From a virus (Duplodnaviria; Caudoviricetes): a stretch of 64,000 nucleotides of DNA. The stretch lies in IMG/VR virus record IMGVR_UViG_3300032225_000686. One strand, written 5' to 3'. Below are positions 1-64,000 of this stretch, in pieces. The notes beneath the pieces are model-generated. The model did no database searches. It had not been told where the DNA came from and saw nothing but the letters and a program-made list of their open reading frames with translations. The position numbers and the translations under genes were made by a program. How positions within the stretch are numbered: position 1 is the stretch's first letter; the number at the start of each line of letters is the position of its first letter.

Positions 1-113
1 TCATCCGCGAACTGATGCTCATCGTCATCGTAGCCGTCCTCGTCGGGGTCAAAAAACTCACCCTCTTCGGCGAGGAAATCTTCTACATCTTCGTTCATCG
101 GATCAGCGTCCAC
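1..113 (-). CDS. Partial, very acidic hypothetical protein (runs off window start)
   Basis: Minus-strand AAGGAG RBS, then GTG at 113; reads (M)DADPMNEDVEDFLAEEGEFFDPDEDGYDDDEHQFAD; not in ORF track. Confidence 0.6.
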   Translation of the reverse strand, partial: MDADPMNEDVEDFLAEEGEFFDPDEDGYDDDEHQFAD

Positions 114-336
114 GGTTGTTCTCCTTCTTGGGAGCAGCGTAAGAAACCACATCGGTATTCTTGATCCACCGCTGCTCATATGGGTGAGTGTTCTCAATCG
201 TGTCAGGCTCATGGAACGAGACAAGATACTGCGGACCATGATTGTGGTCACGCTCGGTGCGGATAACCATACCCGCTCGCTCTTCCGAATTACACCAAAC
301 CTTCGTACCCGGCGTGAGGAACTCTTCCTGTGCCAT
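103..336 (-). CDS. Hypothetical protein (77 aa, SH3-like pattern)
   Basis: ORF with AAGGA RBS, downstream of a minus-strand sigma70-type promoter. Confidence 0.7.
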   Translation of the reverse strand: MAQEEFLTPGTKVWCNSEERAGMVIRTERDHNHGPQYLVSFHEPDTIENTHPYEQRWIKNTDVVSYAAPKKENNRGR

Positions 337-396
337 AGGTATCCTTTGCTAAAGCGGGGATCACTACAGGTGAACCCCAAATGCTTCAATACTAAT

Positions 397-424
397 ATAA
401 TAGCACAGGCAATCCATAAGTCAA
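397..424 (-). promoter_or_regulatory. Sigma70-type early promoter (leftward)
   Basis: TTGACT-16-TATTAT on minus strand, back-to-back with the rightward promoter. Confidence 0.65.
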
Positions 425-428
425 GGGC

Positions 429-456
429 TTGACATCACTTTTTTTGGAGTTATACT
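429..456 (+). promoter_or_regulatory. Sigma70-type promoter, leaderless transcript
   Basis: TTGACA-16-TATACT; 7 nt between -10 and ATG 464; no SD. Confidence 0.8.
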
Positions 457-463
457 AGAACGC

Positions 464-1597
464 ATGGCTAACAAAATTGAACAGCAGTATTGGGGAAGCG
501 AGCCTCCTTGGGATCACCTTCCCCGAGACCCGAAAGACCCCAAGATCGCCACGCAGTATTGCAGGGCGGTTCAATGGTATCACAATATGTCGGATACCGA
601 TGACCATAAGAAGTGGGTCATAGAGTGGATGTCCGATAACAAGTACAAGGCTGATGCCCTAGCCGCTGTAAAGAAGTTGGCTGATGTAAGTCTTTATCCG
701 GGAGACAATCCTGATCTGCCCGTAGGCATCATTACAGGTCCAATAGCACGAATGCTGACCTTGGGTGCTCCTCTTATGCCTCAACAGGTAGATTCCTTCC
801 GTAAGGCTATCCTGACCCTTATAGAGAAGGGTAAGAAGCAGAAGGACGCGCCCGCAGGCGCGCCCGCGCCCGCCCGTGCGAGCGTGAGAGACTATGTTAA
901 AGATCAGGTCCGAGAACTGATTGAAGAGATTGAGTTGGTCTACGATTCCATCCTGCTAGGCAAACCCGTCAAGTGGGAATGCTCCGACTTCATCAAGTCT
1001 CGTCAAGTCAAGCCCATGCAAGCCCACATGATTGCGGATTGGTTTGACCATTCTCTGCAAGACATCAAGGCAGTAATCGGTGGCTCTGCGGACGATCAAT
1101 TAAAGGAAGGCTACTCTGTTTATACCAAGTCTCAACTGAAGAAGTGTATGGCTTGGCTTACACATGTAGTGGATACTTGCCGAGAGATGAAGCGACCGAC
1201 TCCTATCCGTAGGGTTCGTCGCAGAAAGTCTCCGATTGATCGCGTGAAGAGTATGAAGTGGAAGAAGTCCGATACTGATCTTGGTGTGGAGTCTATTCAC
1301 CCTAGCCGTATGATTGGTGCATCCAAGGTTGTTCTGTTCAACACTAAGACCCGAGTAGTAACCCTACTAGAGGCAGAGAATGCTGATGGTCTTGATGTGA
1401 AGGGAACATCTGTGGTATCCTTTGACTCCAAGGGCTGTAAGTGCAAAAAGGTACGAAAGCCCAAGGAATTCATCAAGGCAATCAAGGATGGCGGTATTCG
1501 TGCATTCAAGAATGCCTTTGACGCACTAAAAACCGATGAAAAGATCGGCAAGGGCAGAACTAACGAAGACACCATTATTCTTACAGTCTACAAGTGA
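464..1597 (+). CDS. Conserved T4-like phage hypothetical protein
   Basis: 377-aa ORF; C-terminal SIHP-x2-IGA-x4-FNTKTR...K-x2-RKP...GRTNEDTIIL recalled from T4-like phage core hypotheticals. Confidence 0.75.
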   Translation: MANKIEQQYWGSEPPWDHLPRDPKDPKIATQYCRAVQWYHNMSDTDDHKKWVIEWMSDNKYKADALAAVKKLADVSLYPGDNPDLPVGIITGPIARMLTLGAPLMPQQVDSFRKAILTLIEKGKKQKDAPAGAPAPARASVRDYVKDQVRELIEEIELVYDSILLGKPVKWECSDFIKSRQVKPMQAHMIADWFDHSLQDIKAVIGGSADDQLKEGYSVYTKSQLKKCMAWLTHVVDTCREMKRPTPIRRVRRRKSPIDRVKSMKWKKSDTDLGVESIHPSRMIGASKVVLFNTKTRVVTLLEAENADGLDVKGTSVVSFDSKGCKCKKVRKPKEFIKAIKDGGIRAFKNAFDALKTDEKIGKGRTNEDTIILTVYK

Positions 1598-1602
1598 GAT
1601 CG

Positions 1603-1610
1603 TATAAATA
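1603..1610 (+). promoter_or_regulatory. T4-type late promoter
   Basis: Intergenic TATAAATA. Confidence 0.75.
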
Positions 1611-1637
1611 GTCTCGTCATCATGAAGGAGCGAAACA

Positions 1638-2069
1638 ATGAAACTACTCGTATCTGAAATACTAGCCAAAGTAGCAACAGCGGAAACAGAGGCGAAGAAG
1701 ATCAACCTCCTTCGTGAGAACTACTCTCCTGCATTGGAAGATGTCCTTCATTGGGCATATGATCCAAACATCAAGTTCTTTACAAATAAGGTTCCGCCGT
1801 ACACCCCCGATCAGTCTCCTGATGGATTGGCGATGACCACATTTTATTCGGAACACAAGAGACTCTACTTGTTCCTAGAACAAACAAAAATTGATGCTGC
1901 CCGAAAGAACATTTTGCTCATTCAAATGCTTGAGGCTTTGAGTGGAGCAGAGTCAAAGATTCTAGAGAACATCCTTCTCAAGAACATCCCCGAGGTCTCA
2001 AAAGATCTTGCAGAGAAGGCTTATCCGGGTCTACTTCAAAGACCTATTCGTATCCCTGTGGAGGCTTAA
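1638..2069 (+). CDS. Conserved T4-like phage hypothetical protein (DUF6433-like)
   Basis: AAGGAG RBS; LVSEIL..V, W-x-YDP, PPYTP, LYLF, IQMLEAL pattern. Confidence 0.7.
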   Translation: MKLLVSEILAKVATAETEAKKINLLRENYSPALEDVLHWAYDPNIKFFTNKVPPYTPDQSPDGLAMTTFYSEHKRLYLFLEQTKIDAARKNILLIQMLEALSGAESKILENILLKNIPEVSKDLAEKAYPGLLQRPIRIPVEA

Positions 2070-2074
2070 ATCAC

Positions 2075-2242
2075 ATGAGTCGCAACAATGAATACCGAGA
2101 GTGGGAAGATCACGATTCCCGCAAGACTCGCAATTCTACGAACAAGAAGAAGAAGAACAGTTCGAAGAATTGGATGGAACGCTATGCAAAAGATTATGAT
2201 GACGATCAGTACGAAAACCGAGAAAAATTTCGGGGACGCTGA
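2075..2242 (+). CDS. Small charged hypothetical protein (55 aa)
   Basis: GGAGG upstream; MSRNNEYREWEDHDSRK...KFRGR fills the intergenic gap; below ORF-track cutoff. Confidence 0.6.
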   Translation: MSRNNEYREWEDHDSRKTRNSTNKKKKNSSKNWMERYAKDYDDDQYENREKFRGR

Positions 2243-2289
2243 TCCATCACATACATATAAAGAATCCTTTCTCATAATGGAGATATACA

Positions 2290-3453
2290 ATGCCTGACAC
2301 TACTACGCCAAAGAAGAAGATTGCTCTTTGCATGATTGTGAAGAATGAGGCTCATGTAATTGAGCGTTGTTTGACTTCGGTTCTCCCTGTCATTGATAAA
2401 TGGGTTATCTGTGATACGGGATCGACCGATGGAACTCAAGATAAAATTAAGAAGTTCTTTGAAAACGCGGGCATTCCCGGGGAACTACATGAGCGTACTT
2501 GGGTTGACTTCGGTACTAATAGAAGCGAAGTCCTAGAGTTTGCTCACAAGCAAACCGATATAGACTACTGCTTGATGATTGACTCCGATGAGGTTTTGGT
2601 TTTTGACCCCGGATTTGATCCTGACAAGTTCAAGGAAAGTCTTACAGCGGACCTGTACAATGTGTTTGCCTTCTATGGCAACACTCGTTACCACCGTCCA
2701 CAGTTGACTAGCAACAAGTTGCGATACTACTACCGTGGTGTTCTACATGAATATGTTGATTGCCATGACGAGATCAAGACCCGCGACTTTGCCCGTGGCT
2801 TCACAAACACTCCAATTCAGGACGGTGCTCGTTCTCAAAATCCAGACAAGTACAAGAAGGATGCCGAAGTATTTGAGAATGCTCTTGCTAGTGGTAAGGT
2901 AGAAGAGAAGGATTTCAACCGTTACCACTTCTATCTTGCTCAGTCGTATCGTGACTCACAGCAATGGGAAAAGTCTCTTGAGGCTTATCTCAAGAGAGCC
3001 TCTCTTGGTGGTTGGAACGAAGAAATCTTCTACAGCCTATTCCAAGTTGGCAGAATTCGTGAAATTCTAAAGCATGGAGTGGACGATATTGTTGCTTCGT
3101 ATTTCCAAGCATATCAGGCCGCTCCGTGGAGAGCCGAAAGCCTGTGGGCTGCGGCTAGAGTTTGTCGTATTATGAATAGATTTGACCAAGCCTATCGTTT
3201 TGCCAAATTGGCTATGTCGGTCAGATGCCCAGAAGGTGCTTTGTTTGTTGCCCAACCAGTCTACGATTGGATGATTTTGGACGAATACGCCATCTCTGCT
3301 TATTGGACCGAACGATATAAGGAATCTCGTATGGCTTGTCAGAAACTACTGGCTGAAAACAAGTTCCCTGAAGATCAGAAGCAGAGAATTGAAGCCAACC
3401 TAAAGTTTGCTACCGACAAGATCATGGAAGAGTCGGGAATGTTAGTCGGGTAA
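2290..3453 (+). CDS. Glycosyltransferase family 2 with C-terminal TPR repeats
   Basis: LCMIVKNE, DTGSTDGT, DFGTNR, DSDE (DxD), GVLHE, then TPR-like FYLAQSY helices. Confidence 0.9.
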   Translation: MPDTTTPKKKIALCMIVKNEAHVIERCLTSVLPVIDKWVICDTGSTDGTQDKIKKFFENAGIPGELHERTWVDFGTNRSEVLEFAHKQTDIDYCLMIDSDEVLVFDPGFDPDKFKESLTADLYNVFAFYGNTRYHRPQLTSNKLRYYYRGVLHEYVDCHDEIKTRDFARGFTNTPIQDGARSQNPDKYKKDAEVFENALASGKVEEKDFNRYHFYLAQSYRDSQQWEKSLEAYLKRASLGGWNEEIFYSLFQVGRIREILKHGVDDIVASYFQAYQAAPWRAESLWAAARVCRIMNRFDQAYRFAKLAMSVRCPEGALFVAQPVYDWMILDEYAISAYWTERYKESRMACQKLLAENKFPEDQKQRIEANLKFATDKIMEESGMLVG

Positions 3454-3475
3454 TCTTCGCAGGCTCTAGGTGCTA

Positions 3476-3482
3476 CTAAATA
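3476..3482 (+). promoter_or_regulatory. Late promoter (CTAAATA variant)
   Basis: Intergenic, upstream of the tail fibre gene; motif recurs before most structural genes. Confidence 0.65.
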
Positions 3483-3511
3483 GTCCCTAGAGATAGCGAG
3501 GGTATACCAAC

Positions 3512-6500
3512 ATGGCATTTTCTACTTCCCGTGGCGGGGTTCAGATTATACAACAGCCTCCTCAAACGACGCTGTTAAAAAAATACACGGATCTTAACCA
3601 ATCCTTACAGAACTCCCAAAATTACGGAGCCGCTGTATACATTGACGATGACGGTAGCCTAAACCTAGCAAAGGCTAATATTTGGCAAAACGCCCAAACT
3701 GTCGGAGTTGTTCAGGGTGGGTATACCGCAAACGGCATGTGGCATTTGGAGATTGTCTACCAAGGTGAGATTACTTTCCCTAACGGTGCTACTTCCACAT
3801 TCCTAAAGTTTCCTCTCGTTACTGGAGATACCTATTACCTATCCACAGGATTGAGTGGTGGTCTCACAGGAGCACCCCCATCGACATCAACGGTTGTTCA
3901 ACCAATGATGGTGGCTACAGATTCCTATTCGGGTATCGTAGTTAATGGTCTTCCTGCTGCATCAGTACTTCTTGGTAATACACAGGTTTCAATTTTTAGT
4001 CCTGTGGGTAGCGTTATGCCGTTCATGGGAACTCCCGACAAAGTGCCGGGTAATTACCTGTTATGCGTTGGGGATTCTTTCCCCAAAGGAACAACCAGTT
4101 CAGATACCTACAACGATCTATATTCCTCTATTCGTGAGAAGTATAGCATATTAGGATTGATTCGTTCAGGAACAACAGGAACTACGGGATATGTAAGATT
4201 TGACGGCTCTGTGGATGATGCTGCGCTTATTTCCGCAGGAAGTCCCGGAAGCACAAAGAATCACTCTCTAGCAAACAACCAAGTTTACAAGATGGTTTGG
4301 GGAACTAAAGAAGCAGTAGTGAAGGTATACTCTGCTACAGGTGCATCAACCGATGTAACTTTCCAATTCCTCAAAGGTATAACAGGATGGGCTGCGGGTG
4401 CTTCATCATTCTCTGGACTCGTTGATGGAACAGAAATCTACCTGAAGTCTCTAAAGACAGCAGAGGTTTCCGGATATACCTCCGACAATTTCTTTGTTCC
4501 TGATCTTCGTGGAAGAGCCTTAATGGGTGCAGGCAAGGGAAGAGGACTAACTGCACACACCTTGGGCGAGATGGGAGGAGAAGAGACTCATCTATTGACT
4601 TCTTCAGAAATACCCTCACACAGCCACGAAATTCCAATCAGAAGTAATGTTGCGGGTGGAGCAGGATCAATTCCTCCTGCACTACAGCAAACCATAGGAT
4701 CAGGAGTTACTGCTTCTGGTGTAAACAGCGTAAACACCAATGTATGGCAGGCAAATAAAGCACTATCCTTACCCACGGGTGGAGCAGAAGCACATCAAAA
4801 TCTACCACCATACATTTCCGCAAATTGGATCATTCGCTACAAATCAAACAAGGGCAATCCGGGAGTTGAAGTCGGTCCTCAAGGTCCGGCTGGCGCACAG
4901 GGAATAACAGGGTTAAACGGAGGAACTGGACCAACAGGGTCTACAGGATATTCTCTCGGAACACTATCTTATCGTTATAGTTCAAATTCGACAGTATCTT
5001 CTGGATATTTCTACTACGATACCGTAGCCAAAATACTTTACATAAATTCCACAGATATCGCGTCAAACGAATTATCTCCTCTCTTTGATACTTGGGGATT
5101 GCCTACTTCATTCACGAAGGGGACTCTTTATATCAGAGATGCCGTGACTCTGAATGCAATTAGAGTGCTTGGAATTGTAACAGCACCCGCAAAAGTCGGT
5201 AGTGTCTATAGAATGAATGCTACTGTAGATTTGGGTGGTTCTCTCAGTTTTACAAGTGGAAGATTGTATAATTTGATTTGGGTTCCTTCGGGTAATAAGG
5301 GAACTGATGGAGTCAGCATTACTGGTCCAACAGGAATTGGAACTGTTGGAGCAACAGGAAATACAGGTGCTACCGGTCCAACGGGAGCCTGTGTTTGCCC
5401 AGTAGATGCTTGGGGGGACTCTAGTGTAAAAACTGTATATTTGAATGTAAATGGAGTTGTTGAGCAAGGAGGGGGTAATGTATTCCCCAACTATTTCTCA
5501 GGAGAAGCGGGCAATCCAACAAATTGGTTAAGTTGGACACAATCGACTCAAGGTAAATACACAGCAAAAAGATCATCTCCTATTAATCTCTCCAGACTAA
5601 TATCAAACAGCGTAGATACATCTTTCCAAGTGAAGAGACCATGTGGTGGAAACGATTGTGATGATTCTAGCCAAACAGTATCTCTACTATATCAAACAGC
5701 AGCATCCAACACTCTAGAAAAGATAAAAGCGGTTGGGCTAGTGTTATCTTCAGGACAGTACACCATAAACAATCCTATTTTGGCTTCTAATGGTAACTAC
5801 TTCATCTGTGCTGAATCCGGATCATATCAACAAATAGACCCCGATGGACTTTCCGCATCAAACTCAGGAAATACCATAACAATTGATATCACATCAGACA
5901 TTTCAAATGTTGCTGTTGGTGATTATCTGAGTCTAACATCGGAGACATTCGCTGGAGGAATTAGTGGTTTTACTGGCTCAGACACATATACAGGATCTAA
6001 TTCCTTGTGTGGTCTGTATACCGTAACATCAATAGACACAAATAACGGTATTGTTAGAGCAAATGGAATAGTAGCAAATGGTGCTTCAGGTGCTTCGGTT
6101 TTCTCTGGCTATATTCCTTCTGGCAATCTTGGTCACTACAATGTATACAAAACATCAGTTGTATTCAACAATACTGACGGGTTTATAGTAGACCCCAGCG
6201 CAACATTGACCTTGGGCAAAACTTATGGTGGTACAGGAAATCCGTTTGTCATAGTCTTTGCTAACGGTACAAGTGGTGGTGCTGCGTCAAAGGCGGTTAT
6301 CTGTGATGGTGGTAAAGTAAATATGGAAGCAGGAATGGCCATTTACGGAACACCCATAAATGGTGCGGGTATTTATAGCAATGGTGGAAGAGTTGTTGCC
6401 GATAGAGTAGTAGCATCAAAAAATGGTGTTGCGGTGTATGCAGAAAACTCATCAGTAACACTAAAGTCCCCCACACTAGCACAAAATACCACAGCAATAG

Positions 6501-6946
6501 TTGCTAATAGAAATGGTCTAATAGATGTGGTGGGTTTATCAGGAGCAACATATGACTACACGGTTATTGCAAACAATAGAACAGCAGGAGTTGTTTCTGC
6601 AACAACCGTCGATGTATCTGACCCGAGATTCCATCTGTTGATAAGTGACTATCAGCAAGGAATACTTGCTACAAATCAAGCATCAGTTTCGATAGCACCC
6701 GGAACAACATCATCATACTCAAGTGTAATTTCCGGATATTTGCCTGTAAGTGGATTAGAAACTTCCGAACCAAAACCTGTAGTTATACGAATGGTGGATT
6801 CAAACTATAGGATAGTATCGAATAGGCTTGCAGGATTGCTTTCTGTAACTGGAGGATTCCTTGCTTCGTCAACATCTCTCACCGGAAATACCACCACAAT
6901 AAGCGGTCCTACTAGGGTATACCCCAACCAAGATTTAAGTCTATGA
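3512..6946 (+). CDS. Tail fibre protein with tail-collar domain, collagen-like repeats and C-terminal beta-helix-like region
   Basis: PVGSVMPF..G, FFVPDLRGR, GEMGGEETHLLT..EIPSHSH collar motifs; GPQGPAG/GPTG triplets; G/S/T-rich. Confidence 0.8.
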   Translation: MAFSTSRGGVQIIQQPPQTTLLKKYTDLNQSLQNSQNYGAAVYIDDDGSLNLAKANIWQNAQTVGVVQGGYTANGMWHLEIVYQGEITFPNGATSTFLKFPLVTGDTYYLSTGLSGGLTGAPPSTSTVVQPMMVATDSYSGIVVNGLPAASVLLGNTQVSIFSPVGSVMPFMGTPDKVPGNYLLCVGDSFPKGTTSSDTYNDLYSSIREKYSILGLIRSGTTGTTGYVRFDGSVDDAALISAGSPGSTKNHSLANNQVYKMVWGTKEAVVKVYSATGASTDVTFQFLKGITGWAAGASSFSGLVDGTEIYLKSLKTAEVSGYTSDNFFVPDLRGRALMGAGKGRGLTAHTLGEMGGEETHLLTSSEIPSHSHEIPIRSNVAGGAGSIPPALQQTIGSGVTASGVNSVNTNVWQANKALSLPTGGAEAHQNLPPYISANWIIRYKSNKGNPGVEVGPQGPAGAQGITGLNGGTGPTGSTGYSLGTLSYRYSSNSTVSSGYFYYDTVAKILYINSTDIASNELSPLFDTWGLPTSFTKGTLYIRDAVTLNAIRVLGIVTAPAKVGSVYRMNATVDLGGSLSFTSGRLYNLIWVPSGNKGTDGVSITGPTGIGTVGATGNTGATGPTGACVCPVDAWGDSSVKTVYLNVNGVVEQGGGNVFPNYFSGEAGNPTNWLSWTQSTQGKYTAKRSSPINLSRLISNSVDTSFQVKRPCGGNDCDDSSQTVSLLYQTAASNTLEKIKAVGLVLSSGQYTINNPILASNGNYFICAESGSYQQIDPDGLSASNSGNTITIDITSDISNVAVGDYLSLTSETFAGGISGFTGSDTYTGSNSLCGLYTVTSIDTNNGIVRANGIVANGASGASVFSGYIPSGNLGHYNVYKTSVVFNNTDGFIVDPSATLTLGKTYGGTGNPFVIVFANGTSGGAASKAVICDGGKVNMEAGMAIYGTPINGAGIYSNGGRVVADRVVASKNGVAVYAENSSVTLKSPTLAQNTTAIVANRNGLIDVVGLSGATYDYTVIANNRTAGVVSATTVDVSDPRFHLLISDYQQGILATNQASVSIAPGTTSSYSSVISGYLPVSGLETSEPKPVVIRMVDSNYRIVSNRLAGLLSVTGGFLASSTSLTGNTTTISGPTRVYPNQDLSL

Positions 6947-6963
6947 ATTTAGGATTATAAACC

Positions 6964-7476
6964 ATGTCAATCAAATCATTCGTAAGAGAACCCGATGGAA
7001 ACTTTACAATAAACGGAATTTCCGTATCTCGTTCCATCTTTTGCTCTATGGAACCATCTTATGCTGAAATGGATGGATTGGAGCACATTCGTTATACCGT
7101 AAATGGTCCAAGACGAATCGTGTGCAATGGAAAACACAATTTGATTGATGGTGTTTGGGAAGATGGCGAGAGATACATGGATCGTTTATCTGATTATGTC
7201 GAGGCGGCTGCTTTGGTTGAGTCAGAAGCATTCGGAACAAATGAACAGATAAGAAAGTTGGTAGAGATGAACGAAACACCAAGAGGAAAGAGAAGGAAAG
7301 AATACCCTCCGATAGAAGACTTGGTGATTGCTCTTTGGGAAAATCTAATAGAAAAGAAGAGCAAAAAAGAATCAGGCGTTGAGCAGATTCAAAAGTTAAG
7401 AAAAGCCGTCAAGGCTAAATACCCAACGGAGAACCAAGAAAATGCCGTCAATACGGACGAGGAAGAAACTAATTGA
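6964..7476 (+). CDS. Putative tail-fibre-associated/assembly protein
   Basis: RRKEYPPIEDLVIALWE...VKAKYP motif typical of small genes following tail fibres. Confidence 0.55.
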   Translation: MSIKSFVREPDGNFTINGISVSRSIFCSMEPSYAEMDGLEHIRYTVNGPRRIVCNGKHNLIDGVWEDGERYMDRLSDYVEAAALVESEAFGTNEQIRKLVEMNETPRGKRRKEYPPIEDLVIALWENLIEKKSKKESGVEQIQKLRKAVKAKYPTENQENAVNTDEEETN

Positions 7477-8263
7477 TTACGCACTACGGGCTTTAGGTGC
7501 GCCCGTTATAGAAGTCAATGTTGATGACGATCAGGTTGAGGATCGCGTCGATGATGCTGTTCGTTTCTTCTCTGAATATCACTTCGATGGAGTTGAGCGA
7601 GTATACCTGAAGTATCAAATTCAACAAGCAGATATTGATAATGGCTACATCAGCATAAAAGCGGATAATCCGGGATTTGTTAATACGGGAGAGACTACTT
7701 TTCAAGTGCAGGAAGAGGGAGTTACCGCTGCTGATATTCTTCTTGAAGATCTAATCACAAGCATAACCAAGATATTCCACATCACAGCACAGTCTGTTGG
7801 TATGTTCGATGTTCGATATCAATACGCTTTGAATGACCTCTATACATTTGGAACTATTGACCTAGTTCAATACGATCTAACACAGCAGTATCTCTCACTC
7901 TTGAGGCAATACCTATCCCCAGAAAAGATGGTAAATTTCAGCCGAGTGAAGAATCAGTTGAGAGTTGATATGGATTGGAAGTTTGTCCAACCGGGTCAGT
8001 ACTTTATCATCGAAGCATACCGTATTCTAGACCCAAGAGTACACACAGAAATCTACGAAGATCGAATGCTCAAAAGATATCTGACATCCTTAATCAAAAA
8101 GCAATGGGGTGTAAATCTGAGCAAGTATAACGGCATCAAGTTGCCGGGTGATATAACATTCAACGGCGAAAAAATCCTGTCCGAGGCTACGGCAGAGATT
8201 GACGCTATAGAGAAAGACCTCATAGCCAAGTACGAGTTGCCAACAGATTTCATGATGGGATAA
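7442..8263 (+). CDS. gp13: Neck protein gp13
   Basis: LIDYALRALGAPVIEVNV..DQ, HFDG, KKQWG-x-NL-x-KY; synteny; CTAAATA at 7415. Confidence 0.93.
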   Translation: MPSIRTRKKLIDYALRALGAPVIEVNVDDDQVEDRVDDAVRFFSEYHFDGVERVYLKYQIQQADIDNGYISIKADNPGFVNTGETTFQVQEEGVTAADILLEDLITSITKIFHITAQSVGMFDVRYQYALNDLYTFGTIDLVQYDLTQQYLSLLRQYLSPEKMVNFSRVKNQLRVDMDWKFVQPGQYFIIEAYRILDPRVHTEIYEDRMLKRYLTSLIKKQWGVNLSKYNGIKLPGDITFNGEKILSEATAEIDAIEKDLIAKYELPTDFMMG

Positions 8264-8267
8264 CCCC

Positions 8268-9155
8268 GTGGCACTCAACCCATATTTCAATAAGTTCAAG
8301 AATCTACCTGAACAGAATCTAATTGAAGACCTCACTATTGAGGCTATCAAGATTCACGGTATGGAAATGTTTTACTTGCCGAGGGAAATGATTCGCAAGG
8401 ATGACTTCTTTGGCGAAGCACCTTACTCAAGATTCTCAACCTTCAAGATGATTGAAATGTATATGGATACAACTACAGCATTTGAAGGTGGTGATATGTT
8501 CACCAAGTTTGGCTTCGAAATTAGGGACAGCGTGAAATTTACTGTTTCTAGAAAACGATTCAAGAGAGAGACTGGCATGGATAGACCGATGGAAGGAGAC
8601 TTGCTATTCCTGCCTCTGAACAACGGTTTGTTTGAAATCAAGTTCGTAGAACATGAGAATCCTTTCTACCAACTAGGAAAGAGACTAACTTTCCAATTAA
8701 CATGTGAACTGTTCCAATACAGCGAGGAAAAGATGGAAACCGGTATTCCCGAGATAGATGTTGTGGAAGAGGAAGCCGCGTACAGTATCAACCTCACTAT
8801 AGGAGCAACAAATGGAACAGGCACTTTTGGAAAGGGCGATCTCGTATACCAATTCGCAAATGGCTCCCCAACGGGATCTATGGGAGAAGCGAATGCAACA
8901 GCAACCATTCTATCCTATGACACGGCAAGCCCGAACATTCTTGTACTTACTGATATCGTTGGTAGTTGGAGCATCACGGGTGGCACAGGTCAGACACTAT
9001 ATGTGACCAAGAGTGACAATACTTTATATGCGACAGTTTCCGGTATTGGCGATAAGTTTGGAGTCCTTATTGATGAAAACAACAAGGGCATTCAAGACGA
9101 AGCAAATACCTTCCTTGACTTTACTGAAAGCCATCCGTTTGGAGACCCAACCTAA
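8268..9155 (+). CDS. gp14: Neck protein gp14
   Basis: EQNLIEDL..E-x-IKIHG, YLPRE, RP-x-EGDL, FYQLGK, CELFQY. Confidence 0.93.
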   Translation: MALNPYFNKFKNLPEQNLIEDLTIEAIKIHGMEMFYLPREMIRKDDFFGEAPYSRFSTFKMIEMYMDTTTAFEGGDMFTKFGFEIRDSVKFTVSRKRFKRETGMDRPMEGDLLFLPLNNGLFEIKFVEHENPFYQLGKRLTFQLTCELFQYSEEKMETGIPEIDVVEEEAAYSINLTIGATNGTGTFGKGDLVYQFANGSPTGSMGEANATATILSYDTASPNILVLTDIVGSWSITGGTGQTLYVTKSDNTLYATVSGIGDKFGVLIDENNKGIQDEANTFLDFTESHPFGDPT

Positions 9156-9928
9156 TGTTGGAACACTTCTACCATCAAACTATCCGTAAAGTTGTTGTAG
9201 CGTTTGGATCACTTTTCAACAACATCTACATCTCTCGTTTAGATGATGCGGGAGATGAGGTAGAGCGTATTAAGGTTCCTATCTCTTATGGGCCGCAGCA
9301 GAAGTTCATACGCAGGCTCGCCCGCATAGGAACAGACTTTGATGCCGCTAAAGTCAAGATTGAGAACTATATTCCTCGTCTATCGTTTGAGATTCAGTCA
9401 CTAACATATGACCCGAATCGTAAACTCAACACAATGAACAGGACTCTCCTGTACAAAGATGCGAGCACACTAAAAACTCGTTATGAGCGTGTGCCATATA
9501 ACTTAGACTTGTCTTTGGGAATAATGACAAAGAACACCGAAGATGCTCTGCAAATTGTAGAGCAGATACTTCCTTACTTCCAACCAGAATACACAATCAC
9601 GATCAAAATGAATGACATGGACCCGAAGGTAAACATACCTATCGTGTTCAAAGCATGTACTATCGGTGAAGGAGATGATGGTTCGTATGGCAACTACGAT
9701 CTACGCAAGTTGACCTATATGACCCTCTCCTTCACCGCACGGGTTTACTTGTATGGACCAATCCGCGAGCAGGGAGTCATCTTGGACACTCAAGTTGGTC
9801 TCCGAGATTCCCTCAAGGGCGGTCTTACTGCTGCAACTATAAATGTATATCCAAACACAGGAATTACAGCAGGTTCATATGTTCCCGCAGGACCGACAGC
9901 ACAGACACAAATAATAGAAAAGGCTTGA
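9155..9928 (+). CDS. gp15: Tail sheath stabiliser/terminator gp15
   Basis: FYH-x-TIRK-x-VVAFGSLFNNI, KVPISYGP, LQIVEQILPYFQP. Confidence 0.93.
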   Translation: MLEHFYHQTIRKVVVAFGSLFNNIYISRLDDAGDEVERIKVPISYGPQQKFIRRLARIGTDFDAAKVKIENYIPRLSFEIQSLTYDPNRKLNTMNRTLLYKDASTLKTRYERVPYNLDLSLGIMTKNTEDALQIVEQILPYFQPEYTITIKMNDMDPKVNIPIVFKACTIGEGDDGSYGNYDLRKLTYMTLSFTARVYLYGPIREQGVILDTQVGLRDSLKGGLTAATINVYPNTGITAGSYVPAGPTAQTQIIEKA

Positions 9929-9941
9929 GGAGGAGTTTGTT

Positions 9942-10415
9942 ATGACTGGACATGAATCACGGGTTGACAACAACCTAGACAAGGTGCTATTGGGTGGACC
10001 CGCAATGCGTAGTACACCCGAGCCTACTATGCTAGTACCAATTCCTATAAAACCACCACCATCAGACAAAGACCACGATAAAGACTATAGCGAGGTCAGA
10101 GATAACCTAAAGCGAGTTATCATACAGTCTGAAAGTGCTATTCAGGGAATCTTGCAGGTAGCCGAAGAAACACAGAACGCCCGTGCATACGAGGTGGCTG
10201 CACAGTTGATTCAGGCTACTCTTGAGGCCAACAACAAACTGATGCACCTGCATAAGCAACTAAAAGAAATCAAGAAAGAAGATGCTGTAAAGCAAACCAA
10301 TGTGACAAACAACAGCATATTTGTTGGCAATACATCAGAACTCTCCAAATTCCTAAAAGCACGAAAAGAATTGGAGAAGGCGGTCAAGCCCGAGGATATT
10401 ATAGATGCCGAGTAA
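9942..10415 (+). CDS. gp16: Terminase small subunit gp16
   Basis: DY-x2-VR-x-NL, RAYEVAAQLI, NVTNNSIFVG-x-T-x-EL. Confidence 0.9.
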   Translation: MTGHESRVDNNLDKVLLGGPAMRSTPEPTMLVPIPIKPPPSDKDHDKDYSEVRDNLKRVIIQSESAIQGILQVAEETQNARAYEVAAQLIQATLEANNKLMHLHKQLKEIKKEDAVKQTNVTNNSIFVGNTSELSKFLKARKELEKAVKPEDIIDAE

Positions 10416-12093
10416 GCAAGGTATAGCCTATCTTGGTAACCCTCTACTAAAGGGTCCGGGTGTCAAGATTGAATACTCCCCCGAGCAGATGGGGGAGTAT
10501 GTCAAGGCATCTGAAGACCTTATCTATTTTACAACCAAGTACTTCTATATCAGAAGTCTAGATCGTGGTCCCATACTGTTTGATCTATATGACTTTCAGA
10601 AAAGGTTCCTAAAAACAGTAAGAGAGAACCGCTTTAATATCTGCAAGTTCCCTCGTCAGACAGGTAAAACATCATGCGTAACTGCTGATGTTTTGCACAT
10701 GACTCAATTCAATGGTGACTACAAAGTTGCCATCCTAGCCAACAAGCAGAAAACGGCTACCGAAATTCTTGACCGTATCAAGTTAGCATATGAGCGTCTA
10801 CCTCTGTGGCTCAAGCAGGGTGTGGTTGAATGGAATAAGACGAGCATCAAGTTTGAGAATGGCTCAAAGATCATAGCATCAGCAACCTCTGCTTCTGCTG
10901 TCCGTGGTGATTCGTTCAACTACATCGTTCTTGACGAGTTCGCATTCGTTCCCAACAACATAGCCGACGAGTTCTTTGCATCGGTATACCCAACCATTTC
11001 ATCAGGCCAAACCTCTAAAGTAATCATCGTATCTACCCCAAAGGGTATGAACATGTACTACAAACTATGGAAGGATGCTATATCAGGCAGAAATCCATAC
11101 AAGGCTATTGAAGTGCATTGGTGGGAAGTCCCCGGCAGAGATGATGCTTGGAAAGAGACCACGAAGAAGGCTTTGGGTTCAGAACGCCTTTGGCTAGCCG
11201 AATATGAGTGTGAATTCTTGGGATCAGAAGACACCCTCATCAAGACCACTAAAATCTCTACCCTCACTTATGAGAATCCGAAAATACAAACCAAGGACGG
11301 ATTGGAACTCTACGAAGAGCCAAAAGAAGGTCACATTTACGCTATGTCTGTGGATACCTGTAGGGCGGTAGGTCTAGATTACCACGCCTTCACAATCATA
11401 GATGTAACTGACATGCCCTACAAAGTCGTGGGCAAATTCAGAAATAACACCATGCCCGTGATGCTTTTGCCTAACATTATCGTATCTGTAGCCAACCGCT
11501 ACAACGAAGCACAGTTGATTGTTGAAATCAACGATACTGGTCAGCAGGTAGCGGACATTATCCATGACGATTTGGAATATGAAAATATCATCAGCATCAG
11601 CATCAAGGGCAAAAAGGGTCAGAAGGCAGGTACATTCGGTTCGGGTAGGGTTCAGTATGGTGTGAAAATGTCTGCACAGGTCAAGAAGACAGGATGCCTA
11701 GTTCTTAAAGAGATGATAGAGGGCGATAAACTGTTTGTGAACGATTTTGACATCGTATCCGAGTTGTCTACCTTTGTGTCTAGCAAAGCGTCCTACGAGG
11801 CTTCAGAGGGCTATAACGACGATCTGGTGGCTACCCTTGTTCTGTTTGCTTGGCTAACCACACAGCCCTACTTCAGAGACTTGGTAAATGCCGACATTCG
11901 TAAGAAACTGATGGAAGACAAACTTAAAAAGTTGGAAGAAGACCTGATGCCGTTTGGTTTCTTGAGTACTGAAATTGACGATGACGGCTCTGCGGAGTTG
12001 GCTAGAGAACCCCAACAAAGAAGAAACCTAAATGATAATGGGTGGCTTTCCGACATAGACACAAAACAGTATAAAGGTCCATACGGTCTTTGA
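10405..12093 (+). CDS. gp17: Terminase large subunit gp17
   Basis: YLGNP-x-LK, PRQTGKT Walker A, LDEFAF Walker B, STPKG, C-terminal DDLV nuclease motif; no intein. Confidence 0.97.
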   Translation: MPSKQGIAYLGNPLLKGPGVKIEYSPEQMGEYVKASEDLIYFTTKYFYIRSLDRGPILFDLYDFQKRFLKTVRENRFNICKFPRQTGKTSCVTADVLHMTQFNGDYKVAILANKQKTATEILDRIKLAYERLPLWLKQGVVEWNKTSIKFENGSKIIASATSASAVRGDSFNYIVLDEFAFVPNNIADEFFASVYPTISSGQTSKVIIVSTPKGMNMYYKLWKDAISGRNPYKAIEVHWWEVPGRDDAWKETTKKALGSERLWLAEYECEFLGSEDTLIKTTKISTLTYENPKIQTKDGLELYEEPKEGHIYAMSVDTCRAVGLDYHAFTIIDVTDMPYKVVGKFRNNTMPVMLLPNIIVSVANRYNEAQLIVEINDTGQQVADIIHDDLEYENIISISIKGKKGQKAGTFGSGRVQYGVKMSAQVKKTGCLVLKEMIEGDKLFVNDFDIVSELSTFVSSKASYEASEGYNDDLVATLVLFAWLTTQPYFRDLVNADIRKKLMEDKLKKLEEDLMPFGFLSTEIDDDGSAELAREPQQRRNLNDNGWLSDIDTKQYKGPYGL

Positions 12094-12111
12094 CCGGAAA
12101 TAGACCATTTC

Positions 12112-12118
12112 CTAAATA
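12112..12118 (+). promoter_or_regulatory. Late promoter
   Basis: CTAAATA upstream of gp18. Confidence 0.7.
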
Positions 12119-12157
12119 TCGTCTGAATCATCAAGCATCCTTCAAGGAGATAGATAG

Positions 12158-13870
12158 ATGGCATTTCAAATCAGCCCCGGCGTAAATGTTTCAGAAAAAG
12201 ACCTCACAACAATCGTTCCCTCTGTTGCAACAACATCAGCAGGTATGGCAGGATTGTTTGAATGGGGTCCAGTAGATCAACCCGTACTCATCAGTAGTGT
12301 TCAGGAATTGGGTGCTCTTTATGGAATGCCCTCTGATGCAAACTACGAGTGGTGGTTCACAGCATATAACTTCCTCAACTATGGCAACAATCTAAAAATC
12401 GTTCGCCATGTAGATAAGGATACTGCAAAGAACTCAACAGCAGGCGGTTTGGCTGGAACTTTCATTAGAAATGTGGAAGAGTCACAGAGCACGCCTCCAA
12501 CAGCAGGAACGGGTACAATCATTGCTCGTTATCCGGGTTCTCTTGGAAATTCTATAACGATTGAAGTATGTGGTGGTCTATCTGCCGCCGCTGCTGGAAA
12601 CAATTGGAACGGTTGGGCATACAAATCATACTTTAGTTCAAAGCCCACCCAATCAGATTACGCATTCCGATCAGGTCTAACCACACAAGATGCTTTCCAT
12701 ATGGTTGTTGTTGACCGTACAGGTCTACTGAGTGGTGCAACAGGAACAGTTCTAGAAAGATATGAATCTCTTTCGACCATTTCTGGTGCTGTAAATCCTG
12801 ATGGAACTCCATCATACTTCAAGAGTAAGATCAATAGCGATTCTCGTTACATCTCATGCTTGGGAGTAACAGGAACCGATAATATGCTAACTTCGTTTGC
12901 AACAAATGGTTCTCTCGGATCAAACGGAGATACCAACATCCTCGGAGTTTCTTACGCTGCATATTCAGGTGGAACGGGAGAATTCGATGGAGTGGCAAGC
13001 ATCTTGGGAACCACAGGTAGTGGTTACGAAATGTTCAAGGATGCAGATCATGTTGATGTTGCTCTACTCTTGGGTGGTCCTCTAGTAGGAAGTAGTGCAA
13101 AGTTGCTAACAGATCTTGCCAAGGCTCGTATGGATTGTGTTGCGTTCGTATCAAGCCCAAACAAGAATCCATCGGCAAGTTCATCAACCAAGATTACAAA
13201 CTGCAAGAATCTTCGTGATTCCGTAGGTAACAACAACTACGCATTCATCGACAGCGGATACAAGTTCATGTATGACCCATTCAACGATGTAAACCGTTGG
13301 GTTCCAATGAACGGAGATACCGCAGGTCTATGTGTAAGAACAGACAACACAAATGATCCTTGGTACTCGCCAGCAGGTTTCAATCGTGGTCAGGTTCGTG
13401 GAACAATCAAGGTTGCATTCAATCCAACCAAGGCTGAAAGAGATGAGATTTACGGCTACGGTATCAACCCAATCGTAACCTTCTCCGGTGAAGGCACAAT
13501 TCTCTTTGGCGATAAGACGGCTCAAACAAGACCATCAGCATTCGACCGTATCAATGTTCGCCGCCTCTTCATCGTTCTTGAGAAGGCAATTGCCAAGGCT
13601 GCTAAGTACAGTCTCTTTGAATTCAACGACGCATTCACAAGAGCACAGTTTAAGGGTCTAGTAGAACCCTTCCTCCGTGATGTTCAGGCTCGCCGTGGTA
13701 TCGTGGACTTCAAGGTTGTATGCGATGAGAAAAACAACACACCACAAGTTATCGACAGCAACCAGTTTGTTGCCGACATCTATGTGAAGCCAAACCGAAG
13801 CATCAACTACATTCAGTTGAACTTTGTTGCTACCAAGACAGGCGTTTCGTTCGAAGAAGTAGGAGCCTGA
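12158..13870 (+). CDS. gp18: Tail sheath protein gp18
   Basis: SPGV-x-V-x-EKD, PWYSPAGFNRG, FDRINVRRLF, FEFND-x-FTR. Confidence 0.97.
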   Translation: MAFQISPGVNVSEKDLTTIVPSVATTSAGMAGLFEWGPVDQPVLISSVQELGALYGMPSDANYEWWFTAYNFLNYGNNLKIVRHVDKDTAKNSTAGGLAGTFIRNVEESQSTPPTAGTGTIIARYPGSLGNSITIEVCGGLSAAAAGNNWNGWAYKSYFSSKPTQSDYAFRSGLTTQDAFHMVVVDRTGLLSGATGTVLERYESLSTISGAVNPDGTPSYFKSKINSDSRYISCLGVTGTDNMLTSFATNGSLGSNGDTNILGVSYAAYSGGTGEFDGVASILGTTGSGYEMFKDADHVDVALLLGGPLVGSSAKLLTDLAKARMDCVAFVSSPNKNPSASSSTKITNCKNLRDSVGNNNYAFIDSGYKFMYDPFNDVNRWVPMNGDTAGLCVRTDNTNDPWYSPAGFNRGQVRGTIKVAFNPTKAERDEIYGYGINPIVTFSGEGTILFGDKTAQTRPSAFDRINVRRLFIVLEKAIAKAAKYSLFEFNDAFTRAQFKGLVEPFLRDVQARRGIVDFKVVCDEKNNTPQVIDSNQFVADIYVKPNRSINYIQLNFVATKTGVSFEEVGA

Positions 13871-13884
13871 TAGCAGGTTTCCGC

Positions 13885-13891
13885 ATAAATA
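13885..13891 (+). promoter_or_regulatory. Late promoter
   Basis: ATAAATA upstream of gp19. Confidence 0.65.
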
Positions 13892-13906
13892 GGCATAGGA
13901 GAACAA

Positions 13907-14539
13907 ATGGCATATAGTCAGTTCAGCATAGACGCTTTCAGAGCGAATCTAATCAACGGTGGTGCGAGAGACAATCTCTATCTTGTTTCGGGTGTATTCC
14001 CCGGAGCAGGCACGGCTGCTATCAATGCTGCTTCTAGCGTAGCAGGAGCACTCTTTGGTGGCGCAGTATCAGGAGCCATCACAAATGTGGCTGCTGCAAT
14101 CGGTTTAGGTAACCCCGGCGCACAGGTATCATTCCTCTGCCGTTCAGCGGGAATTCCTGCCTCAACTTTGGGTCAAGTAGAAGTTAACTACATGGGCAGA
14201 AAGTTGAAGTATGGTGGAGATAGAGAGTTTGCTGATTGGAACCTCAAGTGCTATAACGACGGATCATACTCGCTCCGTAAGGCATTTGAATCTTGGTCAA
14301 ACCTCATCAATTCGTATCAAGGTAATGTTGGTCCAAACAACCTCAACTCATACCTTGCCGATTGGTATGTTCAGCCCTTGACCCGTGAAGGCAACCCAAT
14401 CGCCACCTACAAGATGGTGGGTTGCTGGCCAAAGGATGTTCAGGGATACGAACTCAACTTCGATTCCAAGACAGCAATTTCTGAATTCGGCGTATTGATG
14501 TCATACCAGTACCACGAACTTGTTGACATCACCACCTGA
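13907..14539 (+). CDS. gp19: Tail tube protein gp19
   Basis: GGAR-x-N-x-Y, FLC-x2-A-x2-P, GR-x-LKYGGDR-x-F-x-DW; between gp18 and gp20. Confidence 0.92.
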   Translation: MAYSQFSIDAFRANLINGGARDNLYLVSGVFPGAGTAAINAASSVAGALFGGAVSGAITNVAAAIGLGNPGAQVSFLCRSAGIPASTLGQVEVNYMGRKLKYGGDREFADWNLKCYNDGSYSLRKAFESWSNLINSYQGNVGPNNLNSYLADWYVQPLTREGNPIATYKMVGCWPKDVQGYELNFDSKTAISEFGVLMSYQYHELVDITT

Positions 14540-14569
14540 TAGTGACCTTTTCAAAAAGGAGTTTACATA

Positions 14570-16075
14570 ATGGAACTCTTCGGCTTAAAAATTGAGCGGT
14601 CGAAGAAGCAGAAGCAAGACTTCAAAGCACTAAAGTCGTTCGTAATTCCAACTACGGACGATGGTGCTATTCCAGTCGAAGCAGGCGGCTTCTATGGTCA
14701 GTATGTTGATCTCGACGGCTCTATACGCAACGATTATGAACTAATAGCAAAGTACCGCGAAATGTCTATGGACCCAATCGCGGAAACTGCTATTGATGAC
14801 ATCATCAACGAATCTGTTGTCTGTGAGGGTAAGCGTTCACCTGTGAAGATATTCTTCACAAGCGATTTAAGTGTATCGGAGAATGTCAAGGACAAGATTC
14901 AAGAAGAGTTCAAGAATGTTCTTCGTCTTATGCAGTTTGAGACTAAAGGATATGAAATCTTCCGTAGATGGTATGTTGACGGCAAGATTTATTTCCACCT
15001 TATAGCAGACGAAGATAAACCCGAAAAGGGAATCTTGGAACTGCGTTTTGTTGATCCTCTGAACATTCAGAAAATCCGAGAGTTCCAAAAAGAGACCCGT
15101 AAAGACGGCACTAAAATCATCACGGGCTATCGGGACTTCTATGTGTACAACAAGGATAATCCCCGTGCCGCAGGTAACTCTACAGGCATCAAAATTAGTG
15201 ATGATGCTATTGCTTTCTGCTCATCGGGTCTGTTTGATAGCCGCTATCGCAGAACAGTAGGCTTCCTTCACAAGGCTATCAAGCCACTAAACCAACTTCG
15301 CATGATGGAAGATGCTGTGGTCATCTACCGTATCTCCCGTGCGCCTGAACGCCGAATCTTTTACATAGATGTCGGTTCGCTACCAAAGACCAAGGCAGAA
15401 CAGTATGTGAAGGACATCATGAACCGCTACCGTAACAAGTTGGTCTATGATGCCAACACGGGCGAGATCAGAGATGACCGCAAGTTCATGAGTATGTTGG
15501 AAGACTATTGGCTACCCCGTCGTGAAGGTAGCAAGGGTACTGAAATCAGCACACTCAGCGGCGCACAGAACCTTGGCGAATTGACCGATGTGGTCTACTT
15601 CCAGAAGAAGTTATACAAGGCTCTAAATGTCCCTGTATCGCGTTTGGAGCAGGATAAGGGCTTCCAACTAGGTAGAGCAGCAGAAATCAGCCGTGACGAG
15701 TTGAAGTTTAACAAATTCGTTGTAAGGCTTCGTAACAAGTTTAGTGAAATGTTCTATGACCTCCTCAAGAAGCAACTCTTGATGAAGAATGTCATAAAGC
15801 CTGATGATTGGGTACATATCAAAGAATGTCTTTTCTTTGACTATTTGAAGGATAGTCACTTCGTAGAACTCAAGAATCAAGAACTACGCAAAGGCATGTA
15901 TGAAGAACTAAATCAAGTAGAAAAATACATAGGTAAGTACTATTCCCACTATTGGGTTAGGACTCAAGTCTTGGGTATGAGCGAAGGTCAGATCAAAGAA
16001 ATGGATAAGCAAATCACGGTTGAACGCAACAGGGGCATGTATGCACCGGATAACACAGCATTCGGTCTACAATAA
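14570..16075 (+). CDS. gp20: Portal protein gp20
   Basis: FRRWYVDG, LHKAIKPLNQLRMMED, RAPERRIFYIDVG, MLEDYWLPRREG. Confidence 0.97.
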   Translation: MELFGLKIERSKKQKQDFKALKSFVIPTTDDGAIPVEAGGFYGQYVDLDGSIRNDYELIAKYREMSMDPIAETAIDDIINESVVCEGKRSPVKIFFTSDLSVSENVKDKIQEEFKNVLRLMQFETKGYEIFRRWYVDGKIYFHLIADEDKPEKGILELRFVDPLNIQKIREFQKETRKDGTKIITGYRDFYVYNKDNPRAAGNSTGIKISDDAIAFCSSGLFDSRYRRTVGFLHKAIKPLNQLRMMEDAVVIYRISRAPERRIFYIDVGSLPKTKAEQYVKDIMNRYRNKLVYDANTGEIRDDRKFMSMLEDYWLPRREGSKGTEISTLSGAQNLGELTDVVYFQKKLYKALNVPVSRLEQDKGFQLGRAAEISRDELKFNKFVVRLRNKFSEMFYDLLKKQLLMKNVIKPDDWVHIKECLFFDYLKDSHFVELKNQELRKGMYEELNQVEKYIGKYYSHYWVRTQVLGMSEGQIKEMDKQITVERNRGMYAPDNTAFGLQ

Positions 16076-16086
16076 CGGAGACAAAA

Positions 16087-17361
16087 ATGGAAAATCTCAA
16101 GAAGGCAGTAGAGACAGTACTAACAAAGAACGCAGTAGACTTTAAAGACGCAATTCATACAGAATTGGCATCAAGACTACATGCAGCAATCAGCACCCGC
16201 AAGGAGTCTGTTGCTAGCGGCTCGGTTGCAGCAAACGAAGAAGTTAGCGAACCAGTTGAGACTAACGAAGAGACTATTGAAGAAGCCAAGGGCGAAATGC
16301 TATTCAGGCAAACCAAAGATGGCAAGTTTGAAGTAGTTCGTCACATGGGTGGTCAAAAGTTCTCTCCACCTGTAAAGAAATTCAACAGCAGAAAAGATGC
16401 CCTAAAGTACATTGATAGCAAAGAAGGAAAGAAAGAAGCATGGAACGAAGAAGCCGAAGTGAGTGAGGCTAATGTTCTTGCTCCTTCTGCTCCTGCGACA
16501 GGTGCAAAGGCAGGAATTCCCGGCAGCGAAAGATCAAATTTTGGTGCGGGAGAAGTTCCCGACCCTTTAGACGGAGACCTGCAAAGCGAACTAGAGTCGG
16601 CGTTCGGACTCAAGGCCGCTGAAACAGGTAAGGCAACAGCCAAGGACGATGATATCTCCCTCGACCCGAACTTCGAAAAGGAGTTCTACATGAAGGAGAC
16701 TGACTACAAAGGTCACAAAGTTCTTCTAAAGCAAGTAGGCTTGGGACTATCAAAGCCTGTGCGTGTCTATGTTGACAACAAGCGTTGGGAATTCTTTGCC
16801 GGTCCCGAATCTGCTATGAGAGGCGCAAAGTCATACATTGATGGTATGGACTCTGACCTTGCCAAGGAGCAGGCTGAACTAGAAGGCGAAACGATTAGCG
16901 AGAAGGTTGATCTTGACGGCAGAACAAAAATGGTCAAGCATACAATGTCTCGCTTGGAGCAGGCTCGCAAACTACGAGAAGGATCAAAGAAGATTGCAGA
17001 ATCTCCTTCAAAGTTTGCAGGTCTTTATAACGATGGTTCAGGAAAGGGTGCAATGATCCCAGAGCCAATCGAAATCAAGAACAAGCCCGCTCAAGTTGCT
17101 GAAAAGATAGTTGGACAGAAGAACACCACGGCTGAAGAAGTCGAGGCTCCTATGTCAACAATAGAAATGATTGCCGCCGTCAACATGAAGAGTGGCAAAT
17201 ATCAGATCAAAGAAGAAGAACTATCGCCAAAGCAAAAGAAGTACAGAGCATTCTTTGACAAGGCACTCAAGAAGCACAATGTAAGTTCACCATCAGACTT
17301 CAAGAGTGATGCAGAGAAGAAGAAGTTCTTTGATTATGTGAAGAGCAATTGGAAGGGATAA
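16087..17361 (+). CDS. Prohead core protein (gp67-like N-terminus, long extension)
   Basis: Between gp20 and gp21; E/K-rich; many hydrophobic-x-E sites. Confidence 0.6.
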   Translation: MENLKKAVETVLTKNAVDFKDAIHTELASRLHAAISTRKESVASGSVAANEEVSEPVETNEETIEEAKGEMLFRQTKDGKFEVVRHMGGQKFSPPVKKFNSRKDALKYIDSKEGKKEAWNEEAEVSEANVLAPSAPATGAKAGIPGSERSNFGAGEVPDPLDGDLQSELESAFGLKAAETGKATAKDDDISLDPNFEKEFYMKETDYKGHKVLLKQVGLGLSKPVRVYVDNKRWEFFAGPESAMRGAKSYIDGMDSDLAKEQAELEGETISEKVDLDGRTKMVKHTMSRLEQARKLREGSKKIAESPSKFAGLYNDGSGKGAMIPEPIEIKNKPAQVAEKIVGQKNTTAEEVEAPMSTIEMIAAVNMKSGKYQIKEEELSPKQKKYRAFFDKALKKHNVSSPSDFKSDAEKKKFFDYVKSNWKG

Positions 17362-17814
17362 ATGCCGCAGTTTCTAGCCAACTTTGGTAAAGAAGCAAGA
17401 GCCAAGAAGTATTCTTCGGCTCTAAAGGACATTCATTTGGATGTGACTTCACAGATTGTTCAGTCTGCTAATGGCTATCAGGTAAAAGTTAGTTCTGCAA
17501 AAGCAGACAACATCAAGGTAGCAAAGTCCCTATACAAAGACATGACCGAAGGCTTCGATACAAAAGTTATGGTTGATGTGTTGCGAAAGGTGTCTCAGGA
17601 AAATAAGGGAGCAAACCTGCGTTTAGCGGACAACACTCTAATCCGCATCACACCAGAAATTGCGGAATCTGCAATTACTGTTCATGATGTTTTGAATGAG
17701 ACTAGCCAAAAGGCTTTTCTCATAATGCTTGGCGAAAGTAAAGAATCGTTCGAAGGCGCAATTAAGTTCTGCAAGGAGAATGGTAAAAATTCAAGCATAA
17801 ATATTGGCGAATAA
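17362..17814 (+). CDS. Putative prohead core/head assembly protein
   Basis: Abuts the upstream gene in the head cluster. Confidence 0.5.
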   Translation: MPQFLANFGKEARAKKYSSALKDIHLDVTSQIVQSANGYQVKVSSAKADNIKVAKSLYKDMTEGFDTKVMVDVLRKVSQENKGANLRLADNTLIRITPEIAESAITVHDVLNETSQKAFLIMLGESKESFEGAIKFCKENGKNSSINIGE

Positions 17815-17815
17815 T

Positions 17816-18301
17816 ATGCCAATTACACCACCTCCGATATCACCTCCAAACCACAGTACAGATCAGCCACCGGGAGTACAAACATCAATGGGAAGCAGAT
17901 TAGAATACCTAGTAAGATCAAAAAACCGAGTTGTAGTTCACTACAATGCTGACACGGCGGGTGGTGGTGCTACATTCGGAATGGACCCAACGATATTTGG
18001 TCCTACCGCTTGGGGAGAATTTACAACAACAGGATTGACCTACAACTCCGCTGCTATCTCAAGAATAGTGTGGGGAACTGGTGGTGTAACAGGAACAGTA
18101 GATTTAGTGTTCCTTGGTGCAACAGGGTTTACCGCATTTTCTGTTCCCGCAGGTGGAGCAGGTGACCTCAATCTAGAAAGAATGACCATACCAAATCTTG
18201 CTCTTGGTGCAACCGGTCTCTTTGCAATTCAAAACAATCTTGCAGGTACAGCATCAAAGAATGCAACCGTCATGCTTGAATTTGTGACTCGTAATGTCTA
18301 A
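17816..18301 (+). CDS. Putative virion structural protein
   Basis: ATAAATA at 17797; G/T-rich beta-type protein directly before gp21. Confidence 0.55.
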   Translation: MPITPPPISPPNHSTDQPPGVQTSMGSRLEYLVRSKNRVVVHYNADTAGGGATFGMDPTIFGPTAWGEFTTTGLTYNSAAISRIVWGTGGVTGTVDLVFLGATGFTAFSVPAGGAGDLNLERMTIPNLALGATGLFAIQNNLAGTASKNATVMLEFVTRNV

Positions 18302-18316
18302 CCATAGGAGAAGCCA

Positions 18317-18964
18317 ATGAAACTATTTTGCGACATCAACGAGGAAATTCAAGTACTCACAGAAGAAAACGAACCCGGCAAGAAGAACTACTTCATCGAA
18401 GGTATCTTCCTCATGTGCGATCAAAAGAATCGCAACGGTCGTGTGTATACCTTTGAGATGATGGACAAGAAGGTAAAGGAATACAATAACGGTTTCGTAA
18501 AACAAAAGAGAGCGTTCGGTGAGTTGGGTCACCCAGAGGGACCAACCATCAACCTAGAGCGTGTCTCCCACATGATTACCGATCTCTATTCCGATAAAAA
18601 AAACTTTATCGGCAGAGCCAAGATCATGGATACTCCCTACGGCAAGATTGTAAAGAATCTAATTGACGAGGGAGCAAAACTAGGAGTTTCAAGCCGTGGT
18701 ATTGGTTCTTTGGAAGAGAAGAATGGAGTCAACTATGTCAAGGATGACTTCCAACTAGCCACAGCAGCAGATATTGTAGCCGATCCTTCGGCTCCTGAAG
18801 CCTTCGTAAGAGGCATCATGGAAGGTAAGGAATGGGTATATGAAAGCGGCAGATTGGTAGAACGGGATGTTGAGGAAATTAAAAAGAGCATTTTGAAAGC
18901 CTCATCCCGCAAACTAGAGGAAGCGAAAATCAAGGCGTTTGAGCGTTTCCTACGAAATATCTGA
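18317..18964 (+). CDS. gp21: Prohead protease gp21
   Basis: KNRNGRVY, GELGHP, INLERVSH, GVSSRG-x-GS, DIVADPSAP. Confidence 0.97.
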   Translation: MKLFCDINEEIQVLTEENEPGKKNYFIEGIFLMCDQKNRNGRVYTFEMMDKKVKEYNNGFVKQKRAFGELGHPEGPTINLERVSHMITDLYSDKKNFIGRAKIMDTPYGKIVKNLIDEGAKLGVSSRGIGSLEEKNGVNYVKDDFQLATAADIVADPSAPEAFVRGIMEGKEWVYESGRLVERDVEEIKKSILKASSRKLEEAKIKAFERFLRNI

Positions 18965-18969
18965 TAACA

Positions 18970-18976
18970 CTAAATA
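18970..18976 (+). promoter_or_regulatory. Late promoter
   Basis: CTAAATA upstream of gp22. Confidence 0.7.
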
Positions 18977-19016
18977 AGTTTTGAAACCTTTTTAGGAACA
19001 TACAAGGAGCGAGTTC

Positions 19017-20150
19017 ATGGACTCAATCAACAACGAAGAAGTAGAAGAAATCCTCGACAACGAGGAAGTTATCGAAGAGACCGAAGAGACAACTGAAGAA
19101 GTTGTTGAAGAGGACGAAGTAGAGGAACTAGATTCGGATGAGGCTATCGAAGAAGCCACATCAGCCGAAAAGTTGAACGCCTCTGTAGCATCAGCCCGTA
19201 AGAAGGCCGATCCTGCTCCTTCAAAGGTCAAGCCATCGAAGGAGTCACCCAAGTACAAGGGTCTATACAAGTCAGTAGGCGGCGGTGCAGTAGTACCTGA
19301 GCCGGTTGCCACAGACTCAAGTGCTTCAGGTGAGAAGCAAATGAAGAATGTAGATGCCAAGCGTTCAGGCAAGACTGAATCTGTAAAGGTTCATATGGAT
19401 GCCATGTTCAGCGGCGAAGAACTCAGCGAGGACTTCAAGACAAAGGCATCAACAATCTTTGAGACCGCCATCAACGAGCGTGTTGAGGCTATTGAAACAG
19501 AACTCAAGGAAGAGTATGAAAGCCGTCTACTTGAACAAGTCGAAGGCATCAAGTCTGATATGACTCAGCAACTTGATTCATACCTCTCATATGTTGTTGA
19601 AGAGTGGATGACCGAGAACAAACTCTCTGTTGAGAAGGGTCTTCGTACCGAGATCGCAGAAGAGTTCATGGAAGGTCTCCGTAATCTTTTCTTGCAGCAC
19701 AACATCGAAGTACCACAGGGCAAAGTTGACTTGGTAGACGAGATGGCTGGCAAGATTGAAGAGTTGACCAATGATCTTAATGAGCAAGTTAACAAGAGCA
19801 TCGAACTTAAGGAACAGGTCTCTTCATTGGAGCGCAAGACACTCGTCACCAAAATGACAGAGGGCTTGGCTGATACCGATAAGGATCGCTTCGTTAAGTT
19901 GGCAGAAGGTGTTGGATTTGACAGCAATGATGAATTCAAGACCAAACTACAAGTAATCCGTGAATCATACTTCGGCGGTTCAGGCAAGGTCACCCTTGTC
20001 GAGAGCAAGATTGAAGATGATATGGACGCAGCAGAAAATGCACCCACCGACACAGAGGAAACCCTCACCGAGTCGATGGAAGCATATTCAAACATGTTGT
20101 CACGCTTGAGCCGTGCAAAGGCTCCCGCAAAGACAAACAGCAAGAACTGA
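19017..20150 (+). CDS. gp22: Prohead scaffolding protein gp22
   Basis: LSEDFK-x-KA-x-TIFE, DSYL-x-YVVEEW, GLRTEIAE-x-F, IRESYF. Confidence 0.93.
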   Translation: MDSINNEEVEEILDNEEVIEETEETTEEVVEEDEVEELDSDEAIEEATSAEKLNASVASARKKADPAPSKVKPSKESPKYKGLYKSVGGGAVVPEPVATDSSASGEKQMKNVDAKRSGKTESVKVHMDAMFSGEELSEDFKTKASTIFETAINERVEAIETELKEEYESRLLEQVEGIKSDMTQQLDSYLSYVVEEWMTENKLSVEKGLRTEIAEEFMEGLRNLFLQHNIEVPQGKVDLVDEMAGKIEELTNDLNEQVNKSIELKEQVSSLERKTLVTKMTEGLADTDKDRFVKLAEGVGFDSNDEFKTKLQVIRESYFGGSGKVTLVESKIEDDMDAAENAPTDTEETLTESMEAYSNMLSRLSRAKAPAKTNSKN

Positions 20151-20192
20151 CACTACTAACAAAGTTATAACTTTCCACAGGAGAAATTTCAC

Positions 20193-21605
20193 ATGGAACT
20201 AACAATTTCAGAAGCACTTCAGAGTAAGTGGAAGCCGGTGCTAGAGCATCCGGAACTTCCCGAAATCTCTGACCCATACCGCAAGGCGGTTACAACGATT
20301 CTTTTAGAGAATCAGCAGCAGTATCTCCGCGAAGACGGTCCTGCTAACATCTCAGGCAACGATGGCGGTCTAGCCTCACCAGCGGGCATGGCTCGTTGGG
20401 ATCCGATCCTCATCTCGCTCGTTCGTCGTTCAATGCCAAACCTAATGGCATACGATGTCTGCGGCGTTCAGCCGATGAGTGGTCCAACAGGACTTATCTT
20501 TGCTCTACGCAGTCGCTACAACAACCAGTTCGGTGACGAAGCACTATTCCAAGAAGCCAACAGCCGCTTCTCAGGTGCATCGGCAGGCGGATTGACTGGT
20601 GTAGGTTACGGTCAGACCGCTACCTTTGGTGGCGTAACCGCAACCGATACTGATCCTTTCTACGCAGGCATAGGATCAGCCAGTTCAACTGGTAGTTTCT
20701 TCGGCTTGGGTGGTGGTACAGGCGATCCGTTCCTCGGAACCGCAATGGCAACCAATGCAGGCGAATCACTTGGTTATCCAAACGGTTCACAGGCTGCTGG
20801 TTCACAGTTTGCACAGATGGCATTCAGCATTGAGAAGGCAACCGTAAGTGCTCAGACCCGCGCATTGAAGGCTGAGTACACGATGGAACTCGCTCAAGAC
20901 TTGAAGGCTATTCACGGTCTTGATGCAGAGACAGAACTCGCCAACATTTTGTCAAGCGAAATCCTTGCCGAAATCAACCGCGAAGTCGTTCGTCGCATCT
21001 ATGTGTCAGCCAAGTTGGGTGCTCGCAGCGGTCTAACTCAGACCACAGGCGTGTTCGACTTGAATGTTGACTCCAACGGTCGTTGGTCAGTCGAGAAGTT
21101 CAAGGGCTTGCTCTTCCAAATTGAGCGTGAGTGCAACGCAATCGCCAAGGAAACCCGTCGTGGCAAGGGTAACTTCATCGTCTGCTCGGCAGATGTTGCA
21201 AGTGCTCTAAGCATGGCAGGCGTACTTGACTATGCTCCAGCATTGTCAACCAACCTCAATGTGGACGATACGGGCAACACATTCGCAGGCGTTCTAAATG
21301 GCCGCCTCCGCGTGTACATCGACCCATACGCTTCACAGACAGCAGCACATGAGTTCTTCTGCGTCGGCTATAAGGGTTCAAGCCCATACGATGCAGGTCT
21401 CTTCTACTGCCCATATGTACCTCTACAGATGGTTCGTGCAGTTGGTGAGAACTCATTCCAGCCGAAGATCGGATTCAAGACCCGTTACGGTCTAATCCAC
21501 AACCCCTTCGTGCTAAACGCAAACGGCGCAGTAACAAGCGACATCGAAGCAACCGTTCGTCGCAATATGTACTACCGCATCGTCAAGGTAACCAACCTCT
21601 TCTGA
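20193..21605 (+). CDS. gp23: Major capsid protein gp23
   Basis: LISLVRRSMPNL, GVQPMSGPTGLIFA, RALKAEYTMELAQDLKAIHGLDAE, FQPKIGFKTRYG. Confidence 0.98.
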   Translation: MELTISEALQSKWKPVLEHPELPEISDPYRKAVTTILLENQQQYLREDGPANISGNDGGLASPAGMARWDPILISLVRRSMPNLMAYDVCGVQPMSGPTGLIFALRSRYNNQFGDEALFQEANSRFSGASAGGLTGVGYGQTATFGGVTATDTDPFYAGIGSASSTGSFFGLGGGTGDPFLGTAMATNAGESLGYPNGSQAAGSQFAQMAFSIEKATVSAQTRALKAEYTMELAQDLKAIHGLDAETELANILSSEILAEINREVVRRIYVSAKLGARSGLTQTTGVFDLNVDSNGRWSVEKFKGLLFQIERECNAIAKETRRGKGNFIVCSADVASALSMAGVLDYAPALSTNLNVDDTGNTFAGVLNGRLRVYIDPYASQTAAHEFFCVGYKGSSPYDAGLFYCPYVPLQMVRAVGENSFQPKIGFKTRYGLIHNPFVLNANGAVTSDIEATVRRNMYYRIVKVTNLF

Positions 21606-21633
21606 TTCGTCAGAATTAGGTTACTACTACAAT

Positions 21634-21668
21634 GGGGCAACGCCTCCGAAAGGGGGCGTTGTTCTTTT
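21634..21668 (+). terminator. Rho-independent terminator
   Basis: GCAACGCCTCC-GAAA-GGGGGCGTTGT stem plus T tract. Confidence 0.85.
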
Positions 21669-21675
21669 CTAAATA
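21669..21675 (+). promoter_or_regulatory. Late promoter, leaderless
   Basis: CTAAATA 5 nt before ATG 21681. Confidence 0.65.
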
Positions 21676-21680
21676 CTCTT

Positions 21681-22226
21681 ATGGCAGACAAAGACTACGG
21701 GCTACCCTCATTTGTAAACTACGGGTCGCTACAGAGACAGCCGCCCAATACTAACCTAACGGCTCAAACGAACTTTGTGTTTGTATTGCCCAAGGTTCCA
21801 AACTCTGTATATTTCTGTACATCAGTAACCATACCCGGCATGAGTTGCCCATCCATATCAATAAAGACGGGTAGAGGATTAGCGGTAAAGACACCAAGTT
21901 CAGAAGTTACTCATGGAGATTTAGTGTTCACATATCTCATAAATGAAGACATGAGTAACTACGATGAACTCATGACTTGGTTTAGAACCATGACATCATT
22001 CCGCGATTTTGAGGGTCTAGCAAACTATCGTAATTTCATGAGTGAAGAAGGACAATTAGTGATCCTATCCAACAAGAAAAACCCTATGGCTAGATTCCAT
22101 TTTCGTGGACTATTCCCATCAAATCTATCGGGTGTTACCTTCAATAGTGCTGATCCAGAGGCAAACTCTTTGATTGCTACTTGCACTATGCAATTCACCT
22201 ACTACACCATAGAGTCTCTAATATGA
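21681..22226 (+). CDS. Tail completion protein gp3-like (paralogue 1)
   Basis: F-x-F-x-L-x-K-x-P, YFC-x2-V-x-IPG, L-x-NEDM-x-NY, FP-x-NLSG; follows gp23. Confidence 0.8.
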   Translation: MADKDYGLPSFVNYGSLQRQPPNTNLTAQTNFVFVLPKVPNSVYFCTSVTIPGMSCPSISIKTGRGLAVKTPSSEVTHGDLVFTYLINEDMSNYDELMTWFRTMTSFRDFEGLANYRNFMSEEGQLVILSNKKNPMARFHFRGLFPSNLSGVTFNSADPEANSLIATCTMQFTYYTIESLI

Positions 22227-22762
22227 GTGACGATAAACCATACGGCATACCCGATAGACCATACGGTGGGCTTCAAGGAAGACCCAAGAATACCAATCTG
22301 TCTGTACCTCAGAACTTTGAGTTTCACATACAGAAGTTACCTAACTTCTCATATTTCATTCAGAGTGTTGGTATTAATGACATGGGTGGAGACCCAATTG
22401 AAACCGAATTCATGCTTGGTCCAAAAGTCAAGATACCTGCTGCTACAGCAAGAATAGGAACTCTGACCATAAACTTCTTGGTGAATGAAGACTTCACTAA
22501 TTACTTTGAAGTTATAAAGTGGATGCGTGAAGGTACGGCATACACGGATTTCTCCGAAGTAAAACCTTTGCTTGAAGTGTGGCATGAAGCCTCTTTGATA
22601 TATCTAACGAACAAGAAAAACCCATATCGAAAGATAACTTTCTTTGGTATATTCCCAACAGAGTTATCGGGATTTGATTTCAATTATTCGGACACGGAAA
22701 ACAAGCCCTTGGTAGCAACAGCCAAGTTCGCAGTCAATGACTACAAGGTAGAAAACCTTTGA
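22223..22762 (+). CDS. Tail completion protein gp3-like (paralogue 2)
   Basis: Same motif set (KLPN..YF, LVNEDF-x-NY, FPTELSG); ATG 22223 overlaps previous stop. Confidence 0.75.
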   Translation: MSDDKPYGIPDRPYGGLQGRPKNTNLSVPQNFEFHIQKLPNFSYFIQSVGINDMGGDPIETEFMLGPKVKIPAATARIGTLTINFLVNEDFTNYFEVIKWMREGTAYTDFSEVKPLLEVWHEASLIYLTNKKNPYRKITFFGIFPTELSGFDFNYSDTENKPLVATAKFAVNDYKVENL

Positions 22763-22786
22763 CTTTACTGTAGTTTGTGGTATAAT
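22759..22786 (+). promoter_or_regulatory. Sigma70-type promoter, leaderless
   Basis: TTGACT-16-TATAAT; 8 nt to ATG 22795. Confidence 0.8.
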
Positions 22787-22794
22787 CTATCGTT

Positions 22795-23232
22795 ATGAAT
22801 CTAGACAAACTGCGAGAGATGGTAGAAAAAGATATCGTCATAGACAAGACCGAGTTGGGCGATGAGTCCGCTCGTATTCCGCAGTTGCACAACAAGTATC
22901 TGAATGTGTTCCATGATGAAAGACTCATCCTTCACAAGATGACAACTTCTCTCAAGGAACTACGCAAGACCAAATGGGAGTGGTTCACAGGTAAGTTAGA
23001 CCATGAGCGTCTTGCTCAACTTGGATGGGAACCATTTCAGACTCGCATCATGCGTCAAGATTTAGACCTGTACATGGATGCTGATGCTGATCTAAATGAA
23101 CTAGAGGCTCGCCTTGCTCTACAGAACGAGAAGGTGGAGTATTTGGAGTCCATACTCAAGGGTATTGCACAAAGGCATTGGACTATTCGTAACGCCATAG
23201 AGTGGCGTAAGTTCACACAAGGCGTGGTATAA
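22795..23232 (+). CDS. uvsY: Recombination mediator UvsY
   Basis: D-x2-ID, ES-x-RIPQLH-x-KYL, Y-x-DAD, IRNAIEWRKF. Confidence 0.92.
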   Translation: MNLDKLREMVEKDIVIDKTELGDESARIPQLHNKYLNVFHDERLILHKMTTSLKELRKTKWEWFTGKLDHERLAQLGWEPFQTRIMRQDLDLYMDADADLNELEARLALQNEKVEYLESILKGIAQRHWTIRNAIEWRKFTQGVV

Positions 23233-23259
23233 CACCTCCACTAGTCACCCTAAATATGG

Positions 23260-24771
23260 GTGATGAGTGTGATTTCTGTATCATGGGTAAATACTGTCCA
23301 TGCTCGCATCATGACCGAGCCGGGTGTGGCTAAAGAGATACAGGAATACTTCACCTTTGAAGTTCCTAACGCCAAGTTTACCCCCGCTTATAAGAACAAA
23401 TATTGGGATGGAAAGATACGCTTGTTCACGCCGTTCAACGGCTTGCTATACATTGGGCTATTGGATTATCTAGCCGAGTTTGCCAAGGAGCGTAACTACG
23501 AAATCCAGTTAGATAATGACTTCACAGATAAGCCTCCCGAAGTCAATATGGATAGGATCAAGGAGTATCTTTCGTCTTTAGCCCCAAAGGCAGGGGGGAA
23601 AGATTTAGTGCCGCATGAACATCAATTGCAGGCTATACACACGGCTATAAACCGCGAGAGGGCGTTACTCCTATCTCCTACTGCTAGTGGCAAGTCTCTC
23701 ATCATCTACTCTTTGATTCGGTGGTATCAAGATATCATTCCGCCTGATCGGAAGATACTGATCGTTGTTCCAACCATCTCTCTTGTAACGCAGATGAAGT
23801 CGGACTTTGCTGATTATGCATCAGGAAGCGATTGGGATTCGGAGAAAAATTGTCATGCCATCTTTGGTGGTCAACAAAAGATGGATAGCAGACAAATCGT
23901 CATCTCAACATGGCAGTCTATATACGAATTGCCCAAGTCATACTTTGACCAATTTGAAGTTGTGATAGGTGATGAGGCTCACTTGTTCAAGGCACAATCA
24001 CTAACCTCCATCATGACCAAGTTGACAAAGTGTCCTTACCGTATTGCTTTGACAGGAACATTAGACGGAACCAAGACAAATAAGTTGGCTATTGAGGGTC
24101 TGTTTGGAGCAACAACCAAGGTCACAACAACCAAGGATTTGATTGACAAGAACCTACTGTCAACCCTGTCTATTGATTGCATCGTTTTGAACTATCCGCA
24201 AGAGATATGCAAGATGGTTAAGGATTTCCCTTACCCTGATGAGATGGACTATCTAGTAAACAACGGTAGGCGTAACGAATTCATCACACAGTTGGCTTTA
24301 CAAACCAAGGGCAATACCCTTGTTCTGTTTCAGTTTGTAGAGAAGCACGGTAAGCCACTCTATGAAATGATAGCAAGCAGAGCCAAGGATAGGCATGTGT
24401 TCTTTGTGCATGGAGAGACCGAAGCAGATTACCGCGAAAGTGTTCGTCAGATTACTGAAGGAGAAGAGAACGCCATCATAGTAGCCTCATATGGAACCTT
24501 CTCAACAGGCATAAATATTCGTAGTCTAAAGAACATCATCTTTGCTAGTCCATCAAAGAGCAGAATCCGAGTACTACAATCAATCGGAAGACAGTTGCGT
24601 AAGAGTGACAAAAAGGACAAAGCAAAACTCTACGATATTGCAGATGATTTGAGGTGGAAGAGTCGTAAGAACCACACTCTCAAGCACTTTGTTGAGAGAG
24701 TCAAAATCTATTCAGAAGAAGGGTTTCCTTTCCGTATGATTAGACTACCTGTTAAGGAGGTTACCAAGTGA
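23260..24771 (+). CDS. uvsW: SF2 DNA helicase UvsW
   Basis: WDGKIRLF, SPTASGKS, DEAH, QSIGR-x-LR; CTAAATA at 23250. Confidence 0.96.
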   Translation: MMSVISVSWVNTVHARIMTEPGVAKEIQEYFTFEVPNAKFTPAYKNKYWDGKIRLFTPFNGLLYIGLLDYLAEFAKERNYEIQLDNDFTDKPPEVNMDRIKEYLSSLAPKAGGKDLVPHEHQLQAIHTAINRERALLLSPTASGKSLIIYSLIRWYQDIIPPDRKILIVVPTISLVTQMKSDFADYASGSDWDSEKNCHAIFGGQQKMDSRQIVISTWQSIYELPKSYFDQFEVVIGDEAHLFKAQSLTSIMTKLTKCPYRIALTGTLDGTKTNKLAIEGLFGATTKVTTTKDLIDKNLLSTLSIDCIVLNYPQEICKMVKDFPYPDEMDYLVNNGRRNEFITQLALQTKGNTLVLFQFVEKHGKPLYEMIASRAKDRHVFFVHGETEADYRESVRQITEGEENAIIVASYGTFSTGINIRSLKNIIFASPSKSRIRVLQSIGRQLRKSDKKDKAKLYDIADDLRWKSRKNHTLKHFVERVKIYSEEGFPFRMIRLPVKEVTK

Positions 24772-25283
24772 ATAGAGCAGACATACGGATCATAAGGCTA
24801 AAGAACGGTGAGACAGTCATTGCCGGATTTGCTTATAACCAAATGACGGGTAAGGTGACTTTAGAAAGACCATTTCAAATAGCATCCATTCCTATCATGG
24901 GTAAAACAGGTGTGAAAAGTATGAGTCTGTATTTGAAGGATTGGATGGAATACAGCAAGGATCACCTATTTGCTATTCCTGATGATGTGATTATGCTTAT
25001 ATGCAGTCCCGAAGAAGAACTGATTCTTGATTACTTGGATGCAATAGAGCAAACCGATCTGATTAAAGTTCAACAAGACTTTGACTCAATAGCCAAGAAT
25101 TATCTCGGGGAAAATGGGGATGAAGATGATGACAACCCACAAGATATAGGGTATAATCCCAACAAGATATTTGAGGAAGGATTGAAAGGATCCGACCAGT
25201 TAGGCGGATTCCCTTACCCCGATGATGATATTGATGATGATGAAGAAGATGAGTTCGATCAACCTGATAGACCAGACGATTAA
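24768..25283 (+). CDS. Conserved T4-like hypothetical protein (Sm-like N-terminus, acidic tail)
   Basis: IIRLKNGE-x-VIA motif; between uvsW and gp55. Confidence 0.65.
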   Translation: MNRADIRIIRLKNGETVIAGFAYNQMTGKVTLERPFQIASIPIMGKTGVKSMSLYLKDWMEYSKDHLFAIPDDVIMLICSPEEELILDYLDAIEQTDLIKVQQDFDSIAKNYLGENGDEDDDNPQDIGYNPNKIFEEGLKGSDQLGGFPYPDDDIDDDEEDEFDQPDRPDD

Positions 25284-25388
25284 GTATACTACCGGTATCT
25301 GATAATCTAATTCTTTATTGAAACCAGACACCGGTATTTATGCTCCCAAAAGAGACACCACCCAAAAAATCTAGAAAGAATCTACAAA

Positions 25389-25952
25389 ATGGCAAAAAAT
25401 GAACACTACATAGACAACAAAAGGTTTCTAAAAGAGATAGTAGATCACAGAAAGGCCGCTAGAAAGGCAGAACGGGAAAATTTACCAAGACCCGGCGTTA
25501 ATGATTACATAGGGCAATGCTTCATGGACATAGCCCTGAATCTAGCCAAGAAGCCCAACTTTGCAAATTACCCATTCAAGGAAGAGATGATTGGTGATGC
25601 TATTGAAAACTGCATCATGTATTCCACCAACTTTGACCCCAATAAATCAAAGAATCCCTTCGCGTTCTTCACGCAGATAATCTTCTATGCTTTCCTTCGT
25701 CGCATACAGAAGGAGAAGAAGCAGTTGTACATCAAGATGAAGCAGTTTGAGCAGGTCGATCCTACTGGCAAGTTCCGTAATTGGCTGAAGGATAAGTTTG
25801 AGCCTGAAAATAATCCATTTGCTGATGTTCTTCAAATGAACGAGGAAGAGATGCTTGAGTTTGAAAAGAAGATCAAGCCCAAGAAGAAGAAGGCTGTAAA
25901 AAAGACAAAGGTAAATAAGGGCAAAAATCGCCTTGACAACTTCCTTGCTTGA
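25389..25952 (+). CDS. gp55: Late-transcription sigma factor gp55
   Basis: HYIDNK-x-FL, PNF-x-NY, NFDP-x-KS-x-NPFA-x-FTQI-x2-YAFLRRIQKEKKQ. Confidence 0.96.
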   Translation: MAKNEHYIDNKRFLKEIVDHRKAARKAERENLPRPGVNDYIGQCFMDIALNLAKKPNFANYPFKEEMIGDAIENCIMYSTNFDPNKSKNPFAFFTQIIFYAFLRRIQKEKKQLYIKMKQFEQVDPTGKFRNWLKDKFEPENNPFADVLQMNEEEMLEFEKKIKPKKKKAVKKTKVNKGKNRLDNFLA

Positions 25953-25961
25953 GGTTATACT
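25933..25961 (+). promoter_or_regulatory. Sigma70-type promoter, leaderless
   Basis: TTGACA-17-TATACT within gp55 3' end; 6 nt to ATG 25968. Confidence 0.75.
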
Positions 25962-25967
25962 TACGCA

Positions 25968-27008
25968 ATGAAAATCGCCCTACTCTGTGACACCCATTTC
26001 GGGGCACGGAACGATAGTCCCATATTCCTGCATCACTTCTTCCGATTCGTGGATGAGGTGTTCCTGCCGTACTTGGACAAAGAGGGCATCACCCACATAA
26101 TCCATTTGGGTGACCTAATGGATCGCCGCAAATTCGTGAACTTCGCTACTCTGCGAGAAACACGGAAGCGGTTTATTGAGCCTCTGAAGGAACGCAGAAT
26201 ACACATGACCGTGCTTCTCGGAAATCACGATACCTTCTTCCGCAATACAAGCGAGATCAACACGGTAGAGGAACTGTTTGGTAACGACGATTCTGTTACT
26301 GTGGTAAAAGACCCCCGCGAGTATGAGATTGGTGGGACTACTGTTCTACTCCTGCCGTGGATCAATAAGGGCAACGAGGAGGCTAGCCTAAATCTCATCA
26401 AGAATACCTCTGCCACCATAGTTATGGGACACTTGGAACTTAGTGGCTATGAGGTGTTGCGTGGCACTAAATTTGAAGAGGGTATGGACGCAGGTATACT
26501 CAAGGGCTTTGAGGCAGTCTACAGCGGTCATTTTCATTGCAAGCACAGCGGCGGGAATGTTCACTACTTGGGAACACCCTATCAGATCACCTTCAATGAT
26601 CTAAATGAGCCAAAGGGTTTCCATATCTTTGAGACAAGTGACCACTCTATCAAGTATGTGGAAAACCCGCTGCGTATCTTCACAGAACTCACTTATGACG
26701 ATTCTGCGAACCAATATGATAACCCATCATTCCCCTATATCAAGAATACCTTCGTTAGAGTGAAGGTGCTGAAGAAGGGAGACCCATCCATGTTCGACCG
26801 CTATATGGATGCGGTGAACTCTTCAGGTGCACACGGGGTTACTGTGATTGAGGACAAGAACAGCGGAATAGAAATATCACAAGAGGTTGATATCAGCAAG
26901 GACACACTCTCCATCATCAATCAGGAGATTGACCAAATTGAGATAGTCAACCCCAACAAACTCAAAACCATCATACGAGAACTGTATATGGAGTCACTTT
27001 TCAACTAA
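25968..27008 (+). CDS. gp47: Recombination endonuclease gp47 (Mre11/SbcD-like)
   Basis: DTHFG, GDLMDRRK, GNHD, GHLE, SGHFH. Confidence 0.96.
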   Translation: MKIALLCDTHFGARNDSPIFLHHFFRFVDEVFLPYLDKEGITHIIHLGDLMDRRKFVNFATLRETRKRFIEPLKERRIHMTVLLGNHDTFFRNTSEINTVEELFGNDDSVTVVKDPREYEIGGTTVLLLPWINKGNEEASLNLIKNTSATIVMGHLELSGYEVLRGTKFEEGMDAGILKGFEAVYSGHFHCKHSGGNVHYLGTPYQITFNDLNEPKGFHIFETSDHSIKYVENPLRIFTELTYDDSANQYDNPSFPYIKNTFVRVKVLKKGDPSMFDRYMDAVNSSGAHGVTVIEDKNSGIEISQEVDISKDTLSIINQEIDQIEIVNPNKLKTIIRELYMESLFN

Positions 27009-27018
27009 GGAGAACACA

Positions 27019-27333
27019 ATGGACACAAAGATTATGATCGTCAGAATGCGTAGTGGTGAGGATGTCATTTCACAGGTGGTCGATAACGGTGACACCTATA
27101 CCCTAACCAAGCCCGCCATGCTCGTTCCTGCGGGCAAGGGAGAGTTGGGGCTTCTGCCTTGGCTCATGTATGGAGAGATCGAAAACGGCATCACAATTTC
27201 AAAGGATGCTACCTTCTTTACTTTCAAGCCAATCAAGGGTTTGGAAGAGGAGTATCGTGCGGGATTCGTTAGCAAGTTGGTAACGCCATCGAAGAAGATC
27301 GCAACCCCGCAGATGAAGTTGGTCACAGACTAA
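27019..27333 (+). CDS. Conserved T4-like hypothetical protein (Sm-like)
   Basis: AAGGAG RBS; IVRMRSGEDVI...PW motif, usual neighbour of gp47. Confidence 0.7.
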   Translation: MDTKIMIVRMRSGEDVISQVVDNGDTYTLTKPAMLVPAGKGELGLLPWLMYGEIENGITISKDATFFTFKPIKGLEEEYRAGFVSKLVTPSKKIATPQMKLVTD

Positions 27334-27788
27334 ATCGACCGCCACTTCTTTCGGATCAATTCAATAAAGCGTAGAACATCCTCTTTGGGTTTATCTACAC
27401 AGGCTTCCTCGTAGATGTCCTCTGCGAGGAGCCTTTCTTTATTGAGAGACTCTTCTAGTTCTTTGATGTTTATGTTTTTTTCCTCTAGGAACTCAGACAT
27501 GTTCTTAAAACTTAAACTTTCGGGTTTGAGGTACTCATGTATGTCTGACTCATACCCCCGTTTGTTGATTAGGTCAAAGTCTAGGATAGGCTTGGTGAAA
27601 GCATCGGAGAACATACTCCACTCAATCATGAGTTCGTTGATGTTCTCACCATAGGGGTTTACGGCACTTTCGCTTATAGAGGCTACCTTTCTCTTATCGT
27701 CGTAGTAGACCTCATGAATTTCATAAAATGTGAAGGTTTTACCCCCCGAACGGTCATACTTCCTCAAAACTCGGTAGTCCCACGACAT
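27330..27788 (-). CDS. Hypothetical protein (W-x-YRV...IHEVYY family)
   Basis: GAGGA RBS; minus-strand CTAAATA at 27806-27812; paralogue of 43268-43552. Confidence 0.7.
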   Translation of the reverse strand: MSWDYRVLRKYDRSGGKTFTFYEIHEVYYDDKRKVASISESAVNPYGENINELMIEWSMFSDAFTKPILDFDLINKRGYESDIHEYLKPESLSFKNMSEFLEEKNINIKELEESLNKERLLAEDIYEEACVDKPKEDVLRFIELIRKKWRSI

Positions 27789-27805
27789 AGGCGGTTCCTC
27801 CCCTA

Positions 27806-27825
27806 TATTTAGGGTTTCCTAAATA
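27806..27825. promoter_or_regulatory. Divergent pair of late promoters
   Basis: TATTTAGG-GTTT-CCTAAATA inverted repeat between divergent genes. Confidence 0.65.
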
Positions 27826-27830
27826 CGGAC

Positions 27831-28748
27831 ATGAAGACTCTATCCGAACTAGTACAGTACCTAGAAGAAAAGTTAGTCATCGTAGGCAAGGGAAAGCCTT
27901 ACGGGCAGGTTATTTTCTTGGCAGGTGGTGCGGGTTCAGGTAAAGGATTCGCTATCTCAAACTTCATTCAGTCCTCGCAATTCAAAGTCTTTGACCCTGA
28001 CGAGATGAAGTTGTCATACTTGAAGTGGAATGATATTCACAACAAGTATCCCGAACTCAAAGGCAGAGACCTTCGTAACCCAAACGATGTTTCTTTCTTG
28101 CATCAATGGGTTAAGAGCAAGGGTTCAGAAGACAAGAAGATAAACGCCTTTCTCTCTATCGCAAGAGCAAAAGACATTCTTCCAAATATCATCTTTGACC
28201 GAACACTAAAAGACAACAGCGACTTTGCTAAGTTGGTTCCGATGCTTTTGGAAGCAGGATATCGCAAAGAGAACATGCACTTGATTTGGGTACTGACAGA
28301 CTTCCGTATGGCAGTACAACAGAACTTCGAACGCCGCAGAACCGTTCCCGTAAACATCCTGATTCAAACACACGCAGGAGCAGCAAAAAACATGCAGGAT
28401 ATGTTGACCAAAAACTACCCGTATCAGTACATAAACGGAGATGCGTTTGTGATCTTGGGAGGTCCATCAAATACGGTAATGTTTGAGCCATCCAAGCAGT
28501 CTGCTACGAGAGTTCCAAACATGATAGTCAAGGACTTCAAGTACATCAAAGTCAAAGAAGCAGGTCAGGCTTTGGATGATAACGAAAAGGTCAATAAGAA
28601 AATTCTGAATTGGGTGTATCAGAACGCTCCCTCAAAATCAGCCATAGATGATTTCTTGGATGATGAGGAAGAAAAGGATGCGGGAGGACCAACGGCATCC
28701 CGTCAACAGACCCTAAAACGCTTCAATATTCCTATCCCCACAAGATAG
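27831..28748 (+). CDS. Zeta-toxin/AAA_33-like P-loop kinase with capsid-targeting-like N-terminus
   Basis: LAGGAGSGKG, DPDE, IIFDRT, N-x-ERRRTVP lid; N-terminus MKTLSELVQYLEE. Confidence 0.7.
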   Translation: MKTLSELVQYLEEKLVIVGKGKPYGQVIFLAGGAGSGKGFAISNFIQSSQFKVFDPDEMKLSYLKWNDIHNKYPELKGRDLRNPNDVSFLHQWVKSKGSEDKKINAFLSIARAKDILPNIIFDRTLKDNSDFAKLVPMLLEAGYRKENMHLIWVLTDFRMAVQQNFERRRTVPVNILIQTHAGAAKNMQDMLTKNYPYQYINGDAFVILGGPSNTVMFEPSKQSATRVPNMIVKDFKYIKVKEAGQALDDNEKVNKKILNWVYQNAPSKSAIDDFLDDEEEKDAGGPTASRQQTLKRFNIPIPTR

Positions 28749-28771
28749 CCTAAATAAGACGGAGGTACATT

Positions 28772-29137
28772 ATGAACATACTAGCAGCCATATCATGGGT
28801 TGCAGCGACATTATTCGTCTGCTACAAGACATCCGCAGTCTATGAATATCTAAAGAGTTTACCGTTGCCAAATTGGCTAACTCACATGAAAGATTACGAA
28901 GCCGACCGCAAATATGATTTCGGGCTTTCTTACAAGATGTACATGATGACCATGAGAGATTCCTTTTTTATAAGATTGGTCACTTGTCCGTATTGCTTGG
29001 GTGCATGGCTTTCTTTGGGATTCTCTTGGGAATTCTCTTGCCTTGAGTGGTTGCCTGTGGTATACTTGGGAGGACTAACAAGTTACATGGTTGTTTCTAC
29101 AGCCATTTCTAAATTGGAGGCAGCAGATGGAAACTAA
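28772..29137 (+). CDS. Membrane protein, DUF1360-like
   Basis: Hydrophobic segments; LVTCPYCLGAW motif; CTAAATA at 28750; GGAGG RBS. Confidence 0.6.
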   Translation: MNILAAISWVAATLFVCYKTSAVYEYLKSLPLPNWLTHMKDYEADRKYDFGLSYKMYMMTMRDSFFIRLVTCPYCLGAWLSLGFSWEFSCLEWLPVVYLGGLTSYMVVSTAISKLEAADGN

Positions 29138-29414
29138 CACTTTCGATTCGCCGCAGGCTTTAATCAATTACCTAGTACCACACGAAGAAAAAATGAGAAC
29201 ACCTTCTGCTTTAGGTTCTTGGTATTGGCGGGCCAAACTTTGGTTTGACCCAAATGTGTGTGGATGCAAGAAAAAGAACATGAGTTTGCAGCAGATTGAG
29301 GACGGCTACAGAAACATGGTAAATTGGCCTGAAGGTGAAAAATCCGTCGCTCGCAATATTGCAGGATGCTCATTCACTATCATTATGAATGGAGTAACAC
29401 TAGGAACGATCTAA
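29127..29414 (+). CDS. Hypothetical protein
   Basis: GGAGG RBS before ATG 29127. Confidence 0.6.
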   Translation: METNTFDSPQALINYLVPHEEKMRTPSALGSWYWRAKLWFDPNVCGCKKKNMSLQQIEDGYRNMVNWPEGEKSVARNIAGCSFTIIMNGVTLGTI

Positions 29415-29428
29415 CACACGGAGGACAC

Positions 29429-30040
29429 ATGGACGCTAAATCCAAGAAGTTCATTAAGCATGTCCGTGAGCATTTGTCTGAATATGGTGGGAGACTGATA
29501 TTTGGCAGAGGTAAGAGAGTCAACTGTGGTGATGGCTGTAGGTCTATTGGTTTCTTCTCGGATAACCCAATTGAGATCAGAGTAGCAACTAAATCTAGAG
29601 ATCCAATCACGACTATAGCACACGAATATTCCCATTTTCTACAATGGATTGAGACCCCACAAAACATAATGAGAGCAGACGATAATGCAAGTCTCTTGAT
29701 GTTTGATTGGCTTGGTGGTAAAGAGTTTGAGAACCGCGATGTCGAAAAAGCATTCTGTAGAGTCATGGTTATGGAAAGAGATGCAGAGCGTAGGACCGTG
29801 GAACTCATCAAGAAGTTTGATCTGAATGTCGATATCGACAAATACATTCGCCAAGCAAACTGCTACATCTACATGCATTGGATCATGAAGGAACGCCGTT
29901 CTTGGAGATATAGACCCGGTTGCCCAGATCCATTCATTTCACGCACGGTAATGTCGATCATGCCAAATACATTCAAGGCAAAATCCGATCAGAAGATTCC
30001 TTCACACATTAGGGAAAGGCTTCTTTCTTACTTCCCTTGA
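29429..30040 (+). CDS. Zincin-like metallopeptidase (HExxH)
   Basis: IAHEYSHFLQ plus downstream MERDAE third-ligand motif; GGAGGA RBS. Confidence 0.7.
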   Translation: MDAKSKKFIKHVREHLSEYGGRLIFGRGKRVNCGDGCRSIGFFSDNPIEIRVATKSRDPITTIAHEYSHFLQWIETPQNIMRADDNASLLMFDWLGGKEFENRDVEKAFCRVMVMERDAERRTVELIKKFDLNVDIDKYIRQANCYIYMHWIMKERRSWRYRPGCPDPFISRTVMSIMPNTFKAKSDQKIPSHIRERLLSYFP

Positions 30041-30072
30041 TACCTACATAAAGGATAAGAAAGGAGGCTAAC

Positions 30073-30186
30073 ATGGCAGATTTTCTAGGAACAGCATGGT
30101 GGTCAGTATTGATGTTCGTTGCTGGTGCTCTTATCGGTGCTCCACTTTGGAAGTGGGTATCCGCCAAGATGCCTTGGAACAAGTGA
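30073..30186 (+). CDS. Small single-pass membrane protein (37 aa)
   Basis: AAGGAGG RBS; MADFLGTAWWSVLMFVAGALIGAPLWKWVSAKMPWNK; CTACATA late-like motif upstream. Confidence 0.75.
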   Translation: MADFLGTAWWSVLMFVAGALIGAPLWKWVSAKMPWNK

Positions 30187-30215
30187 ACTGATACTCCACA
30201 AGTGAACTCTAAACA

Positions 30216-31934
30216 ATGATTACATTCAGCAAAATTAGGTGGTCAAACTTTCTATCAACGGGTCAGTATCCTACAGAGATAGACTTGACCTCCACAAATA
30301 CGACGCTCATAACGGGCGAAAACGGAGCAGGTAAGAGTACCCTATTGGATGCTCTTACCTTTGCTCTTTTTGGTAAGCCCTACCGCAACATCAACAAGCC
30401 GCAAATAGTGAACTCGGTCAACGAGAAGAACTGTATCGTTGAACTTGAGTTTGATATTGCAGCAGACAAGTACAAAGTTCGTCGCGGTCTTGAACCCGCC
30501 CTGTTTGAGATATTCAAGAACGGCGAGATCATCAACCAAGATGCAAAGAGCAAGGACTATCAGCGTATGTTTGAGGAGCAGATACTCCGTCAAACCTACA
30601 AGTCATTCTGCCAAGTAGCCATACTTGGTTCTGCTAACTACACCGCGTTCATGGAACTGACAGCAGCAGATCGTCGTGCTGTGGTTGAGTCAATCCTAGA
30701 CATCAACATCTTCTCGCAGATGAATGCTCTTCTAAAGACCAAGCAATCACAGGTCAAGGAAGAACTAACGATCATGGAAGCAGACCTGACCGTTCTTCGT
30801 GAGAAGATCAAGTTGAATGAGAAGTATCTACAGAGCCGCGAGAAGGATACTGACCACAAGATTGACGATTACAAGGAAGAAATCACAAGGTGTAAGGAAG
30901 ATGAGACTCGTTTGTTGGCAGACATCCAAACACTACGAGAAAAGATATCTGTCTTGGTTGAGACTATCGCCGATACAGATACGGTGAATAAGACTATCTA
31001 CGACCTATCGTCAATCAATCGTCAGTTAAAGTCCAAGATCAAGACGCTTGAGAGTGAGGTTGACTTCTACAACAAGAACGATACCTGCCCGACCTGCATT
31101 CAGAAGATTGATGATACCTTCCGCAAGAACATCATAACCACCAAGAACAACAAGATCAGCGAGGTGGGTAAGGCGGTAGAAGACATAGCAGAGCAGTCGG
31201 AGAACACAAGCAAGAGGCTTCAGGAGATTCAGGCTATCTCTGCCAAGATCAAGTCTTTGGAGGGTAAGGTTTCTGATATGTCAGCGAGTCTACGCAGCAC
31301 AGAAGTTACACGCAAGAAGTTTGAGCGGCTACTAATCGAAAGCGAGACAAGCAAGGCAACCGAAGATAAGAGCGAAGAGAATGCCCTCGTTGAACTACGA
31401 AAGCAACTTGAAGAGATGGAAGCCGAACGCAAGGAGATGGTAGAGAATCAATACTACTATGGTGTTGCAGCCAATCTCCTGAAGGATAGCGGCATCAAGA
31501 GCCGTATCATCAAGCACTACATTCCTATTATCAATCAAATCATTAACCGATATCTAAATCAGATGGGTCTATTTGTGTCCTTCAATCTTGACGAAGAGTT
31601 CAAGGAAACAATCAAGAGCCGTCACAGAGACACATTCACTTATGCATCGTTCAGCGAGGGAGAGAAGCGTAAGATTGACCTGTCTCTCTTGTTTGCTTGG
31701 AGGGCTATTGCAGGAATCAAGAATAGCATCAATACTAACCTACTTATCATGGATGAGGTGCTTGATGGTAGCCTAGACGATTCTTCGGTGGAGTCTTTTC
31801 TAGACATCCTGAAGAATATGAACTCGGCTATAAACATCTTCGTAATCAGCCACAAACCCAAGGAACTACTAGAGAGTAAGTTCCAACGCCACATTCAGTT
31901 TGCCAAAAAGGGGAACTTTAGTGCGAGGGTCTAA
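30216..31934 (+). CDS. gp46: Recombination exonuclease ATPase gp46 (Rad50/SbcC-like)
   Basis: GENGAGKST, CPTC zinc hook, FSEGE signature, IMDE, ISHK. Confidence 0.96.
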   Translation: MITFSKIRWSNFLSTGQYPTEIDLTSTNTTLITGENGAGKSTLLDALTFALFGKPYRNINKPQIVNSVNEKNCIVELEFDIAADKYKVRRGLEPALFEIFKNGEIINQDAKSKDYQRMFEEQILRQTYKSFCQVAILGSANYTAFMELTAADRRAVVESILDINIFSQMNALLKTKQSQVKEELTIMEADLTVLREKIKLNEKYLQSREKDTDHKIDDYKEEITRCKEDETRLLADIQTLREKISVLVETIADTDTVNKTIYDLSSINRQLKSKIKTLESEVDFYNKNDTCPTCIQKIDDTFRKNIITTKNNKISEVGKAVEDIAEQSENTSKRLQEIQAISAKIKSLEGKVSDMSASLRSTEVTRKKFERLLIESETSKATEDKSEENALVELRKQLEEMEAERKEMVENQYYYGVAANLLKDSGIKSRIIKHYIPIINQIINRYLNQMGLFVSFNLDEEFKETIKSRHRDTFTYASFSEGEKRKIDLSLLFAWRAIAGIKNSINTNLLIMDEVLDGSLDDSSVESFLDILKNMNSAINIFVISHKPKELLESKFQRHIQFAKKGNFSARV

Positions 31935-31968
31935 AAACCTAAATATGAAAGTATCGCAGGAGAACCCG

Positions 31969-32919
31969 ATGAAAGAGTCAATTTTTAAGTTTCCTACTTC
32001 GACCCATGCCCGTTTTGCGGCCGAACGCCTAGTTAGAGAGGGTCTTGAAGCCTCCTGCCCCAATTCCGCCTTTGTCAAGGTTCGTAGCAGGGTGGACAAT
32101 GTAGCCGCAGACATCATCCTAGAGAATCGCGGTTCTTTTGTGATGGGAGAGGACAACATAATCACATCGGTTCTCGGTAGATTCAAGGGTTCGGCGGTAA
32201 AGCCCCCATCATCCTCCGCTGCTCCAAAGCCAATCTCCCCTCCAACCCTAACTCGCAAGACACAGGTTGTTCCTCAAAAGACAGCCAAGGTTCAGAGTGG
32301 TATGGATCGAAACCCACTAATCCGATATGGAGTCCCCTACACTCTAGCGGTAAACTTCCCATACCTAAAGCAAAAGGTTGCCAAGATGCCTGCCGGTAGC
32401 AAGATCATGTACGGCAAGGAAGATGGAGACTTGGATGCTATTCCCGCCAATGAGGTGGATAGTTACAAGAGGGACGGGTGGGTTGTTATTGAGTCTATCG
32501 TTGATTTGGCTCCATATTTGGAGGAAGCCCTATCACAATCAACAGACCTAAACGAAAGTACTGGCTCTGCCGATCCTGCAAGATGGACAGGCAGCAAGCC
32601 GGGTTCGGGTAAGTATCGCATTCTTCCTGACGAACTCAAGCGTAAGCGTAGAATGCAGAATGCCACAAACACCCATGTGATGGTACTAGACCCTGTTACG
32701 GGTTCCACTATCTTATCCCCCTTCATCGTGGTAGACGAACTACCAAAGAAGATCAAGGAAGAGGATAGTGAGAGCGAGAAGAACAAGAAGCCCGAAGCAT
32801 CATCGTCTGCTATTCAAAACGCAGCGGTTGCTATGCTCAAGAAGGTTGTAGAAAAAGACCCCAAGAAGTTTCCTAAACTCGCCGGTATGTTGGGGATCAA
32901 AGCCGCAGGAAAGAAGTGA
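31969..32919 (+). CDS. Hypothetical late protein, possible internal head protein
   Basis: CTAAATA at 31939; AGGAG RBS; LEE/LNE/IKEE possible gp21 sites. Confidence 0.55.
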   Translation: MKESIFKFPTSTHARFAAERLVREGLEASCPNSAFVKVRSRVDNVAADIILENRGSFVMGEDNIITSVLGRFKGSAVKPPSSSAAPKPISPPTLTRKTQVVPQKTAKVQSGMDRNPLIRYGVPYTLAVNFPYLKQKVAKMPAGSKIMYGKEDGDLDAIPANEVDSYKRDGWVVIESIVDLAPYLEEALSQSTDLNESTGSADPARWTGSKPGSGKYRILPDELKRKRRMQNATNTHVMVLDPVTGSTILSPFIVVDELPKKIKEEDSESEKNKKPEASSSAIQNAAVAMLKKVVEKDPKKFPKLAGMLGIKAAGKK

Positions 32920-32922
32920 TTC

Positions 32923-33666
32923 ATGAAGTCTATTGCTGAACACCTGTTGGCAGAAGATGTGTGCCTACAGAAGTTTGGCAAGGTGTTGTTTGGTGATGTG
33001 TTTGGCGGCGAGAAAGATACGCCATATGAGAAGGCTTTGAGTAACAAATTGCGTCTATTCTTTGGGCTACAAGGTCAGTTCTCGGAGAGGGATAAATTAG
33101 TTGACGCTTTCCGTGAACTCAAAAAATGCACAGGGCATTTCCCCAAAGAACTCTCTCCAAATACTGGCATCATCTATCGCGGTGTACGCAGAACCGCTAC
33201 CGATCTAATCAAGGTAAAGGATTGGAAGTATGTGGATCAGACTAAAGAGATGATTGTTGGTACTGTAAAGTACGAATCTCGTTATCCGATTCAGTCTTGG
33301 ACAACTAACAGCATGATTGCTTGGGGATTTGCGAGCAGCGGTGCTGTAGCCAAGAAGTTTCAGCAGGGCGAAAAGATTGAGGGTGGGTACTACCCGTGTG
33401 TCTTCATGGGCGTGGTAAACAAGAATGACCTGCTATTCTCAAGTGATTTTATTGAGCGATTCAAAGCCAAGGCAGGCTTGGGTATTCGCAACGAGTTTGA
33501 GATTGTTCGTATCTCCAATGAACCGTTCACCTGCAAGATCATGGTCAGAATGAAAGACCTGAACCGTCCCTTGGGGAAATATAAGCCGATAGATCACAGG
33601 CTCAACAAGTACCTGACAAATCTCGGTATAGATCCGAACGCGAAGAATACTTTCGTTCGCCCTTAA
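32923..33666 (+). CDS. Putative ADP-ribosyltransferase (R-S-E type) with capsid-targeting-like N-terminus
   Basis: IYRG...PIQSWTT...NEFEIVRI; N-terminus MKSIAEHLLAE. Confidence 0.7.
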   Translation: MKSIAEHLLAEDVCLQKFGKVLFGDVFGGEKDTPYEKALSNKLRLFFGLQGQFSERDKLVDAFRELKKCTGHFPKELSPNTGIIYRGVRRTATDLIKVKDWKYVDQTKEMIVGTVKYESRYPIQSWTTNSMIAWGFASSGAVAKKFQQGEKIEGGYYPCVFMGVVNKNDLLFSSDFIERFKAKAGLGIRNEFEIVRISNEPFTCKIMVRMKDLNRPLGKYKPIDHRLNKYLTNLGIDPNAKNTFVRP

Positions 33667-34355
33667 ATTAGGGCTAGGATAGCCTTGCAGCAGTCAACTT
33701 GACAGGCGGTTCTCAAGGCTACAGTTCTAGTACCATCTGCGGGGGTCTCTAACTGTATAGCCATCTTACCGCCCATCTTTACAAAGTAGTTGGCAAACAT
33801 GTCTTCTTTAGGAGGACTCTTTATTCCGCCCTCCCAAAGAGGAAAGTAATCACTCATAGTTTCCTTTGTCGCTGCTTTGATGTTAGCCGAAGCATTCCAA
33901 GAGTAGAAGTATGAGAATGGTCTGTGGGGGTCTTCCTGCAAAGAGAGAAGACACTCTTTGCCCAAGGATAGGAGATCATTCATATTGTTCTTTAGAATAT
34001 TACCTTCGGCTGTTGTAGGAGTTGGCCATCCTCTGTCTACATTCTGCCCATAATCGTTTCGGTGTTGCCTAGACACAAAACAAGACGGAGACACGAACGG
34101 AATGAAAGAACACTCCGTGGCTTCTTTGCACAAAATTTTACATGCTTCCCACCCAGCAGGCTCATCTCCCTGCCAACCTGCTGTGACTAGGACTCCATTT
34201 GGTTTCTTGGCTTCAAAGAGGTAGATGCTCTTTGAGTCTAAGGTTCCCAAAATTCTAACTTCATGGGTGTCTTTTGTTAAAATTGAAAACTGCGAAATCT
34301 CCCTATCGTATTGGAGGTCGTTTTCAAGTTGCTCTTTGAAGGTCTTTAGCCCCAT
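33663..34355 (-). CDS. M14/AstE-AspA-like carboxypeptidase-fold protein (Zn ligands substituted)
   Basis: AGWQGDEPAG, P-x2-SP, RN-x2-G-x-NVDR, SLQED, LETP; N-terminus MGLKTFKEQLE. Confidence 0.6.
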   Translation of the reverse strand: MGLKTFKEQLENDLQYDREISQFSILTKDTHEVRILGTLDSKSIYLFEAKKPNGVLVTAGWQGDEPAGWEACKILCKEATECSFIPFVSPSCFVSRQHRNDYGQNVDRGWPTPTTAEGNILKNNMNDLLSLGKECLLSLQEDPHRPFSYFYSWNASANIKAATKETMSDYFPLWEGGIKSPPKEDMFANYFVKMGGKMAIQLETPADGTRTVALRTACQVDCCKAILALI

Positions 34356-34431
34356 ACATTCATATGTAGGGTTATGGACGGTCTCAAAATACTAAATAAC
34401 CACAGTCCAACGCATCTATAGGGGCGCAACA

Positions 34432-36123
34432 ATGGCAAAAACATTCTACTGGGTAGGCGGGGCAACAGGAAATAACGCTTTGGATAAGTACAATTGGAAC
34501 AATCCTAACAATTGGGTTGTTCAAAATGTAGTATCCGGTGGTATATCTAACACCACACAAGGCATTTCCTCAACCACAACGACGATTTCGACAACCAAGA
34601 ATAACTCCGCAAATAGATTCAATGTCTCTACGGGGTCAATCGGTTCATCAACAGACCAATCAAAAACCTACTGCCCGGGTATAGGAGACTTCGTAATCAT
34701 TGGAGAATTGCCCGCGCTAGGAAACAATACACCAGTACAAGTCAAGGCTCCACTACTTTTTGGTGGTTGCGGTATTACATCAGGACAGAACTGGGCATCC
34801 TCCACCCCATATGCTTCTTGGGTGAATGCGGCAGGAAATACAGGAACAGGAGCCAACATCGGTATTTCCACTATTACGATCAAGAACAATAAAGTAGCAA
34901 ATACAGATAGTGTGGTTTACCCATACGAATGGATAGGTGGAGGAATTACCGGATCATCATCCGAAATTCTTGATTGGGTAAAGGAGCAAAATCCGGAAGT
35001 AGATGTAGAATCATTAATTACTTCAACGACATCAGATCTTCGCCTCATAGTCAAGGACTCCGTAAACACGGATATCGGAAATCCATATGAGATGGTAAAT
35101 TATAGTCCAATAAAGGTTTCTCTACTATTCAAGGCTGGAGTCAAGCAAGCATTTACTCTTGCCGGATCTCCCGCAAACATAGTGAAGACAAAGTTCTTCG
35201 ACACCAGTAGCCACATTGCATTGGGTGTTTTCGGTGGAATCTTTGATTCGGTTGAAATAAAGACAAATCCAACTAACTCCGCTCATGGTCCATCAACACG
35301 ATACATTCAATTTGGTTCTTATTCGGTTCTGAATGATGTATTTGTCGATAGGTATGCAGGCAACTTGTATGTTGATTCAAGCACATATGTAAATAACATC
35401 AATATTACAAACACTTCTTGGTACGGGTTTGATCGTGGAGTTGATCAAAACATAACACTAGAGTGCTATTTGGATGGTCCCACGGTCAGAACTGCTTTGG
35501 GATATACCGTAGGAACTGTTACTGCAACAGAGTCTACGCTAAAGGTTACTCCATGCAGCATCATTCACCCACAACTTACAAGAGATGGCTATCAGCCAGA
35601 TCTTCCATATTCTACCTCATTCCCACCAACAATAAATCTAGGATTGCCTATTGGGGAAACTCTGATTGGCGATGAACAAGAAATGAAGTCCGTTATCGTA
35701 CAGGGTCAGCAGTACGATTTGATTTCTTACTTGGATGGGAGATGGCATCTTTGCTTCAACGGTTCAGTCAACATGAACTATTTGAACGCAAATAATTGTC
35801 TAGTGAAATGCTCAAAAAACATTCCACAAACAGCAAAGGTCAAAATCGGTAATGCCGAGTTCAAAGAAAATAGTGAGATAACATTCACCAAAGCATGTCC
35901 AATTGTGAATGCTGGCGATAAAGATGTTTGGTACTTCGGACAACTGACCAATACGCTAAAGGGCGGTCTGAAGTTCTTGGATACTACTGGTATTGTTTAT
36001 GGGGGTAAAGGTATTGTTATTGCAAACACATTTGAAGATAGTGAAACAGGTATAGACAGTAGATCGGGAAGTATTAATTATCAAGACACCGATATTGAAG
36101 CAACAGTAACAACACAGGCTTAA
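34432..36123 (+). CDS. Large putative virion structural/adhesin protein (paralogue A)
   Basis: FYWVG...WNNPNNW...PG-x-GD...APLL-x-GGC; beta-rich; CTAAATA at 34392. Confidence 0.6.
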   Translation: MAKTFYWVGGATGNNALDKYNWNNPNNWVVQNVVSGGISNTTQGISSTTTTISTTKNNSANRFNVSTGSIGSSTDQSKTYCPGIGDFVIIGELPALGNNTPVQVKAPLLFGGCGITSGQNWASSTPYASWVNAAGNTGTGANIGISTITIKNNKVANTDSVVYPYEWIGGGITGSSSEILDWVKEQNPEVDVESLITSTTSDLRLIVKDSVNTDIGNPYEMVNYSPIKVSLLFKAGVKQAFTLAGSPANIVKTKFFDTSSHIALGVFGGIFDSVEIKTNPTNSAHGPSTRYIQFGSYSVLNDVFVDRYAGNLYVDSSTYVNNINITNTSWYGFDRGVDQNITLECYLDGPTVRTALGYTVGTVTATESTLKVTPCSIIHPQLTRDGYQPDLPYSTSFPPTINLGLPIGETLIGDEQEMKSVIVQGQQYDLISYLDGRWHLCFNGSVNMNYLNANNCLVKCSKNIPQTAKVKIGNAEFKENSEITFTKACPIVNAGDKDVWYFGQLTNTLKGGLKFLDTTGIVYGGKGIVIANTFEDSETGIDSRSGSINYQDTDIEATVTTQA

Positions 36124-36138
36124 GAGAGGTAGAATCAA

Positions 36139-38946
36139 ATGCCAACATTTTATTGGGTAGGTAACGGTTGCCCGAAAGACGGGACTTCAAGCACATCACA
36201 CCTTTGGGGAACTAGTGAATTCTCTTGGAACAATCCAAACAACTGGATTGTTGCTCACAGCCTTCATGAAGTAACAATGGCTGGCATCGCGGGAATGACA
36301 GGACCATCACAGCCAAACGATACCTTCAAAATGAAGGTCGAAGTCTATGCTATTCCAAATAGAGTTCCGGGTCCGGGAGATAGTGTGTATGTCGGTCACT
36401 ATCCTTGGCTAGATTATCTTTCAACATCTAGTCCTTTAGGTCGTGGAGATACTAATGGAGTTCAGCAAACAAATAGCAGATTGTTTACTGAAAGGGATTG
36501 GATGTCCAATGCAAGTGGTATTGCAAGAAATGCGAAGGCAGCATTACCCGTTCTGTGGAAACCATATGATAGTACAACAGGAAAGTTTAGAACAGTAGCA
36601 GTTCCTAGTGGTGTTGCAGGAACATCTGGTGTTTCCATCAATAAAAAGTTCTACGCTACAACTAGCATTACACTAAACACCTCAAACTATTCCGGTTATT
36701 CTGAATGGTTTGACGGAACAGTATCTACAAATGCAACAGTTTTGAGTGAAGCAACATCAATTGCAAGTAGTGTTAGAGATCTGGCTTTCCACAGAAACGG
36801 TGTAAGAAACGGACAAACCAAGTGGAATACCTACAATAATGTTGCAAATCTTTCCATTCTCCCTGAGAAAGCATATGCTCCTCTCCTTTGGGGTGGTTGT
36901 GTTGCAGGAACTACGGGAGTAACTAGTGCAGCAGGAATTTCAGGCGGAAGCGGATGGACTTGGTGGCCTAATGCAAGCAGCACATTGAATACATCAAATC
37001 CAAATCTATTGGCCGCAACTGGTCAAGCATTGGATGAATTGAATATCGTATTCTATTCTGACAACTTGATGGATTCGAATGGTGCTGTTGGTGTAGCAGG
37101 TAGAGTCTATAGCACAGCAACATTTTGGGATCCATATCCATTCAAGTCAGTAGGTGATGGCTTGTTCGGTGAGGAATACAACACAGTAAAGGATAACTTC
37201 TCAAAGCCTTATTGTCAGGGAGTCACCGGAGGTCAGGGATATAATGGTCAGCCTTGCTATCCTTGTGCTGGTGGAATAACAGGAAGAGCATCAAACTACA
37301 ACGCTATCTTCACAAACAAGAGTTTGACAGCAGAAGGTGTAAGAGCAACTTGTTTGTTTGTCAAAGCAAACAAGGTAAATGTAAAGACACCCCACGAATG
37401 GAACAAGTATGCTGCGAATAACCCGTTAGGAGAGATGATCCATCATGCAGATTATCCCCCAATCTATCGTTATTCGGATAACCTTCAGAACACATCAATA
37501 CCCGAAAACACTTCTTGGATCAATAAGCAACTTGGTTTGATTACCTGTGCGGGTTCAAGTGGCTGCCAAGATACATGGGGTACTTGGGGAGGAGCAGGAA
37601 AGAACGATTCTTCTAAGTATGTCGAACTTCGTTTGGCAGACAATTGGGGAAGTAAGACAGGATCTAGTGAGAGTTACATGGGAACGCTTGTCCATGCTCA
37701 GATGAGATTCGGTCAATTCAATATGCCATATGGTAAGGTTCAAGAACTACATTTGGGCATTCCTCACGGTTCATATGGAAATGAGTATACCGATGGTAAT
37801 ATGACTATTCTCGGACTAGAGGGTGGTGTGGTGACAGCAGAAACAGTAAAGTCAGCACTAGACAACTACAAAACATATTCAAACAATGATGCTATGCAGT
37901 TGTTCAACAATACGAATTTCATAAACAGAGACAACACTAACGCCAAGTTTGGAAAGGCAAATCCATTTTGGCCGTCTTCGGGTGTGTATTTCGTAGGAAA
38001 TGACAACACAACTGATGGGACAACAAGAGTCAATATCTTGAACTCGTATTCAGTATCTTCTACAATTTTGCCAACCGCGTCTATAGGAGTTGCAAGAATC
38101 TTCTTGGGATTGGGGGATAATCTTGAATTTACAGGGAAGTCATTAACAGCCCCATCAAATGCATATGATTACACGGCAAATTACGGTAGCGTGTATGTAA
38201 ATCACGGATATCCAATAGCAGTACCAAACCGAAATAGTTCTTTCTTCGGAATCTTCCAATACGGATCAATGGTAACAGGAGATGCTTATAGAGCATCTTT
38301 GATTGAAGCCAAGTCTGTAGGTAAGGTAAATAATTCGGGGGGTACTGCTGATTCAAGTGTAAATTCAACAAGACCAAAGAGTGCATTTGTTACAAGCATT
38401 CTCAACTCTCAAGTAGGAGATATGGTAATCGACAATACCGACTACATCTTCCTATCGCCAGAAGATTTCCCAATCTCAAGCAAACAAAAGTATGGCAATA
38501 AGACTGTAGATCGTCTGTTCGTCAAAGACAACAGTAATGTTGATATCAGCAAAGATACTCATGGGTACATACACTTTGGTAGAGTTTTGAATGCTACCGC
38601 AGGATATACTGGATCAATCTACGGTGGAGTAATTTTCCAAGGAGACAACAACGAGGTTTTCTACCCCGCAGCAGGAACAAGACTATGGATTAGTGCTCTT
38701 GGTGGCAACATTACAGACAACAGACAGCAATCAATGCCTGTTGCCTTCGTTGCTTCAAATAACACACCCGGCACAGGAGAAATGCCCAATGCATTGATTG
38801 GCAGTATAGTATCATCAACTAGTAAGCAGAATCCATATTCTTATACTAGAAATGAGATTGCTATTGCCAAGAATCCTGAAGTTTCAGAACTCTACGATCA
38901 ACTAGGATTGGCAGAAGAAGATCCGAGTGCAATAGCACAATACTAA
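36139..38946 (+). CDS. Large putative virion structural/adhesin protein (paralogue B)
   Basis: Shares FYWVG, WNNPNNW, PG-x-GD, APLL-x-GGC, YP-x3-G-x-G and C-terminal FG...GG-x2-F motifs with 34432. Confidence 0.6.
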   Translation: MPTFYWVGNGCPKDGTSSTSHLWGTSEFSWNNPNNWIVAHSLHEVTMAGIAGMTGPSQPNDTFKMKVEVYAIPNRVPGPGDSVYVGHYPWLDYLSTSSPLGRGDTNGVQQTNSRLFTERDWMSNASGIARNAKAALPVLWKPYDSTTGKFRTVAVPSGVAGTSGVSINKKFYATTSITLNTSNYSGYSEWFDGTVSTNATVLSEATSIASSVRDLAFHRNGVRNGQTKWNTYNNVANLSILPEKAYAPLLWGGCVAGTTGVTSAAGISGGSGWTWWPNASSTLNTSNPNLLAATGQALDELNIVFYSDNLMDSNGAVGVAGRVYSTATFWDPYPFKSVGDGLFGEEYNTVKDNFSKPYCQGVTGGQGYNGQPCYPCAGGITGRASNYNAIFTNKSLTAEGVRATCLFVKANKVNVKTPHEWNKYAANNPLGEMIHHADYPPIYRYSDNLQNTSIPENTSWINKQLGLITCAGSSGCQDTWGTWGGAGKNDSSKYVELRLADNWGSKTGSSESYMGTLVHAQMRFGQFNMPYGKVQELHLGIPHGSYGNEYTDGNMTILGLEGGVVTAETVKSALDNYKTYSNNDAMQLFNNTNFINRDNTNAKFGKANPFWPSSGVYFVGNDNTTDGTTRVNILNSYSVSSTILPTASIGVARIFLGLGDNLEFTGKSLTAPSNAYDYTANYGSVYVNHGYPIAVPNRNSSFFGIFQYGSMVTGDAYRASLIEAKSVGKVNNSGGTADSSVNSTRPKSAFVTSILNSQVGDMVIDNTDYIFLSPEDFPISSKQKYGNKTVDRLFVKDNSNVDISKDTHGYIHFGRVLNATAGYTGSIYGGVIFQGDNNEVFYPAAGTRLWISALGGNITDNRQQSMPVAFVASNNTPGTGEMPNALIGSIVSSTSKQNPYSYTRNEIAIAKNPEVSELYDQLGLAEEDPSAIAQY

Positions 38947-38970
38947 TATCGCCCTACTACATTTACTTAC

Positions 38971-39006
38971 AAAGACACCCCGCAGAAATGCGGGGTGTTT
39001 TCTTTT
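38971..39006. terminator. Terminator between convergent genes
   Basis: ACACCCCGCA-GAAA-TGCGGGGTGT stem with T tract on + side. Confidence 0.85.
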
Positions 39007-39412
39007 ATGGATGTGGGTACTTCGCCTGCTCTGTGTCAATAGCAGAGAACAGATTGTCCACAGCCCAAGCAAACGGAACCTTGTAGGCATGAACCTCTGC
39101 TCTAGCAAAGTAGGAGAGGATGTCTTGTGCGCCAACAGGATTGGAACTATGGACAACCATCTTGGTGTCCCATCCAATCTTGCCGTCCTCAATCATCTGC
39201 CGAAGGACGCGAACGAACGGTATGCTCGTCAGAGATCCCGTGGCGCGATCCCATCCTAAGTCGTGGTCGATGCAGATGAAATCGTAGGTGTTGTTGCTCG
39301 CCATCTCCACGGCATCCTGCCATGTATAGACAGAATCAATGGTGTGCGATGCGTTATTCACCTTGAACGCCTCATGTCGGTATGCATCATCGTCTAGGAC
39401 TAGAATCTTCAT
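39005..39412 (-). CDS. Cyclic-phosphate-processing receiver (REC-like) domain protein
   Basis: ILVLDDD, YD-x-I-x2-DHDLG, VHSSNPVG. Confidence 0.8.
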   Translation of the reverse strand: MKILVLDDDAYRHEAFKVNNASHTIDSVYTWQDAVEMASNNTYDFICIDHDLGWDRATGSLTSIPFVRVLRQMIEDGKIGWDTKMVVHSSNPVGAQDILSYFARAEVHAYKVPFAWAVDNLFSAIDTEQAKYPHP

Positions 39413-39418
39413 ACCTAC

Positions 39419-39447
39419 AGTATAGTCCGAAAACTACTGCCTGTCAA
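39419..39447 (-). promoter_or_regulatory. Sigma70-type promoter, leaderless
   Basis: TTGACA-17-TATACT on minus strand; 6 nt to ATG 39412. Confidence 0.8.
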
Positions 39448-39492
39448 GTCCCTTTTTTGCTAAATATTGATGTTCTTACGGAGGAGTGTCGT

Positions 39493-39573
39493 ATGAGCAA
39501 ACTTCAAAAGGCGTTGGTTTGTGCTTGCTCTTTTCTTGTGGGCGTTATCATAGCCCGAGCGATTGGCTTATAA
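39493..39573 (+). CDS. Small hydrophobic peptide (26 aa)
   Basis: CTAAATA at 39460; GGAGGAG RBS; MSKLQKALVCACSFLVGVIIARAIGL. Confidence 0.6.
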   Translation: MSKLQKALVCACSFLVGVIIARAIGL

Positions 39574-39936
39574 TTAAGCCCGACGAGAAAGCATCGTAAT
39601 AGTTCTCTTGGCGAGGGGTGTTGCCATGAGAGCCTTTGCTTCCGCCATAGCCTTCAACTTGTAGGTCAGGTTTGGCAGATGCTTTCCTGTGGCAGAAACT
39701 AGATTGTCAAACACCATGATCGGATCGACTGCAATTCGGTCTGCAAGACTCTTCATATCTTGTGCAATAGTTTTAGCCAAGGTGGACATACGAACAACAG
39801 CATAACCCTTGATGTGGAGTTCGGGGTCTTCGGGGTTGCTACTGAAATCCAAATAGCCGAGTGCTTCAGTTGGAACCTTGGGATAAACCTTGCCCTGCCC
39901 GAGTGCTTCCGAAATCAGTCTGTTGAGTCTGTCCAT
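39574..39936 (-). CDS. Hypothetical late protein with capsid-targeting-like N-terminus
   Basis: AGGAGG RBS; minus-strand TATAAATA; MDRLNRLISE. Confidence 0.7.
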   Translation of the reverse strand: MDRLNRLISEALGQGKVYPKVPTEALGYLDFSSNPEDPELHIKGYAVVRMSTLAKTIAQDMKSLADRIAVDPIMVFDNLVSATGKHLPNLTYKLKAMAEAKALMATPLAKRTITMLSRRA

Positions 39937-39952
39937 TTGTATGCCTCCTGTC

Positions 39953-39964
39953 TATTTATAAATA
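39953..39964. promoter_or_regulatory. Palindromic bidirectional late promoter
   Basis: TATTTATAAATA reads TATAAATA on both strands between divergent genes. Confidence 0.75.
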
Positions 39965-39969
39965 CTCTT

Positions 39970-41415
39970 ATGGAACCAATCTTTGATCTAGGTGAGTGGC
40001 TACTCTTTGAGCGAGAGTATGATAGGGCAAATCGGGATGCTGCTGTCAAGTCCTTTGAGAAATTTAAGAAGACTGTTGGGGTCATTTTTGACACCAAGAA
40101 GGTCTTGGATGAGGTCTACTTTGTGCATAAAGATATTAAGAATGTGATCCCCGATAACGATATTTACACGATATACCCAAAGTTATGGTTTGCGTTCAAG
40201 GCAGCATTTAGCAAATACACAAGCCAATATCTTATGAGGTTTGCGACATTGGGTGGGGGTAAGCCCGACGATGTGGTACTAACCTTCAAGGCAGAGAAGT
40301 TGGGTTCGGTCAAGTCAGCAGGGTTTGAAGTTTACCCTCACTTTATCAAGCCACACAAGGATTGGAAGTTTCATGTAAAACTGACGAGTGCGAGCATAGG
40401 TGCAAATGTAGGCGGGCAATACAGCATGATGAACATATGGTTGCCGCGAGTATCTGCGATCAATCAAACCGATATTTGCAAGATGCTTCACGACTGTTAC
40501 AAGACCTATTCTGGTGTTTCCAAAAGAGTGGACAATAAAGCATCCCGAATTTACAACGCATGGCTAGAAGAGTTCATGAAGCAGGTAGAATCTAAGCGTA
40601 GTACCTACATTCATGAGTACATACACCACCTTGACCAATTGCGATACAAAGTAGCAGTTGGCGAGAGACCAAAGAGTATTGAGCGAGGCATCAAAGCATT
40701 CCAAGACGCAGAAGCCCCTAACCTAACCAAAGATCAAGTAACCGCAAAATATAATGAGTACTTTACTGATGATGCTGAACTAAATGCCTACTATCAGGAG
40801 ACTATGGGTAGTCTTCAAGATGCAGTACAGAAGTGGTTGATCGCAGCGACTAATACAAGAGCGTTGATTATCTTGGTTGACGGACAGACCATGACTCTCA
40901 CCATGCCTCCAATCACGATAGACGAGTTCAACAAGAAGTCTGTCAAGGAAAGATGCCGACTAATCTCTAGAGTTGTGCTTGCTGATTTCAACAGAATACT
41001 TCGTAGTGTTACGAATGGCAAAGATAGCATGGATTACCGAATCACAGGTGATTTGAAAGTCATCTACGATGCAAACTTCGGAAGCGTATCTGAAATATAC
41101 ATGAAGTTGGTTAGCAAGACTCTGTTTGCATATGCCAATTCGGCGTGGATCATGGCAGTCTTTAACAATCCAAGACTCAAGCGTAAGTTTATGAATCGCC
41201 TGTACTCCACAAGTCAGGACATCAAAGCCATTGTCAAAGATTATGAAAACGACATGGCAAACGGAAAGTCTCCGAGCATTCAAGAGTTCAACACCGCAAT
41301 TGAGAAAATGAGAAGCAACACACCCGGCATTCATGGGTTCCTTTATACGGGGCTTTTCATGCGGAGCGGCAAGCACTTTGACCCAAGGAAGAACTACTCC
41401 ATAAAAGACGCTTGA
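39970..41415 (+). CDS. Large protein with HExxH zincin-like motif
   Basis: YIHEYIHHLD...AELNAY; ATG 5 nt after late promoter; N-terminus MEPIFDLGEWLLFE. Confidence 0.6.
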   Translation: MEPIFDLGEWLLFEREYDRANRDAAVKSFEKFKKTVGVIFDTKKVLDEVYFVHKDIKNVIPDNDIYTIYPKLWFAFKAAFSKYTSQYLMRFATLGGGKPDDVVLTFKAEKLGSVKSAGFEVYPHFIKPHKDWKFHVKLTSASIGANVGGQYSMMNIWLPRVSAINQTDICKMLHDCYKTYSGVSKRVDNKASRIYNAWLEEFMKQVESKRSTYIHEYIHHLDQLRYKVAVGERPKSIERGIKAFQDAEAPNLTKDQVTAKYNEYFTDDAELNAYYQETMGSLQDAVQKWLIAATNTRALIILVDGQTMTLTMPPITIDEFNKKSVKERCRLISRVVLADFNRILRSVTNGKDSMDYRITGDLKVIYDANFGSVSEIYMKLVSKTLFAYANSAWIMAVFNNPRLKRKFMNRLYSTSQDIKAIVKDYENDMANGKSPSIQEFNTAIEKMRSNTPGIHGFLYTGLFMRSGKHFDPRKNYSIKDA

Positions 41416-41439
41416 CTTATCCCTTGGGTGTGGTATACT
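41412..41439 (+). promoter_or_regulatory. Sigma70-type promoter, leaderless
   Basis: TTGACT-16-TATACT; 6 nt to ATG 41446. Confidence 0.8.
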
Positions 41440-41445
41440 TACTGT

Positions 41446-41700
41446 ATGGTAAAGCAACACTCCAGACCCAGTTTGGTCAATCCGAATAGGATGGTGTTCA
41501 ACACCCATTTTGAGTTCAAGAATGGATGGAAAGTTTCTATTTTCCGTCCAGATGACTACCCCCACGACAACCATACCGTAGAGGTCGCTGTAATTAACGA
41601 TGATGGGATGTTCGTGTCGTTCTTGGATGGCGAGAATGTAAAGCAATGCGTAGATGCAGATCAACTGTCCAAGATCATGGCATGGGCGGCAGATCAATGA
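41446..41700 (+). CDS. Hypothetical protein
   Basis: F-x-F-x-NGW-x-VS...EVAVI pattern of small early phage proteins. Confidence 0.7.
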   Translation: MVKQHSRPSLVNPNRMVFNTHFEFKNGWKVSIFRPDDYPHDNHTVEVAVINDDGMFVSFLDGENVKQCVDADQLSKIMAWAADQ

Positions 41701-42272
41701 AGAATGTCTTTTTTATAGGCTGCACCCACTTCGGTCATGAGAAGATGTACTCGTTCGTCCGTAAGGATGGAACGAAGGTTCGCCCATTCGCTAACGCTGA
41801 ACAGGGAGATGCCGAGATGATGGCGCGATGGAATGCCACCGTTGGCAAGGATGACAAGGTGTATGTCCTTGGAGATGTGGCAATAACCAACAAGGGACTT
41901 AAGATTTTAGGCGAACTCAAGGGTCGCAAGATTCTTATCAAGGGCAACCATGATATCATGAAGCCGGGGGAGTACCTGAAGTACTTCAAAGATATTCGTG
42001 CATACCACAAGATGGAGAATGAGGTGCTTTCGCACATACCGATTCATCCTGCCTCTCTGTTCCGCAGCAAGAAGAATCGTTATTGGCTTAACATACACGC
42101 CCACCTACACAACGATGCCGTGATGGGTAGTGAGCCAAACGATCCCGATGATGCATTCCGTTCTTGCCAAACAGAAGACCCGCGATACTTCTCCGTTTGC
42201 GTTGAGCGTATCAACTACACACCGATTTCTTTGGACGAGATCAGAAGCAGAACTCGTAATGCTATTACCTAA
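41697..42272 (+). CDS. Calcineurin-like metallophosphoesterase
   Basis: CTHFGH, WN-x2-V, LGDV, GNHD, SHIP, HAHLH. Confidence 0.9.
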   Translation: MKNVFFIGCTHFGHEKMYSFVRKDGTKVRPFANAEQGDAEMMARWNATVGKDDKVYVLGDVAITNKGLKILGELKGRKILIKGNHDIMKPGEYLKYFKDIRAYHKMENEVLSHIPIHPASLFRSKKNRYWLNIHAHLHNDAVMGSEPNDPDDAFRSCQTEDPRYFSVCVERINYTPISLDEIRSRTRNAIT

Positions 42273-42744
42273 CAAGTGCAAAGATATTGAAACTCTGTGC
42301 CTTTGGGTTATTGAGAAGGCTACCAAGTTAGAGCCGCGAGTCATCAACGAACTCAAGCGGCACAAGTGGTGGCTTTTGAGGGACTACTCTAAAGGAAGAG
42401 ACACACCTGAAGTCTACTGCATGTTTGTAGAGATTGGGTTGGACTCTCCTCCTATTATTGTCAACAATACAGCCATCCTGTGTTGGTCTCCGAGACCATA
42501 TGAATGGTCATTTGCTGAACGACTTATACGCAAGTTTAAGCGTAAAGACTACCCCCGAAGAGGTGATGTTCTTTCTGTCATATCGGGAGGCAACACTTGG
42601 TTTGAAGTCAAGCAGGAGTATGCAAGAGCAATGCCTGCATCCTCTCTTCGAATTTTGTGGAACTCCATGATGAATCAGGGGTGGTCTTTGGTTGCACAAG
42701 GAGAAGTTGCAGCATCAAACTATTCACCTATGGAGGCAGCATGA
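42259..42744 (+). CDS. Hypothetical protein, R-x2-W-x2-[LM]-x3-GW family
   Basis: C-terminal LRILWNSMMNQGW. Confidence 0.6.
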   Translation: MLLPNKCKDIETLCLWVIEKATKLEPRVINELKRHKWWLLRDYSKGRDTPEVYCMFVEIGLDSPPIIVNNTAILCWSPRPYEWSFAERLIRKFKRKDYPRRGDVLSVISGGNTWFEVKQEYARAMPASSLRILWNSMMNQGWSLVAQGEVAASNYSPMEAA

Positions 42745-43073
42745 AGCAATGGACTTTACGAGATTCAAACGCACGGTGGATTGATTTCTTCAACAACAAC
42801 AAAGAAACCAATTCAATCTGTATTCAGGCTGCTAACTGTGACAGACTAGATTTGTTCAAGGCAGGTGTCTTATTTGATGAAAGCGTTGGCTTGAACATGG
42901 TTGTAGTCTCACTAGAAACCGCACGAAAGGCGTGGGATGAGTTGATTGATTTGGGATTCACCCGATACATCCCACCAGAACTGTACACCAACGGAAGAAG
43001 AAGAAGCAGACTTACTAGAACAAGATTTATTCCCCAATTGGAGGTTGATGATGTCACGAATCAAGGAAACTAA
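42741..43073 (+). CDS. Hypothetical protein, AR-x2-W-x2-L-x3-G[WF] family
   Basis: GGAGG RBS; ARKAWDELIDLGF. Confidence 0.65.
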   Translation: MKQWTLRDSNARWIDFFNNNKETNSICIQAANCDRLDLFKAGVLFDESVGLNMVVVSLETARKAWDELIDLGFTRYIPPELYTNGRRRSRLTRTRFIPQLEVDDVTNQGN

Positions 43074-43275
43074 AGGTAGATTTTGTATTGACGAGCAGGG
43101 AGCATGGTTGGAGATCGAACACGACGAGGAGAGCAACAATCTATGCATTATTGGCAAGAATTGGGTGTATCTTGATCGTCAGCAAACCGGAAGACTTTAT
43201 GATTGGCTCAAGAAGAACCTGCGACGAATGACTTCCTACAAGAAGGTACGGGAAAAGGGAATCAAAAATGGATAA
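43051..43275 (+). CDS. Hypothetical protein
   Basis: GGAGG RBS; overlapping operon arrangement. Confidence 0.55.
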   Translation: MSRIKETKGRFCIDEQGAWLEIEHDEESNNLCIIGKNWVYLDRQQTGRLYDWLKKNLRRMTSYKKVREKGIKNG

Positions 43276-43552
43276 AGTGACTAGCGATTACCGAATCATA
43301 CACATCACCGAGAAGAACATTCCTTGGTATGGGGTCTACGAGGTTTACTATCATAATGATACCCCCATAGATCACAGCGTTGCACCAGTTGGTCTGTTTG
43401 GAGATATGGAAGATATTTTGGCGGGCATCAATGATTTTAAGGATGCTCTAAACAAGCCAATATTGAAGGATACCGATTTCCCTCCTGTACACGATCATCG
43501 TAGGGGAGAGTGGATGCAGACCAAGAATGCAATAATCGTCCCTAGACGGTGA
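43268..43552 (+). CDS. Hypothetical protein (DYRI...YEVYY family)
   Basis: Paralogue of 27330-27788. Confidence 0.65.
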   Translation: MDKVTSDYRIIHITEKNIPWYGVYEVYYHNDTPIDHSVAPVGLFGDMEDILAGINDFKDALNKPILKDTDFPPVHDHRRGEWMQTKNAIIVPRR

Positions 43553-43578
43553 ATAGATACTAATTCAAGGAGAACACA

Positions 43579-43779
43579 ATGGCAAAGAAGAAGAACACCA
43601 AGAAGAAGACCAAGTTGAGCAGAACAACCAAGAACTATGTTCGTGCTCGCCTGAACAAGGACACACCATACGAAGTCGAATTCATGTATCTCAAGCCCGT
43701 ATCAACAGGAGGCTTGAGTGGATTTGGCAAATGGCTCGTCGGTCTTCTCAAGAAGGTCAAGACCTTTATTTGGAAGTAA
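43579..43779 (+). CDS. Small basic hypothetical protein
   Basis: AAGGAG RBS. Confidence 0.65.
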   Translation: MAKKKNTKKKTKLSRTTKNYVRARLNKDTPYEVEFMYLKPVSTGGLSGFGKWLVGLLKKVKTFIWK

Positions 43780-44048
43780 TGGCAAAGGTATCTGTAAAGA
43801 ATCCTATAATAGTCAGACCAACAAAGCACACTCCGCTTGTTGTTGAGGGTGTGGGTACAACCAGCATTCAAGAGATGAGCAACCGCATCTCGCAAATTCT
43901 TGCTACTATCGCCAACGGAATGCAGAATGACGATGACGATGCGGTTCTATATTTGCAGGAATCAATGAGCAAAGGTTCAGAACTCTTCAAGTTAGTTGAG
44001 GGGCTGAACGCAGCGAAACAGTATGTAAATGCAAGGAGACCAATATGA
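43779..44048 (+). CDS. Hypothetical protein
   Basis: TAATG stop/start overlap. Confidence 0.6.
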   Translation: MAKVSVKNPIIVRPTKHTPLVVEGVGTTSIQEMSNRISQILATIANGMQNDDDDAVLYLQESMSKGSELFKLVEGLNAAKQYVNARRPI

Positions 44049-44230
44049 CAAACGATGCATTTCAAGGAACAGGTATGTGTGAAGAGCGTTGGCAAAAACT
44101 AATGGACAACGCCGATTTGGAATTGACACCCGGTGAGATTTGTGCGGGATGGCATTGGTGCAATGCTTTTGATGGTCTGCTTGTTCACAGGACTTGGGAA
44201 GAGATGGAGGTTTGTAAGTGCCATGAATAA
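44045..44230 (+). CDS. Small Cys/His-containing hypothetical protein
   Basis: AAGGAG RBS; GWHWC...CKC. Confidence 0.6.
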   Translation: MTNDAFQGTGMCEERWQKLMDNADLELTPGEICAGWHWCNAFDGLLVHRTWEEMEVCKCHE

Positions 44231-44441
44231 ACAATACATGGAAGAAGTTTGGGGATCAAAGTGTCCCGACTATGAACCCACCTGCTTTTTATGCAGAGCA
44301 TGGGTGATTTACGAAGTAACAGGAAACATCCCCGATTCAGAGCAGGTGGTTCGTAAGATACATGAGACCGAGGGGTGTGACTTCTTACAGTCACCCACAT
44401 TCAAGAAACTACGAGACTGCGCTCACCGCAAACCACAATGA
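44223..44441 (+). CDS. Small Cys-containing hypothetical protein
   Basis: WG-x-KCPDYEP-x-C-x2-C-x-AW. Confidence 0.55.
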   Translation: MNKQYMEEVWGSKCPDYEPTCFLCRAWVIYEVTGNIPDSEQVVRKIHETEGCDFLQSPTFKKLRDCAHRKPQ

Positions 44442-45250
44442 TAACTTTCAAGAGATTGGGTAGATGGGGAAGATTGGGGAACCAACTCTTCCAATACGCT
44501 ACAATGGTTTCCGTTGCAAAGCGGAATTACTATGATTATGGCATACCCAAAGAAAATACTCTTTTGCCCGCTAGGTTTGGCGATACCGAAAATGTGTATA
44601 AGTGTGATATCTTTGATCTGTTCGATGCAGATAAAGAGTGTCACCTATACGATAATCTAATTGCCGACCACTATTACGAAGACCTATCCTGTTACTACAA
44701 CACAGAGGTTTTCAATATCAAAGACAATACAGATATTCTTGGTTACTTTCAGGGAGAACAGTATTTCTTGTGGTGTGAGGCTTTGATACGAGAAAAGTTT
44801 AGGTTTAGATCTACTCTAGTAGAAGAGGCAAAGAAATACATGGATGTTTCTTTGTTGCGAGATCCCATAGCACTTCATGTCAGAAGGGGGGATTATCTGA
44901 ACCTCCAAACCGTACACCCAATACCTTCAATAGAGTACTATAAGAAATCCTTGGAAATGTTGGATCACCGAGGAAGGGTTGTTTTGGTTTTTAGTGACGA
45001 TGTTTCGTGGGTAAAAGAAAACCTAGCAGAGGAACTTCAGTCGTTGGTTGTTGTTGAAACCCATAATCAAAACCTAGACCTAATTCTAATGAGTCAATGC
45101 AAGGACTTTGTGATAGCCAATAGTTCTTTTAGTTGGTGGGGAGCATGGCTATCCGAAAACTCATCAAAACGAGTCATGTGTCCGAAAAATTGGTTTGGGA
45201 ATCACACCAATCCCCTACAGCAAATGACTCGTCACTTCGAACTTGTATAA
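44438..45250 (+). CDS. Glycosyltransferase family 11 (alpha-1,2-fucosyltransferase-like)
   Basis: GRLGNQLFQYA, GYFQ, HVRRGDY, FSDD, ANSSFSWWGAWL. Confidence 0.92.
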   Translation: MITFKRLGRWGRLGNQLFQYATMVSVAKRNYYDYGIPKENTLLPARFGDTENVYKCDIFDLFDADKECHLYDNLIADHYYEDLSCYYNTEVFNIKDNTDILGYFQGEQYFLWCEALIREKFRFRSTLVEEAKKYMDVSLLRDPIALHVRRGDYLNLQTVHPIPSIEYYKKSLEMLDHRGRVVLVFSDDVSWVKENLAEELQSLVVVETHNQNLDLILMSQCKDFVIANSSFSWWGAWLSENSSKRVMCPKNWFGNHTNPLQQMTRHFELV

Positions 45251-45260
45251 GGAACTCACA

Positions 45261-45905
45261 ATGCTTTTGGATATTCAGCAACTAGCAAACAAGTATTTCT
45301 CCAATCTCAAGGGCGTTTTGCATGTAGGTGCTCACTTTGGTCAAGAAATAAACGAGTACCGTAAACTTGGTTGCAAAAACATGTTGTTCTTCGAACCACA
45401 ACCATCAGTTTTGCCCAAACTGTTGGCAAATGTTTCACCAAAACACGAAGAAAATATTTGGGTCTATCCTTTTGCTTTAGGAAATTTTGACGGCTCTATT
45501 GAGATGAATGTCGAAACTGCAAATGGGGGAATGAGCAGTTCCCTTCTAAACGCAAATATTCATTCTGTACAGTACCCACACATAGTGTTTCATAGCAAAG
45601 TTACAGTAGATATCAGAAAACTTTCAACCATCGTGCATGATGATTGTATTGATATGACAAAGTACAACCTCATGAATGTTGATGTTCAGGGCTATGAAAT
45701 GGAAGTGTTTAAAGGGGCAGAGAGTCTATTGCATCACATAGACTACATCATAACAGAAGTCAATACTGAAGAATTGTATTATGGTTGCCCCATGCTTTAC
45801 GAGATAGATTCGTACTTGATATCCAAAGGATTTCTCCGAAGAGAAATGAGTATGGATGGGGGTAATTGGGGAGATGCTTTATATGTCAGAGTTCAGAACT
45901 CGTAA
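45261..45905 (+). CDS. FkbM-family SAM-dependent methyltransferase
   Basis: VLHVGAH-x-G, FEP, SSSLL, DVQGYE-x-EV-x2-GA, WGDALY; AAGGA RBS. Confidence 0.9.
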   Translation: MLLDIQQLANKYFSNLKGVLHVGAHFGQEINEYRKLGCKNMLFFEPQPSVLPKLLANVSPKHEENIWVYPFALGNFDGSIEMNVETANGGMSSSLLNANIHSVQYPHIVFHSKVTVDIRKLSTIVHDDCIDMTKYNLMNVDVQGYEMEVFKGAESLLHHIDYIITEVNTEELYYGCPMLYEIDSYLISKGFLRREMSMDGGNWGDALYVRVQNS

Positions 45906-46030
45906 CGATCCGACTTCCACCGCTTACGCAATCTGCGGGGATCGGTCTCGTCGGTCTTCTTGCTCCACATCTTGACTCGCTGCTGCTGCGGTCCCCGTGG
46001 AGGGAACTTTGGCTTCTTGGTCTTCTTCAT
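45893..46030 (-). CDS. Small basic protein (45 aa), leaderless
   Basis: MKKTKKPKFPPRGPQQQRVKMW...RYEF directly after its own promoter; not in ORF track. Confidence 0.6.
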   Translation of the reverse strand: MKKTKKPKFPPRGPQQQRVKMWSKKTDETDPRRLRKRWKSDRYEF

Positions 46031-46037
46031 TTCAACG

Positions 46038-46066
46038 AGTATAACCCCCGACTGAATAAAAGTCAA
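46038..46066 (-). promoter_or_regulatory. Sigma70-type promoter (leftward)
   Basis: TTGACT-17-TATACT; 7 nt to ATG. Confidence 0.75.
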
Positions 46067-46087
46067 TACCATTTTGTCAGTTTCCTC

Positions 46088-46116
46088 TTGACAGATATGG
46101 GGAATACTGTTATAGT
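46088..46116 (+). promoter_or_regulatory. Sigma70-type promoter, leaderless
   Basis: TTGACA-17-TATAGT; 6 nt to ATG 46123. Confidence 0.75.
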
Positions 46117-46122
46117 AGTAGT

Positions 46123-46371
46123 ATGAGATTTCGCTACACAGTCTATCTGTTAAGCCATCCTGTGAAGGGGCAAATGAGGATTGTTCGCAACAACAACATG
46201 AATTTATTTTTGTTTTTTGATCCCAACACCGTCTCTACTGCAAAAGAGTGGATAATCCAAGAGGCAAGGAGAGAGTGGAATAAATTGATCTCCGAGGGTT
46301 GGTCATACAACAATATACCAATCCACACCGACAACCATGTTGGTGTCGAATTCGCCGTGTCTCACTCCTAA
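46123..46371 (+). CDS. Hypothetical protein, AR-x2-W-x2-L-x3-GW family
   Basis: ARREWNKLISEGW. Confidence 0.7.
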   Translation: MRFRYTVYLLSHPVKGQMRIVRNNNMNLFLFFDPNTVSTAKEWIIQEARREWNKLISEGWSYNNIPIHTDNHVGVEFAVSHS

Positions 46372-46384
46372 TAAGATAGTTCAA

Positions 46385-46615
46385 ATGACCGCCAAACCTT
46401 TCAAACACGACATAGTGGACAATCTGTTTGATCGTGGCGATGAACTGTCAAGGGCTGCGGGTAGTGAAATCCTGCGCCTGCGTCAACTGATGCAGGGCAT
46501 ATGGGGCATCTACTACAGCAAAGAGTACAAAGACGATGAGACCCGCTTTCGAAAGATGGTTTACCGACTGAACGAAGGACTTTCCGAGAACTCCAACTAT
46601 CCCAACTACTACTGA
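46385..46615 (+). CDS. Hypothetical protein
   Basis: ORF fills the gap; DIVD-x-L...EI-x-RLR small-phage-protein pattern. Confidence 0.6.
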   Translation: MTAKPFKHDIVDNLFDRGDELSRAAGSEILRLRQLMQGIWGIYYSKEYKDDETRFRKMVYRLNEGLSENSNYPNYY

Positions 46616-46622
46616 GGACACC

Positions 46623-46868
46623 ATGATCTACTTTTATAGCAACGACAACACCGAACGCACCTCTTGGACCATGCCCGAGATGGCCGATTTCTTGCGAGAG
46701 ATTGAACCTACTCTTGATTTCTCCGACCGTGAGTTGGAGATGTGGGTTGAGTACTTCGTGAAGTTGAACATTCTTGAGGTTGTGTGGGACGAGGAAGGTT
46801 CGCCCAACTATCGCCTGACCCCATACGGCAGGATTGTTTCACGATCTGTGAAGGAGAACAACAAATGA
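46623..46868 (+). CDS. Small winged-helix-like protein
   Basis: GAGGA RBS; C-terminal ILEV...YRLTPYG wing pattern. Confidence 0.55.
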   Translation: MIYFYSNDNTERTSWTMPEMADFLREIEPTLDFSDRELEMWVEYFVKLNILEVVWDEEGSPNYRLTPYGRIVSRSVKENNK

Positions 46869-46893
46869 GAGCGAATGTAACTAAAAATGGACC

Positions 46894-46921
46894 TTGACTT
46901 CCTGCCCGAACTTGTTATAGT
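46894..46921 (+). promoter_or_regulatory. Sigma70-type promoter
   Basis: TTGACT-16-TATAGT. Confidence 0.7.
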
Positions 46922-46948
46922 AGAGGTGTAAAGAAAGGACAAGAGACC

Positions 46949-47227
46949 ATGACCAAGAACCCAAACGAATACGAATTCCTGACCTTCAAGACCGACCGCC
47001 GCACGAAGAAGGGCGAGAAGTTGGTGGACAGATACACCAAGGTGTTTGCGACTGCCGAGGATGCTCAGACTCACTTTGAGCGTCTGCCCAAGAAGGTTGG
47101 CGAGCGAGTGGAATGCCATCAGAAGTGGGTGGTCCGTAAGAATCTGTTGAGCGGCGAGGAGTTCTACGAGGCGTGGGATACGCCCGGCTTCTGCTCTCCG
47201 AGTTCTGAGTCCTATTGGAGCATGTGA
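46949..47227 (+). CDS. Conserved early phage hypothetical protein
   Basis: D-x-RTKKGE; NLLSG-x-EF-x-E-x2-DTP-x2-CSPSSESYWSM C-terminus. Confidence 0.8.
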   Translation: MTKNPNEYEFLTFKTDRRTKKGEKLVDRYTKVFATAEDAQTHFERLPKKVGERVECHQKWVVRKNLLSGEEFYEAWDTPGFCSPSSESYWSM

Positions 47228-47228
47228 C

Positions 47229-47540
47229 TTGTACTCCAAACTTTCTGCATCGGATTACAATATCGTGAGCACTTCGCACCCATCAAACCTTCCCAACTCC
47301 AATATCTTCTATATTCAGAAGACTTGCAACGATGGCACTAGGCTTACGATGCGGTTCGTGACCCATCCCGAGTATGTGTGGATTGAGAATCTCTCTACCA
47401 ATACCAATGTGGAAGTGAAGGGCAAGAATTGGAAGCATACCCGCGTGTTTGATGCCGATTCCTTGGAGAACTTCGTTGTCTCCTATGCTAGGGAGATTTG
47501 GGATTGCATGGTTGAGGACGGTTGGAGGTATGTCAAATGA
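47229..47540 (+). CDS. Hypothetical protein, AR-x2-W-x2-[LM]-x3-GW family
   Basis: AREIWDCMVEDGW; TTG start. Confidence 0.6.
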   Translation: MYSKLSASDYNIVSTSHPSNLPNSNIFYIQKTCNDGTRLTMRFVTHPEYVWIENLSTNTNVEVKGKNWKHTRVFDADSLENFVVSYAREIWDCMVEDGWRYVK

Positions 47541-47866
47541 CCCCGACAGTACAACACACCTACCTGATATGCCCCTTGCCTGACTGTGGTGAGATTCTGT
47601 TCACTTACTACATCAACGACAATAATGCGGATTCTGCGGTTATGGTTCACAATCTGTCAAACCAGTCTTTGCTGATTGGGAATCTGTCTGCTTTGGCGGT
47701 TACAGGCAAGGCAAATACAAATGTGACCCCCTCTCCGAGGAACAGGACTTTAGACTTCACGCCCAACAAGAGAGCCATGGTTTCCAAGGAAGATGGCAGG
47801 ATCATATGGAACACTCTAATTGAGGGTGGGTGGACTGTAAACCGAATCAAGCAAGGAACGCCATGA
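47537..47866 (+). CDS. Hypothetical protein, R-x2-W-x2-L-x3-GW family
   Basis: GGAGG RBS; GRIIWNTLIEGGW. Confidence 0.65.
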   Translation: MTPTVQHTYLICPLPDCGEILFTYYINDNNADSAVMVHNLSNQSLLIGNLSALAVTGKANTNVTPSPRNRTLDFTPNKRAMVSKEDGRIIWNTLIEGGWTVNRIKQGTP

Positions 47867-48117
47867 ACAAGATAAATGAAAGATTTTTCGTCCTCGTTTA
47901 CCCTACAGGACAAATAGACCAACCCCGATGGTCTTTTGGTATTGTAGATAAGGGAACCGAGAAGGAGAGAGTGGATGTTTGTAACTATTCAAGCATGGCA
48001 GTATTCCTACCAAGCATGAAGTATGCCCACAAGCCAAATGCCCTCCGCTGCTACCAGTTGGCAGATGCTCGCCTGTTGTGGGACTTTCTAGTAAAGGAGG
48101 GATACCGTGTCAGATGA
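47863..48117 (+). CDS. Hypothetical protein, AR-x2-W-x2-L-x3-GY family
   Basis: ARLLWDFLVKEGY. Confidence 0.65.
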   Translation: MNKINERFFVLVYPTGQIDQPRWSFGIVDKGTEKERVDVCNYSSMAVFLPSMKYAHKPNALRCYQLADARLLWDFLVKEGYRVR

Positions 48118-48373
48118 CCGCAACATTTACGCTCTCATGGACCCCACCCATCCAAATGTTCAATTCACCTTCAGGCTAATGGGGAATGGTGGAATCGGGG
48201 TGTATGTTAGCAACAATACCCCGCATGACTATATTTTTGGATTTTTACACCCCGATAGTCAAATAACGGCAAAGCGACCGAACAAGTCAGGAAGCGTAAC
48301 TCTTTACGATACTGCCTCTGCCCGTGCTATTTGGGAATTCTTGGTAAACGATTGGCGAATGGTCAAGGCATGA
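48107..48373 (+). CDS. Hypothetical protein, AR-x2-W-x2-L family
   Basis: AAGGAGG RBS; ARAIWEFLVNDW. Confidence 0.65.
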   Translation: MSDDRNIYALMDPTHPNVQFTFRLMGNGGIGVYVSNNTPHDYIFGFLHPDSQITAKRPNKSGSVTLYDTASARAIWEFLVNDWRMVKA

Positions 48374-48399
48374 GCGTTCCGAAGAGAATCGGCGTTAGT

Positions 48400-48407
48400 T
48401 ATAAATA
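48400..48407 (+). promoter_or_regulatory. Late promoter
   Basis: TATAAATA 9 nt before ATG 48417. Confidence 0.7.
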
Positions 48408-48416
48408 CAATCAGCG

Positions 48417-49325
48417 ATGCCAAAGCAAATACAAACATTGCAACCGTATAACCCAATATTTCAAAATGGGGATGTTGCGGGAGATTACTACAACGCATCA
48501 ATAGAAGATTCTATCAATAGGATCAGATATCGTTTTGTAAACCCAACAAACGAAGAATGTGCAAGTGCGGTCAATTCTAAGTACTCTGCCGCCTTGGCAA
48601 TTTATCTGCGAGGTAAAGAGGATGCTTATACAGCCTACAAGAACGCTGTTTTACAGGTCATAACCGATCTGTTGTTGGATTTGGCGGGCAGGGGGGCATG
48701 GGAAGCAATAAACGAAATTATCAAAAGCATATGGCAAAGTTCAAATGACTTTACCGTTAGTGCTGGAGTGGGCGGCTTTTCTCCTGATTCAACACCGCCA
48801 AGATTTCCAAATGGAGTTTTGGTTGACGGCGAATGGTATCCGGGTGCGAGTGATATTCGACAACGAAGACCATACTATGACCCTATTCTACGAAGAATAG
48901 TTCGACCTTGGGAAGATTACAGAATTCGTCCACCCGCACCACCTGAGCCACCACCACCAAAACCACCCGTTCCTCCAGTTGATCCTAAAACTTTAGAGCC
49001 TTGGCTCAAGAACAATTGGGGTAAGATTTTCGGTAGAGTTGCTATTGCTGATCTTTGGGGTCTGATTCTTGCGGCATTACAGAAGTTTTTGGCTCCTGCT
49101 TTGGTCGCTGCAATAGTCGCTGCATTTGCTACATTAGCCTATGCTTTGATAAATTTGAGAAGTATCTACGACACCGAGATTGATAGAATCAATCAAAAGA
49201 TCAAGGAACTTGATGATTGGAAAGCCAAGGCATTAGAATGTTGTGCAAGAGCCAAGGCATGTGGTTCAAGCGGTAATAGATGCCACACAAGCATCACCGA
49301 AGAACCCCAAAGCGATTGCCCATAA
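48417..49325 (+). CDS. Late protein with MPKQxQ N-terminus, Pro-rich linker, long hydrophobic helix, coiled coil and Cys-rich tail
   Basis: Features read directly from translation. Confidence 0.7.
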   Translation: MPKQIQTLQPYNPIFQNGDVAGDYYNASIEDSINRIRYRFVNPTNEECASAVNSKYSAALAIYLRGKEDAYTAYKNAVLQVITDLLLDLAGRGAWEAINEIIKSIWQSSNDFTVSAGVGGFSPDSTPPRFPNGVLVDGEWYPGASDIRQRRPYYDPILRRIVRPWEDYRIRPPAPPEPPPPKPPVPPVDPKTLEPWLKNNWGKIFGRVAIADLWGLILAALQKFLAPALVAAIVAAFATLAYALINLRSIYDTEIDRINQKIKELDDWKAKALECCARAKACGSSGNRCHTSITEEPQSDCP

Positions 49326-49430
49326 CGAGGGGACCAGAACACTTGGATTTTTACGGCCTTTTTCTTGGCCCTCGTTCTAAATACGGGTATACTTCGCACA
49401 CAGCGTACACAACGAACATGGAGATATACT

Positions 49431-50117
49431 ATGGCTCATGCTAATCAATACACAGGTAAGAATCATTTGGTTCGTGGGGTAGGTATAAATGACCTACCAA
49501 ATGAACCTATAGAATGGACTGAGAACGGCAAACGGGTACGCTGTCCAAAATATGTTTTGTGGAATGCAATTTTACAGAGATGTTACCGCCCGGGAAAATC
49601 TGAGATCATAGCATACAAAGGAGTCACGGTTCACCCCGATTGGATTTACCGTTCAAAGTTTAATGAATGGTTGAATAGCCAACCCCAAAACAATTGGCAA
49701 GAACTTCAAATTGACAAAGACCTGTTGGTAAAGGGCAACAAGGTTTACGGGCCTGATACCTGTTGCTTTTTGACTAATCAGGAGAATAATGTTTTTCGTC
49801 CTTTGACTTCAGATAGACTGGGATCTGCTGCTTTTGACAAATCTAAAAACTACAAAAAACCTTGGCGGGCTATGATTACTCAAAGCGGTATCAAAAGAAA
49901 TTTCGGTTACTTCTCAACCAAAGAAGAAGCAGAGTTTGTAGCCATGCGAGAGTTCATGCCGTATGTTATTGAAATTGCAAACGCTAATCCTCACAGGTTT
50001 ATTAGAGATGCCATGTACCGATGGATAGACGATTGGAAGCAGGAGTTGGCGGTACTAGAGGAAAAGGCAAGAGTGGCTACTTCTAGGAATGCTTTGCCGC
50101 TTTTTGAAATAAAGTGA
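49431..50117 (+). CDS. HNH homing-endonuclease-like protein with AP2-like C-terminal domain
   Basis: GVGIND, W-x2-ILQRCY, Y-x-GVTV-x2-DW, LQIDKDLL-x2-GNKVY-x-P-x-TCCF, WRAMI...GYF-x-T-x-EEA; GGAG RBS. Confidence 0.85.
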   Translation: MAHANQYTGKNHLVRGVGINDLPNEPIEWTENGKRVRCPKYVLWNAILQRCYRPGKSEIIAYKGVTVHPDWIYRSKFNEWLNSQPQNNWQELQIDKDLLVKGNKVYGPDTCCFLTNQENNVFRPLTSDRLGSAAFDKSKNYKKPWRAMITQSGIKRNFGYFSTKEEAEFVAMREFMPYVIEIANANPHRFIRDAMYRWIDDWKQELAVLEEKARVATSRNALPLFEIK

Positions 50118-50707
50118 GCAACCTAGACTTTCTAAATTTGTATTGGGAGACCTGCGATTCTGTTAGCAGCATTCGAAAGAGTAGACATTTCTTAAAGTTG
50201 GATGAACTACTGACAGAACAGATATCAGGGATAGGGATAAGAGAAGACCCGATATCAACAAGGTACAAGGGAACCAAACGATGGGATATGCACTTTCCTG
50301 ATAAGAAGGTAGCCATCGAATACAAGACCCTATCTTCGTTCAGTAAGAATGGAACTAGTGGAGGGAGTCTAGGAAAGGGATTGGGGAACCGTCTAGAAGA
50401 GGCTATCGGTTCAGCATTCGATCTCAAACAGAAAGATTCAAATTATAGGTTGGGCTATCTGATCGTCTTTGTATTCAGGGACGAGAAGTCAAATTATGAT
50501 AGCGTAGTCAAGAGAGCGATAGATGTATTTGATAAGTTGATTGAGGATGGACTCTATGATTTCTTCTGCCCCCTGTTTACTAGGGGACTGAACACTCATG
50601 GGGAACTATCGGAAACTTACTCTTTCGATAGGTTTATTGGTGATATTAGGGCGGTTCGAATACCTGAATCCCACACTTTCCCACTATACCCCACTTCCCC
50701 CCACTAA
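50114..50707 (+). CDS. XhoI/PaeR7I-family PD-(D/E)xK restriction-endonuclease-like protein
   Basis: TKRWD...AIEYK...GNRLEEAIGSAFDL...LGYL matches recalled family pattern. Confidence 0.7.
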   Translation: MSNLDFLNLYWETCDSVSSIRKSRHFLKLDELLTEQISGIGIREDPISTRYKGTKRWDMHFPDKKVAIEYKTLSSFSKNGTSGGSLGKGLGNRLEEAIGSAFDLKQKDSNYRLGYLIVFVFRDEKSNYDSVVKRAIDVFDKLIEDGLYDFFCPLFTRGLNTHGELSETYSFDRFIGDIRAVRIPESHTFPLYPTSPH

Positions 50708-50761
50708 AAACATATGGGGGAATAATGAAAATCGTGTTCGTGTTAGCGGTAGGTATATCGC

Positions 50762-50865
50762 GTTGTCAAGGGGGCGCGGCAGAAATTTCAAAAGATTCTA
50801 GAAATTTTCTGTTGTCAAGGTCCGACCGCAGATTATTTTCAAAATTCTTCTAGAATCTTTTTGAA
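50762..50865. repeat. Imperfect direct repeat with embedded inverted repeat in AT-rich non-coding DNA
   Basis: GTTGTCAAGG-n7-GCAGA..TTTCAAAA..TTCTAGAA twice; TTCAAAAGATTCTAGAA (50787-50803) is inverted against TTCTAGAATCTTTTTGAA (50848-50865). Confidence 0.65.
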
Positions 50866-50894
50866 GAAATCGTGCCAGAATTTTACCAAGAGGG

Positions 50895-50922
50895 TTGACT
50901 TCCCCTAGCCATTGGTTATAAT
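50895..50922 (+). promoter_or_regulatory. Sigma70-type early promoter, leaderless
   Basis: TTGACT-16-TATAAT; AT-rich upstream; 6 nt to ATG 50929. Confidence 0.85.
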
Positions 50923-50928
50923 TGAGGT

Positions 50929-52161
50929 ATGAGCATGACCCGTGAACAGACCCGTACCGCCTTCGTGACCGCCGCCTACACCTTGACTGGTGGCGAGCCG
51001 GTCATCACCCGTCCGCAAGTTTTGGAAGCCGCCGCGAAAGCCGGTGTGCCGAACCCCGCGTGGCTGACGAACGATCCCGCCTATCGCGCCGGTCGTGGGC
51101 AGTACCGTCTGCCGCCGATGCACCAAGCGTCCCGTCCTGCCGTTCCTGCCGCCCCTGTGGAGGAGGCTCCGATGGCTACCGCCGCTGCCCCGTGCAGTCT
51201 GGTGGACCTGAACTTGTCCATGCAGGCGATTGAGGCGGGTGGCTCTGCGGTCCCCTCCAAGGATTCGCTGTTCGTGCCGTATGGCGATCACGACACCATC
51301 GTGACCATCATCAAGAGCCGCCGATGGGCCCCTTCCTATGTGGTCGGTCCCTCGGGTTGCGGTAAGACCTTCTCGTATCAGCAGGCGTGTGCCGAACTGA
51401 GCCGCGAGTACTTCGAAGTCCAGATCACCTCGGAGACCACCGAAGACGATCTGCTCGGTGGGTTCCGTCTGGTTGCAGGAGAGACCAAGTTCGTCTACGG
51501 TCCCGTGGCTCTCGCCATGCTCCGTGGCGGGTTCCTTGTCCTTGACGAGATTGACCAAGCCACCAACAAGGTGATGTGCCTTCAGCAGGTTCTCAACGGC
51601 AAGCCCGTGTTCCTGAAGAAGATCAACCAGTGGGTCAAGCCCGCCGCAGGATTCAATGTGGGTGCGACCGCCAACACCAAGGGCAACGGTGACGAGAGCG
51701 GCCGATTCGTCGGGGCTAACCCGCTGAATGTGGCCTTCCGCGACCGCCTGTCAGGCATGACCTTCGTCGCTGATTACCCCGCCGCTGCCGTGGAGCGCAA
51801 GATTCTCGGCAAGGCTATGGAAGCCGTGGGCGTGAGCGACGAGGAGTTCGGCAAGCGTCTGGTGGAGTGGGCAGGCGTGATTCGCAAGACCAACCGTGAG
51901 GGCGGTATGGAAGAGACCATCACCACTCGCCGACTGGTTCAGATCTCGCAGAACCTCGCCATCCTCGGGAGCCGCGTGAAGTGTGTGGAACTCGGAACCA
52001 ACATCTACGACGAGGTGACCCGCGAAGCCATGCTCAACCTGTACAAGAAGGTTGACGAGGAGGCCGAACCGAAGGTGAAGGGGCAGGATGATCTCGGCAA
52101 GGCTCCCGTCGCTGCGGGAACCACCGCTGCCGCCGCCAACACCAACGCCTGTCCGTTCTGA
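50929..52161 (+). CDS. MoxR/CobS-like AAA+ ATPase with extra N-terminal domain
   Basis: GPSGCGKT, EDDLLGG, LVLDEID, ATANTKG, AFRDR, ITTRRL. Confidence 0.9.
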   Translation: MSMTREQTRTAFVTAAYTLTGGEPVITRPQVLEAAAKAGVPNPAWLTNDPAYRAGRGQYRLPPMHQASRPAVPAAPVEEAPMATAAAPCSLVDLNLSMQAIEAGGSAVPSKDSLFVPYGDHDTIVTIIKSRRWAPSYVVGPSGCGKTFSYQQACAELSREYFEVQITSETTEDDLLGGFRLVAGETKFVYGPVALAMLRGGFLVLDEIDQATNKVMCLQQVLNGKPVFLKKINQWVKPAAGFNVGATANTKGNGDESGRFVGANPLNVAFRDRLSGMTFVADYPAAAVERKILGKAMEAVGVSDEEFGKRLVEWAGVIRKTNREGGMEETITTRRLVQISQNLAILGSRVKCVELGTNIYDEVTREAMLNLYKKVDEEAEPKVKGQDDLGKAPVAAGTTAAAANTNACPF

Positions 52162-52270
52162 GGGGAAAGCGGGATTGATTTTCAAAAAGTGTTAGATAGC
52201 ATCAGCGAACATTTAAAATCAAACACCGACTACTACGCAATCAACGCCTAACAAAATCGTCAGAAACTTC

Positions 52271-52298
52271 TTGACATCAAACTGAAACCTGTTATAAT
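52271..52298 (+). promoter_or_regulatory. Sigma70-type early promoter
   Basis: Perfect TTGACA-16-TATAAT. Confidence 0.85.
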
Positions 52299-52311
52299 AG
52301 GAGAAATCAAA

Positions 52312-52632
52312 ATGACTACGACCAACACCACACTCACGATCAAGCCGCGTCAGGCTAACTTCCTAGCCGCGTTTGAACTCAAGTACGGCCGCCCTGCTAC
52401 CGTCACCCGTAAGGCTCTTGTCTCGTTCAAGCAGACTTGGGCTAACGGGGAGAAGGGTCCGTTTGGATTCACTCTGCGTTGGCCTGCGTGGCTCACGAAC
52501 TCCAGTAACTTTACTGTTCAGCGAGCGATCTATGCCCTCCCGTGGAATGAGTATGATGCATTCTTGGCTTCTGCATCAAACGGTTCGCAGCCGGTTACTC
52601 CCACGGATGCCGCTGATCCTGCGACGAACTGA
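52312..52632 (+). CDS. Stand-alone homologue of the AAA ATPase N-terminal domain
   Basis: TVTR...PAWLTN...R-x2-Y-x-LP shared with the first ~62 aa of 50929. Confidence 0.75.
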   Translation: MTTTNTTLTIKPRQANFLAAFELKYGRPATVTRKALVSFKQTWANGEKGPFGFTLRWPAWLTNSSNFTVQRAIYALPWNEYDAFLASASNGSQPVTPTDAADPATN

Positions 52633-52780
52633 GGGAGCCGTGGACACTCCGGTTAGAGTGTCAACCCCCGCTGCTCAAGACCTTGAATCTTGAGGAGCAA
52701 CCCCCCTCGGAAGTTGAAAGACTTCCAAGGGATTTCAACCTAGTAGTGCCACCAAGGCCGGTCGCACTACGCATTCTCAA
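52633..52780 (+). ncRNA. Structured intergenic/leader RNA (four hairpins, possible pseudoknot)
   Basis: GACACTC/GAGTGTC, CTCAAGA/TCTTGAG, GGAAGTT-GAAA-GACTTCC and GTAGTGC/GCACTAC stems. Confidence 0.5.
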
Positions 52781-52792
52781 AGGAGATTTACT

Positions 52793-53092
52793 ATGGCCAT
52801 TACTGCTGCCCGTCGTACCAACAAGACCCGTCGCTCTCGCGTTGCTGCTCAGAACCTCATGGAAGGTGATGAGTTCATCATGCACGGCGAGCCGAACATC
52901 TTCGTTGATCGCATCAGCCGCAACGAGGATCGCGGCACGGTTCGCGTCACCTTCAGCAACGGCATGAAGCGTAACTATTCGTGGGGCTACAAGGCTCTCA
53001 TCGTTGAGACCCCGAGCCGCCACAACTTCCGTCGCAACACTCTGCGCCGCGCTGGTTACCCCAACTACTACGAGTACACCTGTGGTATCTAA
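52793..53092 (+). CDS. Small Arg-rich protein (SH3/KOW-like pattern)
   Basis: AAGGAG RBS; island-type codon usage. Confidence 0.75.
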   Translation: MAITAARRTNKTRRSRVAAQNLMEGDEFIMHGEPNIFVDRISRNEDRGTVRVTFSNGMKRNYSWGYKALIVETPSRHNFRRNTLRRAGYPNYYEYTCGI

Positions 53093-53119
53093 TATTCACA
53101 TTGTATAAGGAATTTCAGA

Positions 53120-53290
53120 TTCCAAGCATTGCGTCTTGGGTCTCTAGTTCCAATCACTAAATTACTGGTTGGTGGGTGGGGGCTAGGCGATTATAATGAA
53201 CTCCTGTGGAACACGCCTAGTTCCCCTACCGCCGACCGGACAAAGAAGAGACTTCGGTCCTGCCCCTACTTCGGTGGGGGCTATTTGTTA
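53120..53290 (+). ncRNA. Rod-like structured RNA ending in a UUCG terminator
   Basis: 53165-53189 pairs with 53214-53239 (several G-U pairs); 53138-53145 pairs with 53247-53254. Confidence 0.5.
53262..53289 (+). terminator. Rho-independent terminator
   Basis: GCCCCTAC-TTCG-GTGGGGGC followed by TATTTGTT. Confidence 0.75.
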
Positions 53291-53309
53291 TCGGACCCAA
53301 AAATAGTTC

Positions 53310-53337
53310 TTGACTTTTCTCAAATCGGGTGTATAAT
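53310..53337 (+). promoter_or_regulatory. Sigma70-type promoter with no ORF immediately downstream
   Basis: TTGACT-16-TATAAT. Confidence 0.8.
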
Positions 53338-53343
53338 AATAGT

Positions 53344-53398
53344 ACCGCAGTTGGGTGTCAACGAGGCTGTTGTGGTCTCACACCCCCCTGCGGCTTCT
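53344..53398 (+). ncRNA. Putative ~50-nt hairpin small RNA
   Basis: CCGCAG/CTGCGG, GGGTGT/ACACCC and GAGGC/GTCTC stems starting at the predicted TSS. Confidence 0.55.
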
Positions 53399-53419
53399 AA
53401 AAAATCTTGATCGTGGGGC

Positions 53420-53447
53420 TTGACTTTCCCCACCAACTCGCTATAAT
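53420..53447 (+). promoter_or_regulatory. Sigma70-type early promoter, leaderless
   Basis: TTGACT-16-TATAAT; 8 nt to ATG 53456. Confidence 0.85.
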
Positions 53448-53455
53448 AAAAAAGT

Positions 53456-55774
53456 ATGACACAGACCCTCTCAAAGACAACCGTTGAATCCAAGGCAGTC
53501 CTCGCTCGCATGTTGGCCACCGAGAACCTGTCGGTGGAACACAACCCCAAGGCGGAGACCGCCTACTTCGATATCGAGAATCGGAAGTTGGTCTTCCCGT
53601 GTTGGGAGGGCATGACCGATCACCTGTACGATATGCTGGCAGGTCATGAGACCGCCCATGCCCTGTTCACGCCCGCCGGTGAAGCCGCCCTGTTCGAAGC
53701 CATCAAGGCAGTTGACCCGCGTCCTGAAGCCGCGTCTGCCGTGAAGGGTTACCTGAACATCGTGGAGGATGCCCGAATTGAGCGACTGGTCAAGGAGAAG
53801 TATCCGGGTCTGCGTCGGACCTTCTTCCTCGCCTATCAGGATCTGGTGAAGAGCGATATCATGGCTCCCGCCGTGCATCAGATTGCCACGCTGCGTCTGA
53901 TCGACCGAGCCAACATGCACTACAAGGTTGGAACCTTCGTGAATGTCCCCTTCACCGATGCGGAACTGCGTCTGGTGAAGCGAATGGCTACCACCAAGAC
54001 CTTCGAAGATGTGGTGGCTCTCGCCCGCGACCTGTGGCAGCATGAGAAGGATGAGAAGAAGAAGCAGGAGGAAGAGCAGAAGCAGCAGGAGTCGCAGCAG
54101 GGTTCTTCCGCTTCCTCTCCCGAAGGCGAAGAGGGCGAAGAGTCCGAGGCTAGCGGTAGCGATTCGCAGCAGCAGGAGAACGGCGAAGAGAACAAGGGCA
54201 AGGGTAAGAGCAAGAAGACCGAGGGCGAAGAGAAGCCTTCCGAAGAGAACAGCGGCGGTGGCAACTCCACGCCGAACAATGGTCAGGAGACCGAGGGTGG
54301 CGAAGGCGATAACAGCCCCAACAGCGGTGGCGAGCCGATGCCCGAGGAGAGCAAGACCGATGGGATGCTGAATGAGTACAGCAAGTCGAAGCGGAATGAA
54401 AAGGCCAACTACTTCGTGACCGCCGACCTGCCGAAGTTCAACACCGCGAAGGGCATCATCCCCGCTAGCACGGTGGTCCCGATGCTCGTTGAGTGTGGTG
54501 AGAAGAACAACGGTCTGAAGTTCTTCACCGAGTGGAAGGAGCGCAATGCCGAGAGCGTTGCCGTCCTGTGCCGCGAGTTCGAACGCCGCCGCGCTGCCGA
54601 AGCCGCGAGCCGTACCTCCATGAGCGATTCGGGAACGATTGATGTGAACCGCCTGTGGTCCTACCGCGTGAGCGACGAGATCTTCCGTCAGTACGCAAAT
54701 GTGAAGAATGGTCAGAGCCACGGCATTCAAGTGTTCGTGGACTTCAGCGGCTCCATGAGTGGCATCCTGTACGAGACCATGAGTCAGATGGTTTCCCTCG
54801 CTGCCTTCTGCCGCCGAATGAACATCCCCTTCGATGTCTACGCCTTCACCGATGGTCTGCCGACGCAATGGCTGACCGATGTGGATGGCGAGACCCTGCG
54901 GACAATGGGTTCGGATGGCTACAATAAGGAAATGAGTCCTTGGATTCAGACCGAGAAGACTATGAGAATGAGTCACACTCACTTCCGTCTGGTTCATCTG
55001 CTGACGAGTGGTCTGTCGGAGCGAAACTTCCGCATGGCCGTGGGTGGTATGCTCGCCATCGTTTCCCGTGCCGTGGCGGATAGCGATTGGGGTAGCGGCA
55101 AGGCCAATCGTAGTGCGGCTCAACTGTTCCGCCTGAATGGAACCCCGACCAATCAGGCAACGCTCGCCGCGATGACCATCATCCCCGAGTTCCGTAAGAA
55201 GAACAATCTGCAAATCGTCCACGCGGTCTTCCTGACCGATGGAGAGAGTGGTGACCGCTTCTCTGGTCCGACCAAGTACGAGAACATTTACGGTCGCAGC
55301 ACCGTTGATGTCTACGGTTACGAACTGCGCGATAGCGTGACGGGTAACACCGAGAAGGCGATGAATTCCTACTGCGCGACGAGTCAGAACCGTGCGCTGA
55401 ATCACCTGCTCGCCAAGCGTATCCCCGGCTGCAATGTGATCGGCATCTCCCTCTGCCCGACCCGCGAGTTCCGAACCAAGATGTCTGACGGTCTCGCCAA
55501 GCGGAAGAATCGCTACGGCTTCGATGTCGAGATGGAAGCCGCAAAGGTGAAGGGCTTCTGCGAGGCTGAGGACTGCTACGGTTACACCAAGTGGTTTGGA
55601 ATGAACGCTCCCCACCTTGATTCGAATGACTACTTCATGGGCATCACCGACGATGCACCGAAGGCAGTACTGACCAAGGCATTCGCCAAGACGATCAAGC
55701 AGGGTACGATGAACCGTCTGCTCCTGAGCCGCTTCGTGGACCTGATCGCTAATCACGGCGCGAAGAAGAATTGA
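53456..55774 (+). CDS. CobT-like zincin (HExxH) + acidic linker + vWA (MIDAS) protein; partner of the AAA ATPase
   Basis: LA-x2-LATENL-x-VEH, TAYFD, GHETAHALFT, NIVEDARIE, DFSGSM, GTP, LTDGE. Confidence 0.88.
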   Translation: MTQTLSKTTVESKAVLARMLATENLSVEHNPKAETAYFDIENRKLVFPCWEGMTDHLYDMLAGHETAHALFTPAGEAALFEAIKAVDPRPEAASAVKGYLNIVEDARIERLVKEKYPGLRRTFFLAYQDLVKSDIMAPAVHQIATLRLIDRANMHYKVGTFVNVPFTDAELRLVKRMATTKTFEDVVALARDLWQHEKDEKKKQEEEQKQQESQQGSSASSPEGEEGEESEASGSDSQQQENGEENKGKGKSKKTEGEEKPSEENSGGGNSTPNNGQETEGGEGDNSPNSGGEPMPEESKTDGMLNEYSKSKRNEKANYFVTADLPKFNTAKGIIPASTVVPMLVECGEKNNGLKFFTEWKERNAESVAVLCREFERRRAAEAASRTSMSDSGTIDVNRLWSYRVSDEIFRQYANVKNGQSHGIQVFVDFSGSMSGILYETMSQMVSLAAFCRRMNIPFDVYAFTDGLPTQWLTDVDGETLRTMGSDGYNKEMSPWIQTEKTMRMSHTHFRLVHLLTSGLSERNFRMAVGGMLAIVSRAVADSDWGSGKANRSAAQLFRLNGTPTNQATLAAMTIIPEFRKKNNLQIVHAVFLTDGESGDRFSGPTKYENIYGRSTVDVYGYELRDSVTGNTEKAMNSYCATSQNRALNHLLAKRIPGCNVIGISLCPTREFRTKMSDGLAKRKNRYGFDVEMEAAKVKGFCEAEDCYGYTKWFGMNAPHLDSNDYFMGITDDAPKAVLTKAFAKTIKQGTMNRLLLSRFVDLIANHGAKKN

Positions 55775-55797
55775 ATTTTCAAAAAGGAGAAAGACCA

Positions 55798-56184
55798 ATG
55801 TATCGCATGACCGTAATCACCGAACCGCAGAACGCAAGCCAAGAAAAACTTCCGCCTATCCCTCTTCATAAGGCATGGCTCTACCACACCGATACCAATA
55901 CATGGCTACTGCATCTAGAGGGACAGTTCACTGGTGTGGGCGTATCCGCTGTCCGAGCCAACGCTGGAGTTTCTCTGTACGATCTCTACGGACACTTCCG
56001 CCCTGTAGAAATTCAAATCACCTGCACCAACAAGGATGAGTTTTTGAAACTTCGTGGTTCTCACAAGGTCTCACAGATCATGTTGGGTGACCCTGAAGAT
56101 GGTGGAGTGGATCATATCAGCGTGTCTATGACCAACATCACTAACGACAAGTGGACTGATGTAGCGAAGTGGAGCCGCGACTGA
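55798..56184 (+). CDS. Hypothetical protein
   Basis: AAGGAG RBS before ATG 55798. Confidence 0.7.
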   Translation: MYRMTVITEPQNASQEKLPPIPLHKAWLYHTDTNTWLLHLEGQFTGVGVSAVRANAGVSLYDLYGHFRPVEIQITCTNKDEFLKLRGSHKVSQIMLGDPEDGGVDHISVSMTNITNDKWTDVAKWSRD

Positions 56185-56206
56185 ACTAACGAGCGTTTGA
56201 GGGTCT

Positions 56207-56245
56207 GACCCCTGTAGGTGTAAAAGCCTACGGGGGTTTTTGTTT
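56207..56245 (+). terminator. Rho-independent terminator
   Basis: ACCCCTGTAGGT-GTAAAA-GCCTACGGGGGT plus T tract. Confidence 0.85.
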
Positions 56246-56613
56246 ATTGGGATTAGACTGGGTTAACTGGTGGCTGGACCAGCCGGTGGCTATGCGGTCT
56301 CGCCCGATTCAACTTTAAAACTAAACTTCGGGAATGTGGGGGCGTGGGAGCGGGAACAACAAAATGCGATCTGCGAAAAAATTCAAGGTATGGGTTGACT
56401 TCCCCAGAAAACGACCCCCCTGTTTTAGTTTTGCGAGCGGCGGGTTCCCATCCAAGCAAGGGCCGAGTGCCGAGAAAATTATGGAGTCCGCAGGTTCGCC
56501 CAAATAAAGACCCCCCCCCCTTTAATCCACCTCGTTGATTTCAGTTGCCCCGAAATGCCTTTTACCCCCGAGGTAAAAATCTTCCAAAAACAGGTCTGAT
56601 CCTAAATATCATC

Positions 56614-56916
56614 ATGCCAAAACAAACACAGCAAAACGATCCCTCCAACTATCCCTTCAAAGGTCGTTTCCCTTTCAGTACAGAACTAGAATATGAATTG
56701 TCCCCCTTTGCTCGTAACTTTGCATGTTTTACAAATTGCTATAGCGAGTTCACCAAAACAAATCCAGAACCATCAGTAGGTTGTACTGAAAGTAGCGGTA
56801 AGATAAAGAACCCACTTCCCCAAGAGTGTGCTCAATGGGATGGGAAGAGAAGACTACACATCAGCAAGTGTAGAGACCTTTGCTCATTCTATGGAACACC
56901 TACGGGTAATCAGTAA
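56614..56916 (+). CDS. Cys-rich late protein (MPKQTQ N-terminus)
   Basis: CTAAATA at 56602, 5 nt before ATG; C-x3-C pairs. Confidence 0.65.
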   Translation: MPKQTQQNDPSNYPFKGRFPFSTELEYELSPFARNFACFTNCYSEFTKTNPEPSVGCTESSGKIKNPLPQECAQWDGKRRLHISKCRDLCSFYGTPTGNQ

Positions 56917-56945
56917 AACTAAAGGAATCCTTGGAGGGAGTTGTT

Positions 56946-57380
56946 ATGGCAAAACAATCTCAAATCAATACCGGTGTTGTTAGTAAATCATTCCCCTCAT
57001 CAAGCGGGTTGCCTACTGACCCGAATGGGTTCATCTCTTCTAACTGTGCCTTGAGCGTTGGTGGGTCTTGTTCTCAATGCAGCAACTACTTGTCCTGTAT
57101 GTCCCCAAAGGTTAGAGAGTACATCAACAGTTTTCCTTTGTCGGTAAGTAGTGGTCAACCCGTACTAGCAATAGGAGATTTAAAAAACTTTGTCATCGCT
57201 CATTGTAGAGACTGCTATGACATATGCCGTTCCTATCCCTGCTCCTCTATCCCCACCACGAACACATCAACCCTGACCGATTCTCCTAGTTTTTCCAACA
57301 ACCCAAATTCAGGTTATGTCTTAGATGCAACACGGCTAATGTACGGATTGGTTTCTAGATTTGGAAAGTTGAAAACCTAA
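56946..57380 (+). CDS. Cys-rich late protein (MAKQSQ N-terminus)
   Basis: GGAGGGAG RBS; CxxC motifs. Confidence 0.65.
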   Translation: MAKQSQINTGVVSKSFPSSSGLPTDPNGFISSNCALSVGGSCSQCSNYLSCMSPKVREYINSFPLSVSSGQPVLAIGDLKNFVIAHCRDCYDICRSYPCSSIPTTNTSTLTDSPSFSNNPNSGYVLDATRLMYGLVSRFGKLKT

Positions 57381-57390
57381 ATATCTAACC

Positions 57391-57780
57391 ATGAAGTCCT
57401 TTCGCCAACACATCTCTGAAATGTTTGTGACTTGGGAGGAACTAGGCCGCCTTGAGCGAGTCCTTGATTCCATGTTTGCTCAGGTTGGATTGGACATCGG
57501 ATTCACCAAGCACTTTTGGGAACGCATCAATGGTAGTCGAATGTATGGCGGAACGGTCAGCATCATGGACATCAAAGACGCATTTCAAAAAACCTTTCAA
57601 CGCTATGCCAAGCAAATAGCAGCAAAGCCAGTTGATTGGAAGGCAGTCATCAACGATGTAACCAAAGGTCTCAACATGCCTTTCACTCTCTCATGGGACA
57701 GAGTAGGCAAGCGTATGGTGATGTTGACTGCCATGAAGAAGCATGACTTCAAGACTCCAGACCCCAAACTCAAGGTGTAA
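57391..57780 (+). CDS. Putative internal head protein (FTKHF-x-ER, possibly RNase-like)
   Basis: CTAAATA at 57377; MKSFRQHISE. Confidence 0.65.
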   Translation: MKSFRQHISEMFVTWEELGRLERVLDSMFAQVGLDIGFTKHFWERINGSRMYGGTVSIMDIKDAFQKTFQRYAKQIAAKPVDWKAVINDVTKGLNMPFTLSWDRVGKRMVMLTAMKKHDFKTPDPKLKV

Positions 57781-57785
57781 AAAAA

Positions 57786-58511
57786 ATGGCGAAACAGATT
57801 CAATTCTCGGGATTGTCGATGATACCTCCAACAGCCGTGGAGTGCACAGAAGATGCGGGCGGTATTGGCACGGATGTTGTGTATTCTATGGTGGGAGACA
57901 AAAGAGTAACACAGACTACTCAAGCAAAGAAGCCTTGCCCACCACCAATATTTCCCCCAAAAGGAATGACCCAACAAGATTGGGAAAGATTCAAGAAGGG
58001 TCTATGTTGGGCAGAGAGTGATCCGGATTGCCCGTGTTGTGATAATAAGGTTGGTACTGCTAATGATGTTGGAAGATATCAATTCACCCCTCTTGCCGTT
58101 TACGACATCTACAAGTACTACTGCGAAGATTGTAAAACTGATAGATGCAAACAAGGTTGTGCAGAACTAAAGGCTATATGCCCCGATGTAAAAAAAGATT
58201 CCTCTTGTGCAAGTAAGCAGGATGTAGCAGATAAACTTCTTGAACTATGGTCTGGTGGTAGATGGTATCCTGATATAGAAAGAAAACAGGGCGAAAGTGA
58301 TTGGCAATACTACCACAGGATTCTAGGGATTTTCCATTGTGGTAAACCGTCTAAACTTTCCTGTGCAGAGTATGGTCCGCTGCCTCCTCTCACAACTCCC
58401 GGACAGAACTACTTTATAAAGTTCTGGTGTGAATATAAGAGGAACGGGGGAACAGGACCAGATCCTACGGGTTGGAATCAGGATTGGTGCAAGCCCAAAG
58501 GCAACAAGTAA
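57786..58511 (+). CDS. Cys-rich protein with i-type/SLT lysozyme-like motifs (MAKQIQ N-terminus)
   Basis: LCWAES...DVGRYQFT...YD...RILGIFHCG. Confidence 0.55.
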   Translation: MAKQIQFSGLSMIPPTAVECTEDAGGIGTDVVYSMVGDKRVTQTTQAKKPCPPPIFPPKGMTQQDWERFKKGLCWAESDPDCPCCDNKVGTANDVGRYQFTPLAVYDIYKYYCEDCKTDRCKQGCAELKAICPDVKKDSSCASKQDVADKLLELWSGGRWYPDIERKQGESDWQYYHRILGIFHCGKPSKLSCAEYGPLPPLTTPGQNYFIKFWCEYKRNGGTGPDPTGWNQDWCKPKGNK

Positions 58512-58535
58512 TCGGAGAATTTATAGGGGTCATCC

Positions 58536-58820
58536 ATGAAAACCTACCGTGAACTATCCGAGTCTCTTCGTGAATCAACTCTTGCCGACAACGGTAGAGT
58601 TCAGGTTCACTATGATTCAACCAACGGCAAGGGGCAACCAATGACGGTGATAGCAACCGTTCCCCCTGTGCAAGAGCCAGAGATAAATAACAAGTATGAT
58701 ATGATTCGCTATGTAGAAAAGTACATCAAGTCCATGAAGTCCAAAGGCATCATCAAGGGCAACTACGAGGTAGTCTTCCCTGACAGTCCGAAATGGTACA
58801 AATGGGGAGGTCAAAAATGA
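58536..58820 (+). CDS. Putative internal head protein
   Basis: MKTYRELSESLRE N-terminus. Confidence 0.65.
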   Translation: MKTYRELSESLRESTLADNGRVQVHYDSTNGKGQPMTVIATVPPVQEPEINNKYDMIRYVEKYIKSMKSKGIIKGNYEVVFPDSPKWYKWGGQK

Positions 58821-59659
58821 AGAACTATTTTGAATTCATGCAGCAACTCAACGAGGTCGCTAAGGGCGGAACAGTCCCTTGGGCAGGCAAGACACGCGGT
58901 CCTTACGATAAGGCTAAGGGCGGTAGAGACATGTTGGCAGGTATTGAAGCCGACGCTAGACTCTATGCTCAACGCATGAAGGAGATGCAACCCATCTTCG
59001 CAGCGATTGATGACTACAAGGCAGGCAAGCCTATTGAGCCAACCATGATGAAGCAGATTGAACCTTACATCAAGCAGTTGGGCATTCAGCGTGGCACTCC
59101 AATAGCCGGTCTTGCTGCAAAGCCCGTAGTTGCTAGCCGTCCTCCATTCAACTGGGATAGAAGTGGAGCAGGTTGGTGGCATCCGACCAAGCAATGGTTC
59201 CGCTTCTCCCATGATGGTGCAAACTACCATGTGACACAGGTCTACAAGACTCCTGAGAAGTTTGGCATCACACACAACGAGGTTAGAGCAGTCATCAAAG
59301 AGTATCTACAGAAGAACCGTGACTATGCATACACCGACAAGATAAACAGCAAGAGGATGACATTAGAACAAGCCGTGATTGGTCTAGGAGAGGACATCCG
59401 CAACGGTTATAGAGACATCTTCAGACCACTTCAGAAGTATGTCTACAATCGTGGATGGCTCAAGATCTATGGTGGGCATGACTGCTACATGGAAGGAACC
59501 ATGCAGTCCTCATACAAGGCGGCGATGCGTGAGATCATCAAGGCTTACGGTAACAAGACAGAGTACAATGTTGAGATTGCAAACTATGGTCCTCATGATG
59601 AGTACCCAGATAGTAAGAACTACAACAGGCAGTCTTCCCGCGAGCAGTTCGCTTCATAA
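58817..59659 (+). CDS. Putative internal head protein
   Basis: GGAGG RBS; MKNYFEFMQQLNE. Confidence 0.7.
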   Translation: MKNYFEFMQQLNEVAKGGTVPWAGKTRGPYDKAKGGRDMLAGIEADARLYAQRMKEMQPIFAAIDDYKAGKPIEPTMMKQIEPYIKQLGIQRGTPIAGLAAKPVVASRPPFNWDRSGAGWWHPTKQWFRFSHDGANYHVTQVYKTPEKFGITHNEVRAVIKEYLQKNRDYAYTDKINSKRMTLEQAVIGLGEDIRNGYRDIFRPLQKYVYNRGWLKIYGGHDCYMEGTMQSSYKAAMREIIKAYGNKTEYNVEIANYGPHDEYPDSKNYNRQSSREQFAS

Positions 59660-59665
59660 TGATAC

Positions 59666-61171
59666 ATGGTAAGGTTCAAGTCATTCATTTCTGAGTCCAA
59701 AGGTGTTCAGCCCAGTCGTGTTACGGCGGGGGAGATCATCTTCACGGACAGGCAGAACAATGTGTGGCTTGCAACCGAGTGGCACTACTTCAAGCGGTTT
59801 CTAGACCCCAACAGCAAGAACGAGAACCCCGAGTATCTGCGGGCGGCGCAGATGGCTAGCACCCTTGTCGGTGGTCAGAAGACGAACCCCAAGGGCATCG
59901 TCGTTATCAAGTTGACCAACGACAACAACGCTAGCGTAACTCTCATTCGCTATACCACTACACCCGAAGCCCCAAGCAAGATCGGCAACGAGGAGTTCTC
60001 GCTGGCGGGCTATGAGCGTAGGACCAAGATGGGAGGTCAACTGTCTAGACTATCATCTAGTGATTTCCTCTTGGGTCATACTAAGGTTGAACCACTTCGC
60101 GTTTCAGACAACAACATCCAACACTACATCTTCTATAATGCCAACAGTCTCCGCGACACAATCATTCGCAACATGCAGTCAAGCAAGTTCAATGTGCTGC
60201 GTGAGCCATCGGTGATCCAAGCAACAAAGGAGTTCTTGGATGGTGGAGCAAGACACTTTGATTGGTCCAAGGTTGGTCAGTTAATGAACCAACAGGACCG
60301 TATCAAGTTTGGCATCTACCTCGCATCAGAGTTAGGCTATGCCTTTTGGATTCTCGCAGGTCACAGCATCGGCAAGTTCCCCGGCATGTCCACCATCAAG
60401 TTCTTCGCCGTACCAAGGGACAACACCAACACATCTTATGATTCCTACCTTCGTGGTGTACTCAAGGGTGGTTCGGGTATCGCAAACCTCATGGTGTCCT
60501 CCAAGACGATTGCAGGCAAGAAGGGTGGAGCAAGGTCAACGATCCTCCCTGCTCTCAACGGCATGGCAAAGAGCATGACTGACTACAACACACTCAACAA
60601 TAAGTTCTTGGTTGCTATGCTTCCATACTTCAAGGAGAGTGCAACGGGTGGCAGAACAATCTACCCGTTCATGATTGAGAAGGTGCTTGGACTCAAGGGA
60701 GCAATCCCTGATCCTGTTGTGTTTTGGAACCGCATCTGCAAGTTGCACGGCAAGCGTAAGGGCAACCTATCAGAAGCAGAGATGGCAGAACTAGAGAAGC
60801 AAGTTGTCGCGGTGCAGAAGAAAGTTGCATCGGGTGTCATGCTGTTGGGTATCAACAAGACAGCACCACTCAATCACAACGCTGCTCGCTTTCCATCTCC
60901 TCCACAATGGAAAGATTTCTCTCGCTACATCTCCGACATCTTCTGTGATGCCATCTGCTTCGGTCTAAACTTTGATGGTGCATCAGACATGAGACCAACA
61001 ATCTCATGGCAGATTGATATGGATATCCGAGAGTTCTCCCGCACGGGCATGGTGAACTACCTCATGAAGGAAGTCTCGCAAGAGATGAGGGGAATGTACA
61101 TTGACGGCGGTAAGCAATCCGCAGGCGATCCTTCACGCAACATCACATGGCTTGGGGCAAGACCACTATGA
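59666..61171 (+). CDS. Putative internal head protein with possible PD-(D/E)xK-like nuclease motif
   Basis: MVRFKSFISE; SE-x-G...P-x3-N-x2-YDS...VSSK. Confidence 0.55.
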   Translation: MVRFKSFISESKGVQPSRVTAGEIIFTDRQNNVWLATEWHYFKRFLDPNSKNENPEYLRAAQMASTLVGGQKTNPKGIVVIKLTNDNNASVTLIRYTTTPEAPSKIGNEEFSLAGYERRTKMGGQLSRLSSSDFLLGHTKVEPLRVSDNNIQHYIFYNANSLRDTIIRNMQSSKFNVLREPSVIQATKEFLDGGARHFDWSKVGQLMNQQDRIKFGIYLASELGYAFWILAGHSIGKFPGMSTIKFFAVPRDNTNTSYDSYLRGVLKGGSGIANLMVSSKTIAGKKGGARSTILPALNGMAKSMTDYNTLNNKFLVAMLPYFKESATGGRTIYPFMIEKVLGLKGAIPDPVVFWNRICKLHGKRKGNLSEAEMAELEKQVVAVQKKVASGVMLLGINKTAPLNHNAARFPSPPQWKDFSRYISDIFCDAICFGLNFDGASDMRPTISWQIDMDIREFSRTGMVNYLMKEVSQEMRGMYIDGGKQSAGDPSRNITWLGARPL

Positions 61172-62145
61172 AATCCTTTTCACAGCACATGAGTGAGAAG
61201 TTAGATCCTCGTTTGAAAGCGACGGGTTCAACCGTGAGTGCTAAAGGTATGTCACTTTGTGAGTTGCTAGCAGGCGATGAGATAGAGTTCATCAAACATT
61301 ACAACGCTCTAGTTAAATCTGGGTTAAACGATATAATGCCTACCACAAAGATAAACCCGAGAGCAGGAAACTTCATAAAAGCATTGGGACAATGGTATGA
61401 CCAAGCAGGAGGAAACAAAGATTGGTTCCTTCCTATCTTGCAGGAAGCAGCAAAGTGTCCCAACAGAGCAGCATGGACCTATTACTCAGGCAAGGTGTAT
61501 CGTGGGGTTCTCAAGAGTTTAGAGAGTGTCAACTTGGTTTTGGAAGACAAGTTGGTAAACGATCCAGTAGGTTCAGGGTTAGGACCGTTCTTGGTAGGAA
61601 CAGCAACCTACAATAGCATCTATCCAATGCAGTCATGGTCTGCAAGAGCAGATGTGACATACGAGTTTGCTAACACAAACTACACCAAAAGGTTCATGGC
61701 ATTGAAAGGCAGAAAGCAAAAGTATCCGATGATATTTGAAGCCGAACCGCCCAAGGAACAAACCTTCCTCAACGACAATACTTCAAACTTTATTGGGAGA
61801 TCTACAGAGCACGAAGTTCTTCGTATCAGCAACACACCATTAAAGTGCAAGGTGTACATATGGTATGACTCTTTTGAGAAAATGTTTTGGAATGGTTTTG
61901 TACAAACCAAAGAAGCAGAAGACCTAGCGAAGGTTATGGCAAGAGAGTTGAACAAGAAAGATCCGAAGAAGACCAAGAACGATAAGACCAAGAAGATGCT
62001 GAAGAATATCCTTTCCAAGACATTAGGTTTGGGAGATAAGGGTGCAGAGTTACTTGTGGAAGCAAAGAATAAAAGGTTCTTATACAACATCACTCGCAAG
62101 ATGACCTTTGCTTATCCTGACTTATTGAAAGGCTACCCTGTATGA
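61168..62145 (+). CDS. Putative ADP-ribosyltransferase (R-S-E type) with capsid-targeting-like N-terminus
   Basis: VYRG...YPMQSWS...EHEVLRI; MKSFSQHMSE. Confidence 0.7.
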   Translation: MKSFSQHMSEKLDPRLKATGSTVSAKGMSLCELLAGDEIEFIKHYNALVKSGLNDIMPTTKINPRAGNFIKALGQWYDQAGGNKDWFLPILQEAAKCPNRAAWTYYSGKVYRGVLKSLESVNLVLEDKLVNDPVGSGLGPFLVGTATYNSIYPMQSWSARADVTYEFANTNYTKRFMALKGRKQKYPMIFEAEPPKEQTFLNDNTSNFIGRSTEHEVLRISNTPLKCKVYIWYDSFEKMFWNGFVQTKEAEDLAKVMARELNKKDPKKTKNDKTKKMLKNILSKTLGLGDKGAELLVEAKNKRFLYNITRKMTFAYPDLLKGYPV

Positions 62146-63068
62146 AACGATTCACCGACTACATCAACGAAGCCCGTAAAGGCAAGAACGAAGACGAGCC
62201 TTGTGTTATTCCAACCATCTGTGAGTTGTTGTCTCACAAATCACCAATCGCGTTCAAAAAAATTTATAACCGCAGACCTAGTTTGATTTATGGGTTTGAT
62301 CCTGATGGAGCAGCAGAGACAAAGTGGGAGCAGGATTGTATTAGGAAGAATCGAAAGACCATAAACGACAACGAAGAATATGTTGAAGCGGTTCATTCTT
62401 GGCTTGAGAGTGTGCATGGAGCAAAGGGTGGCTTTATGAACAGAATCCTTGCTATGGGTAAATGCCCCAACAAAGGTCCGTGGGCCTGTTGGCAAGGTAC
62501 TGCATACCGTGGTCTGGGGAAGAGAAAAGAGTGGGTTCAAAAACTCAACTTCACCGGAGAGGTAATAACTAAACAAGGACGGAGACAAAATGAACAATGG
62601 CTAGTAGCACAGGGGGAGTACAAAAGCCTATACCCCGCACAGTCTTGGACAAGTGATTGGAATACTGCTCTTAGTTTCTTGTTGAGTAATGAGAATGTAT
62701 ACTCCGATATGAAATTAGGAGTCATAGTTGAGATGAAGTTGACTAGGGACAACACACTCTTCAGCCCAGACTTCATGAATGATATGGTCAAGGGGTATCG
62801 TGAGAGTGAGATCATACGAATAGGAAATGAACCAACGAAGTGTCGGATGTACATTCGCACAAAAGAGTTGCACGACACTCTAAATATGAAGATACAGTAT
62901 CCTGAAAAATTGAGAACGGGCGGTTCAGAAAAACAGCAGGAAGAATACTACATCAATCAATGGCACAAGAAGTTGGCGGTCTTTATTGGAGAGAAGAACG
63001 CAAAGAAATTGATGAGCAGCGCACAGTACTTGAAGATTGTCAAGAACTTTAGAAAGACAGACTACTGA
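62142..63068 (+). CDS. Putative ADP-ribosyltransferase (R-S-E type) with capsid-targeting-like N-terminus
   Basis: AYRG...YPAQSWT...ESEIIRI; MKRFTDYINE. Confidence 0.7.
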   Translation: MKRFTDYINEARKGKNEDEPCVIPTICELLSHKSPIAFKKIYNRRPSLIYGFDPDGAAETKWEQDCIRKNRKTINDNEEYVEAVHSWLESVHGAKGGFMNRILAMGKCPNKGPWACWQGTAYRGLGKRKEWVQKLNFTGEVITKQGRRQNEQWLVAQGEYKSLYPAQSWTSDWNTALSFLLSNENVYSDMKLGVIVEMKLTRDNTLFSPDFMNDMVKGYRESEIIRIGNEPTKCRMYIRTKELHDTLNMKIQYPEKLRTGGSEKQQEEYYINQWHKKLAVFIGEKNAKKLMSSAQYLKIVKNFRKTDY

Positions 63069-63898
63069 TGAAACGCTTCACATCATACATCCCAGAACTA
63101 TTCAGCAGTCCAACAAATCCAAACACATGGAGTAGGGTTGTTGTAAGAACAAACGACTCTGCCAACTACAAGTTCACTATGGCTTGGCTTGCTGATGGAT
63201 ATGCTTTGGCTCCAAAGTGCTGCAAAGAACTTCTCGCCTTCTATGAGAAGAACGACATCATGATTGACCTTAAGTGGAGCACGGGAGTAGGAAAAATGTA
63301 TACCTACCTCAAGGGAAGCAAGGTTCGTTCAGATGATCCTACTTCTCTTGACGGTATGTCTTACTTGGTAGGATTTACCCGACTCTCGGCTATGGGTGCT
63401 GACTACTCCGGTCTCTTCTCATTAATCAATCCTGATATACCACCAATATCTAAATCCGTGGTTTGGGACAACACTTATGAGTTGTGGTTCTCCGCAGACA
63501 ACGCTAGGGTTGGTTTCCCAAACGGCAAGTCAAAAACATTTCCTGCAAACGATCTTGGGTGGGTATGCTCTAGTGAGGACTGCTTGAAAGGAGTAGATGA
63601 TGACTTGGGTATAATGAGTGGGTCATCTGCCATCTCTGTATTCAATACTCTTCTTGCGATCATTGAAGACTTCATCAAAGTAAAACGACCATCGGCTATC
63701 ATCATCGGATCGAAGTTGGGAGCAAAGTCGGCTAGACCTGCGGTATACAAGCGTATTGCCAAGATGGCTGCTCAGAAGTTAGGTGGAACCGTGTATGATC
63801 TAGATCAGTACAGAACACCACAGGCTAGACCCGGATTGATGCACGGGGTTCTTGTCACTTTCAATGTATCAAAAGACTTCTTCGTAATGCCAAAATAA
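63068..63898 (+). CDS. Putative internal head protein
   Basis: MKRFTSYIPE N-terminus; TGATG coupling. Confidence 0.65.
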   Translation: MKRFTSYIPELFSSPTNPNTWSRVVVRTNDSANYKFTMAWLADGYALAPKCCKELLAFYEKNDIMIDLKWSTGVGKMYTYLKGSKVRSDDPTSLDGMSYLVGFTRLSAMGADYSGLFSLINPDIPPISKSVVWDNTYELWFSADNARVGFPNGKSKTFPANDLGWVCSSEDCLKGVDDDLGIMSGSSAISVFNTLLAIIEDFIKVKRPSAIIIGSKLGAKSARPAVYKRIAKMAAQKLGGTVYDLDQYRTPQARPGLMHGVLVTFNVSKDFFVMPK

Positions 63899-63917
63899 AA
63901 TCAAATAGGGGGATCAC

Positions 63918-64000
63918 ATGTACGAGTACTCAATATCAGAGGTAATAAAGGTAGTAGACGGAGACACACTAGAGGTTGTCTTTGATGTCGGCTTCAGTAT
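63918..64000 (+). CDS. Thermonuclease (SNase)-like protein, partial
   Basis: MYEY...KVVDGDT-x-EV-x2-D-x-GF; truncated by window end. Confidence 0.75.
   Translation, partial: MYEYSISEVIKVVDGDTLEVVFDVGFS

Follow-up and report, generated by a model that had tools for sequence, protein, structure and literature searches.

The window analysed here, 64,000 nucleotides of DNA, derives from an uncultured marine T4-like myovirus of Kyanoviridae-like lineage, whose capsid protein is ~60% identical to those of pelagiphage and cyanophage isolates. It encodes head genes of T4 type (by Pfam, Gp23 capsid protein and Portal_T4 beside Peptidase_S77 and T4_CASP) and twelve 'tagged' genes, whose N-termini all translate exactly as the original prediction had listed them. 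The leader is a putative N-terminal propeptide, 9-14 residues long, that follows the pattern M-K-x-[FY]-x-x-[aromatic or hydrophobic]-[ILM]-x-E. The features are as follows (a slash marks the junction behind the leader; scores are against the T4 capsid targeting sequence, CTS):

18317..18964, + strand: gp21-type prohead serine protease (Pfam Peptidase_S77 5.4e-33; phrog_207 1.3e-77)
19017..20150, + strand: gp22-type scaffolding core protein (Pfam T4_CASP 2.3e-69; phrog_237)
27831..28748, + strand: zeta-toxin-like P-loop kinase, leader MKTLSELVQYLEE/K (Pfam Zeta_toxin 5.6e-09; mature pI 9.5)
32923..33666, + strand: ADP-ribosyltransferase (ART)-like paralogue 3, leader MKSIAEHLLAE/D (paralogue of 61168 and 62142, 1e-10 to 1e-12)
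33663..34355, - strand: M14/AstE-like protein, leader MGLKTFKEQLE/N (NCBIfam NF052223 1.1e-12, below cutoff; gapped score 19)
39574..39936, - strand: small basic protein, leader MDRLNRLISE/A (I-S-E site; mature pI 9.6; TATAAATA directly upstream)
39970..41415, + strand: zincin-like protein (HEYIH), degenerate leader MEPIFDLGEWLLFE/R (Pfam Tox-MPTase2 4.2e-4, below cutoff)
57377..57383, + strand: late-type promoter-like CTAAATA, 7 nt upstream of the first cluster gene
57391..57780, + strand: tagged 129-aa protein, leader MKSFRQHISE/M (score 26; mature pI 9.8)
57786..58511, + strand: untagged Cys-rich gene within the operon, starting MAKQIQ (16 Cys; no leader)
58536..58820, + strand: tagged 94-aa protein, leader MKTYRELSE/S (score 25 ungapped, 30 gapped)
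58817..59659, + strand: tagged 280-aa protein, leader MKNYFEFMQQLNE/V (score 27)
59666..61171, + strand: tagged 501-aa protein, leader MVRFKSFISE/SKG (junction kept in orthologues)
61168..62145, + strand: ART-like paralogue 1, leader MKSFSQHMSE/K (motifs and fold match)
62142..63068, + strand: ART-like paralogue 2, leader MKRFTDYINE/A (blastp 2e-17 to 61168; score 23)
63068..63898, + strand: tagged 276-aa protein, leader MKRFTSYIPE/L (score 22)

The T4 ipII/ipIII leader MKTYQEFIAE, taken from the T4 record NC_000866 and independent of the window, was scored ungapped with BLOSUM62 against every frame of the window that opens with ATG (1539 in all; mean score -2.7, sd 6.1). The best eight of these frames, in order 58817, 57391, 58536, 62142, 63068, 61168, 59666 and 27831 (scores 27 to 19), are all starts of listed tagged genes, seven of them among the eight consecutive genes at 57.4-63.9 kb; the ungapped maximum among the 59 other gene starts is 12. 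Both the T4-like character of the shared motif and the clustering of seven tagged genes, as originally predicted, are thereby confirmed. With one gap allowed, which brings 32923 and 34355(-) above background, 10 of the 12 tagged genes score at least 19, against 14 for the best of the 59 other genes; 39936(-) and 39970 score 12 and 5, and therefore neither is separable from background by sequence alone. As a positive control, the same score places ipIII, ipII and ipI within the top four of T4. A strict DNA pattern, M-K-x-[FY]-x3-(codon with T at the second base, mostly hydrophobic)-x-E, has four matches versus 0.09 expected, a number reached in none of 100 shuffles. The combination of M[KR]x[FYWLI] with [ILMV]xE ending at residues 8-14 is found in 8 of the 12 tagged genes and in one of the 59 others, this sole untagged gene being the gp21 protease, whose own N-terminus reads MKLFCDINE/E.

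A chance resemblance of a few N-termini to the CTS would be compatible with 39936(-) and 39970 taken alone, but we hold it to be extremely improbable, since two different scoring schemes both rank the seven adjacent cluster genes above all the rest of the 1539 frames. For the core tagged set, chance is effectively refuted by the frame ranking, feature counts, gapped scores and shuffles. Judged by their sequences, at least eight late proteins of the window appear to carry a T4-type CTS, and 10 or 11 probably do.

In T4, CTS positions 4 and 7 act in targeting and positions 8 and 10 in processing (PMC9026906, summarising Mullaney and Black 1996); at all four the leaders agree with the T4 leader, and [ILMV]-x-Glu ends 11 of the 12. 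The predicted mature pI is 9.0-9.8 in 11 of the 12 tagged proteins, while pI >=9 is found in 10 of the 59 other genes (Fisher p = 1.4e-6), so that the basic mature products resemble T4 internal proteins in charge.

Could the shared N-terminus instead be optimal for translation initiation or for the mRNA, or descend from a common gene 5' end spread by duplication or by recombination of cassettes, with no targeting involved? Lysine at codon 2 is frequent in well-expressed genes, and several tagged genes may be near-leaderless because they start 5-7 nt behind the promoter motif. The motif alone is also no proof: similar N-termini occur in T4 itself, MKTFKEFIKE on the early gene 61.1 and MKQYQDLIKD on td, neither of whose products is, to our knowledge, a known head protein. 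However, the leaders are conserved as peptide and not as DNA (third codon positions are identical at 3-7 of 10 between pairs), conservation falls on residues 4, 7, 8, 10 and the Glu junction, orthologues keep this junction while leader length ranges from 10 to 24 residues, and the motif is missing from other late genes that have this promoter arrangement. We regard this explanation as quite unlikely.

The genes at 57.4-63.9 kb form a translationally coupled operon with ATGA/TGATG overlaps and a late-type promoter in front; in 58817, for instance, the ribosome-binding site is GGAGG and the start overlaps the preceding stop codon in ATGA. The same CTAAATA motif lies ahead of the structural genes 12158, 19017 and 21681, and sigma-70-like sites are depleted across 56-64 kb. 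Late-type promoters had been claimed for all tagged genes, which is only partly right: [CA]TAAATA is present 5-7 nt before 27831 (CTAAATA at 27819), 39936(-), 39970 (TATAAATA at 39957) and 57391, as well as at 31939, in front of the 31945/32923 unit, but 34355(-) has only a one-mismatch CTACATA.

Relatives of the phage allowed us to follow the junction in individual families. In 15 orthologues of 59666, leaders of 10-24 aa all end in [LMV]-x-E/S(K/Q)G, with E10 and G13 invariant, and include longer two-site forms like those of T4 IPI and IPII (for example, MKKFIERVTE...MLAE/SKG). In G001, a 168-kb relative, and in L008, the junctions of the zincin, 63068 and 58817 families are unchanged: 58817 has a G001 homologue starting MKTYFDLLQSIQE/A, that of 63068 starts MVMEFNAYLAE/LFD, and the orthologues of 39970 start MKSFNSWLLLE/REFDR (L008) and (GTG)KSYHELALLLE/RELDR (G001). 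It is these orthologues that support counting 39970 among the putative tagged genes. In G001, the homologue of 58536 starts MKSYKDYISE, and that of 57391 forms the C-terminal portion of a 309-aa protein with the start MTKSFNQYLTE; the 57391 product also matches phrog_23027, over the C-terminal part of the latter. The homologue of 39936(-) there starts MKDPFNNPLVNDIRNMLNE; with a score that falls in the background, 39936(-) is at best a weak candidate member. Also among the weaker members is 34355(-), which is acidic (pI 5.5) and has no [ILM] at P3; its nearest, phage-type relatives start MKSFKERLHE, MKSFRKFIVE or MKSFLEHIKD, and distant cellular-type relatives (GFHG[DN]E) carry no leader.

Most tagged proteins are otherwise unrelated, as had been proposed, the exceptions being the paralogues 32923, 61168 and 62142. 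The invariant residues of 61168 are R112-G113, S150, Q155-S156-W157 and E214-x-E216; 62142 shares these ART-like motifs, and R-G, QSW and ExE are invariant in 32923 (gapped score 19), whose L008 orthologue starts MKRLLEHLLQE/E. Orthologues of 61168 retain MKSF..H.[AS]E, with a variable linker behind it. For 61168, Foldseek puts the ART Vis first (E 0.023); VIA scores Vis at Z 6.2, and HopU1, pertussis S1 and further ARTs at Z 4-6. Pfam and PDB sequences gave no match to the ART-like proteins, so that the assignment of the three paralogues as ART-like is partly supported, by invariant motifs and modest fold scores.

The zeta-like kinase among the predicted cargo was likewise recovered. The product of 27831 matches the P-loop kinase domain of the Zeta toxin/UNAG-kinase family (Pfam PF06414; 36.2 bits, cutoff 22.3) and belongs to phrog_5268 of T4-like phages (2e-53), a subfamily common to RB16-like, Slopekvirus and Aeromonas T4-like phages. 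At ~33% identity, the leader is still CTS-like in the homologues of RB16, Aeromonas phage 65.2 and Klebsiella phiKp_9. Unlike the Zeta toxin family, 27831 bears a leader, and its Walker A motif is GAGSGKG, with Gly replacing the usual Ser/Thr after Lys; no epsilon-type antitoxin context was seen. The proposed zincin and M14 folds fared less well, the former with a weak Pfam match only and the latter with Gln in place of the first zinc-ligand His, and no support was found for nuclease-like folds. Among the remaining proteins, 59666 has an AF2 model of pLDDT 80.5 and no significant fold match from structure comparison, and 63068 falls, in the ESM Atlas, only in viral clusters without known function, some of them DUF6934.

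Every testable sequence-level feature of the T4 capsid-targeting system is thus present, in support of the T4-type reading first proposed: the leader and its enrichment, the functional positions, a Glu cleavage-type junction kept in orthologues, an S77 protease and gp22 scaffold, the late-operon layout and basic charge. Some ten proteins, mostly basic and otherwise unrelated to one another, share a T4-like leader, from which we infer their probable packaging into the capsid and injection along with the DNA. By analogy with T4 IPI-III and Alt, the leader would dock each protein onto the gp22/gp21 scaffolding core during prohead assembly, the gp22-type protein (with 23 [LIMV]xE sites) being the presumed partner. 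The gp21-type serine protease, whose specificity we assume to equal that of T4, would then cleave after the leader Glu; the basic mature protein would stay in the head among the DNA and be ejected into the next host with the genome, to act before any phage gene expression. We consider it likely that the leaders are T4-type capsid-targeting propeptides on head-packaged, probably ejected cargo. That the leader sends the proteins elsewhere, for example to the membrane or periplasm, to the tail or baseplate, or into degradation, has no specific point in its favour and seems very improbable: the leader contains neither a hydrophobic core nor a site for signal peptidase, it closely resembles the T4 head-targeting peptide defined by experiment, and the head protease carries the same features.

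It is also conceivable, though unlikely, that the leader is a gp21-removable propeptide into the prohead and that the cargo acts there or in the producing cell, in DNA condensation, head maturation or toxic-enzyme latency, rather than as ejected effectors. Basic charge would suit DNA-binding, charge-neutralising internal proteins, and the 55-kDa cargo here, like a tagged protein of 1067 aa in a relative, would need unfolded passage through the tail. Yet T4 IPs and the 76-kDa Alt are ejected by the same route (PMC9026906), and a capsid interior offers no obvious role for ART-, kinase- or peptidase-like folds. For ejected cargo comprising three R-S-ExE ART-like paralogues, a zeta-toxin-like kinase, zincin-like and M14/AstE-like proteins and several proteins without known fold, the originally suggested role in host takeover or counter-defence is likely.

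The targeting principle is already known from T4; we found no description of CTS proteins in marine T4-likes in the searchable literature. As in T4 internal proteins, a leader of ~10-14 residues with an MK-x-[FY] start, hydrophobic residues 7 and 8 and an [IL]-x-Glu end, the gp21 cleavage motif, stands on otherwise unrelated, basic, late-expressed proteins of a phage with gp21-, gp22- and gp23-type head genes. T4, however, has three small IPs of 8-20 kDa without known enzymatic fold, whereas the window holds ~10-12 tagged genes in 64 kb, whose products have masses of 10-55 kDa and, in several cases, enzyme-like folds. Alt, the packaged, gp21-processed and ejected ART of T4, likewise combines an R-S-ExE-type ART with an N-terminal propeptide, which here is predicted to serve head loading and injection. 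Alt differs in mass (76 kDa against ~25-36 kDa for the three paralogues here) and in its short propeptide of 7 residues (PMC9026906), which is not of IP type (the T4 ORF starts MMELITE). A tblastn search of phage records with the ART-like proteins detected no sequence similarity, and structure comparison gave only a weak match, to an Alt-like protein of a Vibrio phage (E 0.085). The ejection (E) proteins of the giant phages phiKZ and SPN3US are also a large, diverse head-internal set, which a protease related to gp21 cuts behind Glu and which is ejected; their propeptides, unlike the short T4 form found here, are mostly >100 residues long and not IP-like (PMC5694885, PMC10052503). A cargo much larger than that of T4 is plausible: one cluster of G001 comprises at least 14 tagged genes, and the zeta-like and zincin-like homologues of this relative lie in it too.

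[quoted passage not shown] These tagged genes start at 27831, 32923, 34355 (minus strand), 39936 (minus), 39970, 57391, 58536, 58817, 59666, 61168, 62142 and 63068, and stand among 59 other genes. To avoid circularity, we took as query the leader that the T4 record gives for ipII and ipIII alike, MKTYQEFIAE, and scored this ten-mer against the first ten residues of all ATG-opened frames on both strands (BLOSUM62, ungapped; n = 1539, mean -2.7, standard deviation 6.1). The top eight of the 1539 frames are all starts of tagged genes: 58817, 57391, 58536, 62142, 63068, 61168 and 59666, seven members of one run of eight adjacent genes, plus 27831. These eight score 19 to 27, against a maximum of 12 among the 59 other gene starts. 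Once a gap is allowed, 32923 and 34355(-) reach 19 as well, so that 10 of the 12 tagged genes score at least 19, while no other gene exceeds 14. The shared leader holds for these ten genes; scoring against MKTYQEFIAE does not single out 39970 or 39936(-), the latter being indistinguishable from background.

With a scoring matrix derived from the leaders of another phage contig, the seven cluster genes again took the top seven positions. We also searched for a strict DNA pattern (M-K-x-[FY]-x3, a codon with T at its second base, then x-E): it occurs four times in the window, where 0.09 matches are expected, and stayed below four in all 100 shuffles. Applied to T4 as a positive control, the BLOSUM62 score against MKTYQEFIAE put ipIII, ipII and ipI within the top four frames. 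The strict pattern has four to five matches in the window and in two other IMG/VR contigs (G001 and G002), four in T4, two of them being ipII and ipIII, and one to three in each of RB16, Aeromonas phage 65.2, HTVC008M, Mosig, S-SM2, Melnitz and AG-345-L05. The motif alone is not proof of packaging, since two T4 genes with no known head protein as product carry such an N-terminus: the early gene 61.1 (NC_000866, 18966-19130, 54 aa) opens with a near-perfect CTS, MKTFKEFIKE, and td opens MKQYQDLIKD. Either the product of gene 61.1 is a head protein that has escaped recognition, or the motif gives a false positive here.

In the T4 leader, residues 4 and 7 serve targeting and residues 8 and 10 processing, according to a review summarising Mullaney and Black 1996, and gp21 cleaves after Glu in an L/I-x-E context (PMC9026906). 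The cluster leaders all have Phe or Tyr at residue 4 and His, Tyr, Phe or Leu at residue 7; six of the seven have Ile or Met at residue 8, and the next Glu falls at position 9, 10 or 13. Assuming that the window protease has the cleavage specificity of its T4 counterpart, we looked for [ILMV]-x-E ending at residues 8-14 and found it in 11/12 tagged genes versus 6/59 others; the leader of 34355(-) is without a hydrophobic P3. Both this end and the opening M-[KR]-x-[FYWLI] are present in 8 of the 12 tagged genes and in a single one of the 59 others, the prohead protease gene itself, which opens MKLFCDINE/E at 18317-18345 on the plus strand (the slash marks a predicted cut, here and below). This parallels T4 gp21, which has a cleavage-type site, LIE-9, close to its own N-terminus (PMC9026906).

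The window encodes the following head proteins in its structural module:

Portal protein (Pfam Portal_T4, 6e-172)
Prohead protease, gp21-type (Pfam Peptidase_S77, 5.4e-33)
Scaffold, gp22-type core (Pfam T4_CASP, 2.3e-69)
Major capsid protein (Pfam Gp23, 2.5e-143)

The gp21-type protease and the gp22-type scaffolding core, which T4-type CTS targeting requires, are thus both present. For the capsid protein, identity to records of the phage collection reaches about 60% at most. Its nearest records (Pelagibacter phage Mosig, Methylophilales phage Melnitz, HTVC008M and Synechococcus myoviruses) are all classed in Kyanoviridae, and two window segments compared by megablast with 50,697 phage records gave no match and no close relative. 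The window therefore comes from an uncultured marine T4-like myovirus.

Comparison with orthologues favours a removable leader module. Those of 59666 (501 aa; 43-97% identity) have leaders of 10 to 24 residues; [LMV]-x-E closes every one of them, and the conserved domain begins directly behind it with S-(K/Q)-G. The Glu and Gly of this junction are invariant in 15/15 sequences. Some contain two successive sites (MKKFIERVTE...MLAE/SKG), as does the two-site leader of T4 IPII (MKTYQEFIAE/ARVGAGKLE/A). In orthologues of the ADP-ribosyltransferase (ART)-like 61168, MKSF..H.[AS]E is kept and the linker behind it is deleted. The zincin-like 39970 has a poor leader in the window, MEPIFDLGEWLLFE/REYDR, but its orthologues open MKSFNSWLLLE/REFDR and (GTG)KSYHELALLLE/RELDR, with the same junction. 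The M14-like 34355(-) has 95 detectable relatives, of which the nearest, phage-type ones open MKSFKERLHE, MKSFRKFIVE or MKSFLEHIKD, and the distant, cellular-type ones are without such a leader. Homologues of the zeta-like 27831 at about 33% identity open MKSFKDFVSLDE in RB16, MKKFSEFIKLEE in Aeromonas phage 65.2 and MKSFKQFTESTLTE in Klebsiella phiKp_9. The one homologue found for 39936(-) is 96% identical and therefore uninformative on its leader.

Could the shared N-termini reflect a DNA- or RNA-level element instead? Only three to seven of ten third codon positions are identical between pairs of leaders, so that conservation lies at the peptide level. We rejected such an element because synonymous positions are not conserved, and the same observation argues against a recent duplication, a recombination site or an RNA signal.

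The predicted mature proteins are also alike in charge. Their pI is 9.0-9.8 for 11 of the 12 tagged genes, and a pI of at least 9 is found for 10 of the 59 other window proteins (Fisher p = 1.4e-6); the exception, 34355(-), is acidic (pI 5.5). T4 internal proteins are basic as well (PMC9026906). The window thus shares with the T4 CTS system the leader, its [LI]-x-Glu-type end, the gp21- and gp22-type genes and basic predicted mature proteins, and by this analogy a core set of the tagged proteins is probably targeted to the head and processed.

The original prediction placed all tagged genes in units with late-type promoters. The motif CTAAATA lies 7 nt before the first ATG of the 57.4-63.9 kb cluster (57391), and [CA]TAAATA, which also precedes the structural genes 12158, 19017 and 21681, is found directly upstream of 27831, 39936(-) and 39970; 32923 lies within a unit opened by the motif. 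The claim was slightly overstated, because 34355(-) is preceded by a version with one mismatch. The cluster stretch is depleted of sigma-70-like sites, and its genes are coupled through ATGA or TGATG overlaps. At five sites (27819, 21669, 23250, 39958 and 57377), the start codon follows the late-promoter-like [CA]TAAATA at a short distance of 3-7 nt, so the late mRNAs of these genes may be leaderless or nearly so, without a Shine-Dalgarno sequence. A stand-alone cREC_REC receiver-like protein (Pfam PF20274, 1.2e-11; 39005-39412, minus strand) adjoins the putative divergent late promoter of 39936/39970. Immediately upstream of the tagged cluster is a GC-rich island (52001-56000; GC 0.55 versus 0.42-0.49 elsewhere). 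A second shared N-terminus, M-[PA]-K-Q-x-Q, occurs on Cys-rich, predicted late proteins:

48417, plus strand, MPKQIQ, behind TATAAATA
56614, plus strand, MPKQTQ, behind CTAAATA
56946, plus strand, MAKQSQ
57786, plus strand, MAKQIQ, inside the tagged operon

What do the leaders carry? The tagged proteins had been described as an enzymatic cargo of three ARTs, a zeta-like kinase, zincin and M14 folds and nuclease-like folds. The zeta-like assignment is borne out: 27831 matches Pfam Zeta_toxin (PF06414) at 36.2 bits, for a gathering threshold of 22.3. The three presumed ARTs, 32923, 61168 and 62142, are paralogues. Y-R-G, Q-S-W-[ST] and E-x-E are invariant in seven sequences including these three, in the order of the R-S-E clade (Alt, ModA, ModB, C3 and Vis type). 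The AlphaFold (AF2) model of 61168 (pLDDT 68.6) has the Vis ADP-ribosyltransferase as its top Foldseek match (E 0.023). With the exhaustive aligner VIA, Vis scores Z 6.2 (rmsd 3.4, 116 aligned), and HopU1, pertussis S1, diphtheria toxin, Tre1, Scabin and other ARTs follow at Z 4-6; these matches agree with one another but lie under the level that would be decisive on Z by itself. Against viral models, it matches ART fusions of head-morphogenesis and minor-capsid proteins. However, the three proteins have no Pfam, NCBIfam or PDB profile match, and a profile of the paralogues run against PDB sequences gave chance matches to FimC only. We call them ART-like, and not ARTs, because no sequence profile places them in a curated family. 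Neither 61168 nor 59666 found a match by tblastn among cultured phage records.

The two peptidase-like assignments are supported in part. The zincin-like 39970 has HEYIH, an HExxH motif, but its match to Pfam Tox-MPTase2 (20.5 bits) falls under the cutoff of 25. From its sequence, 34355(-) (33663-34355) likely belongs to the M14/AstE-AspA-type fold family, but its NCBIfam match is below cutoff and the H-x-x-E zinc-binding motif is altered: with its phage-type relatives (P0066-P0070 and P0087) it has G-x-Q-G-D-E in place of the cellular G-F-H-G-[DN]-E, that is, Gln for the first zinc-ligand His. Canonical metal binding is doubtful, and this phage-type M14/AstE-like subfamily may be a pseudo-enzyme or use an altered chemistry. 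The nuclease-like folds could be tied to no tagged gene. Searches of Pfam, PHROGs and NCBIfam returned nothing for 58536, 58817, 59666, 62142 and 63068, and for 57391 only the C-terminal part of phrog_23027. The ESM Atlas gave nothing for 58817 and, for 63068, viral clusters without assigned function only, some with DUF6934. The model of 59666 (59666-61171, plus strand; pLDDT 80.5) has no significant fold match (best Foldseek E 0.08, best VIA Z 4.5). Its N-terminal beta-barrel (residues 11-121) gives weak matches at Z 3.2-4.5, several of them to RNA-polymerase-binding Tudor-like domains (CarD, Mfd RID, the UvrD/PcrA C-terminus), which we mention as a lead only.

Tagged clusters extend to related phages. 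The relative G001 (IMGVR_UViG_3300042691_012617) is a 168-kb contig, 93% complete, whose counterpart of 59666 shows about 53% identity to the window protein. Between 143.6 and 166.3 kb it carries at least 14 tagged genes, including homologues of the zeta-like and zincin-like genes, which are scattered in the window, and a tagged 1067-aa protein. In L002 (IMGVR_UViG_3300045125_000034), the closest relative contig, leaders are kept and two more are found downstream. This contig is ridden with frameshifts, the 501-aa orthologue being split over three frames; these are probably long-read indel errors, and gene lengths in L002 are therefore unreliable.

Proteins that enter the host together with phage DNA are active ahead of all phage gene expression, and are therefore prime candidates for countering host defences and seizing host machinery. 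In T4, IPI* counters GmrSD, and Alt, a packaged ART, acts on RNA polymerase. We lean slightly towards the view that, throughout a lineage of uncultured marine T4-like phages, the CTS has been expanded into a general loading system by which each virion would inject a dozen enzymes or more (several ARTs, a zeta-type kinase, peptidase-like proteins), encoded in one hyperplastic late cluster. The leader would then be a sequence handle for effectors of pre-expression takeover and counter-defence in uncultured phages. Were it a reliable mark, it would name about a dozen candidates, most without assigned function, in an abundant uncultured marine lineage, and provide a simple sequence rule to find more. 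The principle is textbook T4 biology: T-even internal proteins form a diverse set with the CTS as sole common feature, and a role of the CTS as an evolutionary device to load proteins of different kinds has been suggested (PMC3012670, PMC9026906). The gain lies in breadth and cargo, not mechanism: an uncultured marine lineage would use this device too, for a cargo that is larger and richer in enzymes. In our literature search, in which coverage of subscription papers was partial, no paper on cyanophages or pelagiphages that used the CTS concept came up, which does not prove absence.

A leader-tagged domain beginning ...GNWVRP..., possibly ParB/Srx-like, is free in relatives (176 aa in G001, 162852-162322, minus strand) and is fused upstream of the ART domain in the related protein P0008 (418 aa). 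The gene after the cluster (63919-64000, plus strand), which runs off the window, opens MYEYSISEVIKVVDGDTLEVV, which we take to resemble the start of staphylococcal-nuclease-like (SNase-like) proteins.

Follow-up and report, generated by a model that had tools for sequence, protein, structure and literature searches.

In T4-like cyanophages the viral cobST cluster belongs to the core genes; it is also carried by pelagiphage HTVC008M, and its second gene is usually annotated as 'peptidase' (Liu et al. 2021, PLoS Biol, PMC8651126). Group 2.2 (T4-like) jumbo phages encode a MoxR AAA+/metallopeptidase-vWA chaperone-cochaperone pair (Iyer et al. 2021, Viruses 13:63, PMC7824862). In bacteria, CobS and CobT are the motor and adaptor of the aerobic cobaltochelatase CobNST (10.64898/2026.07.21.739949, 10.64898/2026.10.09.757910). 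The first-pass annotation of the locus studied here, a GC-rich block within a 64,000-nucleotide stretch of viral DNA (the window), had treated such phage pairs as uncharacterised, but the literature already describes them, under the names viral cobST (PMC8651126) and MoxR/metallopeptidase-vWA (PMC7824862). Already known, then, is the motor/adaptor gene pair of T4-like aquatic phages, often mislabelled as a "peptidase"; new are the age of the codon bias, the paralogue o106 with its partner o99, conserved RNA elements and conserved promoters. We think it rather likely that this block represents the cobS/cobT-like pair conserved among T4-like aquatic phages, a motor-adaptor system with early leaderless expression and an old codon bias. 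The features of the block and its flanks are as follows:

49365..50117, + strand, HNH homing-endonuclease-like gene (phrog_953, E = 1e-44), just upstream and outside the codon island
50895..50922, + strand, promoter P1, TTGACT-16-TATAAT (11/12), with the cobS-like ATG 6 nt past the -10 hexamer
50929..52161, + strand, CobS-like MoxR-class AAA+ ATPase, 410 aa (AAA_5, E = 2e-18; phrog_249, E = 5e-88)
52271..52298, + strand, promoter P2, TTGACA-16-TATAAT with TG (12/12), predicted to drive the o106-o99 unit
52312..52632, + strand, o106, small stand-alone protein, distantly paralogous to the N-terminal domain of the CobS-like ATPase
52704..52795, + strand, structured element of the o99 5'UTR (z = -4.4)
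52793..53092, + strand, o99, small basic protein, conserved (alignment A4), C-terminus FRRNTLRRAGYPNYY
53150..53300, + strand, 3' structured RNA of the o106-o99 unit (z = -4.45 for 53093-53300)
53310..53398, + strand, promoter P3 (11/12) with a ~50-nt hairpin (z = -2.0), no ORF
53420..53447, + strand, promoter P4 of the CobT-like gene (11/12), with the ATG 8 nt past the -10 hexamer
53456..55774, + strand, CobT-like adaptor, 772 aa (phrog_459, E = 8e-160)
55771..56184, + strand, o137, 69% identical in the nearest relative, L003, only
56207..56238, + strand, strong intrinsic terminator closing the block, a 13-bp stem followed by a T-run

The pairing of a MoxR/CobS-type AAA+ ATPase with a zincin-motif vWA partner held up, the AAA_5 match, HExxH and MIDAS all being verified. 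The ATPase has its N-domain (aa 1-62) connected through an Ala/Pro linker to the AAA_5 core (aa ~105-386), and its Walker A (GPSGCGKT) and Walker B (DE) motifs are invariant in alignment A1. Its best solved relative is CobS (9ujv, E = 1e-29), ahead of midasin, NorQ and CbbQ. In the adaptor, a zincin-like N-domain (aa 1-214, with HETAH at 64-68) is followed by an acidic disordered linker (215-291) and then by a β0/α0'/α0 'shaft' (320-418); D429, S431, S433, T563 and D595 make up the MIDAS of its vWA domain. In its AF2 model, the N-part folds into α1, a three-strand sheet and eight helices and runs into the disordered acidic linker; the C-part contains β0, two long helices, a low-confidence finger and the vWA domain with its MIDAS at 429/431/433. 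This vWA domain most resembles the MIDAS domains of MDN1 (Z = 17.6), Rea1 (16.6) and NorD (15.3), generic vWA domains scoring at most 12.8. HExxH and the acidic EDARIE motif show no variation across the phage family (30 sequences, 25-44% identity), and neither do the MIDAS residues. From the first two we think that the adaptor also binds metal at HExxH/EDARIE, and it probably cuts or metal-loads its client. Among ~80 related viral loci, nearly all have the two genes side by side, as do isolates such as HTVC008M and S-RIM4; identity to ours is 41-47% for the isolates' ATPases and 28-32% for their adaptors, and in isolates the pair lies between gp46/47 and gp45.

Given these resemblances, the pair could be a true cobaltochelatase motor, an auxiliary metabolic pair in which viral CobS and CobT dock onto host CobN and raise cobalamin for nucleotide synthesis; the cobalamin-supply role was proposed by Liu et al. 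2021 (PMC8651126) alongside a wide viral distribution. We regard this as possible but doubtful. It fits with CobS as the nearest solved relative, with an adaptor of CobT architecture including shaft and MIDAS, and with the solved holoenzyme, in which the MIDAS face and N-domain of CobT bind CobN. Yet the CobS equivalog model TIGR01650 is missed widely, our ATPase reaching 49 bits against a cut-off of 558 bits, and its extra N-domain is not covered by the solved 328-aa CobS. Pfam CobT and CobT_C gave no direct match to the phage adaptor (E = 0.07 in relatives). The adaptor N-domain aligned with a Pfam-CobT-positive protein (hhalign 97.9%, E = 5e-13), but this plasmid protein has Q-E-x-x-K where the phage family has its HExxH. 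Moreover, the pair is also present on phage/plasmid DNA of Pelagibacter, Acinetobacter, Klebsiella and E. coli, which weakens the case for a single client such as CobN. To our knowledge, the CobN-dependent aerobic route is not expected in the hosts concerned (pelagiphage, Acinetobacter and enterobacterial). As client, we give another host protein about an even chance, host CobN a distinctly smaller one, and virion or other phage proteins the smallest. For the motor-adaptor pair that we favour, analogy with the solved CobS-CobT, NorQ-NorD and CbbQ-CbbO complexes suggests that the ATPase would form a hexameric ring, that the adaptor's zincin-like N-domain would dock onto the small domain of this ring while its helical shaft would thread into the pore, and that ATP hydrolysis would pull a client protein held by the MIDAS site.

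The four near-consensus sigma70 promoters reported in the first-pass annotation were confirmed, and promoter positions are conserved in the relatives L003, L004 and L005. All four are on the + strand and have 16-nt spacers; the remaining 61 kb contain nine other + strand sites scoring at least 10/12. P1 has a 12/12 counterpart in L003 and a site 7 nt before the ATG in L005, the P2 arrangement is identical in L003, and P4 equivalents are located 6-9 nt before the ATG in L003, L004 and L005. An ORF starts 6-8 nt past the -10 hexamer at 7 of the 13 window promoters, as compared to 5.6% of random positions. Because the ATG follows the hexamer so closely at many promoters, the spacing suggests leaderless mRNAs. 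As read from sequence only, the cobS-like and CobT-like genes would be expressed early from separate host-type sigma70 promoters, as leaderless transcripts that begin at or beside the ATG. This arrangement bears on the virion-assembly role that was proposed for T4-like jumbo phages with the ATV tail system as analogy (Iyer et al. 2021, PMC7824862), in which the MoxR-vWA pair, as chaperone and protease, would fold and trim structural proteins. Besides the published proposal, the invariant HExxH and the PHROG label 'peptidase' are in line with such a role, but both genes carry host-type sigma70 promoters amid replication/early-type genes, the isolates place the pair between gp46/47 and gp45, and its codon usage is at the opposite extreme from the window's structural genes. 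We consider a function in virion assembly unlikely.

Between the two genes sits the o106-o99 unit. The claim that o106 is a free copy of the ATPase N-domain was right in that it is a free-standing relative (hhalign 91-93%, E = 4e-7 to 9e-7; tblastn matches to cobS 5' ends in L020 and L026), but it belongs to an old paralogue family and is not a recent copy. This family forms 50 representative clusters, nearly all of 78-186 aa, with two longer ones of 219 and 295 aa, and by these comparisons the CobS N-domain has an ancient stand-alone paralogue in o106. A fold search with o106 yielded Z of at most 3.1, leaving the suggested 'nucleic-acid-targeted' machine unsupported. For o99, which was found in 13 viral loci, each time directly 3' of o106, searches of Pfam, PHROG, NCBIfam and Atlas gave no lead. 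Some relatives carry the o106-o99 pair 13-14 kb away from cobS, so a machine built from all four proteins is not established. Here, o106-o99 would be a separate unit that came to sit between the cobS-like and CobT-like genes of this lineage; it has a promoter of its own and conserved RNA structures both in the 5'UTR preceding o99 and in the hairpin-terminator at its 3' end. Speculatively, o106 may compete with, or hand over to, the ATPase's tethered N-domain.

Three structured non-coding segments had been described between the ATPase and vWA genes; two of them, the o99 5'UTR and the 3' hairpin-terminator, are conserved, and the third is not, the P3 segment being wholly missing from L003. Going by this comparison, the P3 promoter-hairpin segment is lineage-specific. 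Upstream of o99, positions 52633-52792 fold with z = -5.3. In the 5'UTR element, a single-stranded GAUUUC(A)AACCUAG stretch separates hairpin A from hairpin B, which is followed by a mini-hairpin covering the Shine-Dalgarno (SD); the corresponding model R1 had matches in five other loci, all of them upstream of o99, and an Rfam search returned no match. In the 3' RNA, a long G·U-rich hairpin of ~75 nt is accompanied by a C(UUCG)G hairpin and by an intrinsic terminator at 53262-53281 with T-run. Its pairing is kept under all substitutions relative to L097, and model R2 found a match directly after o99 in L098 (E = 5e-5). Such segments might have no function of their own and be just terminators, mRNA-stabilising hairpins or GC-driven folding, which we judge somewhat improbable. 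GC-rich sequence folds readily, the 3' element does end in a terminator, the P3 hairpin is unconserved, IG2 is just 12-35 nt in L106-L108, and the right-hand block (56185-56544) has ordinary stability (z = -0.8). However, the 5'UTR element keeps its architecture and single-stranded motif although the stems vary, with strong covariation: 97.4% of cells are paired and both sides changed in 21 of 25 pairs, whereas slid controls fail (37-53%). Its z against dinucleotide shuffles is -3.5 to -4.8 in four lineages, and L098 retains the motif in the apical loop of the 3' hairpin.

The abrupt shift to C/G-ending codons was evident in GC windows, GC3 and four-fold sites. GC amounts to 54-65% at 50.9-55.8 kb and ~44% in the rest of the window (1-kb values over 51-56 kb of 0.625, 0.537, 0.537, 0.579 and 0.556; 0.40-0.51 elsewhere), rising at the sharp left edge, at 50.9 kb, from 0.40-0.47 to 0.63-0.70 in ~100 nt. 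GC3 is 0.766 for the CobS-like gene, 0.607 for o106, 0.720 for o99 and 0.744 for the vWA protein, against 0.463 ± 0.073 (maximum 0.619) for the 53 other ORFs of the window. At four-fold sites, A3 is 0.06 in the island vs 0.35 in other genes, and C3 0.43 vs 0.21. Across the window A3 forms a gradient, from 0.34-0.49 in many structural (presumed late) genes through 0.18-0.25 in predicted-promoter genes to 0.00-0.11 in the island. This composition extends as far as the vWA stop codon (55774), so the right edge first given, 56245, takes in ~470 nt outside the codon island. There, o137 is background-like (GC3 0.52, A3 0.27); it probably starts at the ATG at 55799 after AGGAG and is predicted to be co-transcribed with the vWA gene.

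In the nearest clade the small genes and RNAs also lie beside the AAA/vWA genes, and GC3 is 0.70-0.86 regardless of backbone GC (0.40-0.52). The cobS GC excess is above zero in nearly all related loci, and the relatives' cassette genes have A3 of 0.03-0.14 vs 0.23-0.32 for their other genes. At conserved four-fold sites, third-position identity is 0.37-0.47, as compared to 0.29-0.35 expected by composition alone. The bias is absent from the lowest-GC relatives (L071 group), and the trait is thus not universal. Because it persists in relatives whose synonymous sites are near-saturated, recent transfer is unlikely, and the codon usage appears to be an old, long-maintained trait rather than the mark of a recent import. 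The earlier picture of a 'takeover' island, if meant as a recent import, does not agree with equal bias in relatives at 36-72% protein identity. That the block was recently acquired from a high-GC phage or host, perhaps HNH-aided, and has not yet drifted in composition seems very unlikely to us, even though its left boundary is sharp, it is immediately preceded by an HNH endonuclease gene (GC3 0.39) and an ORF with weak XhoI similarity, cassette GC is ~0.60 whichever the backbone GC, and clades differ in gene order and orientation. Apart from the shared bias, L003 has the same HNH gene in the same position and the same island layout, 185,579 species genomes contained no close cellular relative but just MAG contigs at 39-47% identity, the phage collection held no near-DNA match, and the intergenic promoters share their leaderless design with the window's other promoters. 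GC3 could also be kept high by biased gene conversion or repeated cassette exchange among phages. With an old trait, as we prefer, the C/G-ending, A-avoiding codons would be selected, by a match to the host's own tRNA pool and/or by heavy expression. Low-GC cyanomyoviruses supplement the host tRNA pool (PMC3152331). The island may plausibly be adapted to a host of higher GC. The closest relatives by major capsid protein (MCP) are from pelagiphage, cyanophage and methylophage, all at ~60%, and so point to no single host.

Compared with viral cobST, the window has the same families, phrog_249 and phrog_459, which are adjacent genes there, but here the ATPase gene comes first, the reverse of the cobST order, the pair is split by two additional genes and ~0.7 kb of structured non-coding RNA, and its codon bias far exceeds that of marine relatives (GC3 0.75 vs ~0.5). 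The jumbo-phage pair matches by its published description, a MoxR-class ATPase beside a vWA protein with an N-terminal zincin-type domain; virion assembly was proposed for it, whereas promoters and codons in the window suggest that the host machinery expresses the pair early. Bacterial CobS aligns with the phage ATPase core (E = 1e-29), and the AF2 model of the adaptor matches the description of Brucella CobT element by element (10.64898/2026.07.21.739949), with an M48C-like N-domain topology, a disordered linker of ~80-90 aa, the β0/α0'/α0 shaft and the MIDAS near the same residue numbers. In contrast to CobS, the phage ATPase adds a 62-aa N-domain and an Ala/Pro linker; unlike CobT, the phage adaptor retains HExxH, and the Pfam and TIGRFAM models for CobS/CobT are not satisfied by the phage proteins. 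NorQ-NorD, CbbQ-CbbO and midasin (Rea1/MDN1) all lack a zincin-like HExxH N-domain, and their clients, NorB, Rubisco and pre-ribosomes, have no evident counterpart in the window. Nevertheless, they are structurally closest to the phage vWA domain (Z 15-18), and in each a MoxR-class AAA+ ring acts on its client via a MIDAS vWA domain.

The window is part of a T4-like myovirus, since its PHROG matches include a large terminase, tail sheath, portal, major capsid protein and gp46-like nuclease. Its capsid protein shares about 60% identity with its counterparts in pelagiphage Mosig, in Synechococcus phages and in methylophage Melnitz and points to no single host, and a near-DNA search of the island plus flank against 50,697 phage records returned no match. 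The first-pass annotation had described an abrupt switch to C/G-ending codons in this region, and the shift proved to be real and large. GC per kb is 0.54–0.63 at 51–56 kb versus 0.40–0.51 in the remaining window, and third-position GC (GC3) amounts to 0.766 in the CobS-like ATPase gene (50929–52161), 0.607 and 0.720 in the small genes o106 (52312–52632) and o99 (52793–53092), and 0.744 in the gene of the CobT-like adaptor (53456–55774), as compared to 0.463 ± 0.073 (maximum 0.619) for 53 other ORFs. The strongest signal is the avoidance of A at four-fold sites (A3, 0.06 vs 0.35). On the left, composition changes sharply at about 50,900, and the codon island stops at 55,774, because the following ORF, o137 (55771–56184), is background-like in composition.

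Directly upstream of the island, at 49365–50707, lie an HNH homing-endonuclease-like gene (phrog_953) and an ORF of 197 aa that shows weak similarity to XhoI (E 0.005); the two are kept at the same place in the nearest relative, IMGVR_UViG_3300045125_000034 (loci L003 and L097). Frameshifts break every gene of the region in this relative (HNH, cobS-like, vWA and o241), which looks like an indel-prone assembly rather than decay. The sequence ATTTTCAAAA has only three exact copies in 64 kb, all at island gene borders: upstream of the first island promoter (50835), just past the cobS-like stop codon (52178) and at the vWA stop codon (55775). It was dropped as a regulatory site because these positions are not kept in L003.

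Scanning viral contigs with the ATPase alignment yielded 80 loci, and in nearly all of them the GC content of the ATPase gene exceeds that of its flanks (+0.03 to +0.20). The cassette of the nearest clade stays at about 0.60 GC regardless of a backbone GC of 0.40–0.52. For four relatives (L004, L005, L006 and L064) with 36–72% protein identity to the window, GC3 stays at 0.70–0.86, and third-position identity to the window at conserved four-fold sites is 0.37–0.47, where composition predicts 0.29–0.35. By GC3 and A3, the ATPase and adaptor genes stand out from the other genes of L004, L005, L006, L018, L053 and L026; in the lowest-GC group (L071) they do not. A search of 185,579 species, with one genome per species, revealed no close cellular relative or candidate donor, only MAG contigs of 39–47% identity. 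Because the bias is kept at near-composition third-position identity and close cellular relatives are missing from this set, a recent transfer of the island is unlikely and the bias has been maintained, leaving the ATPase–adaptor pair with codons unlike those of the other genes of this phage over saturating divergence. Across the window, A3 declines from 0.34–0.49 in many structural, presumed late, genes to 0.18–0.25 in genes preceded by predicted promoters and 0.00–0.11 in the island. This gradient is compatible with the published picture in which low-GC cyanomyoviruses rely on added tRNAs for AT-rich codons (PMC3152331). It suggests that the island genes may be under selection for reading by the host tRNA pool alone.

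The four near-consensus sigma70 promoters proposed for the island, at 50895 (P1), 52271 (P2), 53310 (P3) and 53420 (P4) on the + strand, were all found, each agreeing with the consensus at 11–12 of 12 positions, and the remaining 61 kb contains only nine further sites of at least 10/12. Three of the four are present with equal spacing in L003, which lacks P3. In other relatives, the adaptor promoter (L004, L005) and the ATPase promoter (L005) lie 6–7 nt before the ATG. Counting ORFs of 50 aa or longer, 7 of 13 promoters in the window have a start codon 6–8 nt past the −10 hexamer, as compared to 5.6% of random positions.

Promoters with an ORF start 6–8 nt after the −10 hexamer
429, + strand, near-consensus sigma70 promoter
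22759, + strand, near-consensus sigma70 promoter
25933, + strand, near-consensus sigma70 promoter
41412, + strand, near-consensus sigma70 promoter
46088, + strand, near-consensus sigma70 promoter
50895, + strand, near-consensus sigma70 promoter (P1)
53420, + strand, near-consensus sigma70 promoter (P4)

Judging from the frequency of this arrangement, leaderless mRNAs seem to be widespread in this phage. The island promoters are part of the leaderless-type set, at an about four times higher density. Literature searches on early transcripts without leaders, and on the expression class to which cyanophage cobS belongs, yielded nothing usable. Together, the codon bias and the host-type leaderless promoters point to a strong or very early expression that would use host tRNAs. 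In the right-hand non-coding block, GGGTTGACTTCCCC (56390–56420) repeats the −35 region of P1 (50892–50905) with no −10 hexamer behind it and may be a promoter remnant.

The ATPase matches AAA_5 (PF07728) with 67 bits against a Pfam cut-off of 22 bits, as well as phrog_249, and its Walker A (GPSGCGKT) and Walker B (LDEID) motifs are invariant in the family alignment, identifying it as a MoxR-class AAA+ protein. A vWA/MIDAS partner is encoded 1.3 kb downstream, and the two genes are adjacent in nearly all of the about 80 related loci. When a profile of the ATPase and ten homologues was compared with solved structures, CobS scored best (E 1e-29), followed by midasin, NorQ and CbbQ; the CobS equivalog TIGR01650 of NCBIfam gave 49.2 bits, far below its cut-off of 558.55. 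The closest CobS homologues are P0002 (88%) and P0022. At its C-terminus (52156–52161), the final Pro-Phe is invariant in 11 of 11 aligned ATPases, the preceding tail being variable, and may represent a docking motif.

The adaptor, a 772-aa protein, matches phrog_459 'peptidase' (E 8e-160), and comparison with Pfam, NCBIfam and the PDB, by sequence or profile, returned only low-complexity matches to its acidic linker. The Pfam CobT models PF06213 and PF11775 (CobT_C) matched none of 10 family members at E ≤ 1, and PF06213 reached E 0.07–0.14 against the right ORF of L004 and L005. Profile alignment with hhalign linked the adaptor N-domain to an Acinetobacter plasmid CobT (97.9% probability, E 5e-13, 163 columns), a protein scoring above the threshold of each of these Pfam models. 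The two differ at the aligned metal site, which reads Q-E-x-x-K in the plasmid protein and H-E-x-x-H in the phage adaptor. In adaptor alignments of 10 and 30 members, H64-E65-x-x-H68, N101/E104/D105/R107 (EDARIE), D429-x-S431-G-S433, T563 and D595 are invariant. By these motifs, the adaptor carries a predicted zincin motif and a complete MIDAS, and E104 and D105 of EDARIE could be the source of the third metal ligand. The AlphaFold model (mean pLDDT 71.5) contains α1, a three-strand sheet and eight helices in residues 1–214, a disordered acidic linker in 215–291, and a short strand, two long helices and a low-confidence finger in 320–418, followed by the vWA domain. For true CobT_N a resemblance to M48C has been reported, and Brucella CobT has an M48C-like N-domain, a linker of ~90 residues, a β0-α0'-α0 'shaft' and MIDAS residues D422/S424/S426 (10.64898/2026.07.21.739949). 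The predicted domain order of the adaptor is thus that of CobT, DxSxS MIDAS included. Structure searches with the vWA domain retrieved MDN1 (Z 17.6), Rea1 (Z 16.6) and NorD (Z 15.3), generic vWA domains scoring 12.8 or less, so the MIDAS domains closest to that of the adaptor belong to partners of MoxR-class rings. With the whole 772-aa model, Foldseek gave weak E-values and structure searches filled with vWA matches, settling only the vWA domain.

The first-pass annotation had seen a free copy of the ATPase N-terminal domain in the island. The similarity of o106 to ATPase residues 1–62 stands (BLASTP E 4e-4; profile–profile 91–93%, E 4e-7 to 9e-7), and tblastn with o106 also matches cobS 5' ends in L020 and L026. 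Searched with HMMER against 1.84 billion representatives, the o106 profile retrieved only 50 clusters, none a CobS and nearly all of them stand-alone proteins of 78–186 aa, with two longer ones (219 and 295 aa). By this distribution, o106 is an old separate family and no recent copy, and since the library-wide search returned no CobS, its paralogy rests on the profile–profile and small-database evidence. The predicted o106 model (pLDDT 70) has no significant fold match, none above Z 3.1; a winged-helix fold recurs in the match list at chance level and is hence not claimed. The N-terminus of a plasmid ATPase was rejected as an o106 relative, being unrelated. This ATPase is encoded on Acinetobacter plasmid L110 (NZ_CP046537.1 87586–96275), where it and a CobT gene adjoin dnaE, and its N-terminus has a weak ROS/MucR-like match (E 1.5e-4), so the N-terminal add-ons of these ATPases vary. 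The second small gene, o99, codes for a basic protein that is conserved but has no family match in Pfam, PHROG or NCBIfam and no Atlas lead. It directly follows o106 in each of 13 viral loci. In two long contigs the o106–o99 pair lies 13–14 kb from cobS, and marine relatives occur without it; the two genes are thus linked to, yet separable from, the motor genes.

Three structured non-coding segments had been proposed between the ATPase and vWA genes, of which the two flanking o99 are conserved. Compared with shuffled sequences, folding is pronounced at 52633–52792 (z = −5.3) and 53093–53300 (z = −4.45). The third, the P3 hairpin, is weak (z = −2.0), and like the right-hand block (z = −0.8) does not stand out; the promoter-plus-hairpin unit at 53310–53398 is missing in L003. 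The 92 nt before o99 (52704–52795) comprise hairpin A, a single-stranded GAUUUC(A)AACCUAG, hairpin B and a mini-hairpin over the Shine-Dalgarno sequence, an architecture common to four lineages with differing stem sequences (z = −3.5 to −4.8). Because the stems have diverged, no MAFFT/RNAalifold consensus was obtained, and an Infernal model was built from two sequences (window and L097). Full-length matches of this covariance model occur only before o99, in L102, L105, L098, L104 and L103 (E 1e-8 to 1e-4). Across five sequences, 97.4% of cells are paired and 21 of 25 pairs show changes on both sides, whereas slid controls give 37–53% pairing and 3–5 such pairs. As the alignment was fitted to the structure model and represents only about three independent lineages, this covariation is good but not final evidence for the leader structure. 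Weaker second matches inside the ~320 nt o106–o99 spacer (L103:698-761, L104:3715-3780, L105:3726-3801) suggest that the hairpin unit has been duplicated in tandem. Past o99, at 53150–53300, a long G·U-rich hairpin is followed by a UUCG hairpin and then a terminator. None of the differences from L097 disrupts pairing, and a second model, R2, matches this 3' element after o99 in L098 (E 5e-5). Rfam 15 gave no gathering-score match in the window and only chance-level matches in intergenic regions (E 0.6–0.7), and the RNA-family check found no tRNA or tmRNA. The locus supplies two candidate new cis-regulatory RNA motifs. In L004 (7014-8208) and L005 (11254-12424), the cobS-like gene and o106 are separated by ~1.1 kb in which no coding-strand ORF is convincingly conserved; this spacer may hold more non-coding RNA.

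A speculative and rather improbable reading would make o106–o99 an accessory unit of the CobS-like motor that is regulated by RNA. The o106 protein would then be a free mimic of the tethered N-terminal docking domain, acting as adaptor, anti-adaptor or decoy for the partner of that domain, and o99 would bind the two-hairpin 5'UTR element and/or the long 3' hairpin, for feedback control or as part of an RNA–protein client. If true, this would be a MoxR–vWA system with a dedicated RNA component, undescribed for phage cobST pairs.

The cobS/cobT-like pair itself is not new. Regarded as uncharacterised at first, it has already been published as a two-gene cluster widespread in tailed viruses and core in cyanophages, with cobT usually misannotated as peptidase (Liu et al. 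2021, PMC8651126), and as a MoxR/metallopeptidase-vWA pair in T4-like jumbo phages (Iyer et al. 2021, PMC7824862). In isolates, it lies between gp46/47 and gp45, adaptor first and ATPase second, and the block studied here is a lineage variant of this known viral pair. Core in ocean cyanophages and found also in pelagiphages, jumbo phages and many plasmids, it is among the most widespread phage gene pairs with a function still unproven. Plasmid records with a CobS-like ATPase number 2,167 in the collection and come from Klebsiella, Escherichia, Acinetobacter and others. Most likely, ATPase and adaptor would form a complex in which an ATP-driven ring has the adaptor shaft threaded through it and a client is held at the MIDAS site, and the zincin metal site of the adaptor N-domain is probably functional and may confer peptidase or metal-handling activity. 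Liu et al. suggested that the pair hijacks host CobN and thereby boosts vitamin B12 synthesis (PMC8651126), an idea to which we give a minor chance at best; that it serves virion assembly, as suggested by Iyer et al. (PMC7824862), appears doubtful to us as well. Both ideas must accommodate a pair whose distinct codons have outlasted saturating divergence under host-type leaderless promoters, and, in one lineage, a free paralogue of the extra N-domain that is always coupled to a small basic protein and to two conserved RNA structures not represented in Rfam. They are equally constrained by the invariant zincin metal site of the phage adaptor, which the CobT-type plasmid protein lacks.
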